From Bilabrum cf. latius (lineage: Eukaryota), in the NCBI GenBank assembly GCA_965178125.1, contig OZ237763.1, forward strand, positions 558,001-622,000: a stretch of 64,000 bases of DNA, in the 5' to 3' direction. Positions 1 through 64,000 of the stretch are shown in pieces (the first letter of the stretch is position 1; every line of letters begins with the position of its first letter). A program made the translations under genes and the position numbers. The notes below the pieces were generated by a model. It worked only from the letters and a program-made list of their open reading frames with translations. It was not told the DNA's origin and searched no databases.

Positions 1-2
1 AG

Positions 3-1097
3 GTGCCCAGGGCGCAGAGCGCTGCGTCAATCGGGACGAGCGGGCGTGCTGGCGACAGCAGGGGCCAGGGGTTCGGAGGTAGCGGAGCCCTGACCGGCAG
101 CGCGGGGCGGCTGCCACTCCTGGACGCATCTGCAGGAAGGGTCGCGTTTGGAAGTGGCGACCAGGCCGGTGCCATTGCCCGGGCTATGCGGGATGGGTCG
201 GGGGCGGGATCCGGTGCTGGCGCGTTTGCGGAGGATCGGGAGAACGAGCTGGGCGGCAGGCTACCTGATCCGGACCTTGGACCTGGGGTTCCAACTCCGG
301 CGGAGAGGCCCCCGCCGTCTCCCAACAGCAGTGCCGGGCGAGGGAAGCCCCGGGGCGGCAGCAAGGTGATCGGGTGGGAGGGGGTCGGGCACGGGACCGG
401 TGCGCTTGAGGCAGCGGGTGAGGGCAGGCCGCTGCACTCCCAGCCCAGCAACCACTCCTCTGTGCTCAAGGGCATCGAGCAGCAGCTGCAGCACCAAGAG
501 AGGGAGAAGGAGAGGGGGGGCGAGAGCAAGACGTCGCTTGGCAGTGGTTCCAGCCGCCCCGCGTCTGGACTCTCTCTTCCTCCTGGCACGAGGCCGAGGA
601 CTAGCTCGGGAGTGCATAGGCAAGGCCATGGGCAGGGGCAGGGGTACGGGGGCTCCTCAGGGGGCGACGGCTGGGGAACGGGCACTGCCATTGGCGCGCT
701 TGAAAACCAGTTGGGGATACGTGAAGGGGGCAGGCAGCAGCCCAGCATGGCGAGTGGGGCTAGCAGCGGTAGCAGAAGGCTCCACGGATCCTTGGGCAGC
801 CGCGATGATGGGGGTGAGGGCATGGTGATCGCGGGTGGCAGGCAGCCGTCCCCTTCGCCCATGTCGAGTGCGAGAGAGCTGCGGAACCGAGAGATCGCCG
901 CGGCGCGCGCGGCGAGAGCTCGGCTGGAGGCACGGGCGAGAGGATCAGGGAACAACCCAGGGAACAGGCGGGTGCAGCATCCTGGAATGCACCAAAGGTC
1001 CGTTGGGTCTCTCGGGAGCGCCAGCGGCAGCAGGGGCGGTGGTGGGGCCTTGCACGGGCTCGCCGATCTGAGCAGCTCCAGTGGGTTCCGCGGGTGA
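3..1097 (+). CDS. 3' end of a hypothetical protein with G/S/R-rich low complexity; 5' part lies outside the window
   Basis: Open frame from the window edge. Composition matches the low-complexity tails of other genes here. Ends TGA TGA (1095-1100), followed by non-coding-looking sequence. Confidence 0.7.
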   Translation: MPRAQSAASIGTSGRAGDSRGQGFGGSGALTGSAGRLPLLDASAGRVAFGSGDQAGAIARAMRDGSGAGSGAGAFAEDRENELGGRLPDPDLGPGVPTPAERPPPSPNSSAGRGKPRGGSKVIGWEGVGHGTGALEAAGEGRPLHSQPSNHSSVLKGIEQQLQHQEREKERGGESKTSLGSGSSRPASGLSLPPGTRPRTSSGVHRQGHGQGQGYGGSSGGDGWGTGTAIGALENQLGIREGGRQQPSMASGASSGSRRLHGSLGSRDDGGEGMVIAGGRQPSPSPMSSARELRNREIAAARAARARLEARARGSGNNPGNRRVQHPGMHQRSVGSLGSASGSRGGGGALHGLADLSSSSGFRG

Positions 1098-1414
1098 TGA
1101 CGAGTGTCACGCACATTGACCTGCGTAACGTGGGGCTATGCGGTCGTGCGTGCGGTCTGCTTGGGTGCTGCTTGGGTGCTGCTTGGGCGGCTGTGCTATC
1201 CAGGTTGAACCGAAAACAGTGTTGTTTATGTGTGCTCAATGCGCCCGGTGTTCCGGTTTTGCAGCGCGAAATTCGATCGCAACCACTCTCTCGGGCCCAT
1301 AGGCAGCTTGGACTGTCCATGCATCGAGCATTCGCTCGAAGTGGTGCAAGGCCACGGGCTGGGCTTGGCAGGGCTTGTCCAAGCCAGGCCCGTGAACCGA
1401 GAACCAAGCTCCGA

Positions 1415-2299
1415 TCACGACTCCATGGGAGCGCTGGCCCCTCCAGTTGCTGCCGCTGCTGCTGCTGCCACAGCGTGCGCCTCTGCCAGCTCGCGCGCCG
1501 CCTCTGGGCCCTCCTTGAGGCCGGATGCCTTTGCCATTGCGACCAGGTCGGCATGTTCCAGGGAGAGGCTCGGCGCCGAGCCGGTTGCAGCGCTGCTGCT
1601 CGAAGTTGTGGATTCGGCTTGAAATCCAGTTCCTGCTGGCCCCGACGGGCCCCACTCGCCCCCCTTCATGCGAAGGAAGTTCGCCACGATGCGGTGGCCG
1701 TGCTCCGTAGCGACAGATTCGGGGTGAAACTGAACCCCTTCCATCACGTACTTTTTGTGGCGGACCCCCTGGATAATACCCCTGTCCGTTCGCGCAGTTA
1801 TGACCAAGCTATCTGACGGAAAAGTGCCCAGGGTCCCAGCTAAGGAATGGTAGCGAATGGCACGCATGCCCTGCGGTACCTCTGCGAACAAACCACGGCC
1901 ATCGTGTGTCATGACTGACTACTTTCCGTGCTTAATCTCCCCTGCAAATTCCACTTTGCCCCCGTATACCTCATACATGGATTGGCAGCCCAGGCAAACG
2001 CCCAAAATAGGAATCTTGCCGGCAAACGCGAGGATCGCCTCCTTCGACACTCCGGCTTCATCTGGAGTTCCTGGTCCAGGTGAAATCACGAGTCGGACAG
2101 GATTTAGTGCAAGCAGCTCGGGGATGGTAACTTTATCATTTCGAAAGACCTTGATGGAGGCCCCGCACTCCTAAAGGTACTGCACGAGATTGAAGGTGAA
2201 GCTATCATAGTTGTCAATCACTGCAGTGATACCTTCGCCCGCCCCAGCCACAACTTCAGGTATATGCACCGGAATATCTGCGTGAGATGGAGCAGCCAT
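1415..2299 (-). CDS. trpG: Anthranilate synthase component II / class I glutamine amidotransferase (TrpG/PabA-like), 294 aa, 2 internal TAG
   Basis: ATG at 2299. Motifs IDNYDSFTFNLVQYL[TAG 2171]ECG, SPGPG, GVCLGCQ (catalytic Cys), HGK[TAG 1919]S, RYHSL and GVQFHPES lie in one frame. Ends at TGA 1415. Confidence 0.92.
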
Positions 2300-2577
2300 A
2301 CCTGGGGCCTTGCTGGAGTTCTGGCATCCACATCCATGCCGCGGGCCGAGGTGATTGGCTCAATCTTCATCTTCACATCCTGGAAGATTGGAACCATTCC
2401 ACCAGTAGACACTGCTGTGCGAATGCACTGCCAGTGTACAGTAACGGAACCGTGCCATCGATTTCGTGTATGCTTATGTGAGGCATCGAATCGCGAATAG
2501 AGCACGGACTAGTAGCGATTACTGCCGCCTGCGAGCATCAGAGCCATCAGCCTTTTCCCAGCCACCTGATTCTCCAA

Positions 2578-2955
2578 TCACACCATCGGAGCAGTTGCAT
2601 GGTATCGCACTGCCAAGGCGGCATGGCGCGTCCGGTGCCCGCCTGTCGCGGCCTTGATGTGCGGCGCGCGCCATGCCGCCTTGGCAGTGCGATATCCCGT
2701 GACTGCTCCAACCACCCCGATTGCAAAAGGGGCCACCTGCATCAGTATCATTGCAGGATACATCGTACCAAGCATGGGATCGTCCAGCACCATGACGCTG
2801 CCAAGGAGGAGCAGAGCTACCGCCGGCGGGATCACGAGGGCCAGTATGAGCGTTCGGCTGGCCTCTCCACAGTTCACGATGCGGATCCAGAGCGGCTACC
2901 CAAAGAACCGCCAGACCAGTTGCTAGCCATATTGTACATACAACTATGCTCGCAT
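2578..2955 (-). CDS. Possible small membrane protein (about 125 aa, 3 internal TAG), possibly a rearranged remnant
   Basis: ATG 2955, then MRA*LYVQYG*QLVWRFFG*PLWIRIVNCGE and two hydrophobic segments; TGA at 2578. The 3' end overlaps an inverted repeat. No family recognised. Confidence 0.3.
2603..2694. repeat. Perfect 28-bp inverted repeat with a 36-nt spacer
   Basis: 2603-2630 (tatcgcactgccaaggcggcatggcgcg) is the exact reverse complement of 2667-2694. Weaker similarity extends outward (ggagcagt). Confidence 0.9.
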
Positions 2956-3391
2956 TCCCGCAAAGGTACGCTGGCGCTCGGGTCGCAAGTCCAATCGAGG
3001 CCTGTGACCTTGCAAAACAATACTTCATGGTGAGCGCACTTAGTGCCGCGCACGCCAGGGATACCCTTGTGCATCATTTCACATTATAACATTAAATCCT
3101 CAATAAACTTGGAAGAAGCAAACCGCCGGTCTTGCGTCAAGCCGAAACAACGGGGAGCCAATCAATATTAGCCAGAGCCTTCTACCTGGTGGCAACTCGA
3201 CAGCTGACGACAACCCCACGCAACATATTGATACAATCACTAAGATATCTCCTACATTGCGCAACGAACGTGGCCAAATGACGTTCGAGCGGTTGAGAAT
3301 TACTGCGCTAGCTCCGATCGTTAATCGTGAGGCATTAAGCTGTTCTTGCGCCGCCGCGATCCTCGTCGCCTCACACAACGAATCGATCGCC

Positions 3392-4927
3392 ATGGCCGCA
3401 GTACCCGGATTCGCCTCCTCTGACGCCCCCGCCGCTGATTCTGGTGATATTGTGGACGAGGAAACCGCACGGGAAGTGTTCGCGCGGTACAGCAAGGGTG
3501 GAACCACCATCGAGAGGTCAGATGTTCGTGATTTGGCCTTCAGCCTGGGGGATGCCCTCAGCCCCGACGAAGTCGACAAGGTGTTTGCCGAGCTTGACGC
3601 GGATGGTGAGCTGTATCTTATTGAGCAGTACGTCCGTCCCATGAGAATGAAGCACGCGTTGTGGGTTTTTTTTTATGCCTGCTACCCATTTGTCTCTTTT
3701 CAACTTGAGGATCTACTGTCTATCGCGCACTACTCGGTGCGTATCTATGCTTTGTTCCACATTCTACACTAGCCACACTATGCAGGGAACGGGCACATTG
3801 AGTTCGGGGAGTTCTACTCATGGCTCTCGAACCCAGATCGGGAACGCTCCGGCAACGTCACGCGGATGCTGCGCGCCCAGCTCATGGCAAGCACCACTGC
3901 TCGCATGCTGAGGAAGATCATCAGCAACGCCTCGGGCCGCAAAGTCAAGCCGGAGGAGGGCAAGACCGCCATCGACACGCACTACGCCGTCGGCGAGGTG
4001 GGCGACGATCCGGCCTTCTCGATCGAGGTCTCTGCGGGGCCCACGCGGGAAGACGCACCTGTTCCGGACGATGCCAAGCTGGCAATGGCGATCACGCTGG
4101 AGTTCCAGGACGAGGGGGCGGCCGGGACCATGCAGGGGTACCTGGAGAGTGTCTGCGAATTCGCGAACGAGATGGCTGCGGATGACGACGACGCCCCCAA
4201 GCTCAGCTGCGAGACCAAGGAGATCGACGGGAAGCCAAGCGTGGTCTTTATCATGGCCTTTCAGGGCGGCGAGATGGGCGAGATGGCCGAGGCGGCCCAG
4301 GCCATGCTGATCGACGGGCCCAAGGAGATCCTCGAAGACGGCGGTGACTTCAGCTTCCCCGAGTTCCTGCAGGACATCTCCTTCAAGATCGCAGCGAGCA
4401 TGTCTCCCTCAGATGTCATCGCGGCGGACGGCGCCGCTGTGCTGTCTGACTTCGCTGTCGATGTGCGCCTGCAGGGTGCGCTGGACGTGCAGGGTCTGCT
4501 GCTGCTGAACGCCATCCTGAAGAACGCCGCCGACGAGAACTTCATGATGGAGGACGAGTACAAGAGCGCGGCCAAGGCTTGCAAGGTGGCCAGCTCTGTC
4601 TCGGAGCTGACCCAGGTGGTCAAGTTCCGCTCGCTGGAGGCTCTGATTGGCGCATTCTCGAAGGGAGCTGCCGAGATGATGGGTCAGGTGCCGATGAAGG
4701 CCGTGGCCCTGGGTCCCATCGCCGAGATCGTGCACGGCATGCATTAGGACGAGGACACCCCTGAGTCCATCACTGACTCGTACAAGGGGCTGCGGGAGGA
4801 GTGCAGCGGCATCAAGCGGCTGCAGGTGTGGGGCGCCGGCATGTACGGACAGGTAGACTTCAAGGGCATGTCCACGGACTTCCTGCCCACTCCGGAGGAG
4901 GCCAAGGCAATCGAAGAGGCGGATTGA
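3392..4927 (+). CDS. EF-hand calcium-binding protein, copy A (exons 3392-3605 and 3786-4927; 1 internal TAG at 4745)
   Basis: Splicing the GTGAG...TGCAG intron (3606-3785) restores a canonical EF loop, DADGNGHIEFGEF. The frame continues past TAG 4745 and stays colinear with copy B to TGA 4925. Confidence 0.88.
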
Positions 4928-5563
4928 GTTTGATGGGTTGCTTGGTATTGCTCGCGCCCTACGATTTTTTCGTCCGTCTCCCTGCTTTGCGGTGGTGGCC
5001 GAGGGGCGGCATCACGATGTGTCACATGCACTTTGGACAAGAATAGGTTCATAATGTATTTTTCCGGGATCTAGTATTTTTTGTAAAAAAGTCGTATCAT
5101 TACGTGTAATCATCATCATCACCACAGAGATCTCGCACCGAACCCTCGCCCGAGGCTCAATCTCTTTGGCACTTGTCAAGGCTCCCGAGTTCACACAAGA
5201 TGATCCAGCAACACCTACACCCTGCCATGGTGTGGCTGTGGTGCAGCTGGAGCTCTTGGATCCTCGGGCTCGAACTCTTGAGGAGGTGCTTCACAGGGTC
5301 AGCAGCTGCGACTGCTCCTCCCTGGATTCCACTCTGCGCGTTGAGTGCGACCGGCATTACTCCTTCAGCTTCGGCCTGCACAGCTACTGCTTCAAGTGCT
5401 GCGGCATCTGCCACTTCACCTGCAGCCGCTTCTGTGACGTCAACTCAAAAAATTTACGAATTGTAACGAATCGTTCTGGGTAAGGAGCAAAACCAGAAAT
5501 CTCGAGCCTGCGAACACCGTCGCGGGCGATCTTCGCACGACGCTGCCAGATAGATCGATCGCC

Positions 5564-7120
5564 ATGGCCGCAGTACCCGGATTCGCCTCCTCTGACGCCC
5601 CCGCCGCTGCTTCTGGTGACATTGTGGACGAGGAAACCGCACGGGAAGTGTTCGCGCGGTACAGCAAGGGTGGAACCACCATCGAGAGGTCAGATGTTCG
5701 TGATTTGGCCTTCAGCCTGGGGGATGCCCTCAGCCCCGACGAAGTCGACAAGGTGTTTGCCGAGCTTGACGCGGATGGTGAGCAATGTTTAATATTTAAG
5801 GGGGTGCTCCTGCTGATTGAGAACAAGGCTGCGACGTTTGTCGAAGACTGAGTTCGCCAAGGTGTCGCTCTGCTACCCCCGTTCATGTTATTATTCTGTT
5901 TATCGCATTGATATGACTACTGTAGGAACGCTAGGCACATCTTTTGCCAAAATTAGTATCCTTTCGGTCGCGCAGGGAATGGGCACATTGAGTTCGGGGA
6001 GTTCTACTCATGGCTCTCAAACCCAGATCGGGAACGCTCCGGCAACGTCACGCGGATGCTGCGCGCCCAGCTCATGGCAAGCACCACTGCTCGCATGCTG
6101 AGGAAGATCATCAGCAACGCCTCGGGCCGCAAAGTCAAGCCGGAGGAGGGCAAGACCGCCATCGACACGCACTACGCCGTCGGCGAGGTGGGCGACGATC
6201 CGGCCTTCTCGATCGAGGTCTCTGCGGGGCCCACGCGGGAAGACGCACCTGTTCCGGACGATGCCAAGCTGGCAATGGCGATCACGCTGGAGTTCCAGGA
6301 CGAGGGGGCGGCGGGGACCATGCAGGGGTACCTCGAAGCCTTTAACATGGTTCTCATGAGCGATGTCGCAGATGATGATGAAGATGTGCCCAAGATTACC
6401 TGTGAGACCAAGGAGATCGACGGGAAGCCAAGCGTTATTATAACGGCGGCATTCCGGGGCGGCGAGATGGGCGAGATGGCCGAGGCGGCCCAGGCCATGC
6501 TGATCGACGGGCCCAAGGAGATCCTCGAAGACGGCGGTGACTTCAGCTTCCCCGAGTTCCTGCAGGATATCTCCTTCAAGATCGCAGCGAGCATGTCTCC
6601 CTCAGATGTCATCGCGGCGGACGGCGCCGCTGTGCTGTCTGACTTCGCTGTCGATGTGCGCCTGCAGGGGGGGCTGGACGTGCAGGGTCTGCTGCTGCTG
6701 AACGCCATCCTGAAGAACGCCGCCGACGAGAACTTCATGATGGAGGACGAGTACAAGAGCGCGGCCAAGGCTTGCAAGGTGGCCAGCTCTGTCTCGGAGC
6801 TGACCCAGGTGGTCAAGTTCCGCTCGCTGGAGGCTCTGATTGGCGCATTCTCGAAGGGAGCTGCCGAGATGATGGGTCAGGTGCCGATGAAGGCCGTGGC
6901 CCTGGGTCCCATCGCCAAGGCCGTACATGAGCTGCATTCTGACAGCGCCGCCCCTCAATCCTTTAAGGATTCGTACAAGGGGCTGCGGGAGGAGTGCAGC
7001 GGCATCAAGCGGCTGCAGGTGTGGGGCGCCGGCATGTACGGACAGGTGGACTTCAAGGGCATGTCCACGGACTTCCTGCCCACTCCGGAGGAGGCCAAGG
7101 CAATCGAAGAGGCGGATTGA
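5564..7120 (+). CDS. EF-hand calcium-binding protein, copy B (exons 5564-5777 and 5976-7120)
   Basis: Near-identical tandem paralogue of copy A, with an intron (5778-5975, GTGAG...CGCAG) at the same position. Ends at TGA 7118. Confidence 0.9.
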
Positions 7121-7481
7121 GTTTGATGGGTTGCTTGGATTGCTCGCGCCCTACAGTTTCGTCCACCGCGTCGTCTTAGTTCCGGTTCGGTTATGCTTGA
7201 CCCTGCGATGCTTAATCAGATTTCATTTCTGCGATTTCAGGATCCACTGACACTACCGAGTGAGAACCATGACAAATATACACAAGGGTACTTCTGCAAC
7301 AATCGAATCCGTTCATCACTTGTGTCCTGCGCTGTCTTCTGTGTTTGTCTTTGTCTCCCTGCGGCAGGATGTGTGTTGTAGGCCGGCCATCTGATGCCGA
7401 TCGAATATGACGATACGACTTTGAGTTTCAGATTCAGTATGTGCTTTGCCTCTGCCTGGAATCGACCGCAGCTTGGGGAGC

Positions 7482-10400
7482 ATGGACGATCCGGACCTGG
7501 CTGGCATGAACGACGCGCCGGTGCAGATGGCGTCTCCACTGGAGGCTCTGTTCGCTCGCTCCCTGCGCCCACAGGAGAGCAAACGAATATTTGAGACGCT
7601 TCTTCATTCAATGAAGCCCATTGATGAGTCTTCTATGCTGTATCTGGCTGCGGATAGCGGTGATGCGGTATTCCTGGCGCTTGTTGAAGCAGCTGCGGCC
7701 GCTGACCTATCCACGGACGCTCCGAGTGCCGATAAGGCCGCCGCACAGCGTTCAAGGCACCCTGTAGCCGTGAAGGTGGTGTTCAATCATCTGCTACCCA
7801 GCTCCAAAGAGCGTGCGGCCGCCTCCCGCCGGGAGTTCGAAGTGACCGCGGGTTTGCCATTCCACCGAAATCTGGTGCGCGTACTGTGCGAGGGCGCAGC
7901 ACCGCTGCCACCGTGGATGCTCCGTTGCCTTCCTAGGCCCGACTTGGTGTGCATCAAGTTGCCGGACGATGACGGGCAGGGGGTCGGGGTCGCAGGGGCA
8001 GGGCCGGCTGGGGACGGCCTCGAAGTACCAGGCCGAGTCGGGGCCGCCTTGCCGCAGCTCCAGCCACGCGAGGCGTACTTTCTGTGCACAGAGAATCTGA
8101 GCACACCTCTCAGATCGAAGCTGGCGAGCATGGAAGCAGGCCAGGGAGACGATCGGGTGCCGCTGCTGCTGCCACTGCCGCTGCTCATGGCATGGTGCAG
8201 CGACATCGCCGAGGGGATGCTGCACCTGGAGAGGCATGGGGTGGTTCTTACTGATCTATAGCTAGACAGCCTCATGTGGGATGCAAAAGGAGGGGTCGAG
8301 GGCGAGGGCGCAGGCGTGGGTCGCGTGGTCATCGCTGAGCTCGGGTCCTGCTGCCCCTCAGTGCAGGCGCCTTCCGCCGGAGATGCCCAAGCGACAGCCT
8401 CCGGGGCAATTGCGCCTGCAGCAGCAGCAGCTTAGGGTTCATCGCATGCAAGCGCATCTGGAGGGGCCGCCTTGAGCGCCGATAATCATGGCCGCAGGGA
8501 GTGGGGCGAAGGCGCCTTGTCGCACTGCTGTCCTGAGGTGCTGGACGAACTGGCGCAACGCAAGGCGGCCGGAAGCAGCGGAGGGGATACCACTACTATT
8601 CCGTACGGCAAACAACCGTCGTGGCAGCTGGGGCTGCAGCTGTACGGACTTGCCACCGGGGGGTTCCACCCGTACGGGGATAGTGGCGCGTCCCCAGGGC
8701 AGCTGCCGGACGGCACAGCTGTGCCGCCGGGACATTTGCAGAGGGTATTGGAGTCTTATGAGGGCCCTTTGAATCGTGAGGACAGGCTGGACGAGAGACC
8801 GTCCTGGTTTGTCAAGCTGGTGCTTGGGCTGCTGCAGGCGAATCCTGCGAAGCGCTTGTCAGTGAGCGAGGCCGCGGCGGTGCTGAGACGCAGAAGGGCT
8901 GGGCACGTGATGCAAGTGCGTGACAAACGACTGGTCGAAGCGACAGCTGCCGCAGCGGGAGCACAAAATCCGGGGCAGCACCCTCGGCAGCAGCGAGATG
9001 TCACGCTTTACCACGGCACGTCAACGAAGATCGAACGGGAGCTGCTCGAGAAGCTGGGAGCGATTCCGTTCAGCGCCGCAGGACTCGAGATGCTGACTTC
9101 GTCGGAAATGGCCGCCTCTGGTGCCAGCGAAGCGGGCGAGAGGGGCTACCACAGACGAAGAGTCAAAAGTGGTATTAGGTTTTCAGTACACCGCGCGGAG
9201 CAGCTTCTCCGGCACGAATCGGGGTCAACTGCATGGAATGCTGTACTCAGCGTCATGCAGCAGGCGGGAGTGGCAGGAGTGCCGTCCTCTCGCTCCGGGC
9301 CAAGAATGGCCTTTGGCTGGGCTGGTCCGCGCATCAGCGATAGGTCTGGGCTCAAATTCACCGCCGGAGCTTCCGTTTACCTGGCAGCGGTGCATGAGTA
9401 CCTCTGCGCTGAGCTGGAGGAGCTGTGTGGCAACGAGATGAACGGATTGCCATCCGAGTATGCAGAGAAGGCGGAGGGCGAAGGCGAGGGTGCATGTCCT
9501 CTGCCAGTGCCGCCCTCCATAGCCTTGAGCGCGATCAAGGAGGATGCGGAGCTGCTAAAAACTTTTTCTCCGCTCGGAGGCCTTGATGCAGGATTTCAGC
9601 TGATGGCACCGTGCCACCGTCGGCTAGAGCTTATACCAGAGCAGGAACTGACCGGTATCAGTAGTAAAGCCAGCGAATCCAGCGGTGGCAAAGGTGGTCA
9701 AAAAGGTCATGCGCTTACGCCAGTTCAGCCCTCATCGATTCTAGCTGAAGAATCGGCCACAGACGTGTGGCAGCGGCGGCGGGATCGCCTGGGATTATCC
9801 GACAGTGATACCGAAGCAGGCGGCCGCGACGAGTGGGATAAAGAGGATTAGGCTGCCTCGGGGTTATCTTCTCCTGCGTCTTCTAAGGACGCAATCGGCA
9901 ACGTGTACCCTTGTAGCGTGCTGCAGATGGCTACCGTAGCCCTAGCGCGGTCTGTAGATCGCCATGCAGAGGCCTCCCGGTCTGGCATTGAGGTACACCT
10001 GGATGAAATGGCCGGGGCAGTCTTGGGCAGGGGCAGGAGCAGGAGTAGACCGATGAGACTTGTGGGTGCAACTCGCGTGACGCGCGGCCCCTTGTCATAT
10101 GAGCTGAGGCCGCAGGACGGGCACGATCGACCCCCCGTCGACGCGCTCGAAAGGCAAGTCGAGGCTTCACTCAACGGGCTGCTTGCTGCGGTATTACGGA
10201 ATGCGGTGACGTGTGTCGAGTACAGTAGATGTCTGCGCTTACGTTGGCAGGACGTGGCCCACGCTGCCGTGCTGCACGCCGCCTCCGTTGTCAATCTGAG
10301 GGAGGACAGGGGGGCGTGGGACGCGAGACGAGACCTGGTGCTGTTCCGAAAAGCGGCAACGAACGCCAGAAGGCGCAGCAACGGCCGCCCTTCTGCTGCC

Positions 10401-12050
10401 GCTGCTATGGGGAGTGAGATGTCTTTTGATCGGCGCAGCGACATCGCGGAGCTCGAGCAGGCGATGGAGGCGTCCTCCAGGGAGCCGCCTCCCGGCTAGA
10501 AGTCATATGCGGCGAGCATGGAGGCGCTTCGGGTACTCATGCAGTCTGGCGTGGGGAGGATCGGGCGGCGCATGGGCCGGGCATGCATGCTCGCTCTGAG
10601 GGTGCTGCGCCACGCAACTGTCACACCTGGTCCGCATAAGGGGGGACCTTAGGAAGCTGGAGTACTCGATCTCATTGGGCCGTGCGACCGTGCCGAAGCA
10701 AGAGCACTGGACGAGGAAGCGGTGAGGGAGGTTAGGCAGAGGGAAAAAGGAATGGTAGACGAAGAACGATCGTAGTCTGGCAGCCTGTTGCGTTGCCCCG
10801 GCGGTGGCGTATTTACGCTCAGGACCAAAGAGTGCAAGTTCGGTCGTGCAAGGGCGAGGCGGCGTCTTGGCCTAGCCTAGTAGATCATCGAATACTGCGC
10901 TGGAAGATCAGGTGCAAGCGAATGCGAAGGTCCAGGTCTTGAGGCTGTGGCGCTTTCAGGGGTAGAATCAGGCGGAAGTGCAGGCGATGCAGCGCAGCAT
11001 CCAACAGACGAGTCATGCCCCTCAGCCGACATCGAGTATGCTACCCTGAGCCTGCTGCCTCTCCGAGCGACGGTCGAGGCACTCCGCCGATCCTACCGGA
11101 GCGTGACTCAAAAATATCATTCTTCTGTAACTATCAGCACGCCTGCCCTCGTGTGCCTGCATGCAGTGATCTGCGTGGCAGTGGACGAGATCGGCAAGGC
11201 GTCGGTGGAGCAAGCCAGAGCCCAGTGCCGCCAGCACGTGGATCACGAGACCATAGCAGATGCGCGCCGGAACGGCCGGCTAGGTCTCAGTCAGTGGAAA
11301 GCACCGCTTGAGCGCTGGCTGGGGTATGTTTTGGAGAAGTTGGAGCAGTCCACGGAGATGGAAAAGGCCGCGGTGTCGTCCGATGGGCAAGATTCCACCA
11401 AAGCAGGCACGGCTGCAGGTACCTCGCGAGCGGACTGCGCTTCGGCGGGTCTCCTCTCTGCTGAGAATGGCATGCCTGGCACACCAAGCGGGGGTATTCT
11501 CGTGCCAGACACTGCACACGGTTGGGTGAGAGGTGCGCTGGACGGCCTAGTATCCGAAGACGATGTTCGAGCGTGCAGTGACCCGCGGTGCTGGACTATG
11601 GTGCGTGTCCCCGCGGGTCGAGATAAGGGGTCGTACGCAGTCCGCATACCTAGCATGAGGGGCGGGCCTGCTTCTGGCCCCTGTCTTCTAGTGCAGGTCC
11701 TGCCACGGCCATCACTGGACGCCCCTCAGAAGGTATTGCTCCGATCCGTGGCAGGGCTCGATGCAACCCTGGCGGCATACTGGCAAGTTTTCGGTGACGT
11801 TCACAGTCCCATACAGGCCAGGATCGGGAAGATAGGGATGACACCCATCCTCAGCTTCATCCAGAGCATTGTCAACCAGACAGGGCGGCACCTGGCAGCT
11901 ACGGCGGTTTGGCTCGCGGTGCAATGCGGGAGAAAGACAGTGTCATCGCGCGAGGTACAAACCGCCGTTCGACTGTTCTTGGCCGGAGAGCTCGCACCGC
12001 ACGCAGTTCGGGAGGGCACCAAGGGCATCACGAAGTTTTGTAATTCGTGA
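7482..12050 (+). CDS. PINK1-like (pseudo)kinase fused to H2A-, H4-, H3- and H2B-like histone folds, about 1522 aa, 8 internal TAG
   Basis: Track ORFs 7446, 8472, 9903 and 10947 share one frame, separated only by TAG (8259, 8433, 9849, 10497, 10650, 10773, 10878, 10881); ends TGA 12048. Kinase motifs: VAVKVVFN, LPFHRNLVRV, VLTDL*LDS, VIAELG, CPEV, YGKQPSWQLG. H2A: GIRFSVHR...AGASVYLAAVHEYLCAELEELCGN...AIKEDAEL. H4: LRNAVTCVEY...WQDVAHA. H3 (weak): LLPLRATVEA...ALVCLH...TIADARR. H2B: RKTVSSREVQTAVRLFLAGELAPHAVREGTKGITKF. Confidence 0.85.
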
Positions 12051-12433
12051 GGGTTGGGTGTTGTTGCTGACGATGATTGTGGCTGAGGCCCGTGATGTGA
12101 GGTGCAGAGGAATAGAGTGCCTCCAACACTGCGACGTGCTAGGGGAGCAGGCAGCATGTGGCCAGAAGGAGCGCATAGCTGAAGGGGCGGCGGGGGGATG
12201 AGGGGGTCCATGGACGTAGGGAGCGGGGGAGAGACGCCAGCAGGCGTCAGAAGGATGAAACAGATGAACGTGACAGGGTGAGGGGCTAGAATTGGGATGC
12301 ACAGCCGGGGTTGAAGTTGGAGGCGCGTAATAGACGCTTATCATCTTATTTGACGTCAACAACGAATCAGACTCTGTCTCCTTAAATCCGGATTCCGGAT
12401 CCGACGAAGAGTGGGGATGGATGAACACGTCTG

Positions 12434-13174
12434 TCACTTACACTCTTGCTTCAGGATCCAAGCGGTGCTGACCGGTGTGCGAGTGCGTACCCGGTGAACG
12501 GTTTCTGTCTTCGCAGAACGATGTATACCTACCCAAGGGCACACTTTTGTGCTACATGTCCAACTCAGCAGCCATGACTTGGCGGTCCGACCTGCGCGTT
12601 CAGTTCTGGTCGATGCCTGATCGCCTCTTCCTTTCTTCTCAGTAACCGTGCACCACAAGACAGAATGGACAAGGCTGTGAGGCATCTCGATTGAACTGTT
12701 CTAGTATCCCTTGCCCCACGGCCGGGATAATGCCTGCCTAATCGCATGCTGCTCGAACCCTCTTGAGTCCTCCGGCGCTTTGGTGACCCACCACTTGCGA
12801 TAGCGTGCCCGTTCTCGTTCTCCACCTCGCATCACGATTACAAACCCTGAACATAGTCCGTGGTATGTGTGGGACGTGTCTGAGAAGAAGGTGTAGTCCT
12901 GGTGGTCGCCGAGCGCAGGCAGCGTCCGGCCGACGGACCAGCTCATGTTGCGAAATGCCGAATCTGTGTCGATCAAAACTGTCCAATCGTACCTATCTGC
13001 GCATTCACATCTAGCTAGCAGCTAGCTCATGGGTCCTGGTTTGGGCTGCTGCTGCTCGAAGTTGTAGCACGCTAGGAATGCCCTGCAGTCACCTCGACGG
13101 TGCTTGCCGGAAGATCGCGTGACAGGCACGACAAAACTGTAGTCGTAGCCACTCTTCTTCGCGTAGGCGGCGTT
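12434..13174 (-). pseudogene. Glycosyltransferase family 34 (GMA12/MNN10)-like fragment, apparently 5'-broken
   Basis: One frame with 2 TAG (13022, 12701) reads NAAYAKKSGYDY...YDWTVLIDTDSAFRNM (DxD)...SGFVIV...FEQHAI. An in-frame TGA at 13175-13177 lies just upstream, with no start codon or TM anchor before the first motif. Confidence 0.5.
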
Positions 13175-13234
13175 TCACTCCGCAGTCTTGGCACGGCAGC
13201 GAGCGTTGGCCAGCCATGAGTCGCTCTCATAGAC

Positions 13235-13292
13235 GGTGGAGGGCAGTCGCGTGTCGAGCTTGTGGTGGAGGGCAGTCGCGTGTCGAGCTTGT
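13235..13292. repeat. 29-bp direct tandem duplication
   Basis: ggtggagggcagtcgcgtgtcgagcttgt occurs at 13235-13263 and 13264-13292, just downstream of the TMEM94 stop. Confidence 0.9.
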
Positions 13293-13300
13293 CTCCAAAA

Positions 13301-16300
13301 TCACCTCGGCGAGAACTGCCCCAGTCTCGTGTCGAACAGCAACCTGGCTTCTTCGTCGCTGGCCCGCTTGCGCTGCCGCTCCCACCGTGCCGCCATGCTT
13401 GCAGCCCACACGGTCACCAAGAGAACCAGCGCTGCGCCGATCCAGGCGGCCAAAGGCAGCCCCAACCAGCTGACCACTGAGCTTGCACCATTGCACCCCC
13501 CAAGGCCTAGCAGCAGATCCACAGCGGTGCTACTGCCACCTTGCGCTGACCCGCCGTCGCAGCTGGTTGACAAAGAGCCCCACGATAGCTCGCCCCAGCC
13601 CTCAACCCAGTCCCTCCCGAAGACAGAGCCCTGACCTAGACCCAGCACGAAAGATGCCGCACCATGCACAACCAACAGCCAGACGCCAGCCGCCCGCATG
13701 GCTGGGTTTGAGCAGGCGGGAGCTGCACGCCCGCATACCCCTCGCCCACCTTTGAACTGCATAGAGCACGCCAAACACGCGGCAACCACGCCGAGAATGA
13801 GAACAGCCCCACCCCTGGCAGCAGCAATCGCGTGGCCGATGGCAGCTGCTGATGCATCGGATCGAGGCGTCCACCCACCATCCAGCCAGGCGCCCCCATC
13901 CATGGACCATAGGTCCAGCCCAGAGTTCGGCCGCACGAACGGAAAGCCACCGGCAAGCACGATCCATCCGTCTCCGAGCTAAGCAACGCTATCTCTCGAG
14001 GCAAACTGCGCCATAACAGGCGCAGGGTATGCTTGGGAGCGTAGGAGGCGCTCAGAGGCAGCGACGAGCGAAGCTGCGAACCACAACACGACAGCGGTGC
14101 CGACGACGAGAACCACCGCGATGGACGGGGTAAGCTGCTAGCAAGCAGACTCGGGCGCGCGATCCAGAACAGGCCTCTTTAGCTGGCGCGCGCGAAGGGG
14201 CAAAGCAGGGATGGAAGCGTCGAAGCTGGAGCTCTCGATCCCCGACATGGCCTAGTCAGCGAACTCGCCGGACCCGACCGACGGCTGACCGCCAGCTGTG
14301 TATATCGAGTCAGCACGCGCACCTGATCCCGATTCGCCCACGCCCCCTCTGCAGCAGCAGCAGCAGACCAGTATGGAGTGACATTGCCTGGTTGCACCCT
14401 CCAGCAGCAGATCCAGCTGCACTGCGTGATCTGCAAGCATGGCTGACCTGCCCATCAGCGGCTAGGCCAGCGCCAACGATTCGGGATCCACGCCGACCTC
14501 TTCCCCGAGTAAACGATCAGTTGCCGTTGCGAGCCGGGCTACTTGGATCCGCGCGGCCATGGTCGAAGCAGCGACTTCCTGCGCATCGGCATCTGGATCT
14601 GCCGCAGCGGTGGTCGGTACAGGGGTCTCGGCCACCACGTGTTCACCGTCGCCTCGGACATCTTCGCTGTGCGAGATGTCCTCGACTCTCTCCAGGTGCT
14701 GCTCCGCTGCATCCACACAGGCAGACGCCCACGCTGAGGCGAGCCTGGCGGCAAACGCGGGCCTGATGGTATCCTGTAGTGTCTGGAACTCCCCGTCGTC
14801 CTCCAGCCCCTCCACCGAGTCGTCTTGCGAGCCGATCGCGCCATCAGCCACTGCCTCTTGCCTGGCCCTCTGTGCCTTCAGCTCAGCGGCAGTGATGTCT
14901 ATCCTCTCCTTGGATACTGCGGCATCACCGTCCCAGTGCTTCAGCCTGCGAGCAAGCCTGCCTACCGGCCCAACGCCATTGACGTCTTGCTCTTGGCACT
15001 TCCAAGTGGTGCGGCGCATTCCCGCCACGCATGGGCAGTTGCATGGCGCACACAAAACCCAGCAGAACTCAGATGCGGTGAAGCACTGCCAGCAACAGCC
15101 GCTGCTAGCGTCCTCCTCCCGCTCAAGATCCTCCTCGTGGTCTGCCTCGTCTCCTTCCTCCAGCCTCTTCACTGGAACCGCCCGCGAGCCCACCGTGTGT
15201 GTCGTGGGAGGTGCCGCGAGCATGATGGCGGCAAACGAAGGCCCCATCACGAACGCCAGCCAGGCAAGCCCCAGAGGTGTAAACGGTGCCGGCAGTCCCA
15301 GCACAGCACACAGCGAGTAAACGAAAGACAAGAGCGCTTCGAATCGGAGGAGGAATGCCAGCGCCTGACCGGCGTTGTCCAGGCCTCGCCGGGCTGCCTC
15401 GATTGCCTTGCCGACCACATGGATGCCCACGTCAGCCTGGAGCGACAGGGTCGCATGCACCGACGCAATATCCAGGGCGAACCTGTACAGTGGATTTTCC
15501 TTCTGTTCGGAGCCCGCCGGTGTCCCGCTCCTGCCTGGGCCGGCGCCATTGCCGGCGGGAAGCTCGGGCTGCATAACGATGGCGGCGTCGGCCACTCGAG
15601 CTAGCCCCGGCGAGTGCCGCAGTAGGCCCGTGCTAACTACCGCGCTTGTCTCTCCGAACTCCTGGGCCATCCGCATTGTTGCTGCGATCGTCATCGGAGT
15701 GGAATCGTTGAGCATCTAAACCAGCAGCGGCACGTTATCCACGCACACGACGTGCTTCCTCAGCTCCTTGGGGCCCTCTGGCAGCTGTGCCTTGATCTGT
15801 GCCACCTCGAGGTTCTTGGCCTCTTCTTGCCTTGCTTCCAGCAGCTGCTTGAGCTCCGTATCGGTAAGGTTGCTGGTAAAATGCGACAGCGCCTCCTCGC
15901 CTGCCGCCCCTTCCGCGCTGACCCGCGTCCTGGCTACGTCAGGGTTCGACTTGGCGTAGGCAGAGGCACCAGCGGACGCGGCACGGGCCGGGAGAAGGAC
16001 TTGCGGCGGCGCGTTGGCGCTCGCAGGAGCTGAGTCGGGGCCTGTCAGCATGGGCATGCCCCTCCGCTGGATGGGCATGGAGGCTGACTACGCACTTCGC
16101 TGGCCACGACCCGCAACCAAGTCCAACCCGATGCGACCCGGCCCAGGACCAAGCGAAGCTGCGACGGCAGGCGGGATTTCCCCTGGCCCTGGTCCGCCCC
16201 ACGCCATAGGGTTGTCGGCTTCTGCGCCGAACGGGTCGCGGTCTGCGGCATTCAGGCCTCCAAGGGCCTGTGCTTGGAGCGTATCGCTGGCGATTGCCTA

Positions 16301-19300
16301 GCTGGGTCCAGCCCCAAAGGCAGCTGCCGTGGAAATGGGAGCGGTGTCTAGGTCTAGTTTCACGGGAGCAAAGGCCCCGGTTGTTCCGTCTGCACCACTT
16401 TGGTCATTGGGCTCTGCAGCAGCAACAGCGACGTCTCCCCCACCAAGCTCCATTGCATTACTGCGAGTAGGGAGTCCCAATTCCTGCACTGCCAGCACAG
16501 ATGCACTTAAATCGTTTCGAATCACCCCGGGCTGTTGGCTCACCGGTGTTGGCTCGCGGTCACTATCAGCAGAACAGGAGCCGGGCCTACCGAAGTCTCC
16601 ATCCTCACTTGGGGTGCGGGTCACTGGGGCAGACGTGGTGCCTGCCTGCGCTACATCACTGGAGAGTGCGGCCCACCCAGGATTGCCTAGCTAGTTTGCA
16701 ATGGCTGGCACTTCTGCATCGTCGTCGTCAAGGCTGGCCCTACTGATGACCTAATTGCTGGGCACCGGGGCCGTTACTCTGTTGCTGGATCCATGCGAGC
16801 TGTGAGCAGATGCAAACTCCATAAATTCCATGGCTCTACCTTCGGCATCGGGCCTAGCTTCATTTGCCACCGTTCCGACTGCGTCATCCGCATGAGCAGC
16901 AGCTTGATCTGCAGGCTGTCCTCCTCCATCTTCTTTGCCTGTCTACTCCGCTGCAGGGTCAGACAAGATTGCATCCAGCTCCGCCTGCGCCTTAAGTACT
17001 GATTGGGCTTGAACACGCATGGTGTCAGGCGCAGCAAGCCACGCACCGGGGTCTAACGACGCCTTGCGCACTGCCAGTCCGTGTGCAGGCTTCGACCCAC
17101 GCAAGGATACCGAGGTATTCCACCCCGTCTACAGGCCCATCCTGTCGGCCAGCGGCTTTGCAGGCGCAAATCGGTCCGCAGAAGCAAACACAAAACGCAC
17201 TGCAGCGGCATCCAGCATGCCCACAGCCCGCTGCACCTTTCGCAAAGGGTCCTGACGAGCAGCCACCATCCCAAGCAGGACGTGGTCACGCCGCAGGCTC
17301 CGCAGCCTGCCATCCGCGCCCAGCCGCCGGGTGGCGCGCCCTTGCCGGAAGTGATCTTCCACTCCGCTGCCTACCATAGGAGGCTCCGACACCGGTAGCA
17401 CACCCGAATGCTCGCCTCCTTCGTCGCCCGAGTCCTCAAGTAGAGCGACTGCAGCCGGGACGGCTTGCGGTCTCGGCTTCTGAGTGCCACCTGCCTTGGC
17501 ACGGCTTGCAGCGCTCTTGCCTGCGACGATTGACGGCCTCACCTTCCTCTGCCTGCCCAGCCGCAGCGACGTGACGAGTGGTCTCCCTGTCTTGATCGAG
17601 CTGCTTGCCGCCGTCTGCAGCATTTTGGAAGCGTCATCTTTCTGAATACCCCTCGAGTCTATCGGGACCAGGGAGAACGCCATACACTGAAGCCCCTCCG
17701 CCTTCCACTGGCTATAGGTCAGTCGCAGCTGCTTTCTCCTCTGTAGCTTCATGTCCTCTGCCTGACCGCCCGTCCACACCAGCCGGCAGCGGGGCAGGAT
17801 AGCCGTGGGCAAACCGCTCGAGGTGCTCACCTGAGTCAGCGATCCAGCACCTGCAAGCACGCTGTGCAGCCCAGGATCGAGCCATGGAGTTCTGTGTCCG
17901 TGACGCCGCCTCGGGCGACTTCGCCGCTCTCTGGAGCCGGGCAGTGACACGCGGGCTGCCACTTCCGCACGACTGATCCTGCCCGTGTCAGGCTGGTGCG
18001 ATGCCGTAGCACCCATAGCAGAGTACGGGGTCTCGGCCAGGCGCACACTGTCAGACATGCGTCTCAACGGATCAAACTTGTCGCCGAGAACGGCTGGGTC
18101 AGCCTCGATTTCGCTTCCTGCTACGGATGCGGCCTTGTCGACCAAATCAGAGGGGGCAATGGCCGCTTCTACAAACTATCGTGCGCGACTGGCATCGATC
18201 GGCGTCCCTCGAGTCTCGGACACTACAGAATCCGCTGCACTCGGCCCCCTGCTGTGCTAGAAGGCTTGCATCGTTTCGGCGCCACGGAGCGGGGCAGCGT
18301 TACTGCTGGTAACCCGCATGGCTTGAGGCGTCAGCGACCCTATCCTGTTGCGGGCCGCCATCTCAATCAACCCAACCCGATCCGATCTTCCCTGCACCGG
18401 AGTCAGCGCCACGCCAAGGCTGCCCAAAGCATCCGGAAGAGAGTCATCGGTGCCATTGCTAGGCAGCCGCGGTGGACGGACTATGCCATCACCTGCAGTC
18501 CCCAGCAAACTGCGTCCACTCGGCCCACTCGTCACCTCGAAGACCCCTGGCATCATCGCGACGTCATCAAACGAAGATCTGACGCGGGATGGCTCGGCAA
18601 CAGAGCTGCTGTCCGCTATCTCCTGAAAGCGAGATGCGGGCGGGGCTGAGGCGTCTGAGGTTGTTCTGTTCCTCTCACGCATGCGCCTGGACTGATCTGG
18701 CATAGACCTTGCTGCTTCCGTATCGCTGCTGCTCGAGCTATCAGCAGAGCTTGCACTGCTTCCATCCTCACCATCGTCATCAGAAGAGGAAGAAGACGAT
18801 GAGTCACCGATACGCTTCGCAAACCTACCGATCGCTCCAATGGAGCGTCGTCGGCGTCTCAATCTATTCCTGCGTGTTGATCTGGCCCGTGGCTTGCTCT
18901 GCCTATCTTCGACCATCTTTATTTCATCTCTGCTGGCATCTGCTTGACCGGTCTGGTTGTCATTGGAAGGCGTGCGCTTGCTTCCTCCCCTACTACCTCT
19001 CCCCTTGTTCTTCCCTCCTTTCACGGATAGGATGGTATCCAGCACGGCGTGCACCCGCATCGCCTGCCATGGCGCAGACACGGCGTTGTGCTGGTTCTTC
19101 CCCTTGACTGTACCCCCGGTCGTGTTACCTGATTTGTCTACGTCCGCGAGTGGGTTGCTTTGCAGCAGCTGCATGGCACCGGATACACCCGGCGGAGTCA
19201 CTTCCTGGACGGCCGCAGCAAATTGCGAATACCACTCGCGGGCCGCGGGCCTGCTGGCCAGAGCTGCCAGCTGGTCTGCAGGATGCAGTGGGTGCAGCGC

Positions 19301-22300
19301 CCGCGCCCCTCCAGCAGCAAGCTGCCGCGAGCCGGTACTCAGGGACGCCATGTGGGTCGCGAGAGCGAGCGGGGCCAGCTGGCTCCACTAGTCCGATGAC
19401 TTGCTCTCTAGTCGCGACCCCTGAGCTCCCGTTGATGAGCCTTCGACAGCAGAAACAGAGGACTATAGCTTCACCACGGATACCCTGTCACCGGGCTGCA
19501 TCAGAAGAACCGAGTCTGGGGTGGGGTGCGGCGCGCACACAGCAGCTTGATCCGAGATGACAACTGAAGTCACGCTGCCTAGCCTGAAGGTCGCAGACGA
19601 GCCTAGTAGTGGCACATCAATCTCCTTTACGCCGAAAGGAAGACAATGCGTTGGCGCATGCTCACCACCGCTGGCAGTCACCTCACTATCGCCTAACAGC
19701 AGGTTCTCCCAAGCATCAGGGACAGGCAGCACAGCACTGGCTCTGACGCGCAGAATCCGAAGCACATAGCGAAGCACTGTCTCACCCGCAGGATTTCTCC
19801 AGGGCTTGATGCTCTCGTCCGTCACCTCTACCTCTCGCTAACCGGCCAGCGATGCTGGACTCTCGGCGGCGCAGCACAGGCTGGCGCAGCCCCCGCGGCG
19901 AACCGCAACTAACCCCTTCCCGCAGGTGCCCCCGGGCTCAAAGTCATCCTCGTCGTCCGAATCGGCCAGTCCCAGCGCCGCCTGCGCCTCTTCCTCGCTT
20001 GAATCTGAGCTCCCGCGCGCTCTATCCTCCCCTCTCCCGCCTGCCATTGCGAGAGCACTCCTTGGTGCTCGAGGCAGCACGCCGGAGAACACGCCGCAGC
20101 AGCAGCCGCGTCCCAGCTGGTGGCTCGCTCCTAGGCCAAGCGCAAAACTGGTCTGTAGTCCCACACAGCTGGCCCTCATCTCACCGAGAATCATCCCAGT
20201 TCTACTGCCCGCGAAGCAAGCTTGGGGTCCTAGACCAGAGTGCCCGGCGAGACGTCCGCAGCACGCCAGAATGCAATTCAGGGGAGAACACAGCAGCAGG
20301 TCAACCAGATTCCCGGCTGCATCGACGAGCGCATCGCACGGCCCTGCATCGACCCCCCTTGCTGTCACAGCTAGTACGCGAGCGGCGAGGCCCCCAGCCC
20401 CGCGAGCCGCTGCTGCCCTTACAGCAGGGTCAACGATCCGCGAGTAGTCCTACACACGGCCGCATGGCGTCAAAGAGCACCCCAGTAGGTTGCACGGACA
20501 CAGGACTACTGAAGCTAGCAGCTCCACCACTGCAGCTCCAGAGTCAGCGAGAACGAGCAAGCAGGCATCCGCGCGTCGCTGCGCTGCATCGGTGCGGTAG
20601 TCGTTCTCGTCCAGCGCCCAGTGGCGCATGTTGCCTCTTCCAGTGCGGTTCGCCTTGTTGCCGGCTGCAAACCTGACTGGCAGCACAGCAGATGCGCCTC
20701 GCACTGTCGACCAGACGGACCCGGCGTACAGCTCCAGCTGCTCGTACGCGTCCTTGGATAGATCCTGCACTCGCTTCCACAACGTCTCGCGCCTATCCTC
20801 ACGCTCCTTTCTGGCGGCTGCCTCCGCCACGGCGTTACCGGCCCTACGATACAAAGCCCTTCTCTTGGCCCATTTCTGGCCCTCTTCCTGACCCCATCCC
20901 GCGGTGTCCTCCTGTTGGGCAGGGGAGCAGCACTGTGCAGCATGCTAGCAGCACGAGCAAAGCCATGCGCACGCTCCGTAGACTCCACAGCTTGCCATGC
21001 AGCGGTGGCAGCAACTCGCAGGGTTTGCTTTCGTCGGTCTTGCGCCGATTGGTCCGCGCCTCTGGCGGTGCCTAGCCGCGCCCCTTCCATCCTCATCTGC
21101 CTCGTCCTCGTCTGGCACAGCACCTCCTCCCCCGCAGCACCCGCACAGCACGCGTAGCTCGCCGCAGCATCCACGGGCCCGGCTGGCAAGCATATCAAGC
21201 TCACCGGCAATGTCTGCATCGGCCACGTTCTGCATGCACCCTTCGCAGCAGAAGAGCGCCCGAACCGGTCCACAGCTTAGCAGCCAGAGGCATGCCCGGA
21301 GCACCAGGCCGGCAATAGCCAGCGCCCCACCGATCCCAAAGCAGCCACAATACAAGCATCGCGACGCAAGCCCACCCGCACATGGTCCACCTTGAAGCAC
21401 GACGGGCGCCGCACCACCCATCCACTACGACAGAGCGGCACGCTACGCAGCCGCCCCGCCAAGGCTTGAGAGCTCAGGGCCTACTTTCGGCACCGAGCGC
21501 ACGGCAGTTCCCACGCTCCTGGCCAGGGCGAGTCTCCTCAACCTCGCGTCAGCCACCGCACCACAGCAGAGCAGCCTGTCGGCACAAGCGCCCGCGCCAA
21601 CTATGGATGCGGCAGACGCCTGCGCGTGCGCGGCTTCATCTGCGCAACGAGCCACAGCGCCGCTAGCTGCTGTGGAGGACGTGTGGGGCACGCTAGCCGG
21701 GATCGACCGCGCTTGCACGCCCTGCCCGTCGCCTAACCCTTCAATCGCTGGCAAGAAGCTGGAGGTGACAGGATCGTACCCGGCCACGCCCCACTCGGCA
21801 AGGGCTCTAAGTTCTGCCTGCAGGATCGGCACGGCAGCGGGGCCCGCTACGGGCTTGGATGGCGAAAGAGCATCACGTGCTTGGAAAGGCGGCGCACCTT
21901 TGCCCTCGGTCTTACTTGAGTCTGTGCTGCCGCTGGCACCGGTGGACCGAGGCCCGGAGCTGCCCCCAGCTGGCCCTAGGGCCGCAACGCTGTTGCCGTG
22001 CACCTCGCCCCAGGACCTGATCTGCACTCCGTTTGCCACGGCCAATGGCTACACCGAGCTGGCACGATCCACGAAGATCTCGAAATCGCCGCGTTTGCCT
22101 ACGTCCTAGCTAGCCACTGAGCTACCGGACGAATCCACCGCTCGTGAGCTGCTCGAACCCTCCCGTACCCCCTCCCTACTGCGTACTTCCCTCTCCCACC
22201 TCGCTTGCAATCGCTGCCTGGCTCGCAGACGCCGGGCAGTCACACCCGGAGCGACTAGAAGTGATCCATCGGCCGCGCCACCGTCGCTCTCTGAATCAGA

Positions 22301-24826
22301 CGAACCCTCGTCTTGCTGCGTGCCTCCCGCGCCCGCTTTGCCACCCTTCCTCCCGGTCAGCGAGGACAACACGCGACCAACAGCCTCCGTGCGCTTTCTG
22401 ACTCCGTTTGACGCTAATCCTGCACCGCACAGCCCACCGCAGCACGAACCCAAGGCACCGCGCTGCAGGCAGCCCACGTGCCCACCCGAGTACATCCCCC
22501 GCTTGACACGATGCACGGCGCCGCCCCACGCAAAATAGCCGCTAGACCGGGCTGGGCTCACTCGAATTCTACTGGAGGTCTCGTCACTTCGTTCGATGGT
22601 TCCCTGAGTAAACCCGTCGGCTCGAGACCCCCAGGCGGCGCACGACACTACTAGCGGTACACACGATTCACAAACTCCTCCAACAAGGCAGCTTTGTGAG
22701 GCTACCTGGCAACACGCCCATGTGCAACCATCAGGAGCAGAAGGCCCCTGCGAAATTGCGACGCCATTTCGAGTCAAAGCCTGCTTCTGCACTTCAGACA
22801 GGCCCGGGGCCCATCGCGGGGGCTTCGGCACGGCGGCCCTCACGTCCTTACCCGCTGAAGCTGCCTTGGCTGCTGCAGCCACCGCCGAGCCCAGCCCTCG
22901 CTACCACCGTTTGGCCCTATCCCTTACCACGGCAGATTCGATCACCGCAAGCTGCTGCGCAAGCAACCACACCTCGGCAGCTTGCAGCAACAGGGGCAAC
23001 ATCGGACTGCCCGCCAGAAGCAGCGGAACGGCCAGTCCGTTGAACGCTCCAGACCACGCAGAGCTCCACGCGAACACTTCGCTGACAGCCTGCGACCCTT
23101 GGTCCCCAAATAAACCAGCAAGCATCACTCGCACTGCCGCACCTACGAGCGCCAGCCCCAGCAGCGCGCACTGGCCCCGCCACAGCAGCGCCTCCGCTGC
23201 CTGGAGCTGTCGGAGTGGGCCGGAGAGAGGCCGGTACGGGGCATCCAGAGCTCGTTTCACGGTCTTCGCTGCCGGTGTCTCGAGCAGCTTGAATGGTTGC
23301 AGCTGCGAACACAGGCTGAGGACCAGTCGGCTTGACTGCGCAGGACCGGCGGGTGCCTGGGCCTGCGTGCGCTTGGCAGCGCGAGCAGTGGGTTTCGGTG
23401 AATCGGTGCCGCTTCGTCCACCAGCCCTGAATCCCGCGCTGTCGCTCGCGCGGCTTCCGGCGGCAGCATGTCCTGCGGCAATGGATCCCTTGACGCGGAA
23501 GTTGGTCGGGGCCTCGCTTCGCTTGTCGTCGATGCCGCTGGCGCCTCCAACATCGCGCCTGCGCCTGGTGCCCAAAGGGGACGAGGGCTGGCTCTGGCTC
23601 TGGCTCTGGCTCTTGGGGCGATCCATGCCTGGTCCCACCCGTGCTTGGATTCGAAGCAACGGCTTGTGACCCACATGTTCTCCTCTGTCCGCAGCAGAAT
23701 CGCTGGCTACACCGGGCGACCGTCTGCCTTGACCTACCGAGCTCTGCTGTTCTGTCAAGGGATCCGCCCCAGCCCCATCACCATCACCATCACCATCACC
23801 ATCACCATCAACATCATCCCCGTCCCTCGTTGGCACAGTCGCGGTTGCATCGACATCCTAGCGGCAGGAACCTGCCAGTCCTCCGGGTCCTTCTCTGCCA
23901 CATGGCTTGGCAGTGGCAGTGGCAGTGGCCGGGGAAGAATCCCCTTCGCTTCCCGCGCTTGTGGTTCTGGCCTTTGGCGTGATGTGGCGCCTGGGGAGAG
24001 AGGGGCCCGTTAGAATGCCGCGCCTGGCTTCGTGCGAGCTGCTCGATTCGTTCCTTTCTGCAACAACGCCACTGGCAGGGGCAGCGAGGAGGGACCTGGG
24101 CGGGCGGCCCGGATGCGCGCTGGCCTGCTGTAGCGACGACTCAGCCGTGGCAGCGTCGCTGCTAGGGGATCGTCCTGTCTGACTTGCATTGCGTTGTGCC
24201 ACTGGTTGTTCTTTGAGCGGCTGCGGAGGAGGCTCGGGCACTTTCTATCCGCCGGGCAGCGGGGCCGCGCCTGCCGCCGCCCTCAGGTCTGTCCAATTCA
24301 GGGGGATTACAGCTGCAGGTGCCACCTCCCCTGCTGCAAGCACGATTAAATCTCCTCGAGCCAGAGCTTCGGAGGGAAGCATAGTCCACTTTCCGTTTCG
24401 ATACACGGGGTAAATATGCACCCTATGCCTAGCGTGATGGTACGGTAGGGCGGGCAGATCCCTACCGCCGCACTCTCTCATTTCAGAATCCAATCTCGAG
24501 CAAGCTGCGCGAACTCTTGCCTCAGATTCTTTGCTCAAATGAACTTTTCGGGTTGCAAGCACCACGGCGCTTGCGATTAGCAGAAACAAGAGGAATCCAA
24601 CGATCGCAATCGAGCCTAGTTGTTCGTTCCAATCCGGGTACGATCCAAGCAAAAGACAGATGCACGCAAAAATACTACACAACCCATCTGGTGAGATTGC
24701 TCTCGACGCCAGGGATGCGGCAAATAGGCGGCACGAGATGCCATCCGAAAAAGATGCAGACATCCGGACAGCGTCCGCTATGTCTTCCAGTATTGCTTTC
24801 TGGGCACGTTCATGACTAAGAGACAT
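13301..24826 (-). CDS. TMEM94: TMEM94 (P-type-ATPase-like ER membrane protein) homologue, about 3841 aa, apparently intronless, 25 internal TAG
   Basis: Single frame from ATG 24826 to TGA 13301, broken only by TAG. Motifs match TMEM94: YRNGKWTMLPSEALARGDLIVL, LGSVTSVVISDQAAVCAPHPTP, AVRFVFAS...RMGL*TGWNTSVSL, LPEG...VDNVPLLV*MLNDSTP...QEFGE, and the C-terminus LLFDTRLGQFSPR (human: LQFETKLGMNSPF). Confidence 0.88.
23777..23815. repeat. Coding (ccatca)n microsatellite encoding a DG dipeptide run in TMEM94
   Basis: About 6 tandem ccatca units; the minus strand translates as DGDGDGDGDG. Confidence 0.8.
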
Positions 24827-25643
24827 TGCTCGTGCGCGCCTCGATCTCTACAAAACCCACTCAAGCTTTGCAGAATCTTCAATATTTTCCAGACAAGGCT
24901 GTGCGGCCTATCTTCATCTTCGCACTGACAGTGGGGTTGGGCAAGATTACCCTGTGACCGCCATGATGGTAGGCGTCTCCGGGGTTGGAGCAGCTGGCAG
25001 GTATCAGATGCCCTGCGAGTCGTACGTTGGAGTGGCGCGGAGATTGGCCGCCAATGGCATCCCGAGTTGTTCGGTGCACCTGCGGATTCGGTTCGGTCAG
25101 TGCGATCAAGAATCCGCTATCGTAGGGTTTCCAACAATGGCCAGTCCTGGCCTTGCCAAGCAATGCAGAGTCCCCTGTCCTCCTCCTCGAGCGGGGCAAA
25201 GTTTGGGCATCTCGGTGTGAGCGATGTGTCAGCCTGAGTGCTCGCTGCTTCAAAGCACACCGTGACGCATCGAATTCTGCCCCAGGGAGATAAACAGTGG
25301 CGCAAAAAACCGCAAATGGAAACCCCATGGCGAAAGCTCCGGCTCGCTGGCAGGAGCGGGGTAGTACGGAATGCACGGAGGCGTCCACTCCTTCCACTCC
25401 TGTGCCGCTGCTGTGGGGTTCGCGCAAGCGCATCAGGGAAATGGGGGCGGGTGAGAGCGATGCCTCGTGCGCGCACTTGGCGGCAGGTGGCCGTCCGATG
25501 CGGCTCGATGCACGGAAGGTAGCAAGCGCCCACTTCTGCATGATGCCAAGGCGTCTTCCTGGAAAACTTGAAGAACGTTCTGGGCAGACTGGCGTGCGAC
25601 CCCAACGCGTCGATGCCACTCATACCAAATTATTTGCCGGTTC

Positions 25644-26288
25644 ATGTCGGCCCCAAATGTCGTTGAAAGCTCATACCCAAGCACATACCCTGGTGCGCCG
25701 TCAGGAGCCAACGACGTCGTTCAGCCAAACACGCAGATGGCGATCCCCGTCGGACAACCAATTGGTATGCTGGCTGCCAATAACGCCGGTCGAGGGATAT
25801 TATTCCACCCAGCATTGCTTGGGTACAGATATTGGTCGCGCTTCAGCATTAGCCACGCTGTCGGAACGATCGTTGGGGCATTGATCGCATATTTTTGGTC
25901 AGCGTGGATCCTTGCGGTGGAAGGAGTCATTTGCCTTATATTCGCTGCATTTGGATGGAATCTCGTAAGGCTCGGCGTGACTCCAAACTACTTAATCATC
26001 TCTAGCGCGCTACTAGCGATGGTGCAGGCTGTTCTTGCGTTCGTGGCGCTCGATGAGATGTCGGCTGCTGTTGCGAATAATTCGCAAAACGAGGCGAGAT
26101 AGTCCGTGATGAGCTTTATCGGATTCTGCGCGTGTGGGGTTGTTACCATGGCCCTGAATATTTTCATGCAGACGAGCGGAGAGCTGGCACGATCTGTGCT
26201 GAGCCGAGCTCAGCAAGACGCCGACAGTGGGCAGTATCAACCCCTCACTGGAAACGCTGTCGGCGATGGTGCCGTAGGGGTGGTGTGA
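25644..26288 (+). CDS. Hypothetical multi-pass (about 4 TM) membrane protein, 214 aa, 1 internal TAG (26100)
   Basis: ORFs 25644-26102 and 26106-26288 are in frame across a TAG. The last hydrophobic helix lies after the TAG. Ends TGA. Confidence 0.7.
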
Positions 26289-26353
26289 AGATCAATGCGT
26301 GATCTCCAATTGTAAGCATATGCTCGTTTGCGCTGCTTCATACCTTGGTCATC

Positions 26354-29300
26354 TCATGAAATTCCAAGCATGCCCAAGGGATCCGACACGAAGTTGCTCC
26401 CTCTTCTGGATCGGTCGTCTCGCTCGGCTTCCTACTGCTCTCCAGACGCAATTGCCTGCCTCCCAACCCGCCCAAAGCTACCCGCGCTCGTGCTACTCTC
26501 CCTGCGGTCTCGCGCATCGCGTCCCGTTTCCAAATAATCAGTTCTGCGTGTCCCTGCATCGCTATGCCTAGGCCCCTCCCCAGCGCGGCCTGCCCCCATC
26601 CTCCCTTCAGGAGCCGAAGCAGTGGACCCCACGGAGCCTCGGTGGTGCCTGTCGTCCCCTGCACCATCACCACCACCACGACCATGACCCGTACTGGGGC
26701 CCGGCCCGTGCTCTCGCCCTTGCCCAGCTCCCCCGACACCGTGCGGAGATGGCCGCCGCACCATCCCCAGCCCCAACCGGGGTCTCCTGGCGTGCGATGA
26801 CAGCCCCGTCCTCAGCAGCCCTATCTCCCTCCTCGAGAGACGCCGCCCGCCCGTCACGGAAGCGGAACCGCTGGCGCCGCGCATTCTGCTCCCCAGCGAC
26901 AACCCCGCTGTGCCGGGGCTCCGACCGGCCACTGACGCGGATCCAGACACTCGGCCGGAAGCGCGACCGATAGCACCTTCACTTTCACCTTCACCTTCGC
27001 CTTCGCCCCCGCTTGCCTCCCCGGCTGCATCCTGCATGCCAGAAGCCCGAGTGTTGGCGTGCCCCGAATCACCAAAATCAAGGTCTCGCTCACTGTCAGT
27101 GGCAGACAGCACGCTGCTCCCTCGGCCTCGAATCGAGTCCCCACGCACGCGACTCCTTCCCACACCAAGCCCGCGTTCCTGGCCAATAATGTCCCTTTCA
27201 ACGTCGCTGCCATCGACGGAGCACCGCCCGGCCCCGCGGTGGTTGCGACCGGTGGACCCACCTAGTCCCAGGCCCCTCACGCTGGGCATCAGCTGCGAAT
27301 AGGAAGGCCTGTGCCCAAGGCGCTTGCTATCCCCCGGGCGGCGGGGCATCCTCACGCCCCCACTCGGCGTGAGTGTGCCGCTGTCGCCGGGTCTCTACCG
27401 CTCCTACACAGCGTCAGTGCGGTCGCGTCGGGGGGGAGTGCCGCCGGTGCGGTGGCCATCACCTGCGGCTGCACCTCCATGCAATGCACCTGCTTCATCC
27501 AATTCGGCTTCCACATGCTCCCCCTGGCTGTCGGTGCCACGTTCGGGAGAATTCGGGGGGTAGCCCGGCACCGACAGCTCGTCAGTAGGCCTGCCTCCCT
27601 TCGGCGACGGCTCACCCCGCGCACCACCATGCGATGCACCTCCTGCCGTGGCCTCGACTCGCCTGGCCTCTGCGATCAGAAGCCTCTCCCTCTCCCTCCT
27701 CCTCATCTGCCGATTGGTCAGCCTGGGGCCGGTACCGAAAGCATCCGCGCCCCGTTGGTACGAATGCGACCCCCCTTCCGCCCCTTCATAGTACCCTGGC
27801 CCAAACCTGCTCGCCCCAAGCCCTGCCCACCGAGCGCTACCCCTTCCTGCCCCCGCACTGGCATACAGCCCCTCCCAGCCCCCGGAGAGACCCGCCCCCA
27901 GCCTCGCCTCCTCCTCGTCCTCCAGCACCTCTCTCGCCTCTCGAGCCGCGTGGAACAGGGCGGCGTCCTGCGCCGCCTGCTCAGCGGGCGTCTGTCCCTC
28001 GGTGCATCGCACTGCGGCGAGCACGAAAGCGCACGGCGCCAGCTCTGTGATAAAATAGAACACCGCTTCGGATAGGCCGTGCGAGAGGCTGGCGATGGAC
28101 GGCGTGCCATCCAAGTCCCTGACAACACGAGTCGCCATCGCCGCAGACCAGGCGCACCGGGATGCCACAAACACAGACAGGACTACCGCCACGAGAATGA
28201 CCCTCCTTCGCAGCTGGGTCACCACCTAGGGACTGGAAACCAGGCGGCCCTCGAGCGCCCGCCACCCGCCCGAAGCACCCGACCCAGCACCAAGCTCTGC
28301 GCCCCACGCCAACCCTCCCGCATCGCTTGCAGTGGCACCATACCCCTGCTCCGACGAGGCCCCGTATCCGTAAGCGGAGCCGGCGCTCCCGTACCCGTGC
28401 GTCCCCTAGCTGCTGCCCCCGAGCAGGGGCTGCCTACCTGCTGCCTCCCGCTCACTGAACCTGTGTGCAATACGCGCACGCACATCTGCAGCGTCTGCCC
28501 CCGCCCCTGCCCCTGCCCCTGCCCAGGGCAGCCAGCCGAAAGAGCCCCTCGGCTTACGATCCGTCCTGCCACCCCCGCTGCTGCTGTCGCCGCTGCTGCC
28601 CTGACTGGCCGTCTCGCCGCTTGTGCCAAAGCTGACCCTAGCCCCCTCCATGCCCCGACCACTCGATTCATGGCCACTGTACTTGGCGTCGTCCTCAACG
28701 TCGCGACCTGTTGCTCCGTAGTATCCCCCCACTGCAACTCCGTCCAGGCCCGCACGGCCAAGCACCCCCAGGCGGGCCCCGCGCCCCCCCTCGGACTTCT
28801 TGCCCTCAGGGGGGGTTCGTGGAGACGGGAGCAGCTGCACGCCGTCGCGGCCCCGTCCGCTGCCCCTCCCATCGGGCGGCGGTAAGCCTCGGCTAGCTCG
28901 CTCTCGCTCCCCAGGTGCATGCCACTGCAGCGCAGTGACCCCACGGCGGTGCCAGCCACTGCTGCTCACTGCGGGGTGCTGCTGCTCCCGCTCCCTGCCC
29001 TTGCCCTAGCCCTTGCCCTTGCCAGTCCCCGCGCGACCGGAGGAGAGCGCCATCGCTCGATTCATTGTGGCCACCGCGGCCCTGCTCGTGGCTTGTTCCC
29101 TGGCCACGCGCTCGATCCTTGCAAGCAGCAGATCGGCCCGCACCGCGCCCCCCACGACTGCAACGAGAAGCGCACCGTAGAGCGCCGCCAGGATGCTCTG
29201 CATGACTATCTGGTACACGGACCAGTAGCGACCTATGCCAGAGACCGCAACCCATGTGCCCATCAGAGCGGCTACGCTACCGATGGCCCGGCCCAGATCC

Positions 29301-29857
29301 ATGGGAGCGTCGTCGAGCTGGGCGAGCAGGGTGCGGAGCAAGACGTCAGCGATTGCAAAGTAGAACGACAGGAAAAATAGCTCTGGTACATTAATCACCG
29401 CCTAGAGCGGCGGGCTGCAGGGTTGAATCAGGAGAAGGTAAGACTGATCGTGTACTGTAGTATGCTCCATGCTCAAAGGATGACTGCACACCACGACCGA
29501 TACAGTATGAGTGGGGTCCCGACACGGCATTCACATCACACGGCAGCGATGGCGTGTAGCTGGCGTGTGTACTCACTAGTCTTTGCCTGGCTGGTCAAGC
29601 TTGTCGAAGGCAGACAAGGAAAAGGTGGCCGCTCTGCACGCGGATCCGCATGTCATGAGCAATGCGAGCCACACGCGTGCATTCATGGATGCTTTCGCGT
29701 AACCATGTAGCTCCTGGGACCAGCCGCAGTCGCGTACCGTGTGATAGGCAGCAAATCCAGCCACGACCAGGAATCCGCAAGCTACCGCAGTCTCGCCGGC
29801 AACCTCGAGGCTTGTAGGACCCGTTGGGACGCTGTCTGCCGCAATATCATCTATCAT
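26354..29857 (-). CDS. TOM1/THH1/GPR137-like (DUF1084-type) multi-TM protein with long low-complexity insertions (intron 29415-29576; 7 internal TAG)
   Basis: ATG 29857. A GTGAGT...CTGCAG intron restores the frame (KDY-PPL*AVINVPELFFLSFY). Late TM motif FYFITELAPCAFVLAAVR resembles the TOM1 motif YYxxxEIxPSxLVL. Ends TGA 26354. Confidence 0.7.
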
Positions 29858-30026
29858 TGCTTCATTTGATGCAGAACTGACGATGGAAACGTTGTGATGA
29901 GCCAGAGACCCGTCCGAAATCAATCGCCAAGCGAACTCGACGCCGCGACGAACCCGGCCGAACCACACCGAAATTGTCCGTTTGCTGCCGCGGCAGCCGC
30001 GCAACACATTCGCACATTCAACTTGA

Positions 30027-31160
30027 ATGAAAGGATCACCAAGGACTAGACTGGCCCCACGCTTCAAAGATCGTCCAATCTTTGGACGGACCGCTACGAA
30101 GTCAGGCAAGAAGCCGGCTGACACGGGCAGCAAGCTGCGAACACCCTCAAGCACAGAGCCGCCGCAGGAGTCGAAATGCGCCAAAGTTGGGCTGCCATCC
30201 TTGCCCAAGCGGTCTGAATCGGGTCACCAAGAGCATGATTTGCGCATTTGCAGGCAAACTGGCCCCAGGTAGCCACCAAGCTACACGTCTGCTGGCGTCA
30301 GTGCATCGCAAGCACGGGGCATAAGTACCGTCGGAAAGGCAAGGATCGGCAAGCTTCTGGCTGGGCTCGATGAAGTGACACAAAGTATGCGGGCTCTTGA
30401 GGAGCGGAAAGGCGGGACGGGGTCTCGGATTCCCGCATCCACGGAGCAGCCGATCGTCTCGCTGCCGACAACCGGGCTGCTTGTAGGGAGATTGCGTGCC
30501 AAGTGCCCAAGCCCAGCCCTATTTTATCGCGACAGGTGCGAGTACGCCTTTCACCACCCCTATCAGAGCAAGGTTGTGCGCATGGTTATGTACTACCGCC
30601 ACATGATCGGAGCTGTTGCGACCAGCTCGCGGCGAGCAAGTGCTCGTGCTCATCGGTCCAGCGCAACGAAGAGCAGCGGCCCAGCGGGCGGTGGCATCGG
30701 TGGAACCACCAGCAGAAGCAGCAAGGCAGTAGCATTCGGGTCGAGGAGCGCAAGCCCTCGGCTGCCAATGCCAGGCGGGACTGCCGGCGGAGCCAGCGCA
30801 CTGAGCGGCGGGACGGCTGGGTGCTCCTAGTCCACGCTCCAATTCGGGCTATCTGCCGGTCTGAGAGAATTCGGCAAGGACTTCAGGTCCAGGAGCGACC
30901 GCGTGGTTCTCGAGTTCCCTACAGCGGACGCTCTGCGACAACTGGGGGGCCTTGCTCATCCTCGGCGGCCCCCCCCGCGATCAGGGCCGTTACAGGGGAG
31001 GGCAGGAGGAGGAGCAGCAACACCAGCGGGTGGCCGGGGAGAGGCTTCGTCGGCACGAACAGTAGTTGCCTCAGGGCCTGCTTGTGAACAGCCTGGCGCA
31101 GGAGAGAATCTTGTGCTACTGGGCAGGCAGTGCGCCTCGCTGTCTCGATTTGCAAGATGA
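30027..31160 (+). CDS. Hypothetical protein, 2 internal TAG (30270, 30828)
   Basis: ORFs 30027, 30375 and 30903 share a frame. A globular-looking core (PSPALFYRDRCEYAFHHPY...RMVMYYRHM...LQFGL...EFGKDF...VVLEF) spans the second TAG. The TGA stop falls inside the 57-bp repeat. Confidence 0.6.
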
Positions 31161-31274
31161 GGGAATCTTGTGCTACTGGGCAGGCAGTGCGCCTCGCTGT
31201 CTCGATTTGCAAGATGAGGGAATCTTGTGCTACTGGGCAGGCAGTGCGCCTCGCTGTCTCGATTTGCAAGATGA
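31106..31274. repeat. 57-bp tandem repeat, about 3 identical copies
   Basis: Unit gaatcttgtgctactgggcaggcagtgcgcctcgctgtctcgatttgcaagatgagg starts at 31106, 31163 and 31220, with no spacers. Confidence 0.95.
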
Positions 31275-31387
31275 CAACTGATTGAGGTATTCGGGATGGG
31301 ATTCGTCAGTTGAAGCGCATAGGCACTTCTATCTACGGCATACCCGCACTGCACACGTAGGTACAGCATGCGGTTTCACCCGTAATG

Positions 31388-31427
31388 TGGCTCGCTGACT
31401 ATGGCTCGCTGACTATGGCTCGCTGAC
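31388..31427. repeat. 14-bp tandem repeat, about 3 copies
   Basis: tggctcgctgacta twice plus tggctcgctgac. Confidence 0.85.
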
Positions 31428-31830
31428 GATGCCATCACCCCGGTGCCCACGCCGAGCATCGTGCCCTGGATCCCGAGTAGTGCGTCGGGGTGCCGCAGGG
31501 TCCGCCTGGCCCGGTGCAGCAGTAGAATCATGACTCCATCGCATTACTCATGGCGGCTTGAATGACCGGTCCTGCAGCAGGATGCGCCCATCTCGCCCCC
31601 GGGAGGGTCGCTTGCCTGCAGGGGTACAGGGGAACCCATGCGGCTGCGTCACCAGTACAAGCCAGGCGTGGGTCCGTTACTTGTCCGATGTGTTGGCACA
31701 GCCGTCCTAAGGAAGTGCAGCTGCGACATGCAGAAGTGGTTGAGTATGATACTGAAAAACCGCGAGCTATTGTAAGATAAGTTTATTTTTAAATGGATTT
31801 GTAATGTACATTATTCATCCCTCTTCATAA

Positions 31831-31903
31831 GTCCCTGTAGCTCAGTTGGTAGAGCGCCAGTCTGAAGAACTGGAAGTCTCGGGCTCGATTCCCGGCGGGG
31901 ACA
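31831..31903 (+). tRNA. tRNA-Phe (GAA), 73 nt, no intron, no encoded CCA
   Basis: Acceptor stem GTCCCTG/CGGGGAC, D arm GCTC-AGTTGGTA-GAGC, anticodon arm CCAGT-CTGAAGA-ACTGG (GAA at 31864-31866), T arm TCGGG-CTCGATT-CCCGG, discriminator A. Confidence 0.88.
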
Positions 31904-31910
31904 CCCCAAC

Positions 31911-31924
31911 TTTTATCCTTTTTT
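31911..31924 (+). terminator. Putative RNA polymerase III oligo-T terminator for the tRNA
   Basis: TTTT and TTTTTT runs start 8 nt after the tRNA 3' end. Confidence 0.6.
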
Positions 31925-33122
31925 ATTAAAATGCAACCGCAAACGGCGGATGACAGCATATATTTTTATTTCATCCGAATTTTAAGGCCTTGACCAGTCA
32001 AATAAAACGAAGCCCTGTCTACTTCTGCATAAGTTTTTATCGGGTATGGCGGGGACTTCTAAAAGCGTGAAGATGCCTTCGTTGCCAGGTGCGGCTGCAG
32101 GAGACATGATTGCCGCAGCAGAGGACGTGAGCCAAATAACACTGAACCTTTGGTTTAGCCTCAAAAGACCCACTTTGGTCGATTGGTTACGGCTTTGCTC
32201 CTTTTGCAGTCAGTAGCAAGCGCTCTTGAACACGCCGTGGCTGCGTTGCACGCGTTGGCACAATCCAGCGACATGCCTGCTTCGGCCGCCGGTGCAGATG
32301 ATTATGTCCGGCTATTCGCTGAAAATGTTGAGGTGGGTTCGCATGATCTTCGCTGATCCCTCTGAAATCAGTGCAGAGGTACTGGCATGTGTAGCTGCTT
32401 GAATTGTTCGTTCGTTGAGCGCAGCAAGCCCGATCGCTGCTGCACATGGCAGCGGAATCGTCGGACGACCCTAGCTCTGCGGTAACTCCAGCACCCGTGA
32501 TTTATGTTGCTTCAGCCACGCCCAAAACGAGGCCGGGCTAGACGAGGTGATGCGGGGCGGATCCAAGCAGCGGCAGTGTTGGCCTATTGGCACTTGACCA
32601 AAGCGTCAATGCCGCTTGCTAGAGTGCCGGGGCTGAACTTTCTAGGGTGGGTTCTTGTGGATTACCTCTTGCTGCCGGCCTAGTGGTTTGAGAGATGTCA
32701 TGTACCATTGCAGCAGCAGGTTGAAGCAAGGGTGCAGGTCGTGTGGGGGTACTACATGACGCAACTATCGAAACACCTATTCGAAGTATCGCCGGCAGTC
32801 AAACGGTGGGCAGACCTGCCTACTGGCGATCCGCCCACTACGCATGCCGCCCGCTGCTCCACAACCCCTTCGGCATGGCTCTTGAGCCAGCAGCACAGCT
32901 GGCAGCTAGCTCACTGCCGCCGCACGGGATGGTCTCTACTAGCAGCAGGTAGCCAGCGGGGCAGTATGAACCTCATCAAGAAGCAAGGCTGTGGTGACGA
33001 GAGAGATAGAGAGCAAGCGCAAGGCCTCGGAAGTGCTTGGAACACCGCAGTGCTCTCCGACTGGCACTACCGTGCACTGCACCCAAGCCTGACATCTCCA
33101 CACTTCCCGCGCCCACATCACA

Positions 33123-33993
33123 TCACATTGCAGTCCTTGTATCGGTGGAGTTCCCGCAGCAGCCATCGTCCTGGCAGCCGCAGCACTCGGCCTCCCCTGT
33201 CGTGTAGCTGTTGTGGGGCTCCTGCCTGAGCCTGTCGGCGTCCTCTTTGGTCAGCGCGACGCTCAGCCACGGGTAGTGCAGGACATCGCGGGAGTACTGG
33301 CCGGTCTGTACCTCCATGAGGATCGTTTGCGTCTTTGCGAAGAGGGGGGGCTTGAGTCCCTCGTTGATGCGGTCCTGCCACTCGAGCACGGCGTCGTTGA
33401 ATTGATCCACCTTGCAGCAGCACAGGATGAACGGAATGGCCAGCCACCCTACGACGCTGATGTAGACGAAGAACTCGCACCAGCCCATCTTGGCCTTTGG
33501 GTCGACGTTCTCGAGATAGTCCTCGATCCATCCCTGGTACTACGCCTGCGTCACCCCAGCTGCAGCGAGCGGCGGCGGGACGGTCTCCCGCTCTTCCACA
33601 ACGATGCCTCCGTTGGGCATGCCGCAGCTTTTGCACGGACAGCACCCGCAGTTGTCATCCTGTGCAGATGAGGAAAGGCGAGAAGGAGCCCGAGGGTGAG
33701 CGATGCATGCCGGGTTGACGCAACTGCAACGGCTCGCTCTCGCACAACTTGCCAGATGCACGCAGTCGCCGAGATCAGTGCCATGCTGCTCTTGCCAATG
33801 CCGCCAAAGTGCTTTCGACAATTGCCTTGCGATGGCACGGCGGAGAGAGAGGGTCAGTTGGCGGGTGGCTCACGGCTCCTGTGGACAGCTTCACGATTAC
33901 ACGGTCCGCTGAGAACTTGAACTTATCCCTGGCCATCTTCGGGTAGTCGGCGGGGAGCTCGTGATACTTGTTGTCGATCAGAGCGGTTGCCAT
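33123..33993 (-). CDS. Small Cys-rich membrane protein, possibly Golgin A7/ERF4-like (exons 33993-33874 and 33659-33123; 1 TAG at 33540)
   Basis: ATG 33993. A phase-0 GTGAGC...CACAG intron (33660-33873) keeps the frame. VPPPLAAAGVTQA*YQGWIEDYL is followed by a hydrophobic segment and CCC. Ends TGA. The family call is tentative. Confidence 0.65.
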
Positions 33994-35560
33994 CGCGGTT
34001 GATGTCCGGCTTTGTCCTCTTTTATCGAATTGTGGCCGCGCGCGTGTGGCCGGAGATTCTATCGCCGCTTCACGCGGCGGTCTGCAATATTGTTGCGATA
34101 TTGCTGTTGCGAGTGGTCGCACTCCGAGAACTGCGACATATTCCAATGAAATGCTGCACCATGTAAGCTTTATAACTAATAATATAGTTTGCCCCAAGTC
34201 TGCTGTGCCAGCGGTCAGATTCAGAGCGTGGACGAGAGCACGGTCATAATGATTGGCTCTATCTGATCTGGTTGGAATGGGCGCTTGGCCTGTCATAATC
34301 ACAGCTGTATCTCAGAGTCTGCACTAGGTACCTATTTCAATGCGTGTGGCAAATCAGTGCGATAATGCCGCGATTTTGAGACAGGATTGGCAAGTTGTGG
34401 ATCAAAGCAAGTGCAACTGCTGTAGTTGCACCTTCCCTTTCATCCGCTGCAGAGAGTTTGTCGATGTTGTTGTTTGCTATGCTTAAGGCAGAGGTATTAG
34501 ATCTAATTGTGCCGAATCTGAATGCCGGATAGAACCGGATCACCGGCAGCAGGCGTGGACCATTCAAATGTAGACTGTTGGGAAGAGTTGGCGAGCGGAG
34601 AGTATCGTGAAAAACTGCTTCGCTGGCAATCTGGTGCTTTCTTAACGTTCATATTACGCCCAGAGCGAGGGAGCACAAGGCTGACCCGCCACTGGCCCCT
34701 GCATGCACCGCATGCTCGAGTACTGCCTTGCGGTCCGCCTTTCGGCACCACTCTTTCTATTTTCGTGTATCTGTCGACCGTAGCACGAACACGGCTTTCT
34801 AAATACAGTACAGTCTGTCCATCTCATCTAGAGCAGCGCCGGCATGTTTTCCAGCCTACTGCGCGTCACAACACCGCGCCCAATTTGGCCTATTGGAAGT
34901 CTCCGCATTTCTGGCGGCTTCACTCTTGTCCACACCTGATCAATAGCGCGCCTAACTGTACATGTGTGGTTTGGTTCGTGTACTTCAATCTTACCACCCC
35001 TTGAAGCTGGCAGTCGAAGCGCTTTAAGGGGCTGTCCCGTCGTGCCTCACTGACTGCGGCTGCGGGTCGACTGGTCTGGGTCAGATGCACCAGGAATGCA
35101 AGCACCGTCAGACAGGAGAGGATCCGCATCCCCAGCGGGGCCTTTACAGCCGCTAGTTTCACGCCCACACAGCCCAGTACAATCCCCGTGCGCTGGCTGG
35201 AGGCGAGCCAGAATTACTCGGCCGCGGTCCATTTAGGTGGGGGGCCCCAAACTGCTGGGGCCACCTGCGACACCAGAGACCCATTTATGCACCATATTGC
35301 ACGTAGCTTATGTTATTATCGAACAAGTGAATACAGGACTCTATTCGAGGAATCTTGGTGCAGTTTGAGACGCTGGATGAGGACAGATCCCCGATCCATC
35401 GCCGCACCGCCTGCGGGACGGCGCCGGCTGTTGCAGCCACTGGCACGGGCTGGAGCACCACATATCGACTGCAAGGCTGCGTAGCACAATGCCATTCCAA
35501 GGCTTGCGCTACTTACACTAAACACCTACTTCTTGTATTTTTATCTGAGTGACGTCTAGG

Positions 35561-37900
35561 ATGCGGCAGTCCCGGCCGGGTGCACAGTTCGCAACCTTTC
35601 TCGCGGCTGCTGTTCTTGTGTCCCTGCAGCGGTCAGAAGCCGCTCCGAGACCAATGCGGATAGCAACTAAAGTAATTCGACCGTTCTCATACGTTGCTCA
35701 GCCGGGTGATCCCCCGCCGACGCCCGGCGCGGGAGGCTGGGGTGGCTACTCACTTGAGGCCTTCGTATCGTACATATACCCGACCGCCATTGCGAACGGG
35801 CTCGACCAGACGTACTCTGGTGCAGTCGAGATTGTCCGATACAACACAACGCTGGAAATTATCTCGGCCGTGCAGCGTGGAACCGTAGACGCCGGCCTGG
35901 CCGCCATCAGTGCCACGGCGTAGAGAGAGAAGCTAGTGGATTTTACGCAGGCGTACTACGCCACTGGTCTTGGGCTGGCGACTCGATCTAGGTTGTCCCT
36001 TGGACGGGCTGTGGAGGCTTTGTTGGGGACATTCTCGCTAGTGGTGGCAGGATTTGCGGCACTTTTCATGTCTCTCACCATCGCGGGTGCTCTCATGCTG
36101 ATTTGGTTCGAGAGCATCGCGCCAGGACCCCGCCCGGTATTTAGGAAAGATTGTGTGAGAGGGTTTCGAGACGCAGTTGTCATGCAAGCCTCGCTGCTGC
36201 TTGCGGCAGAGACCCGAGAGCCGTCTGGAGCGCTGTCCGGGCCGGCCGCGCTGGCGTGCTCGGCCGGCGGCAGGCTCTTCACCGTGGTCGTCACCGCCAT
36301 CAGCACCGCTGCACTCACGACGCAGCCGCTGCCGACGGGAATACAGGACTTTGGCGATCTGCAGGACCGCAGGGTGCTGGTCGCGGTCGGCACCACGGCG
36401 CAGACGTACCTCCAGCAGCAAGTGCCGGGCGTGCGCCTGCTTCTCACACAAAACACCGAGCAGGCCGCAGATCGGTTCATCAACGGTGAAGGGGACGCGT
36501 GGGTGGCGGATGCGGGCGTGGTGTAGCACGATATTCTCGCGAGACAGGGGCAGCAGCAGAGGGTGGAACTCGGCGGACTGCGGGTGTCCAACCAGATCGC
36601 GGACCCTCAGTTCTACGCGCTGCCTGTCTCCCAGACCATGCCCAAGGAACAGCTGGAGATATTGAACAGGGCCGTGCTGCAGTTTTACTCCAGCCTCACG
36701 CAGGCTCGCCTGCAGCAGCAGTACTTCGGCACAAACACCGGCGCTGACCCTTCAGGGGATGACGAGACCGCGTCGGGAGCAGAGCAGCTGGCCAACGCAG
36801 TGTGGGCGTACGTCATCGCGCTGTTCGGGATCATGGTGGCGCTGGGTGTGGGCGGCTTGCTCGTCGGTCTAGCGGCCAAGGCCTACTTCTGCTACGTGGG
36901 AAAACCCGTGGCACGGGACGACTGGGCCTCTGGTGGCTCGAGGTCAAAGGGCCTTGGTGCGCTGCGGTTGGCGAGTGGATTCAAGACAAAGCTGGTGGAC
37001 AGGGCGGGTGGGGCTGCGGGGCCTGTCTCGCCGGCTGTGTATCCAGGAGGGGGCCCTGGATCGCTGGAGAGGGAGGCCAGCACGGGGAGCAGCGCGGGGC
37101 TTGCCAGTGGGCGCAGCAGGAGCAGCATGCTGCGGCGGCTCGACTCTGGTGCTCTGCTCGGGGACTGGCGGGGTCTCTCGGCCGCGTCAAGGGACGCGAA
37201 GCAAGACTTGCTCGCAGATGCAGTGATTGCCGAGTCGCCCCTGCAGGCTGCGCAGGCTAGTCGCATGGAGCCGGCTGCTTCAGGTCCGACGTCCTCTCGG
37301 TTGCCAGCTGCTACTGCTCACAATGCGGGGCGGTCAATGCCATCGAATTTGCGGCAACGCGTGTCTCGCAGTCATGGTGCTGCGGTGTCGTTGGGTCACG
37401 ACGCCTCGATAGACGGCAAGGCCTGGCAGGTGCGGGAGGAGGCTCGAGCAGCGGACGCACCAGAGTTCAGGAGACAGCAGAGGATGCTGGCAGCCGAGCT
37501 GGAGACGGCGGTGGGGACGCACCCCGCTGACCTGCTGTTTGATGTGTACAAGAACGTGAACAGGCTCGCGCAGCAGGGGCTTCTGCAGCGTGCCGCAGAC
37601 TCCCTGTACGTGGTCGCTGGCGCGGAGGATCGCTCCGGACCCATGCTTCGACGTGCGGCGTCCACAAGGCGAGGCCTTCAGGCCGACAACAAGGGCAGCC
37701 GGCCTGGTGCACCGGGCCTCGTTACTATACGGAGAGAACAGAGTGCCCCATCCAGCTCTGGTGGCGCGAGCAGCTCGGTAGAAGTACCCAGCGTTGCCCA
37801 TCGGGCGTCCGCGTAGCAGCAAGGGCCTGTGCGGTCCGGCAGCACGGCTGGTGATGAGGACGAACTCGTAAGTGCCGTGGAGTGGGGCGGCTCGCAGTGA
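35561..37900 (+). CDS. Ionotropic glutamate receptor-like ligand-gated channel lacking the ATD (signal-S1-M1-P-M3-S2-M4), 779 aa, 3 internal TAG
   Basis: Signal peptide; RIATKVIRPFSY; VDAGLAAISATA*REKLVDFTQAYYATGL; TM segment; VVTAISTAALT (SYTANLAAF-like); IQDFGDLQDRRV..GTT; DAWVADAGVV*H; QFYAL; M4. TAG at 35921, 36524 and 37814. Ends TGA TGA (37898-37903). Confidence 0.8.
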
Positions 37901-38083
37901 TGAAGGTTGCGGTCTTGTCCTCGACGAACGAGTAGGCTACAGATTGCTGGCAGTGGCAATATGTGGGTGTTATTTAATTTCGAAGCCCACGTGTAATGTA
38001 GATGCGCCAGATCCATGTATGCAGGACTTTAAATAGCTTTGCAAATTGGATTTCTGGCGAAACTTAGTCTGACAAAAAAAGAT

Positions 38084-41000
38084 TCATCCCCACACGCGCT
38101 TCATCGCATCCTCCGACTACCTTGTAGCCTCTGGCGAGGATTCAGCCAAGCCACGCCTGGCCGAACTGCCTGCATCTCCGTCCGCCCGATGGGCCCTCCC
38201 CTGCGTGCTCGCTGTGCGCGAGGTGAGATGTGATATGTCTAGCCCAGACTGCTGCGGACTGCGGCTCTCATCCAAGTCTGCTTGGCCACCATCGGGCACT
38301 TCACCACGCCCGCTGCCTTCTTTGCGAGTTCCAGTGAGAGCGGACTGACCCGCGGGGCGTACCTTTGAGCTTGGGAGCGAGGCACCGTCTCCCATTCCAC
38401 GGCTGCTCCTGCCATCGACCGCACGGTCAGCCCCCCCCGAGTCGCGCTTGCCTTCGCCAGGCTGCTCTGAAGCAGGATGCTCTTGTTGGGAGACGCGGCG
38501 CTCACCGGCAGCACCGCCTGGTGCACCTCGGGTCAACGAACCGGATGATCCCCCCGACAGCTTGCCTTTCTGATGGCCCTTCGTGCTAGTGTCTGCTGGA
38601 GACACACTGCGGCTGCGGTGCACGTCCTGCTGCTCCCCGCCCCTGCTATCGAGCAGCGGCATGCCACTGATGGGCGAGGCCCTCCCACGCCTGGACGAAG
38701 CGTTACCGTCACCGGGACCATCCCCGCTGCTACCATCGCCACCAGCGCCACCTCGTCCTCGGGGTCCGTCGCGTCGCACGCTACCGACGACGGTAGGCTG
38801 CGCGTCGATTGTGCTGGCCACTGACGTGCCAGTGGTCTACCTCGCTGAAAGGGGACCCTTACGGTAGGGCGCATGCTGGTGCGCTGCACCATATCTCTGG
38901 CCACCTTTGGGCCGGCCATGTGCCCCGGCCCCCCTCCGAGCGCTTCGACTTCGAAGGCCCTTCTCTAGCTCGCTCTCGTCCTCAGAGCCGAAGGTATGGA
39001 CGTCTCCCTCGAGAGATCCCAGCGTGCCCATTGTGCGGTGCGAGTGCTTGTGTGTGAGCTTGCGGCGCGCCGCATCCACCGGCAGTGTCCGTCGAACGCC
39101 AACATTTTCACCCGAGTCACCGCTGTTCTCCGCGATCCGATCCATATGACCCTGGCCGTCCACTCCCGCACCAAATGCTGCACCCGCTCGCACCCTGGGT
39201 GTGGCTGCCTCGAGCGCAGTGCTGCCCCCGTCGCTTCCCCGCTGCTGCCTGTCTCCGCCCCCACCCGATCTCGCCGCCACTTCGTCGTCTCCGCGCACCG
39301 ACCTGGCGCCGCCCTCTAATAGGATAGAAGAACCGCCCGCGGTGTCCACGGAAGTCGCACGGCCACCCCTCGTGCCCTCACGCAGGTCACGCACCCGCGG
39401 AGACTGCGGGGGCGAGTGCTTGAGCTTGCTGCTCACGTTCGAATTGGGCTCCTCGGAGCTGCCGCCCGACAGCTGCCTGGGCATGGCCGAGGTGCCGTGC
39501 ATGCCTAGGTGCCTGGCATCGCCAGCAAGCACGCGAGGACCGGTGCCGGGCGTGGCTCGCAGATTGCGAGCTGAGCTGTCGCCACTGCCATCATGGATCA
39601 AGTCCTCGCCGCCGCCGGTGCGGATCCGCAGCTGCACAGTACTGCGTTTCCGCTGCCCGCCAGCGTCTCCCACGTGCCCTGCGCTGGTACCTGCCCCGCG
39701 GCCTGCTGCTTGATCCGTGTCCTCGTTCCCGCTCGAGCTGGACCGCTGAGCGATGCCGACAGAGCTGCCAGCCCGGCTTCTTGGCGCGTCGTTCTGGGTG
39801 AGGCTGCCTGCCCTGTGGTTGCGCCCGGCCGGCCCAGAGGTGGGCGGCAGCGAAGATCGCTTCGACCTCGAATCGCCGCTGCTGCTTGTGACCTTAGGAG
39901 TGGCACCGCTGACCGCAGGCCGGATGCTCGTGCCATCCTTTGCACCGTCAGACCCGCTGGCAGGCTTTGGCGAGCTGTTGGCCCCTGCGGCCTCGGCTGC
40001 TAGGTTTGCGTGGTGCAGCGATGGCATGGACGCCCGCCCGCTACCGGTCCGTGCGAGAGCGACAGAAGCACGGGAACGAGGCTTGGACATTAGGTGTCCG
40101 TAGAAACCGGCGGCTGCCCTGTCATCCAGAACGAAGTCCTCGCTCCGCCTGCCCTCTGTGGACTGCGGCGACCTGGTGCCCTCTTCACGGGCGCCCCTGT
40201 CACTCTGCTGGATTCGATCGTTCTCCACGGAACGGCTCTTCCCATGACCCCCAGCGGCCTCCCGCTTCCCGCCGCCGCCGCTGTCCTGCTTCTCCGCAAC
40301 CGGGTCCTCAAGGATGGTTTGTGAGACCGTCCCTGCCGCCAGCTGGTGCAGCTCGTCCCGCGAAGCCAGCGTGGCGGACGTCATCGCGCCGCTCCCCAGC
40401 CGGCTGCTGCTGCCGGTGGCCCAAGGCTTCGCTAGCCCGCCATTCTGGATGCTGCCGGAACCCCCGTTGCGCCGCAACGCCTCCATTTCCATGGACTGCG
40501 TGTGCCCTGGCCTGCCTCCCTGCGGCTCTGCCTCGACGTCGGCAAGGCTACCGCTCTCTGTGCCGAACCGGCTGTCCGTCCTGGACTTTGAGGCCCTGCC
40601 CTCTCTGCCCCGGTGGCTGCCAGCGTGCTCATGGTGTCCGGGTGCATCGGCAAACGCACTGCCGCCCCGTGGCTACCTGCCGTGCCCGCCCTCGGCGCCG
40701 TTATCGGCTGTGTCGTCGCTCGGACGCTCCGGGACGTATTCGAGAGGCGCCGAGCTGCTGCGTCCCCTGTGCCCTGCCCTCTAGGCCTCACCACCACGCG
40801 CCTCTTCCCTGTCTGAATCGTGCCCGTCTCGCGTGGACGCCTTGCTCTTCATGAACTGGTCTCCGCCCCACGTCTGCTTGGAGCCCATGCTGGCCTTGGA
40901 CCCGTTGCGACCGAGCCTGCTGGTCCCAGCGGTTCCGCCGCTCCCGTGATTGCCGCGCCTGTGCGCACCAAGTCCGCTGCCCCCTCCGTTGCCAGAGCCT

Positions 41001-44000
41001 TTGCTGCCAAACAGGCTGGGCCCGCCGTCTTTCTGTACACCTGCCGCCTGCAGCAGCCGCTGCAGTGCTGACTCGAAGATGTCCTGCCGCGTGAGCACCT
41101 GGTTCAGCAGATCCATCTGCTCGTGATGCATCTGCTCCATTCGGTGCATGGCATCGCCGTCCACCCGACTGCCCCCCGCTCCCGGCCCCGCACCAGGCAT
41201 GAAAGTCAGGTCGCGGTGGTCCAGCCCACCGCCACCGAACCGCAGACCGTCCGAAATCATCTGTCTCCTGCTCTTTTTGGCCGCAAGATTCCCAGCACCG
41301 AAGCCCATGCCCGACTGCGTGCGCCCGAGCGACCGGTGCGCGCCGCTAGCACCGGAACCCATTCCATCTGATCCGAACGGCAACAAGCTGCTCCCCGCAT
41401 CCGGCTCGTGCTACCCTGGCCGCTGCTGCGGGACGGAAGTGGACCGTGACGCCGCACTAGGCTGCATCATGTCTCGCCGTCTAGAGCCACCCTTCCGCCG
41501 TGGCATCCGCTAGTTGCTTCTGGACCTTCGATTTGCAAGCATCTAGCTGGCAGCGTCTGCAGCCCGAATGGCGCCACCCATCCGCATGGCGGAGGGTGTG
41601 TGCCGCATGCCCACCATCCCGGGCATGCCGCCGATTCCCATCTTGGAGTCGTGCATTCGGCTGATCATCGATAGGTGCGCTGTGGAGAGTACACGCTTCA
41701 CGACCGACCCTCGGCGATTCACGGCGGAAGGAGAGCCCACCACGTCGTTCATGTTGATAGCGCTGCCGCCCTTCCTCATGCCCCTGGTGCCTGCCGAGCC
41801 AGCTTTGCCCCCGCTGCCCACCTAAAAACTCCTAGTGTGGCTCAGCCGCTTTCCACCAGGAAGTGGATCCACTGCGGGGTCGCTGCCGAAGAATGAGCGC
41901 CGGTCCCGTGGCCTGCTGGTGGAGGTGGGTGTCTTGCGAGGCAAGATCCCGAGGCCCAGCGTGGGCTGCGAGTTTGTCGACTCCTGCGATCGACGATGCT
42001 TGCCGGACCGCCCGTGCCTCATGGAAGGCTGAGAGGACGTTCGGGGTTCCAAGCCCCGTCCCTCTGCCTTGCTCATGCTTGCCACTGCCCGGCCACGGCC
42101 CCCGCTGTCAATGGACCTGTTGGTTCGGCCTGCGCTGCCGCTCCCCGCGCTGTTGCTCTTTGCACCTGAGGCACGCTCGGCTAGCCTGCCCCGTTGCCAC
42201 ACGCCGTCTACGCCACTCGAATGCCTGCTGCTCGCGTGGGGCTCTGGGGATCCCCGTGTTCCGAGCGCTGGCTCTGTGCGCCGGAGGTTATCGCTCTTGG
42301 AGGCAGGGCGAGCCGGTGAGGCTGTTCCGGCGAGGCCTGTGCTAGGCGTGCTCGATTGATGGCCAGATGGCTTCTCGCTTGCGCTTGATGTGGGCGGAGA
42401 TCCGCCTTGTTTGTCTGATTGTGCAGCTCTTACCATAGCCCCGGTTGGTCCAGGTGTTGGGCTCCTGCCCGGGCTGCTCTCCAGCGTGATGCCCCGCTCA
42501 CGATTGCTGCTGTGCGCCGAGTGGTCGATGATGGTGCCCATCGAGGGTCCCCCCACGCGCCCCGAGTGCACTCTCCTGTCGATCAGGTCACCCAGTTCCT
42601 CACCGAGAGAGCCCTGGGCCGCCATGACCTTAGCCGAGTGCTCCGGTGACTCTGAGCCGGGAGCCTCCCATGCGACCTTGCTGGCGGTCGCTTTGGCCTG
42701 CAGGTTGCCGCTCTCCTGCGACCATCTGCCGCTCGGACGCTTGCCTTGGGACCCTTCGTCTCCTTCGCCACCACCTCTACCACTGTCTGGTGCCTTGCGC
42801 TCCGTCAGATCCGAGACCTCCCTCTCTCCGCCGCCATCCATCGGCCTGTCTTCGCCGATGGCGCTCAGATCAGTGACGGCGGGTTGCTCGGCTGTTTCCA
42901 GGGCCGGGCCTGAGAACGGCGTGCGGGACTTGGGGCCGCGCGGAGGGCTGCTGTCGGAGGTTCCCACCAGTTCCTCGCCCTCGGTGTCCTCTCTACCCGT
43001 CGCATCCGTCATGTCGTCATCGTCGTCGTCCTCTTCCTTGCCCTCTTCCATCGACTCCCCGACGGTGTCCATGCCGCCGGGCACAACTCCCACACTCATC
43101 GCACCGCCCACGGTGGCCGCGCCGCCATGCTCGGGCAAGCTCTAGCCGTACCCAAGATTTCTAGAGTTCTCGCTGATCCTGACTCCACGGCGACCTCCCC
43201 CCACAGCGTGCCCACCCAGCTTGAGCTGTCCCTGCCACATGGTTGCCTCGCCGTCCTCCTCGATCGACCTCCTCTCCTTCATGACCTCGTCCAGCAGCGT
43301 GCCGTCGTCATAGTGGGTCCTCTTCTTGATCTGGTTGTACCTCCGGCGAGCGACCATCTGCAGGGAGAGGTTCTCAGCCAGAAACAGATGGCATACAGTC
43401 TCAAGGTAGTCTGCGTGCAACTGGAAGAGCTCGCAATGAGTGCACGCCAGCGCGTTCGTCAGGTGCTCCCTGTCCTCTAAAGGCCGAAGAATGGGCACAC
43501 CGAACCCCTCAAAGGCAAGCGACCCACGGTGCTGCCTCTTGGCCGTGTCCTCAGACCGTCGGATCTGGGCGTAGTGCTTGAGAGATGCGACGGGGTTCCG
43601 CGCCAGCACTGCATCGTCACCAAAGTAGCCCCCCGGCCTCCTCCACGACAGCACCGCGCTCTTGGCCAATGCGTCCACCCTCTCTTTCTGCACGGCCTTG
43701 ATGACGTGATGAGACACGCCCTGCCTGTGGATGTGCCCACTGTGTGAAGCTCCGACTTGACTGGAGGCACTGCTGGCTCTCCCAGTCGGAGTCGGTGGTG
43801 CCGGTGCGACTTTGCTCGTGTTGCCGCCGCCCATCCACTGCTGCTCTCCCCGCACCCGCTGCGCCTCGATTCTCTCCAAGGCGCTCTTGACCTGCCTTAC
43901 GCTCGGCACATCGAGCTCTGCTCGGCTCATGCCCAGCCCTCGCCGGGAGGATGACCCGCCCGGAGCTCGGCTGCTGCGGCCTCGCCTGATAGCAGCACCA

Positions 44001-47000
44001 TACGCTGCCTGCTGGTGCTGATGCTGACCAAAGTTTGCACCTGGCAGTGTAGGTCCCTCCCCCACGCTTCCTGCCTCTACGTTGGGAGTCTGAGGGAGGC
44101 CACCTAGCTCGCTTGCGTCCCAGTGCCTGCCCCGGGGTGGCAGGTTTAGGCTGAAGTCGCCATCGCCCTCGTCAAAAGTGCCGTCCCTAGTTACGTTCGT
44201 GCGATCGTACTGGCTATCGCCGTCCTCTCCGTCGTCTTCCTCCCCCGAGGATGGGTCGTCATCGTGGTAGTGCAAGGGTGTGCGGCTCTTTCCGATCCAC
44301 CGAGAGCGGTTCCCGGGCGATGGGCTGAACGTGTCGTTGGCGTCCCGGCTGACCGTCAAGGGAAAGGGCCTCCCTGTGGCATCCACTGTAGTCCTCTAAG
44401 GACTGCCGCTATCATCGGTGAGATGGCCCGCCGCGCTGGCGTTGGTGGTGTAATGCTCGTGGTGATGCACAGAGCTCTTGCTCTCTTTCACCTCACCCCT
44501 ATTATCGCTGCTGTTGCCATGCTAGCCGCCGGCCGCATGCACGCCTACCATGTTGCTGGAGAGCGCCGTGTTCCGGAAGGTGGTATCTTCGGCCCCTCGC
44601 GTGGCCCCGCCGGACTCTTTGGCATCCGAGATCGCTATGCTGAAGGGAGGCTCCACACGGCCCGCAGTAGAGGCAGGCAGCCCGTGCACGGACTGTCCCT
44701 GGGTCCCGTGGCTCTTGCCCGAGCCATGCAGTGACGCATTGTTGGACGAACCGCTAGGTCCCAATCGAGCCGCAAACGGGCTTGTGGAGCTCACACCACC
44801 GGCACGGGAGGGGACCGCGCTGACGCTCTAGCTTCTGCTCTGCCGGCCCTCTGGGAGGCCCAAATCCAGCGAGCCACTGCCCGGGCGTCCAGCGTGGCTG
44901 TCATCCGACCGATTCAGCGCATTCGGCAGGTTCACCCTGACAGGGGACGCGGTTGTCGGCGTGTGGCGGTACGTGCCAGGCTCGCCCAGCAGCGGTGGAC
45001 GGCCCAGCACGCTGCCGGTGACCGTGCCTGCCGGCGTGACGAGGGAGAAATCGCTGGGTCGAGCGCCAGCTCGAGCTTGCAAGGAACCCCCCCGGCCGGC
45101 CCTGGAAGCAGACGCGGAAGCAAGCGACTACACCGTGGATGCCACGCTGGAGCGCTTGCGATTGCGCCTCGACGGCGTGGAGGATGCTTGGTCTGGGTAT
45201 TCATGCGCCGTGCTGTTGACGGTGCTCTGCCTCCTGAGGCCGTGTGCCCTCTCCACCTGCCGCAAGGTCTCTGCCTTGAGCTGCTCCCTGGTAGGGGCAC
45301 CCCCTGCCTTGCCGCCGCCCCTCCTCGCGCCTGAGGAGGACCGTGGCCTTGCACCCAGGCTGCGAGAGGCGGCTCCGAGGGGGCTTCCGTCGTAGGTTTG
45401 TCCCCGCTTGACCCACCCGGGGGCGCGACCCGCCGAAGAGGAAAAGTGCGGGGCACCGATGGCCGGCGTGAGGATGCCGGCCTCTTCCTGCTGTCCGGTC
45501 GTAGGTGTGGAATGCTGTTTCAGCTGCTGTTGGTGCGCCTCGATCACTGCAGCCGGCGCTCCAATCTTGCGGTCCGAGTCGTGGTTGCTCGTGCTGAGCG
45601 GGTGAGATGGTGTGCGCGGGGCTCCAATGCTCTGCGAGCGCGCAAAAATTCCCCCGGTGCGACGATCGCTGCCTCCCTACGATCCCCCATTCGACATGAA
45701 ATTCACGCCAGCACCCACACCTCCTCGGGGCAGCCTGCCTCGACCGTACGATCTCGATCGCGGGCGGGAGGAGCCAGGGTCTAGCCCGGGCGTCCCTGCC
45801 CCGGCCTCCGCTGCCTCCACCACGGACGCAGCCGCGCTGGTCCGTCTGCCCCCACGGAAGAGCTTCCTCCTCCCTGAGGCGCGCGACAGCGACATGCGCC
45901 TCCTCGATGGCGCGATGATTGCACCGAGGATCCCACCGCCTCGGGAGCTCTCTCCCCCCGTGCTCATGTCCACGATGGTGTCGATCACGCTCTAAGTGGG
46001 CACACCCGGCATCACCTCCATCATGTTGAGGTCAAGGTCAGGATCGAGCAGCGCCACCTCGCCCTCCTTGACGAAGAAGAGACCCTCGGACATGTCGCCC
46101 ACCTGCACCAGCACCTCCCGCGGAATGGCCACTTGCTGCATGAGACCGTATGCAATCAGCTGTGCCATCTTTGCCTCGAATGTTTTGAACACCCTTGATT
46201 GGTTGAGCATTTGGCCGTGAGTGATCCTCAGTATCTCCATCTTGAGCATGGCAGGCAGCTGGTTCAGCTCTTCCACCGACATGTACCTGCCCCTGCTCCA
46301 AGTGAACTCGAAGAACCTGCGCACCTTGTCCTGCACTTCCTCGGGCACCTACCTGTCCCTCATGTAGATGGCCCATTTCTCCTGCCTCATCTGAAACTGC
46401 ATCTCCTGCGTGTTGAGCCTAGCGATCAGCGACGTGAACAGGGCGAAGATGTTCGCGGTCACGACAGCCCCAAAAAGCATCACCACCACGGAGTACAGTA
46501 ATTCTCCCAAGCTAACACCGGTGACGTCACCGTACCCCACTGACGTCAGGCTGGCAGCAGCCCAGTACAGCGCGTATGTGTATTGAGTGCCCGGGCTCAG
46601 GCTCTCTATCCCCTCCGCCTCCAGCCAGTTGATGGGCGCGTCATCTCCCCCGGAAAAATCCTTGGCATAGCCCAGCCACCCCTCTAGCTTTGGAAGCACC
46701 CCGAACAGGCAAGCCACGTAGTGCGTGATTAGCACGAGACCGCTCAGCAACAGGCCCAGCCGAATGTACAGGGTTGCCTTGAGCTTGGCTGCCAGCGCAA
46801 ACAGCCTGCTCAGCCGGAAGAGCCGAGCGATACGGAGGATAGCTAGAAGCTGAAACGTTAGCTAGGACTGGGCGGTGACGTCTGTCTATGACAGCACCAC
46901 GATCAAGTCCGTCGGGATCGAACCAAGAACGTCCGGAAAGAACCAACCGGACAGGTAGTGCCACGCGATTGGCCATGCTTTCGTTACCCACTCCCCGGGC

Positions 47001-47455
47001 CTCTGCGGATCTTCGTAGCTCGTCCTAAAGGATAGCGCTATATCTATCAAGAAGATCAGGTCGATTGTCATCTCAAAAAATTGCAGGCTGTCGACGGTCG
47101 CAAAGCCTATCTAGTACGGGACCATAAACGCGACGTAGACAACCAAAATCATGACAAGCACATCCCAATTAACTTTGTAGTCAGAATCAGGATTGATTGG
47201 CTCCCGGATGCACCGGCACAGAGCCCGGCAACCCTGAGTACAGGCGTCGGCTTCGTCCTCCATATCACTGTCATCATCGAAATCATCATCCCAGTCGAGG
47301 CCACTCTCATCAAGAGGTATTGACTTTGGCCTACATACCGATAGCTTCGGAGGTCGACGGCCGCCGTATCCCCCAGACGACGAAAACTATGATTCGCCGC
47401 GCTTGGCCGCATCATCCGACAAAAGGAGCGAGCTAGCTGCGCTCCGGTCCGACAT
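38084..47455 (-). CDS. Voltage-gated K+ channel of the CNBD superfamily (KCNH/HCN/plant Shaker-like), about 3123 aa, 20 internal TAG
   Basis: ATG 47455. INPDSDYKVNWDVLV; DIALSFRT; HYLSGWFFPDVLGSIP; S4 LRIARLFRLSRL; pore YWAAASLTSVGYGDV; C-linker MRDR*VPEEVQDKVRRFF; CNBD halves LFFVKEGEV and PGGYFGDDAVL...ALACTHCELFQL. One frame to TGA 38084. Confidence 0.88.
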
Positions 47456-47839
47456 GCGGCGCTACGGAAATAACTGATAGCTTAAGCTAACTTTTCTGTT
47501 GGAGTAAGCTCCTTAGACAGCCACGACGTGCCCTGTGGTCGAGAGGAGCGTCTCAAGCCGCAAGGCACGGAAATGGAATTGGGTTTCACTGAGACTGGGT
47601 GGCAGGTGTGGTACAAATCAAGTCACAACGGCTTCAGAATGTATGAAATACTGAGGTCCAAGTGGTATCCGGTCACCTTGAAGATTTCAATGGCAGCAGC
47701 CGTTCAATCTTTGTCGCGGCAGTCGACCCGTTGCGACCGCCGCTGCCTTGTTTGAGCTTGGTCGCAAATTGGCCCAGGGTCGCATGTACGCCCATAAAGA
47801 ATCGAGACAATCAAGAAAATGAAGCAGCATGCGTAGTCA

Positions 47840-48820
47840 TCAAAGCTTTGCAAACACAGCCTTGCCCTTCGTGAGCGCAGCCTCGGCAGCTTTCGGGATG
47901 TCCTCGGTGAGCAGGTGCGCAGCATTCCAGGCCTGCTGGTACCGCAAGGCAGTCGGGGTGGGGTGATCCCTGGAGAAATTCAGGTTTTCCTTTGTCCCCT
48001 ACACGGCCACTGGGCTCAGGCTGGCGATCCGCTGCGCTGTCGCGGCCGCGTGTGACCGCAGCGCCTTACGGTCGGTGAGGACGGCAGAGAAAACCCCGAA
48101 CTTCATGGCCTCTTCCGCACCAAATCTGCGGGCCGTATACGCCAGCTCGCGCACCAGGCTGTCATTCCCAGTGATTCGGGGGAGCCTCTGCAGCGTGCCC
48201 ACGTCTGCCGCCAGCCCGATCTCGGCCTCCTTGATGGAGAGGAACGCGTCTGCCGAGGCAAACCGGACGTCGGCCGCGCAAATGAGATCAACCGCTCCTC
48301 CTATGCACGCGCCCTGCACTGCTGCAACCACCGGGAGCCGGCACCTCTCGACGGCGTTGAAGGCCTCCTGATACGCCTTGATCATACCTCGCATACGAAG
48401 AGCTCGACGAGACACGTCGGGGCCACCCTCCTCCCCGGATCCCATCCCTGCCATGAACAACTCAGCATGATCTGCTACGTCAAGCCCGGCACTGAAGTGC
48501 CCCCCTTCTGCGGTGAGCAACACGACGCGATCGTCGTTGCTGGTGTCAGCGTCGATTGCATTGAAGCACTCTGCGATCTCGCTCCAGAAGGCTCTATTCA
48601 TCGCATTCATTTTCTTCGGTCTGTTTAATCGAACCTCGATAACCCTATCGTACGGCCGAGACACGGCAAGCGTTTCAAACGTTGGAAGGCTACTTGGGGG
48701 ATCCTCGCCGCTGGATGCAGACATGCTCGGCGCTGAGCACCTAAGGCCTCGAGCCAGTGTTGGACTATCGCACATGGCGGCACGTCGAAGCGCATGCTTG
48801 GCGATTCGAATGGCAGCCAT
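47840..48820 (-). CDS. ECH1: Delta(3,5)-Delta(2,4)-dienoyl-CoA isomerase (crotonase superfamily), 326 aa, 1 internal TAG (47999), C-terminal PTS1
   Basis: LNRPKKMNAMN, FSAGLD, GACIGGAVDL, IKEAEIGLAADVGTLQRLP, then SPVAV*GTKENLNFSRDH...AWNAAHLLTED...VFAKL-TGA TGA. Confidence 0.92.
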
Positions 48821-49131
48821 CGTTGCAAGTGAGCACAACTGCGCGGCGAAAGGTTCGTCCGTGCAACGAGCTTGTGTGACGACGATAGTACAGGATCGTG
48901 GGCACTGCAGTGCATAATGTAGAGCGAGTAGCAGAAGCGAGCATGCACAAGTCTTGATGTTACTAACTCTAAGCATGGCTGATTGCCGCCAACTAATCTA
49001 CAAGCGCCCCCCCACTGGCACCAGCATATCCCAACCCCCCTCCCCCCGCCACGTCCCCACGGTTGGACCCCACCACCGCCACCAAGCCACATCAATGGTA
49101 CATCAAACCTAATCAAGGTAAATCAAGGTAC

Positions 49132-52100
49132 TCACTTGCCCGCCCCGCCCGAGGCCGCAGCAGCAGGCGAGTCCGGAACTGCCTGAGGATACAGGGCCTT
49201 AAAGAGTGTCCTGAGCTTGGGCCCTGTGACTGGACGCAGCACCACGGCTGCCAGCCCGCACTGCCTGCTCTTCTTCAGCTCCTTTGACGTGGCCAAAGTG
49301 CCCGACAGACCCACAACCCTGAAGCTCGGGCGCCACTGCCCGTCCCCCAGCGCGGACCGAAACGCCCTAGAGACCCGTTTCCTGACGAACAACACCTCGC
49401 TGCCGATTGCCTTCGCGTGGCGGACCATGCGGGCGTCGGACTCGCCGTCGTCGCTCCCCACGGATCCGGAGCTAGAATACAGGCTGCCATCCGACATCTC
49501 CCCGGGCCCGGGCTCTGCTCGCGCGTGCGCCGCACCCGCCGTTGGCAGGCCTCGCCTGTTGCGTCTTCCCTGCACGCGCCTCGCGATCGCTAGCGAGCCA
49601 CGCCCTCCCGTGGTGACACCATCCACGTCCAAGTCCACAGAGGGCTGTCCCTGCTGACCCTGCGCCTGTCCGTTGTTCCCTGAGTCATCGGCCGAGGCAG
49701 TGAGGTCGCCGCTGGGACCCGACCCGAACTCACCTCCGGCAGCGTGCTCTGCTCCCCCCTCTCTTTTCTGCACCTGCGCGCCTTCGCCCTGCCTCTGCCG
49801 CACTTGCTGCTCCTCCTTGGCCTCTTTCCTGGCCTGCCTGATACCGCCTGCTATTGCAAACAGGGGGGCCTTGTCGCTGGCGGGCAGCTCCGTTCCGCTG
49901 GAACTGCCCGTTTCTCTGCTCTCCAGCCGTCCGAGGGGCTTCCTTCCGCCGCTTCCGCCGCCGCCGGTGCGGGACGGGCTGCCCGGCAAATCCTCCAGGC
50001 CCTCGCCCTCGCCCTTGCCCTCTGATCCCCGAAGCAGTCGGCCCAACGATGCGGCAGGATCGGCTAGATTGCCCACCAGCACGATGCAGCTCAGGGCACA
50101 CGCACTCATCACACTGCGATACACCTCGCGGCCTGTCTCCAGCATAACCTGGTCCGCGTCGACGATGTCGCCGGAGGGGCCAAGGACAGAATCCCTGGTT
50201 GTCGTTGAGTTGTATCTCCCGTCATCGCTGCCCACCGACTTGCCCATGGAACCACCGTGTCCCTTGCCACGCCTCGACTTTGTCACTTGCACGCCCACCT
50301 GGCTGGCAAACTCAGAGGTGAGCACTCGCTGCGCTTCCCTCGACAGCAGCACGGCCTTGACTGCGCATCGGAACCCCCCGATCTTCACTGCCTCGCGCAC
50401 CACTGCCTCCTCCGCAGGGTCTGCCGTGAGCAGCACCACTGCCGCTCTACTCCGTGGCTCGAGAACCCGCGGGACTGCTGGGACGGGTGGGCGAGCGCCA
50501 GCATACGCAGCCGCACTGTTTCGTGCCAGTCTGGCGCGGCGATGGGTCCCCTGCGACGTCCCATCGACAGTTGCACGAGGGCTGGACAGGGACCTGTCTG
50601 GGCTTCTATTGTTGTTTCCCTGCTCCGAGTTGCCCACTACCTCCTCCTCAATGAAACTCCCGCTCGCATCGGCGCCTGGCAGCTTCGCGGCATCCACTAG
50701 CAAGTGGCTGGGCTGCACCGGCAGCCTGGCCTGCGTCATCGCGCTCTCCATCTCGTCTACCGCAGTGTCCAGCTGGCACAACCCCTCAAGCGCGGACCTC
50801 CGTACGTCAGGTAGATCGGCAACCGCAGCAAATCGCCGTAGCTCAGCCCGGGTCTCTCGCGCCGCCCTGAGCCGCTTGGCCAGCCTTGAGCCCATGTCGG
50901 AGCTCTATATCGTGCGCACCGGGGCGGATGGATCCTGCATGGGCAGCAGCACCCACAGCCTGATGCCGATGCTGCCAGCGGCATCCACAGCCGTCTCCAC
51001 GCCCATCTTGCCACCCTGTGCCTCAACCAGCATCCTCACGATCGACAGCGAGAGGCCCGTGCTGGACTGCTTGTTGCTAAGCCTGGACACGTCAGGTAGC
51101 AGCGTGGGGATGGCGGCACGCAGGCTGAGGCCAAGGTTTGCATCTAGGCGACGGATGGAACCGGTGACGGGAGACATGTTGGAGCTTGAGCCCATCCCAC
51201 TGTTCATCTGGGTGCTGCGGCTCATCATATTGTGCCTGTTGGACCCGGAGCTGGACGGTTCGTCGGGCAGGTTGACGTCAGACACTCCGGACACGCGGCC
51301 GGTCGAAGACGTGTTTCCCATCAGGGCGCCCCGTTGACCAGACCCTCTGTAGCTGCCCTGCCTACCGTGTTTGCCGGCCGCCTTGCCATCCCTTGTGGTG
51401 CGATGCCTCAGCTGCCCGACGTCGTCATCCGAGTCGAACTCGTGGCCCCCTCCTCCGCGGTGCTAGTCCTCCTCCATCCAAGGAGCCTGCTCGAACGCCA
51501 GCGCGGCGACACCAACGTCGTGAATAGACTCGACAGACTACGCAGAGTAGCCATCGTCCTCTTTGCGCGCGTCTACCGCGGATGTGTGCCCTCCGCTGGT
51601 ATGCCCACCGCGAGAAGACTCCGAGCCTGACTCCATGCCGCCGCTCCCTGACGGCATCACGCGGCTGGACTGGCCGAACATCCTGCGCTGAGACACTGGC
51701 TCGCCGGCTTCCGATGCATCGGTCCCCGCGCGCTGCCTCTGCTGCATCTCATCGCTGAGCTGTTGCGCCCGCCTGGCACGTCTGCGTCTCTTGCTCTCGC
51801 TCGCACCGCCAACATTGCCCATAAACGGCCGCAGTGCAGCGCGCGCGTCGACACCGCCTAGCACACCGTTGGGCAGCACGAATTCGAACAGCAGGTACGG
51901 CCTCTGCCTCGCCGCCAACCACACGGATTCCTCCACTGCCTTCTCTGCGTGTCGCAGGTCTTGCTCGGCTTTCGCCAGCCGCACTGCCTGCATGGCCTCT
52001 GGTCGCCTCCTGTCCATCTCCGCCGCCCTGGACTTCTGCTTCCTCATCCATTTCGGCACGCCGGTGCTCGCGCTCCCTCCCGAGGATTGGACGCGCAGGA

Positions 52101-55100
52101 CCGTCTGCTCGTCGGGTCGACCAGAGTCGCCTCTCCCCACTCCACTGATGGTGACCCGGTCGTCACCCACCCCGCCAGACGGAGAAGTTGCTCCCGTGTT
52201 GTCACCTGACCCGCTGCCTCGTCTCCTGTCTTCTTCATTGCTGTCGCTGCTCAAATTTGTTTCGTGGAACTCGGAGATGGAGAGGCCCATGTTGGCGTCA
52301 GCGGTCGGTGCCATCATGCCGCCGCCGGAGGAGTCTTCCGTGGCAGATCGTTCACCAGGCAAGCTATCGGGCAGGTTGGAGTGCAGCACAACGGCGGACG
52401 AAGGCAATGGGGCCTGCCGCATCAGCAGCACGCTCGCGATGAATCGACCTGCCTTGGTGCTGTGCAGCGCCGCGAGCCTGAGGGCGTGCTGCAGGTTCAG
52501 CGGCAGTTCGATGCTCCCAATGAGCCGCCTCGCACCCGTGGTGAAGGCGGCTAGCTTTCGCAGCTCGTCCACATGCTGCAGAGAAGGAGCAGAGGCATTG
52601 ACAAAGAAGTGCGGGTACGTAAGGACCGACCTCTGCGCCAGCCTCTTCTGCGCGATCTGTTGTGGCGTGAGGCCTTCATCGAACGGATCGCCCACCTCGA
52701 TGGAATCGGTAGACCCCATACTTCTTCGAGACGACACCATGGCACTGGACCCTGGCGTGACGACGCCCCGACCAGTCGGGGCGGGCGAGAGCTGGTCCGT
52801 CTTGAGCAGTTCAGTCTCAAGGTAGTTGTGTATTGCCACGTTGAAGCGGTTAAGGGGGTGCGATGCCGCGGAGCCGTCGGACCTCTCAGTGCTGCCGGTG
52901 CGGCCCCTATCCGGCTTCGAGGGGTGTCTCGGCAGCGCGCCCGGCTGCTAGCCGTCTCGACGGTTGCCACCAGACGAACGTCGTTGCTTCCCGTTCCCAC
53001 CCACTCCCGGCGTTGAAACTGTGCTCCGCGGAAGAACGAATGCTGCATGCGGACCGCTGTTCGACCGCGAATTCCGGCGACCGTCCGGCCCGTTGCCGCC
53101 CGCCCCGGCCGCTCTCCGCCTCTCCTGCATCTCCTTCTCATGCGCTTCCTCTCTCTCCCTGGCCCACGCCTCGTCTTTCTCAGATACCCACTCTGCCCAC
53201 CCAGACAGCTTCACGGACGTGTTGCCGTCCCATGCCACGAGGCGAGCAGACATCTCGAGCTTGGTAAGGTTCTCAGACCTGTCCGCGTGTGCCACAACCC
53301 ATGACACGCACGTCTGCAGGGCCTGCATGGCCCGAATCGGATCCAGCGTGGCACTCTGTGGCAAGTTCTCTGCCACGTAGGTGGAAACGCCGCACGCTGG
53401 CTTCTTCTTCTCTCCCGCAGAGTCCGTGGGGTTACCGCTCTGGGTCCTGGCAGCCCCACCCACCACGCTTGGGGCATTCATCGAAAATGCGAACGAAGGC
53501 TCGTCCCCTGTGATGCTCTGAAAGGTGCCTCCTCGCGACAGGCGGCTCCCGTACAGCCCGGTCCTGGTACCAGTCCCCGTCAAGGAGCCCTTCTTGTTGC
53601 TGCTCTTGAACCTGTACTTGCTATGGTGCCCCCCAACTGACCCCAGCCGGCCCGCATCGAGCCCCGAGACGGACCGCTTGGTGCCGGACTAAAAGGAGAT
53701 GTGCGTCTCCCCGTCATCATCGCCAGCAAGCGAATCCAGTTCGCCGCCCAACCACTGCGACCCCGAGTCTGCGCTCTGCAAGAACGACTGGTTGCCTCCT
53801 TGACGGCCGTCCGAGGACAGACCGGCCAGCTCGCCATAGTGTCCAGATCTAGCACCCTGGCTGCTCTGCTCCGAGGAGTGACGGGAGGCGTGATTCGGCG
53901 CTTTTGTTGACTGCGTGGGTGGCAGCGAGGGCCTGCGGCGGGACGCGGCCGGGGACGCCTTGATGGCATCGGCGCGAGCCTCGCGTAGGGCGAACTGCTC
54001 TACCGCAGCGATGAGGTCGAAGAGCCTGGTTGACTGGGGGTTGAGGGAGACCTGCCCCTGCGCGAGATTGGACGCGTCAAGAGCGTCTCTGGTGAGTAGC
54101 CTGATCTGGTCCACGACGGCATGCGCCGCCCTGAGCGCGTTACCTGCCGTGCTGTCGCTCGCAGCCTCGATATCCACGAGAGGCCGCAGCTGCTGGAGAG
54201 AGTTTGCGAGCGCCTGCGTGGGAGGCCGCAGCTGCTCTGCAAAGTACCTGACAACCCTCTTCTAGGCGTGGTTGGCGGCCCTCATCTTCTCCTTGGCTGC
54301 CCGTTCCCTCGCCCTTGACTGCACCTCCTGCATCTGTCTCTCGATGGAGCGGTTGACCAGCGTGACCGTGATCCAGGCCAGCATCACGCGAAGGATCAGC
54401 CTCTGCAAGGCAAAGAAAGCCAGGCCTAGCATGGATGCTACGCTTAGGGAAAGCCTGTGCGCGTAGGAAGACTCTGGGGGTGCAATTTCCAGCGGCTCGA
54501 TGCCGCCGTACGTGCTGATCACGCGATCGAAGAACAAGGACAGAATTGCCGCCACTTTCGCACCCCAGAGGATGAGTGAAGGTCCTGTGCACATGCAGTT
54601 GACCCCCGTGAGCATGGGTCCAAACTCCGCGTAGATCCACGGGGCCACCCTTGGCCACGGGGTGCTGCTAGAGGCGCGGCCACCGGAGCCGACCGAGTCG
54701 ATGCCTCCGCTGGACTCGATCGTAGTCGTCCCAAAGGACTTGAAGGTGGAGCCTCCCCTGGATCCCATGCTGGCGTTTCGGCTCCTGAGGCCACGGCGGG
54801 AGGAGGAGAGCTGGGGAGAGTTGGTGACGTTGGGGTCTCGTCCTCCCGAGATGCTGCCAGCTAGAGGCCTCTGCGAATCCGAGCCGAGGGACACCAAAGA
54901 AGCGTACCGCAGCTGCTACAGGCGTTGTACAACCAAACCACGCATGTCAGCAATCGTAGAGGCAGCCCATGCAGTCGCGCAATCGCAGCAGAACGCATCC
55001 GATGCGATGACCTCCGAGCTCCACTCGTGCACGCCGTAGCCCTCCTCCACGCTGCGGCGCCTGCCACCGGCCTTGCCCTTCCCACCGCCACCCGTGGAAG

Positions 55101-57255
55101 CATCACCCGAAGCCTGGCAGTGAGAGCACCTCATGCACAGGCACAAGGGGCTGTCGCAAACCCAGGCGTTGCACGAGCAGCACCCGATGCAGCACGACTG
55201 GCAGCAGGCTGTCGCGCAGACCCTGCGGCAGCAGGTCAGCCCGCCCACCGTGCAGCAGCGACGGCAGCAGCGCCGTGTCCTGACGGCCGCGCGCCACGTC
55301 GACGCCCTTTGGTAGTCCGAGCAGGCGTCCATGCAATCCGGCTCCGGGTCCAGCTGGGGCCCGTGCCGCTTGGCCGTGAGGTAGTGCATGCCGGGCTCGA
55401 AGCAGCAGCCGCACAGGCCGCACCCAGGGGCCTCGTCCTCGACATGTGGCCTGCCGTACCTTCGCCTGCGCCTGTGCGGAGGATCGCCGGCCCATGCGCC
55501 ACCACCCCTCGTTGTTCTCTCGGTGAGACAGTCTCCGCACGGCCTCCCGCGCCAGCCGTCTGGTACCGGTAGGTGCGGCTCCAGGTGCCAGGCCACTGGA
55601 CCCAGCCGTCCCACCACCTGGGAGATAGTGTCCTCCCGCACCCATGTGCGCACCTCGCTGGCCATCGTGGACTCTGACACGCGCAGCCTCACCGGGGCAG
55701 GGGCCACCGGCGGTCCCGGGGGCCGCACACCCCAGCTTGGCTGCGGCGAGCTGGCATCGGCCCCCGTCCCTGCCCCGTAAGACCCGGTGGTGCCTCCCTC
55801 CTGGAACTGCACCACGGGAACGGTGACTCTGCTCGTGCCCGCTGTTCCCTGGGTATCAGTTCTGCCTCCCTGGCTGCCTTCGTTGATGCTGGACGGGTCG
55901 TTGCTGGCAGTGGGCTTGGCATCGCCTGGCTCGCTCCCAACGGAGGAGAGCTTGGAACGGTGCCGCGGGCTAGAGCCGCTGGCTAGCAGGCCGGAACTGA
56001 CCTGCGCTGGTGGAGAGCTGTGAGGAGTAGGCTGGCCAGTCGGCAGCTCGCCTGCCCCATGATGCTGCAGCGAGGAAGCCGGTCCAGTGGCTAGGTGAGG
56101 ATGGGATACAACCGACTGCAGCTTGCCTCGTCTAGGCAAGCCCATGCCGTAAAATCTGGCAATGTCCCTGCCCCTCATACCCATGTTGGCTGCCTTGGGA
56201 ACCCGCAGAACAAAATCGATGGGTGTGAGCGACATGAACAGGGCGAATGAGGCGAAGCAGCAAATTACCGCGATCAGGTACAGCGCGATGTACGATGCGT
56301 GGTTGGGTGTGTATTCAGGATCACGGAACGACCCATCGGGCTCCACTATCGTGCTCCTGCCCTCCGGCCAGTACGAATCGAACGCCGACTGCGCGTACGG
56401 CCACACCTCGATGATCGCGAAGCCAAGAATGAGCGTAGCGGTCCGGACGAATGTGCCAGTCGCCGTCGAAAGAGAATGGATGCTGAGCTATGCATTCATC
56501 AAAACAATGGTGACTGCCGTGGACACCAGCGCGAACGCGTCCCGGTAGCGATACAGGGGCTCGCCGGAGGTCTGCAGCGCGAATGGGTACGCCCACATGC
56601 AGCCGACGATCATGAAGAGGCCTTCAAAGCCGCCAACTAAAAACTAAAATGCTGCAACGCGGTACGTTCGAGCCGCGATCGGATGCTTCGCTAGGAACGC
56701 TGCAGAGAAGAGCCCAGCTCCAATCGCTGCGTTCTGGAACAGGATTAGGCCACCTATCGCTCGGCGGGAGCTCAGCGAAGTCCACGATTCCACAAAGGAC
56801 GCTACTTCCCCCTCTCCTTCAAGTGGATATTCTACATCCCGCTGCGTGCCGTTGATATTGTGGGTGGTGAGTATGTCGTGGACTGTCCTGACGTGCGCTG
56901 GCGTCCAGCCACCAATACAGCCGACTCCTATCAAAACAAGTACCAGCGCCAATCCAATTGCAGCTGTAATATAGGAAGGGTACAGGGGGGCTGCAATGGC
57001 ATCGTCGCGTGCTGCCAAGGCCAAGAATCTCCAAGCTGCCCGAGCCGCAGATTGTGGGGCTTTAGCTACCGCCACTTGAAACGACACAGCAGCGGTCCAC
57101 AGCGCACTTCCAGTCGATGATGAATTTGTAGAATCTCCTGGCGTCCTGGATGGCCACACAAATGTATTCGGTGTGCATATCCAAGACGGACGACTCTGTC
57201 GATCGAGGCCTACCCGCTCCAGCTGCAGCTGTTTGCCGCCAGTGCTGTCTCCCAT
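49132..57255 (-). CDS. Membrane-bound hybrid histidine kinase-like protein with degenerate HisKA, HATPase and receiver domains, about 2707 aa, 9 internal TAG
   Basis: ATG 57255 and a multi-TM N-terminal half. H-box region AANHA*KRVVRYFAEQLRPP; LLTRDALDASNLAQGQVSL; LDPIRAMQAL; G2 box STGLSLSIVRMLVEAQGGKMGV; receiver C-terminus VVGLSG...GLAAVVLRPV. One frame to TGA 49132. Confidence 0.82.
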
Positions 57256-57449
57256 CAGGTCTTAAAATGAAGCTACCCGAGGCAAGCTATGTATCGAGAC
57301 TGCTGCACAGTACTTGGGCACGGCAATGTGAGCGAGTGTGGGCGGTCGCACGTGAGCGGCCTTGCGAGCTTTCAAGTTGGTCGCAAGCTCCGTGCGGAGA
57401 GTCACGGGTACAGTAGAGACCAAGTGCAACCAACTTAATTCAAATGTAA

Positions 57450-59912
57450 TTACTAAAAAACCACTGCCCCGTCTCCCATCAGCATGCTCGAATCGTTGTC
57501 CAACAACTCGACGCCGTCCAGCCCTATCGCGCCGTCGGCACTGCGATCATGGCCGGCACGACTCGGTACTGCTCGGTGCCGCCTCTACGATCGAAGAGTC
57601 CCTGCAGCTGGCGAGCCATTCATCTTGGATCCGTGGCCACCCGTCATCGGCTCGGCAGCACCCTCGTGAAAAGGCTGAATTTCGAATGATGCAGCCAGAC
57701 GCTTGGCAGCAGACTGCTGCAAAAGTCGGATGACTGATGGCTAGCCGAGCAGATCAGCCAAAGAAGCTGCGATCGCACTTGACATTGCAGTGCGAGCGGG
57801 CTCTGTCAGGACGTCATGGGACCGATGCCCCGAGCAAGCCACGTCGTCTCGCTGCTCACTCCCGCGGTGCTCGCCAGCGGGCAGTTGCTCCGATTCGCCA
57901 ACCCCGAGCCCGCCCTGGGATATCGATTCCGAGTACCGCATGGCCGTCATGGCCGCGGCACCGGCCGCAGCTCCGTAGGCCGCCGCGAACTCCTTGCTCC
58001 ACCTGCCGCTCCGCAGCGACCGGACGTCCTCCGGGCCAAGGGGTGGGAAGGAGGGGGCGAGCGGGGGCTCGCGCGCCGCCCTTCCCTAACCCTAGCCAGA
58101 CCGAATCAAACCGCTAGGATCCACTACCAGAGACACGGCCGGCCGGGTCTTGATGCCGGAGCCACCCCGCACGCTGCCTGTGTACCCCCCTTTCGGCCCC
58201 CCAGTGCCACCAGGCTCTGCCCGTGCCTGTGCCAACCCCTTGTTGCCAGCAGACCCGGACCCGGACCCGGACCCGCCTCGCTCGCTGCTGCTGCTGCCCC
58301 GCGGCGGCTCCGTCCACACGGTGTTGGCGCCCGGCATGCTCTCACCGGGGTCCCGCAGCCCCGCCGGCGCCGCGCCCAGGTTCCGCAGCACGGCCTGCAG
58401 GTCCACGCCCCTGGTGCTGACGAGTGCGGCCACCACGTCATCAAGGAGGCGGTCGTCCGCCTCGCTGGGGCTCCTGTGGGCACCCAGCGCCCTGGCAGCA
58501 GCGTCTTGTTCCCTGGAAGTACCTGACCCGGTACCTACTCGCCTGGGGTCCGTCTCCCCCGAACGGCGGGCCGAAGGTGATGCTGATGCTGATGCTGATG
58601 CTGATGATGATGCTGATGATGATGATGCTGATGATGATACTGATGATAGTGATGATGCTGGTCGACGGCCCGGCCTGTCCGCTCCCCTGCTCGCCCGGAA
58701 GTTGGCAGGTAGTGTCGGGGGCGCGGCGGCGCGAGGCTCTCCGACAACCACATGGTGCCGCGCTCCCGCGCGACCCACGGCCACCGCGGACCCCGCGCCA
58801 TGCGAGGCACCCAAGTAGCGAGGGTGGCGCGAGTTCGACGATCCATCCCCGCCACTGATGCTCGTCACACTGTTTCGCATGCCCGCCCACCCGCCACCAA
58901 AGACCCCGCTGTGCCCCCTCCCGGCACCGGGCCTCATGGACGCTGCGAGCTCCCGCCCCGAGGCGGTGACCAGAAGCGAGGGCGCCACCGGGTCTCGATC
59001 CCCGGGGGTGGCAATCGCAGCCGCAAGCGTACCCCGCCCCATCCCAGGAAGTTTCGCGTCGCTCCTCGTTAGGCCAGCTGCCAGCCGTTGGGCGTAGGCG
59101 TCCAGGGTGTCTGGCCTGGCTGACCCCAGCGTGGGGGCGGGGAGCACAGGGGCTGGGGTCCACAGGTGGGGTGGGGGTCGACGGCGGAACTGATCGAAGG
59201 GATCTGCACCGCCATACGATGCACCCTGCGTTCCAGACAGGACCGGGTCGTACCGGGACATCCCCGTGACCTTGCCATCTCCATCTCCACTGGCAGCGTG
59301 TGCTTGGTCGATGGGCTCTGCTGGTCCCCGCTCGCCGCTTGACATATCAGGGGATTGATACGCCCCATCAGACTACGGAGATTCGGAACGGGCAGGCGGG
59401 TGGGCTGAACTGGGACCCTCCCTTCCCTCGGGTGAAGAATCGCCACTGCCAGTGGCAGGCGCGTCAACGGCGGGATCGGTGCCGCCAAACTCTTTTTCTG
59501 CTTTGGAGTCAGCTTCCCTCCGCCGCTGTTTTCTTCGCAGATGGGCGCGCTGGATTGCTCGGGCGATTCGAGCACCAGCTACAGTGGCCTCGCTAGCATC
59601 TGTCCATCTCATGTCAGCCACTGTCACTACGTTGCCGCCGGTTGGCGTGCTGTGTGTAGCTGTGTCTTGCGGCCCAGACTCTTGCTCCACTCTCAAGCGG
59701 ATACTTGTAAGCATAGACGCATCGATGAGCTTGGAAGACGAGCCCAGGCGGTGGAGCATGCTTTCTTTGTCTGCCTTGAGCGATGCCTGGCTGTCATGAG
59801 GAGAGCTCCTCTCATCCTTGCGGTTTCTTGATGGAGAGGGCTCCTCCACTTCAAATTCATCGTCTTCATAGTCATCAACTGCATCATTATAGCCACCCTG
59901 AGTACTCTGCAT
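57450..59912 (-). CDS. Hypothetical low-complexity protein with an IQ-like motif, about 820 aa, 6 internal TAG; ends at TAA
   Basis: ORFs 59373, 58092 and 57741 are joined in frame by TAG. IQ-like ARAIQRAHLRRKQRR. The frame ends ...GTT TTT TAG TAA (57455-57450), followed by AT-rich sequence. Confidence 0.7.
58578..58660. repeat. Coding (gat/gctgat)n microsatellite encoding a Ser/Ala tract
   Basis: tgatgctgatgct... array; the minus strand reads SSSASSSSASASASAS. Confidence 0.8.
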
Positions 59913-60056
59913 GACGCCAACGTTTCGCAAATGAGAAAGGAAGTCCCGCGATTCGAATCTCGATCACGAACGTTCGGTATCTCGAACGTTCGTGAAGTTC
60001 CACCGAATCTGGGAAGAATTGGGAGCGGGGGGCAATCGATCACTTCTTGCTAAAAA

Positions 60057-63000
60057 ATGGCGGCCGCGTTTGTGGAGCCAGTTAAGAGCAAGCAACACAA
60101 TGTGGAAAGCATGTGGGAATCGTACCTAGACGAGACGACGTCACAACTGAGTGTTGCCAGACCCCGCGTCGAAGTGTGTCTGGAGCGGGCCGGTGTCACC
60201 GTGTCCACCACGAAGGCATCCCAGTCTCCCGACGGCCTGCTAGCGTTCGCCGGCAGGGCCCTTACGTGTGGAATGATTGGCTCGAGCAAATCTTTCTCCT
60301 TCCCAGCGGTAGCTCCTACCACGAGTGAGTTGCCGGGGCCTGGTGCGACCTGACGTGTGGGCCATCGCCCATTACCGCACTTTTTCATTGCCGCACTTTG
60401 CTGAACACAAGGCCACCCATTCGATGCTTGCCTGCAGTGCTGGCCATACTTGTTATATGTAACATAATTAAAATGCTAAATACCGCTGACAGCCCCGTGT
60501 TCTCGCGCAGTGCGGCTCCGGCCCGGCACGCTGACACTCGTCCTTGCGAACCCTGGCGGTGGCAGCAGCTCCCTTTTACGAATGATAAGTGGAAGGATCC
60601 AACCAACCGAGGGATCAGTCAAGTACAGTGGGGTGTCAACAGCTGGTTTGTCGGGCAAGGGGGTGGATGCTAGAAGGATTGGCGGATACATTGGCCAGTC
60701 TGATGTCCATGAGCCGCTCTTCACTGTACGCGAGACTTTCGAGGTGAGACCGTGTCAGACAATGAATCATTTATTCAATCCTGGCTGGGTTCCTACTGTG
60801 CTGCCTGTCGTCCTTCCACTCTGGGACGCGAATCCATTGCACGCGTGAAGTGCGGTAATGCCGATCTGCCAGCAGTGCCTACATCGCATCAGTAGTGACG
60901 CCAACGAGTGACCTTCCCTTCGACCGCAACGCAGTACGCCGCCAACTCTGCATACGGTGCAGCAACCGGTGCGACGGGCGCCCCGCCCGCGGAGTGCCTG
61001 CTAGCCACCAAGAAAGCCCAGGCCATGGTAGACCTGCTCGGGCTCGGCCCCTGTGCCGACACTGTGGTGGGCAGCGCCACTGTGCGCGGCATCAGCGGGG
61101 GATAGAAGAGGCGCACCTCCATCGGAGAGATCCTGCTGACGGAGCCGAGGGTGCTCTGCGGAGACGAGATCACCGCGGGCCTGGACGCTGCTGTGGCAGA
61201 AGAGGTGGTGCTACGGATGCAGCAGTACGCCCGCCGCACGGATGCCACCGTTGTTCTCTCTCTCAAGCAGGCCACGCCCGAGACGTACAATCTCTTCGAC
61301 GATGTCGTGCTTCTCAGCGATGGGCACGTCATCTACCACGGGCCCAGGGAGGAGCTCGAGGACAACCTCGCGAGGAGGGGCTTCCCCGCACCAGAGGAGG
61401 GCGACTTCGCCGACTGGCTGGCCGCACTCGTCACAGACCCGGCATTGGCGCTACCTCCCACCCACACGGGCGAGGTGCCAACGGGCGAGCAGCTGTCCAA
61501 GCAGTGGTACGCCAGCGACGCGATGCGGGCTTCTGCCCAGCGCAAGGCACCCGGGCGGGCCCCTGCCTGCATGCCGCTCGAGCGGCCGGGGGAGCAGAAA
61601 CACGAGCACGACGACCTCAAGGCGTTCATGGACAGTTCCGAGTACCTGAGGATGCGCTTTGGGGCGGGAGGGCAGTCCGTGTCGAGCTCCCTGTCTCGGT
61701 TCGGGGCGGCGCTCAGCCGCACGTTCCGGCTCGTCTCTCGCAACCCAGAGCTGACCATCGTGCGATTCTGCCAGAGCCTCTTCCTCGGGCTCATCTTCGG
61801 TGGATCCTTCTTTCAGCCTGATGTTGACGACTTCGCACCGCGGATTGGGGTGAGTTTCACGTCTTGCTCGCGCTGCTCCGATTCCCATGACGTGGCGCAA
61901 TCTCGAATGGTACCGCTGCGATTGCTCGCGCACACGTCGCATGCCAGCGCAAGGCACCTGGATTCACTCCCGTCTTTCGACCCTCACCGCCCCGCAGATT
62001 TCTCTTTTTATTGCCATCAGCGTGTCGTTCGGGTCATTCGTGGTGAGGCGTAGACACAGACGGAGAGAGCCCAGCTATGCGTCCTGCTGGCTGTCGCCGA
62101 TCGCCGGCAGCACCGACGTGAATCCGAGTCGTCGAATCGAAAGCCATTTTTGTACGTTCATTGCATCCATCGGATCAAAAAGCACCGCAGGAGGTAGAAG
62201 CTATCATGGCAGGCAGGGCCACGTCATACAAGCTTGCAAGGGCCGGCTTGATGGATGAGTTGAGCTACGTTGGGAGCATATGGCTGGTCAACATTCCCAT
62301 CACGGCGATGACCACACTGGTGTTGTCGCTCTGCGTGTACTTCATGGTCGGCTTCGCGCCCGATGCGGACAGGTTTCTCTTCTTCTGGCTGATCACCGCC
62401 TTCCTCGAATTCGCCATGCAGGGCGTCTTTCGGTCCATCACCTTCGCGACGCCGACCCAGCAGCTGGGCCAGACCATCTCCAGCGCGGTCACAGGCGTGT
62501 TTCTCATGATGGCAGGCTTTCTGGTGACCCGCACCAATATCCGCGACTTCATGCGCTTCATGTTCTACCTGTCTCCGTTCAGCTGGGCCATCCGATCATT
62601 GGCCATCAATGAGTTCTTCGACGAGCGGTACGATGACCCGGTGCAGATCCAGGGCGGACCCATGACACCCCCAGGGAACAACACGCCCGCGGGTACGATG
62701 CCCTCTCCTCCATCTAAGCGCGATGCTTTCCTGGACGTGTTCGACTTCTAGCGCGACCCCAAGGCAGAGTGGCAGTGGAGCGCGATGGCTGTGCTGACTG
62801 CCTACTGGATCCTCTTCGCAGTCGTGCTGTCCACGCTGGCCGTGACCCACTGCAAGTACGACATCGCTCCTGGCACGCAACGTATCCACGACGAGGAGAC
62901 CCGCAAGGAGATGTCTCGCCAGAGGACCATGTCAAGGAGGAGCCCATCGCCCATGCCCATGGAGGGAGGCAGTGCGGCTGCAGCTGCATCCGCGGCTGAC

Positions 63001-64000
63001 ATCCAAGTGCGATCCCGCACCCCGACGCAGGACGTGTCCAAGACGAGCAGCATGGCCAAAGCGGCGTCCAGGTTCGAGCCGGCGGTGCTTTCGTTCTCCA
63101 ACATTACATACTCGGTCAAGGTGCCGGCGGACGGCGCCGCTGCTGCTGGTGCCAAGGAGGCCGCGAGCAGGATGCGGTCGTTCGGAGAGAAACGCAAGGC
63201 CTCGGGGTACCGCGGCGAGGATAGGACCAGCGTGAATAGTGTCGTGAGTTCCGGCCAGGAGGGCGAGGACGTCGATCTGACCCTGCTCCGGGGCATTTCG
63301 GGCGTGGCTCGACCCAGGCGCATGATCTGCCTCATGGGTGCCTCGGGCGCTGGCAAGACAACTCTCATGGACGTGCTGGCGGGCCGCAAGACCTAGGGCA
63401 AGGAGGGTGGCGATGTGTTCGTGAACGGCAAGTCTCTGACCAAGTTGCAGCGCTCAGGGCTCATCGCCTACTGCGAGCAGACGGACGACCACACGGCCAC
63501 GGACACGGTGCGAGAGGCAGTTGACTTCTGCGCACTGCTGCGGCTGGACGCTGACATGGCGCAAGACTACGACGAGCGCGAAGAGTTCGTGGATGAGATT
63601 CTGCGGCTGCTCGAGCTGGACTCGGTGAAGGGGCGGCCCGTGTCAACGCTGGCGCAGGGCGAGCTGAAGCGCCTGACCATCGGCTGCGAGCTGGCGGCCA
63701 ACCCAAGTCTGCTCTTCCTGGACGAGCCCACCACGGGGCTGGACGCCAGGTCGGCGGCCCAGGTCATGCGCGTGCTGCGGAACGTGTCAGACACGGGCCG
63801 CACCGTGGTGTGCACGATTCATCAGCCGAGCTACGACGTGTTCGCGGCCTTCGACGACCTGCTGCTGCTGGCTGAGGGCGGGCGGCAGGTGTACTCTGGG
63901 CCGATCGGTGAGCACTGCAGCGACTTGGTGCGCCACTTGCAGGAGGCCTCGCCCGTGGTGGGAAAGCTGCCCGCCCGCCTGAACCCCGCCACCTGGATGC
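60057..64000 (+). CDS. Full-size ABCG/PDR-type ABC transporter (NBD1-TMD1-NBD2...), runs off the window; 4 introns, 3 internal TAG
   Basis: Introns 60325-60510, 60744-60934, 61850-61997 and 62043-62190 (all GTGAG...GCAG) keep the frame. [30 protein letters not shown] (61103); [43 protein letters not shown] (62749); [22 protein letters not shown] (63394); [22 protein letters not shown]. Confidence 0.93.

Follow-up and report, generated by a model that had tools for sequence, protein, structure and literature searches.

Evidence for UAG as a glutamine codon in a GC-rich stretch of nuclear DNA from Bilabrum cf. latius

The window, by which we mean the whole 64-kb stretch of Bilabrum cf. latius DNA that was analysed, has a G+C content of 62% and carries the following genes and features.

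1415..2359, minus strand: TrpG/PabA-type glutamine amidotransferase with TAG at 2171 and 1919; ends in TGA
3107..4927, plus strand: EF-hand-like gene, tandem copy 1 (copy 2 at 5438-7120)
7425..12050, plus strand: open frame of 1541 codons with 8 TAG; ends ...TKFCNS, then TGA
13301..24913, minus strand: giant open frame of 3870 codons with 27 TAG (25 past the first Met); ends in TGA
26354..29530, minus strand: open frame of 1058 codons with 7 TAG; ends in TGA
35549..37900, plus strand: iGluR-like / solute-binding protein of 783 codons with 3 TAG; ends in TGA TGA
38084..47512, minus strand: CNBD/EAG-HCN type K+ channel of 3142 codons with 21 TAG; ends in TGA
47840..49102, minus strand: ECH1 (dienoyl-CoA isomerase-like); ends ...AKL, then TGA TGA
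49132..57261, minus strand: open frame of 2709 codons with 9 TAG; ends in TGA
57450..59963, minus strand: open frame of 837 codons with 6 TAG; the sole frame with a terminal TAA
60252..60743, plus strand: ABCG/PDR exon, Walker A region of NBD1; 58% identical to metagenome contig L081 over 158 residues
60744..60934, plus strand: ABCG intron of 191 nt, GT..AG; absent from a contig of sequencing run X6 (spliced form)
60935..61855, plus strand: ABCG exon with the NBD1 signature GISGGxKRR; TAG at 61103
62191..64000, plus strand: ABCG exon, end of TMD1 and NBD2; continues past the window end

Searches with Pfam at curated cut-offs confirmed the GATase, ECH_1, Ion_trans, ABC_tran/ABC2_membrane and SBP_bac_3 families. 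The TrpG protein matched GATase with an E-value of 3.9e-49 and PDB entries with 1.6e-60, and the ECH1 protein matched ECH_1 with 9e-38 and human and rat ECH1 with 3e-75. For the K+ channel, which has a long low-complexity tail, the Ion_trans match (E 6.8e-21) was accompanied by matches to hERG, HCN and GORK at 1e-39 to 1e-29. The iGluR-like protein matched SBP_bac_3 (E 5e-11) and, below the cut-off, Lig_chan-Glu_bd (E 0.00086). An earlier note on this DNA had further named a TMEM94, a histidine kinase and a kinase-histone fusion, labels that found no support from Pfam at curated cut-offs. The supposed TMEM94 at 13301..24913 gave a sub-threshold match to E1-E2_ATPase only (E 0.0028) and no Pfam family at E<=0.01, and the homologue search returned none of near length. 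No Pfam family, not even a sub-threshold one, was found for the supposed histidine kinase at 49132..57261. The frame at 7425..12050 has a weak histone-fold C-terminus: neither its Histone match (E 0.003) nor its Pkinase match (E 0.014) reaches the curated cut-off. The search with 26354..29530 gave no known family. The window carries a single tRNA, tRNA-Phe(GAA), and does not include the eRF1 gene.

Read with table 11, the window yields only fragments of up to about 600 codons. Reading through TAG gives frames of 3870, 3142, 2709, 1541, 1058, 837 and 783 codons. In total, 11 frames with 15,693 codons contain 88 TAG, 1 TAA and 10 TGA, and every TAA and TGA is terminal. The two off-frames were counted in an overlapping earlier set of 10 frames with about 15,600 codons, which gave 133 and 114 TAG, 31 and 38 TAA, and 243 and 283 TGA. 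Compared with these off-frames, in-frame TAG is mildly depleted and internal TGA and TAA are absent, the latter partly by construction, since frames were delimited at TAA or TGA with TAG read as sense. At the off-frame rate of TAA plus TGA, about 1.9% per codon, the chance of a random run of 3870 codons with neither is negligible by simple arithmetic. The 88 TAG codons stand beside 446 CAG and 114 CAA, and the in-frame frequency of TAG is about that expected of a minor synonymous codon.

The ABCG exons add three TAGs (61103, 62749 and 63394), giving about 91 overall, in line with the roughly 90 counted in the earlier note. Its counts for single genes are also reproduced (27 becoming 25, 21 becoming 20, 9 and 8) once TAGs ahead of the first Met are dropped. 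TAGs that lie before the Met or in introns number two in 13301-24913, one in the channel frame, one upstream in the ECH1 frame and one in each EF-hand paralogue; in the first EF-hand copy, one TAG is coding (MHxDEDT) and the second lies in a probable intron. Pfam domains and PDB alignments cross TAGs in TrpG, ECH1, the K+ channel and ABCG. All six TAGs that had been assigned to motifs were found there: 61103 in the ABC signature, 2171 in YLxE and 1919 in HGKxS of TrpG, 47999 in SPVAVxGTK of ECH1, 35921 in TAxREK of the iGluR-like protein and 46349 in DRxVP of the channel.

The terminal codon is TGA in 10 of the 11 frames and TAA in one. As had been claimed, recognisable C-termini end at TGA, namely ...AKL in ECH1 and ...TKFCNS in 7425..12050. 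A C-terminal AKL is a peroxisomal-type signal. Because AKL directly precedes TGA and 53 of 150 ECH1 homologues end in SKL or AKL, this TGA can be taken as a true stop. An ECH1 with a C-terminal AKL also suggests an aerobic organism. If TAA were used alongside the 88 TAG in the proportion of CAA to CAG, about 22 internal TAA would be expected, and there is none. This agrees with the claim that UAG alone has changed, with the qualification that the result covers 11 genes whose frames were closed at every TAA, and that the one protein ending at TAA is without homologues. We conclude that UGA is the main stop and UAA probably a rare one.

It is conceivable that UAG is mainly glutamine but still serves as a stop in certain contexts, for example near the mRNA 3′ end, which would make the code ambiguous in the manner of Condylostoma, the karyorelict ciliates or Amoebophrya sp. 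ex K. veneficum. The frame 57450..59963 ends in TAG TAA, its penultimate codon (57453-57455) being TAG, and four of the 11 frames carry a TAG in their last 31 codons, where about two are expected at mean density. A hint of leaky termination may also be seen in the TGA TGA double stops of two of the 11 genes and in a second TGA within three codons in three more. However, the excess of TAG near the 3′ end is small and not significant, no C-terminus backed by homology lies at a TAG (ECH1 ends in AKL and TGA), and the known ambiguous codes have TGA and TAA in frame, of which none is seen here. We therefore regard a residual stop function of UAG as unlikely.

To which amino acid UAG corresponds was assessed with close homologues. 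L081, a metagenome contig of 6898 bp on which no tRNA was found, carries a homologous ABCG gene with in-frame TAGs of its own. The two genes are 65-67% identical (65% over 1046 aligned codons). Window TAGs at 61103 and 62749 correspond to CAG in L081, and the window CAG at 61772 corresponds to a TAG in L081. Hence at all three well-aligned sites where the genes differ, TAG is exchanged with CAG, which gives the earlier suggestion of glutamine codon-level backing. Both genes have TAG at one codon (63394 in the window, 3936 in L081). Two further L081 TAGs lie opposite window arginine codons (CGA and AGG), in a poorly aligned linker with a local identity of 0.36 and 0.14. A likelihood based on empirical substitutions gave glutamine 0.97 for all five sites and 0.996 for the three well-aligned ones, with arginine at most 0.03 and serine and leucine about 0. 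A third ABCG homologue, P0036 (70% identical), has glutamine at both L081 TAG sites that it covers, one of which is window TAG 63394. Among more distant proteins, the ABC signature column at 61103 contains Q 87, E 21, A 2 and T 1 in 111 homologues. At the ECH1 site, glutamine is the modal residue (42 of 143 non-gap homologues) and is present in human and rat ECH1.

Other columns are less uniform, and they give reason to consider that UAG is a sense codon for another residue, be it Ser, Glu, Arg, Leu or a small one (Thr, Ala, Gly). In 80 bacterial TrpG homologues, the HGKxS column holds T 60, A 7, V 5, M 3, L 3 and I 2 with no glutamine, and the YLxE column has G in 57 and Q in 4. The NBD2 site GRKTxG shows G 57, S 27, T 14, E 11 and Q 6 in distant homologues. 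Pooling seven well-occupied columns gave glutamine 0.42-0.89. With hmmbuild emissions for 10 distant-homologue sites, leaving out the signature site, no residue clearly prevailed: the likelihoods were S 0.35, E 0.20, A 0.19, T 0.08, K 0.06 and Q 0.06, so that glutamine ranked sixth in these variable columns, behind S, E and A among others. The arginine codons opposite two L081 TAGs point in the same direction. On the other hand, the close pairs assign UAG to glutamine and leave next to nothing for arginine or serine, P0036 has glutamine at both covered sites, the ABC signature column contains no S, L, R or G in 111 homologues, and Leu, Tyr and Trp each reach at most 0.003 even at the distant sites. 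A residue other than glutamine is, in our view, very improbable.

The TAGs were found in four sequencing runs (X1, X5, X6 and X7) from three studies. At the 28 TAG sites in 44001-59963, coverage by the listed contig pieces extends to all 28 in X1, to 27 in X5, to 11 in X6 and to 4 in X7. The covered sites are free of listed differences in this comparison, which was made with assembled contigs, where rare variants are dropped. In addition, a spliced X6 contig joins 60741 to 60933 (cut +2) at the GT..AG intron 60744-60934, across which the ABCG exon frames join; this joint is carried by one contig of depth 2 with 27 letters on one side. Contigs of about the size of ECH1 were observed in X6 (47761-48818) and X7 (47773-48815) at a depth about 3-6 times that of their neighbours. 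From the spliced contig and these deep contigs we infer that X6 and X7 are probably RNA runs, although neither is recorded as RNA. X6, probably RNA, retains 11 of the TAGs unchanged, and this indicates that the TAGs are not edited away.

That these codons are never translated as TAG, being sequencing or assembly errors, parts of pseudogenes, micro-introns or targets of U-to-C editing to CAG, might be argued from the fact that no run is recorded as RNA and that minority variants can hide in contigs, but it is extremely improbable given identical TAGs in the contigs of all four runs, the lack of any in-frame TGA or TAA in about 15,700 codons (which pseudogene decay would add), motif-internal TAGs that leave no space for an intron, the TAGs kept in X6 beside its spliced contig, and the homologue with TAG at the equivalent codon.

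The length of the frames, the conserved domains that cross TAGs, the recurrence of the TAGs in independent runs, one of them probably RNA, and the homologue with an in-frame TAG support UAG as a sense codon, as the earlier note had proposed. Taken together, our data indicate that UAG almost certainly encodes glutamine in this genome. With high confidence, we regard the window as part of the nuclear genome of a eukaryote with high G+C content and densely packed genes, whose UAG has moved from stop to glutamine. By analogy with other lineages that read UAG as glutamine, UAG would be decoded by a tRNA-Gln with the anticodon CUA, derived from tRNA-Gln CUG, while eRF1 may recognise UAG poorly and still recognise UAA and UGA.

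A change of UAG to glutamine is a rare kind of nuclear code change. NCBI table 15 lists UAG as glutamine and UAA and UGA as stops. In Amoebophrya sp. ex K. veneficum the code is ambiguous, with all three stops in frame (PMC12005148). Condylostoma and the karyorelicts also have codes of this type. As in the window, in-frame UAG is found in essential genes, and suppressor tRNAs have been proposed for these codes. An ambiguous code of this kind, including that of Blastocrithidia, does not fit the window, where 15,693 codons contain no internal TGA and no internal TAA. UAR is glutamine in many ciliates, hexamitin diplomonads, Ulvophyceae, Streblomastix and Amoeboaphelidium (PMC11687900). These codes read UAG as here, presumably through a suppressor tRNA-Gln and an altered eRF1, but they also use UAA in frame, whereas the window has no internal TAA in 15,693 codons beside 114 CAA and 88 TAG. 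With about 22 expected, we regard UAR as glutamine as unlikely for the window. UAG alone has been reassigned, with UAA still a stop as it probably is in the window, to serine in Scotinosphaera (PMC11687900) and to leucine in the rhizarian exLh; leucine is also found in some ciliates (PMC11687900, PMC5304391). Here the residue differs: for serine and leucine the close-pair posterior is about 0 and the ABC signature count is 0 of 111, and only the distant columns, taken alone, allow serine (0.35).

Closer to the window are Protocruzia tuzeti and two phyllopharyngean ciliate lineages, in which UAG is glutamine and UAA is not reassigned (PMC11687900). As is probable for the window, UAG is uncoupled from UAA and its new meaning is glutamine. 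The ciliates described in that source have 28-53.6% GC, whereas the window, at 62% G+C, has genes 9-11 kb long and an intron of 191 nt with GT..AG ends, and no ciliate is among the named best matches of the window proteins. GC content, gene size, intron and best matches together speak weakly against a ciliate. The nuclear code of Iotanema spirale (Fornicata) also has UAG as glutamine with UAA and UGA as stops (PMC5304391), and its codon table is identical to the one that we infer for the window, UAG alone having moved to glutamine and UAA probably still being a stop. The primary stop of Iotanema is UAA (PMC5304391), whereas TGA ends 10 of the 11 window frames, and Iotanema is an anaerobic flagellate, whereas the window ECH1 with its AKL suggests an aerobic organism. 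The reassignment of UAG alone to glutamine, with UAA retained, is a code with precedent in Iotanema and a few ciliates.

The G+C content is 59-65% throughout the window and 62% overall, and under translation table 11 its longest frames reach a few hundred codons. When TAG is read as sense, open frames of 3870, 3142, 2709, 1541, 1058, 837 and 783 codons are obtained, the longest of which are located as follows.

Long frames that open when TAG is read as sense
13301-24913, minus strand: frame of 3870 codons
38084-47512, minus strand: frame of 3142 codons (K+ channel)
49132-57261, minus strand: frame of 2709 codons
7425-12050, plus strand: frame of 1541 codons

For codon counts, 11 frames were selected whose codon usage is coding-like (15,693 codons). 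In the reading frame itself (frame 0) they contain 446 CAG, 114 CAA, 88 TAG, 1 TAA and 10 TGA codons, and every TAA and TGA stands at a terminal position. The two off-frames, counted in an overlapping set of 10 frames, contain 133 and 114 TAG, 31 and 38 TAA, and 243 and 283 TGA. TAG is hardly depleted in frame, and TGA and TAA are absent, an absence that is partly built in because the frames were cut at TAA and TGA. Thousands of successive codons free of TAA and TGA, which together occur at about 1.9% per codon off-frame, cannot be chance. The exons of the ABCG gene add 3 further TAGs. All six TAG coordinates named in the earlier note are TAG codons within the motifs it specified, and its counts of 25, 20, 9 and 8 TAGs for individual genes agree with ours when TAGs 5′ of the first Met are left out.

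Sequencing runs with contigs matching the window were used to examine these codons independently. Contigs of four runs (X1, X5, X6 and X7) were aligned to 44001-64000, and TAG sites were assessed in 44001-59963 (n=28). The listed pieces cover 28/28 of the sites in X1, 27/28 in X5, 11/28 in X6 and 4/28 in X7, and no difference is listed at any covered site; base differences near an alignment end go unlisted in this comparison. The differences that are listed lie at 61081-61443 and 63328-63412, where they stem from contigs of ABC paralogues, and at one further base, 58162. A claim that an in-genome paralogue retains TAG at the ABC signature codon was dropped, since differences near an alignment end are unlisted. 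Segment 44000-49200 is present in runs X1-X7, which come from three studies and bear three different coded labels (A, B and C) for the organism. The runs carrying those labels show no differences over about 13 kb, and runs designated 'protist metagenome' and 'algae metagenome' contain small shares of the segment. Possible readings are that the carrier lives as a symbiont, parasite or culture companion, or that the three labels are synonymous.

None of the runs is registered as RNA, but X6 and X7 are probably RNA, their 'RNA?' labels being themselves a guess. An X6 contig skips 191 nt at joint 60741->60933 (cut +2), where the sequence GAG/GTGAG...GCAG/TAC corresponds to a canonical GT..AG intron at 60744-60934, and once this intron is taken out, the frames of the two ABC exons continue into each other in phase. 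This spliced joint is seen in a single contig, which has a depth of 2 and a side of 27 letters, and the data are contigs rather than reads. Both runs also contain a contig of about 1050 nt across the ECH1 gene, in X6 (47761-48818) at 27x depth and in X7 (47773-48815) at 11x, with neighbouring contigs at depths of about 4 and 1-4, respectively. The probable RNA contigs of X6 and X7 keep TAG at the covered sites, and since these runs are probably RNA, editing of UAG is unlikely.

Several genes with TAGs belong to known families. Pfam curated cut-offs were passed by GATase in a TrpG/PabA gene (1415-2359), SBP_bac_3 (35549-37900), Ion_trans in the K+ channel, ECH_1 (47840-49102), and ABC_tran and ABC2_membrane (60.3-64 kb). 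The best PDB matches are aminodeoxychorismate/anthranilate synthase glutaminase subunits for TrpG (1.6e-60), human and rat dienoyl-CoA isomerase ECH1 for the ECH1 gene (3e-75), hERG/HCN/GORK for the channel (1e-39), and Cdr1/Pdr5/ABCG2 for the ABCG gene. The long frames, the in-frame counts, the genes above curated Pfam cut-offs and the runs from three studies bear out the reading of UAG as a sense codon in the earlier note. The names that it gives to three other regions (TMEM94, histidine kinase, kinase-histone fusion) are not confirmed, the Pfam matches there being sub-threshold or absent, even for pieces cut out of the giant frames. The named best matches in similarity searches are scattered across eukaryotes: Andalucia, Pythium and Myrmecia for the channel, whose best non-self match is 34% identical; land plants, green algae, Phytophthora, fungi and Euglena for ABCG; and Corallochytrium-type 'Clim', Manchomonas and Ectocarpus for ECH1. 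An Atlas search with TAG-free pieces gave only family-level ECH matches for one piece and none for another.

Other parts of the window are less familiar. Frames 13301-24913, 26354-29530, 49132-57261 and 57450-59963 encode very long, low-complexity proteins rich in Ser, Gly, Arg and Ala, for which neither a curated Pfam family nor a homologue of near length was found; the homologue search with the 3870-codon frame likewise returned none of near length. Several genes lie just 30-330 bp apart. Two near-identical tandem genes (3107-4927 and 5438-7120, plus strand) have a weak EF-hand match and otherwise no known family, with a probable intron 3′ of the EF-hand exon in each copy; the sole coding TAG of copy 1 (MHxDEDT, where x marks the TAG position here and below) stands opposite a Ser of copy 2, within a patch where the copies have diverged. 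About 6 kb (29600-35500) contain no frame with coding-like codon usage, and Pfam gives no match for the short frames of this stretch. Contigs that are about 90% identical and then diverge from the window point to several close ABCG paralogues in the organism; stretches matching such ABC paralogues lie at 61081-61443, 63328-63412 and 63796-63908, with contigs in all four runs.

Distant homologues by themselves are not decisive for the residue inserted at UAG. Among 80 bacterial TrpG homologues, YLxE is occupied by G 57, A 11, C 4 and Q 4, and HGKxS by T 60, A 7, V 5, M 3, L 3, I 2 and Q 0. The channel motif VPYxIGF (33 homologues) shows R 15, E 6, L 3 and Q 2, with Q in 2/3 of the closest homologues, and RDRxVP (33 homologues) shows R 5, K 5, G 4, N 3, Q 3 and E 3, hERG having Q. 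The ECH1 column contains Q 42, A 19, R 19, V 16 and T 10 (143 non-gap among 150 representatives), GRKTxG of ABC NBD2 contains G 57, S 27, T 14, E 11 and Q 6, and the ABC signature GISGGxKRR contains Q 87, E 21, A 2 and T 1 (n=111). Likelihoods from hmmbuild emissions at ten sites without the signature place S, E, A, T and K ahead of Q (0.06), which is indecisive and rules out only Leu, Tyr, Trp and similar residues. For seven well-occupied columns including the signature, Q reaches 0.42-0.89, varying with the down-weighting of counts.

At the level of sequence comparison, the decisive evidence for Gln comes from close homologues. A protein search with the ABCG exon 62191-63999 returned P0036 (Logan, 68% identical) and P0058 (JGI, 74%). 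Through P0058 we reached L081, a 6898-bp JGI metagenome contig of 57% G+C, whose ABCG gene matches that of the window in architecture and exon pattern and has four in-frame TAGs of its own. The two genes are 65% identical over 1046 aligned codons, with the following codons at TAG sites.

Codons at TAG sites in the window and L081 ABCG genes, with local identity
61103: window TAG, L081 CAG, 0.93
61772: window CAG, L081 TAG, 0.64
62749: window TAG, L081 CAG, 0.71
63394: window TAG, L081 TAG, 0.86
L081 3552: L081 TAG, window CGA, 0.36, poorly conserved linker
L081 3714: L081 TAG, window AGG, 0.14, poorly conserved linker

A single transition separates TAG from CAG, and exchange between the two is the pattern that would be expected of synonymous codons. 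Substitution frequencies taken from this window-L081 alignment itself give Gln a posterior of 0.97 over five sites and of 0.996 over the three well-aligned ones, while Arg does not exceed 0.03 and Ser is near 0. P0036 shares 70% identity with each of the two genes and carries Gln at 2/2 covered L081 TAG sites, namely the shared site 63394 (GRKTQGRESGD) and site 3714. This codon-level evidence supports the assignment to Gln that the earlier note thought most likely. L081 was also compared with the paralogue of at least 90% identity seen in the runs; only 12/22 variant bases agree and 0/4 loose-end strings are present in L081, so it is a different sequence. L081 may belong to a related species or be a remoter paralogue, and the comparison stands in both cases. 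Judging by the in-frame TAGs of L081, the variant code is present beyond the window's own sequence. A second metagenome locus, L082 (38% over 103 residues), was left out of the analysis.

The frames end in TGA in 10/11 cases and in TAA in 1/11. ECH1 ends in AKL followed by TGA TGA, and since 53/150 homologues end in SKL or AKL, that TGA is a true end. Internal TAA is found in none of the frames, with about 22 expected were TAA a Gln codon at the CAA:CAG proportion. A small probability is kept for residual, context-dependent termination at UAG, because TAG falls within the final 31 codons of 4/11 frames (about 2 expected) and because the sole TAA-ended frame (57450-59963, minus strand) closes with TAG TAA at 57450-57455. 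There, TAG is either Gln as the final residue or a stop backed by TAA. TGA TGA ends occur in 2/11 genes (37898-37903 and 47837-47842), and a second in-frame TGA follows within three codons in three further genes (after 4927, 7120 and 49132); the repeated TGA may act as a safeguard where termination is leaky.

Our data show UAG to be a sense codon equivalent to CAG, and UGA to be a terminator. Decoding of UAG would fall to a tRNA-Gln bearing a CUA anticodon; standard pairing predicts that such a tRNA does not read UAA. The window itself contains a single tRNA, tRNA-Phe(GAA) (31831-31905, plus strand). The eRF1 would have lost recognition of UAG. Both proposals are made by analogy with other UAG or UAR = Gln lineages, as described in PMC5304391 and PMC11687900.

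UAG and UAA are nearly always reassigned jointly, and UAG alone is known as a sense codon in few nuclear lineages (PMC5304391; PMC11687900). A further, GC-rich case stopping mainly at UGA would be an additional independent data point. It would inform the questions of how eRF1 is tuned to lose UAG yet retain UAA, which tRNA takes over UAG, and whether GC pressure, with TAA rare and CAG abundant, favours the UAG-only route. Annotation of the assembly under the standard code shatters genes, and the variant table is needed to predict genes, score completeness and search proteomics data for this organism. Public proteins P0001, with 351 aa from the channel frame of 3142 codons, and P0035, with 497 aa from the ABCG gene, are truncated pieces, because standard-code gene calling cuts at TAG.

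UAG = Gln with UAA still a stop is described for Iotanema spirale (PMC5304391) and for Protocruzia tuzeti and two phyllopharyngean lineages (PMC11687900); the latter source also gives UAG = Ser in Scotinosphaera and UAG = Leu in a rhizarian and some ciliates. As a code it is already known, and novelty arises only if the organism is unreported. A literature search by trait, not by organism name, found besides Iotanema no GC-rich non-ciliate with UAG-only Gln. We tentatively propose, at somewhat below an even chance, an unreported non-ciliate, non-fornicate lineage, GC-rich, gene-dense and probably aerobic, in which UAG is decoupled from UAA and read as Gln, the change being common to at least one divergent environmental relative (L081). 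If this is true, the shared reassignment would be fully established at the level of a clade and not that of one odd strain. Compared with the known UAG = Gln carriers, the window has 62% G+C, exons of 9-11 kb, a GT..AG intron of 191 nt and an ECH1 whose end is of the peroxisomal type, and its organism does not look like any of them.
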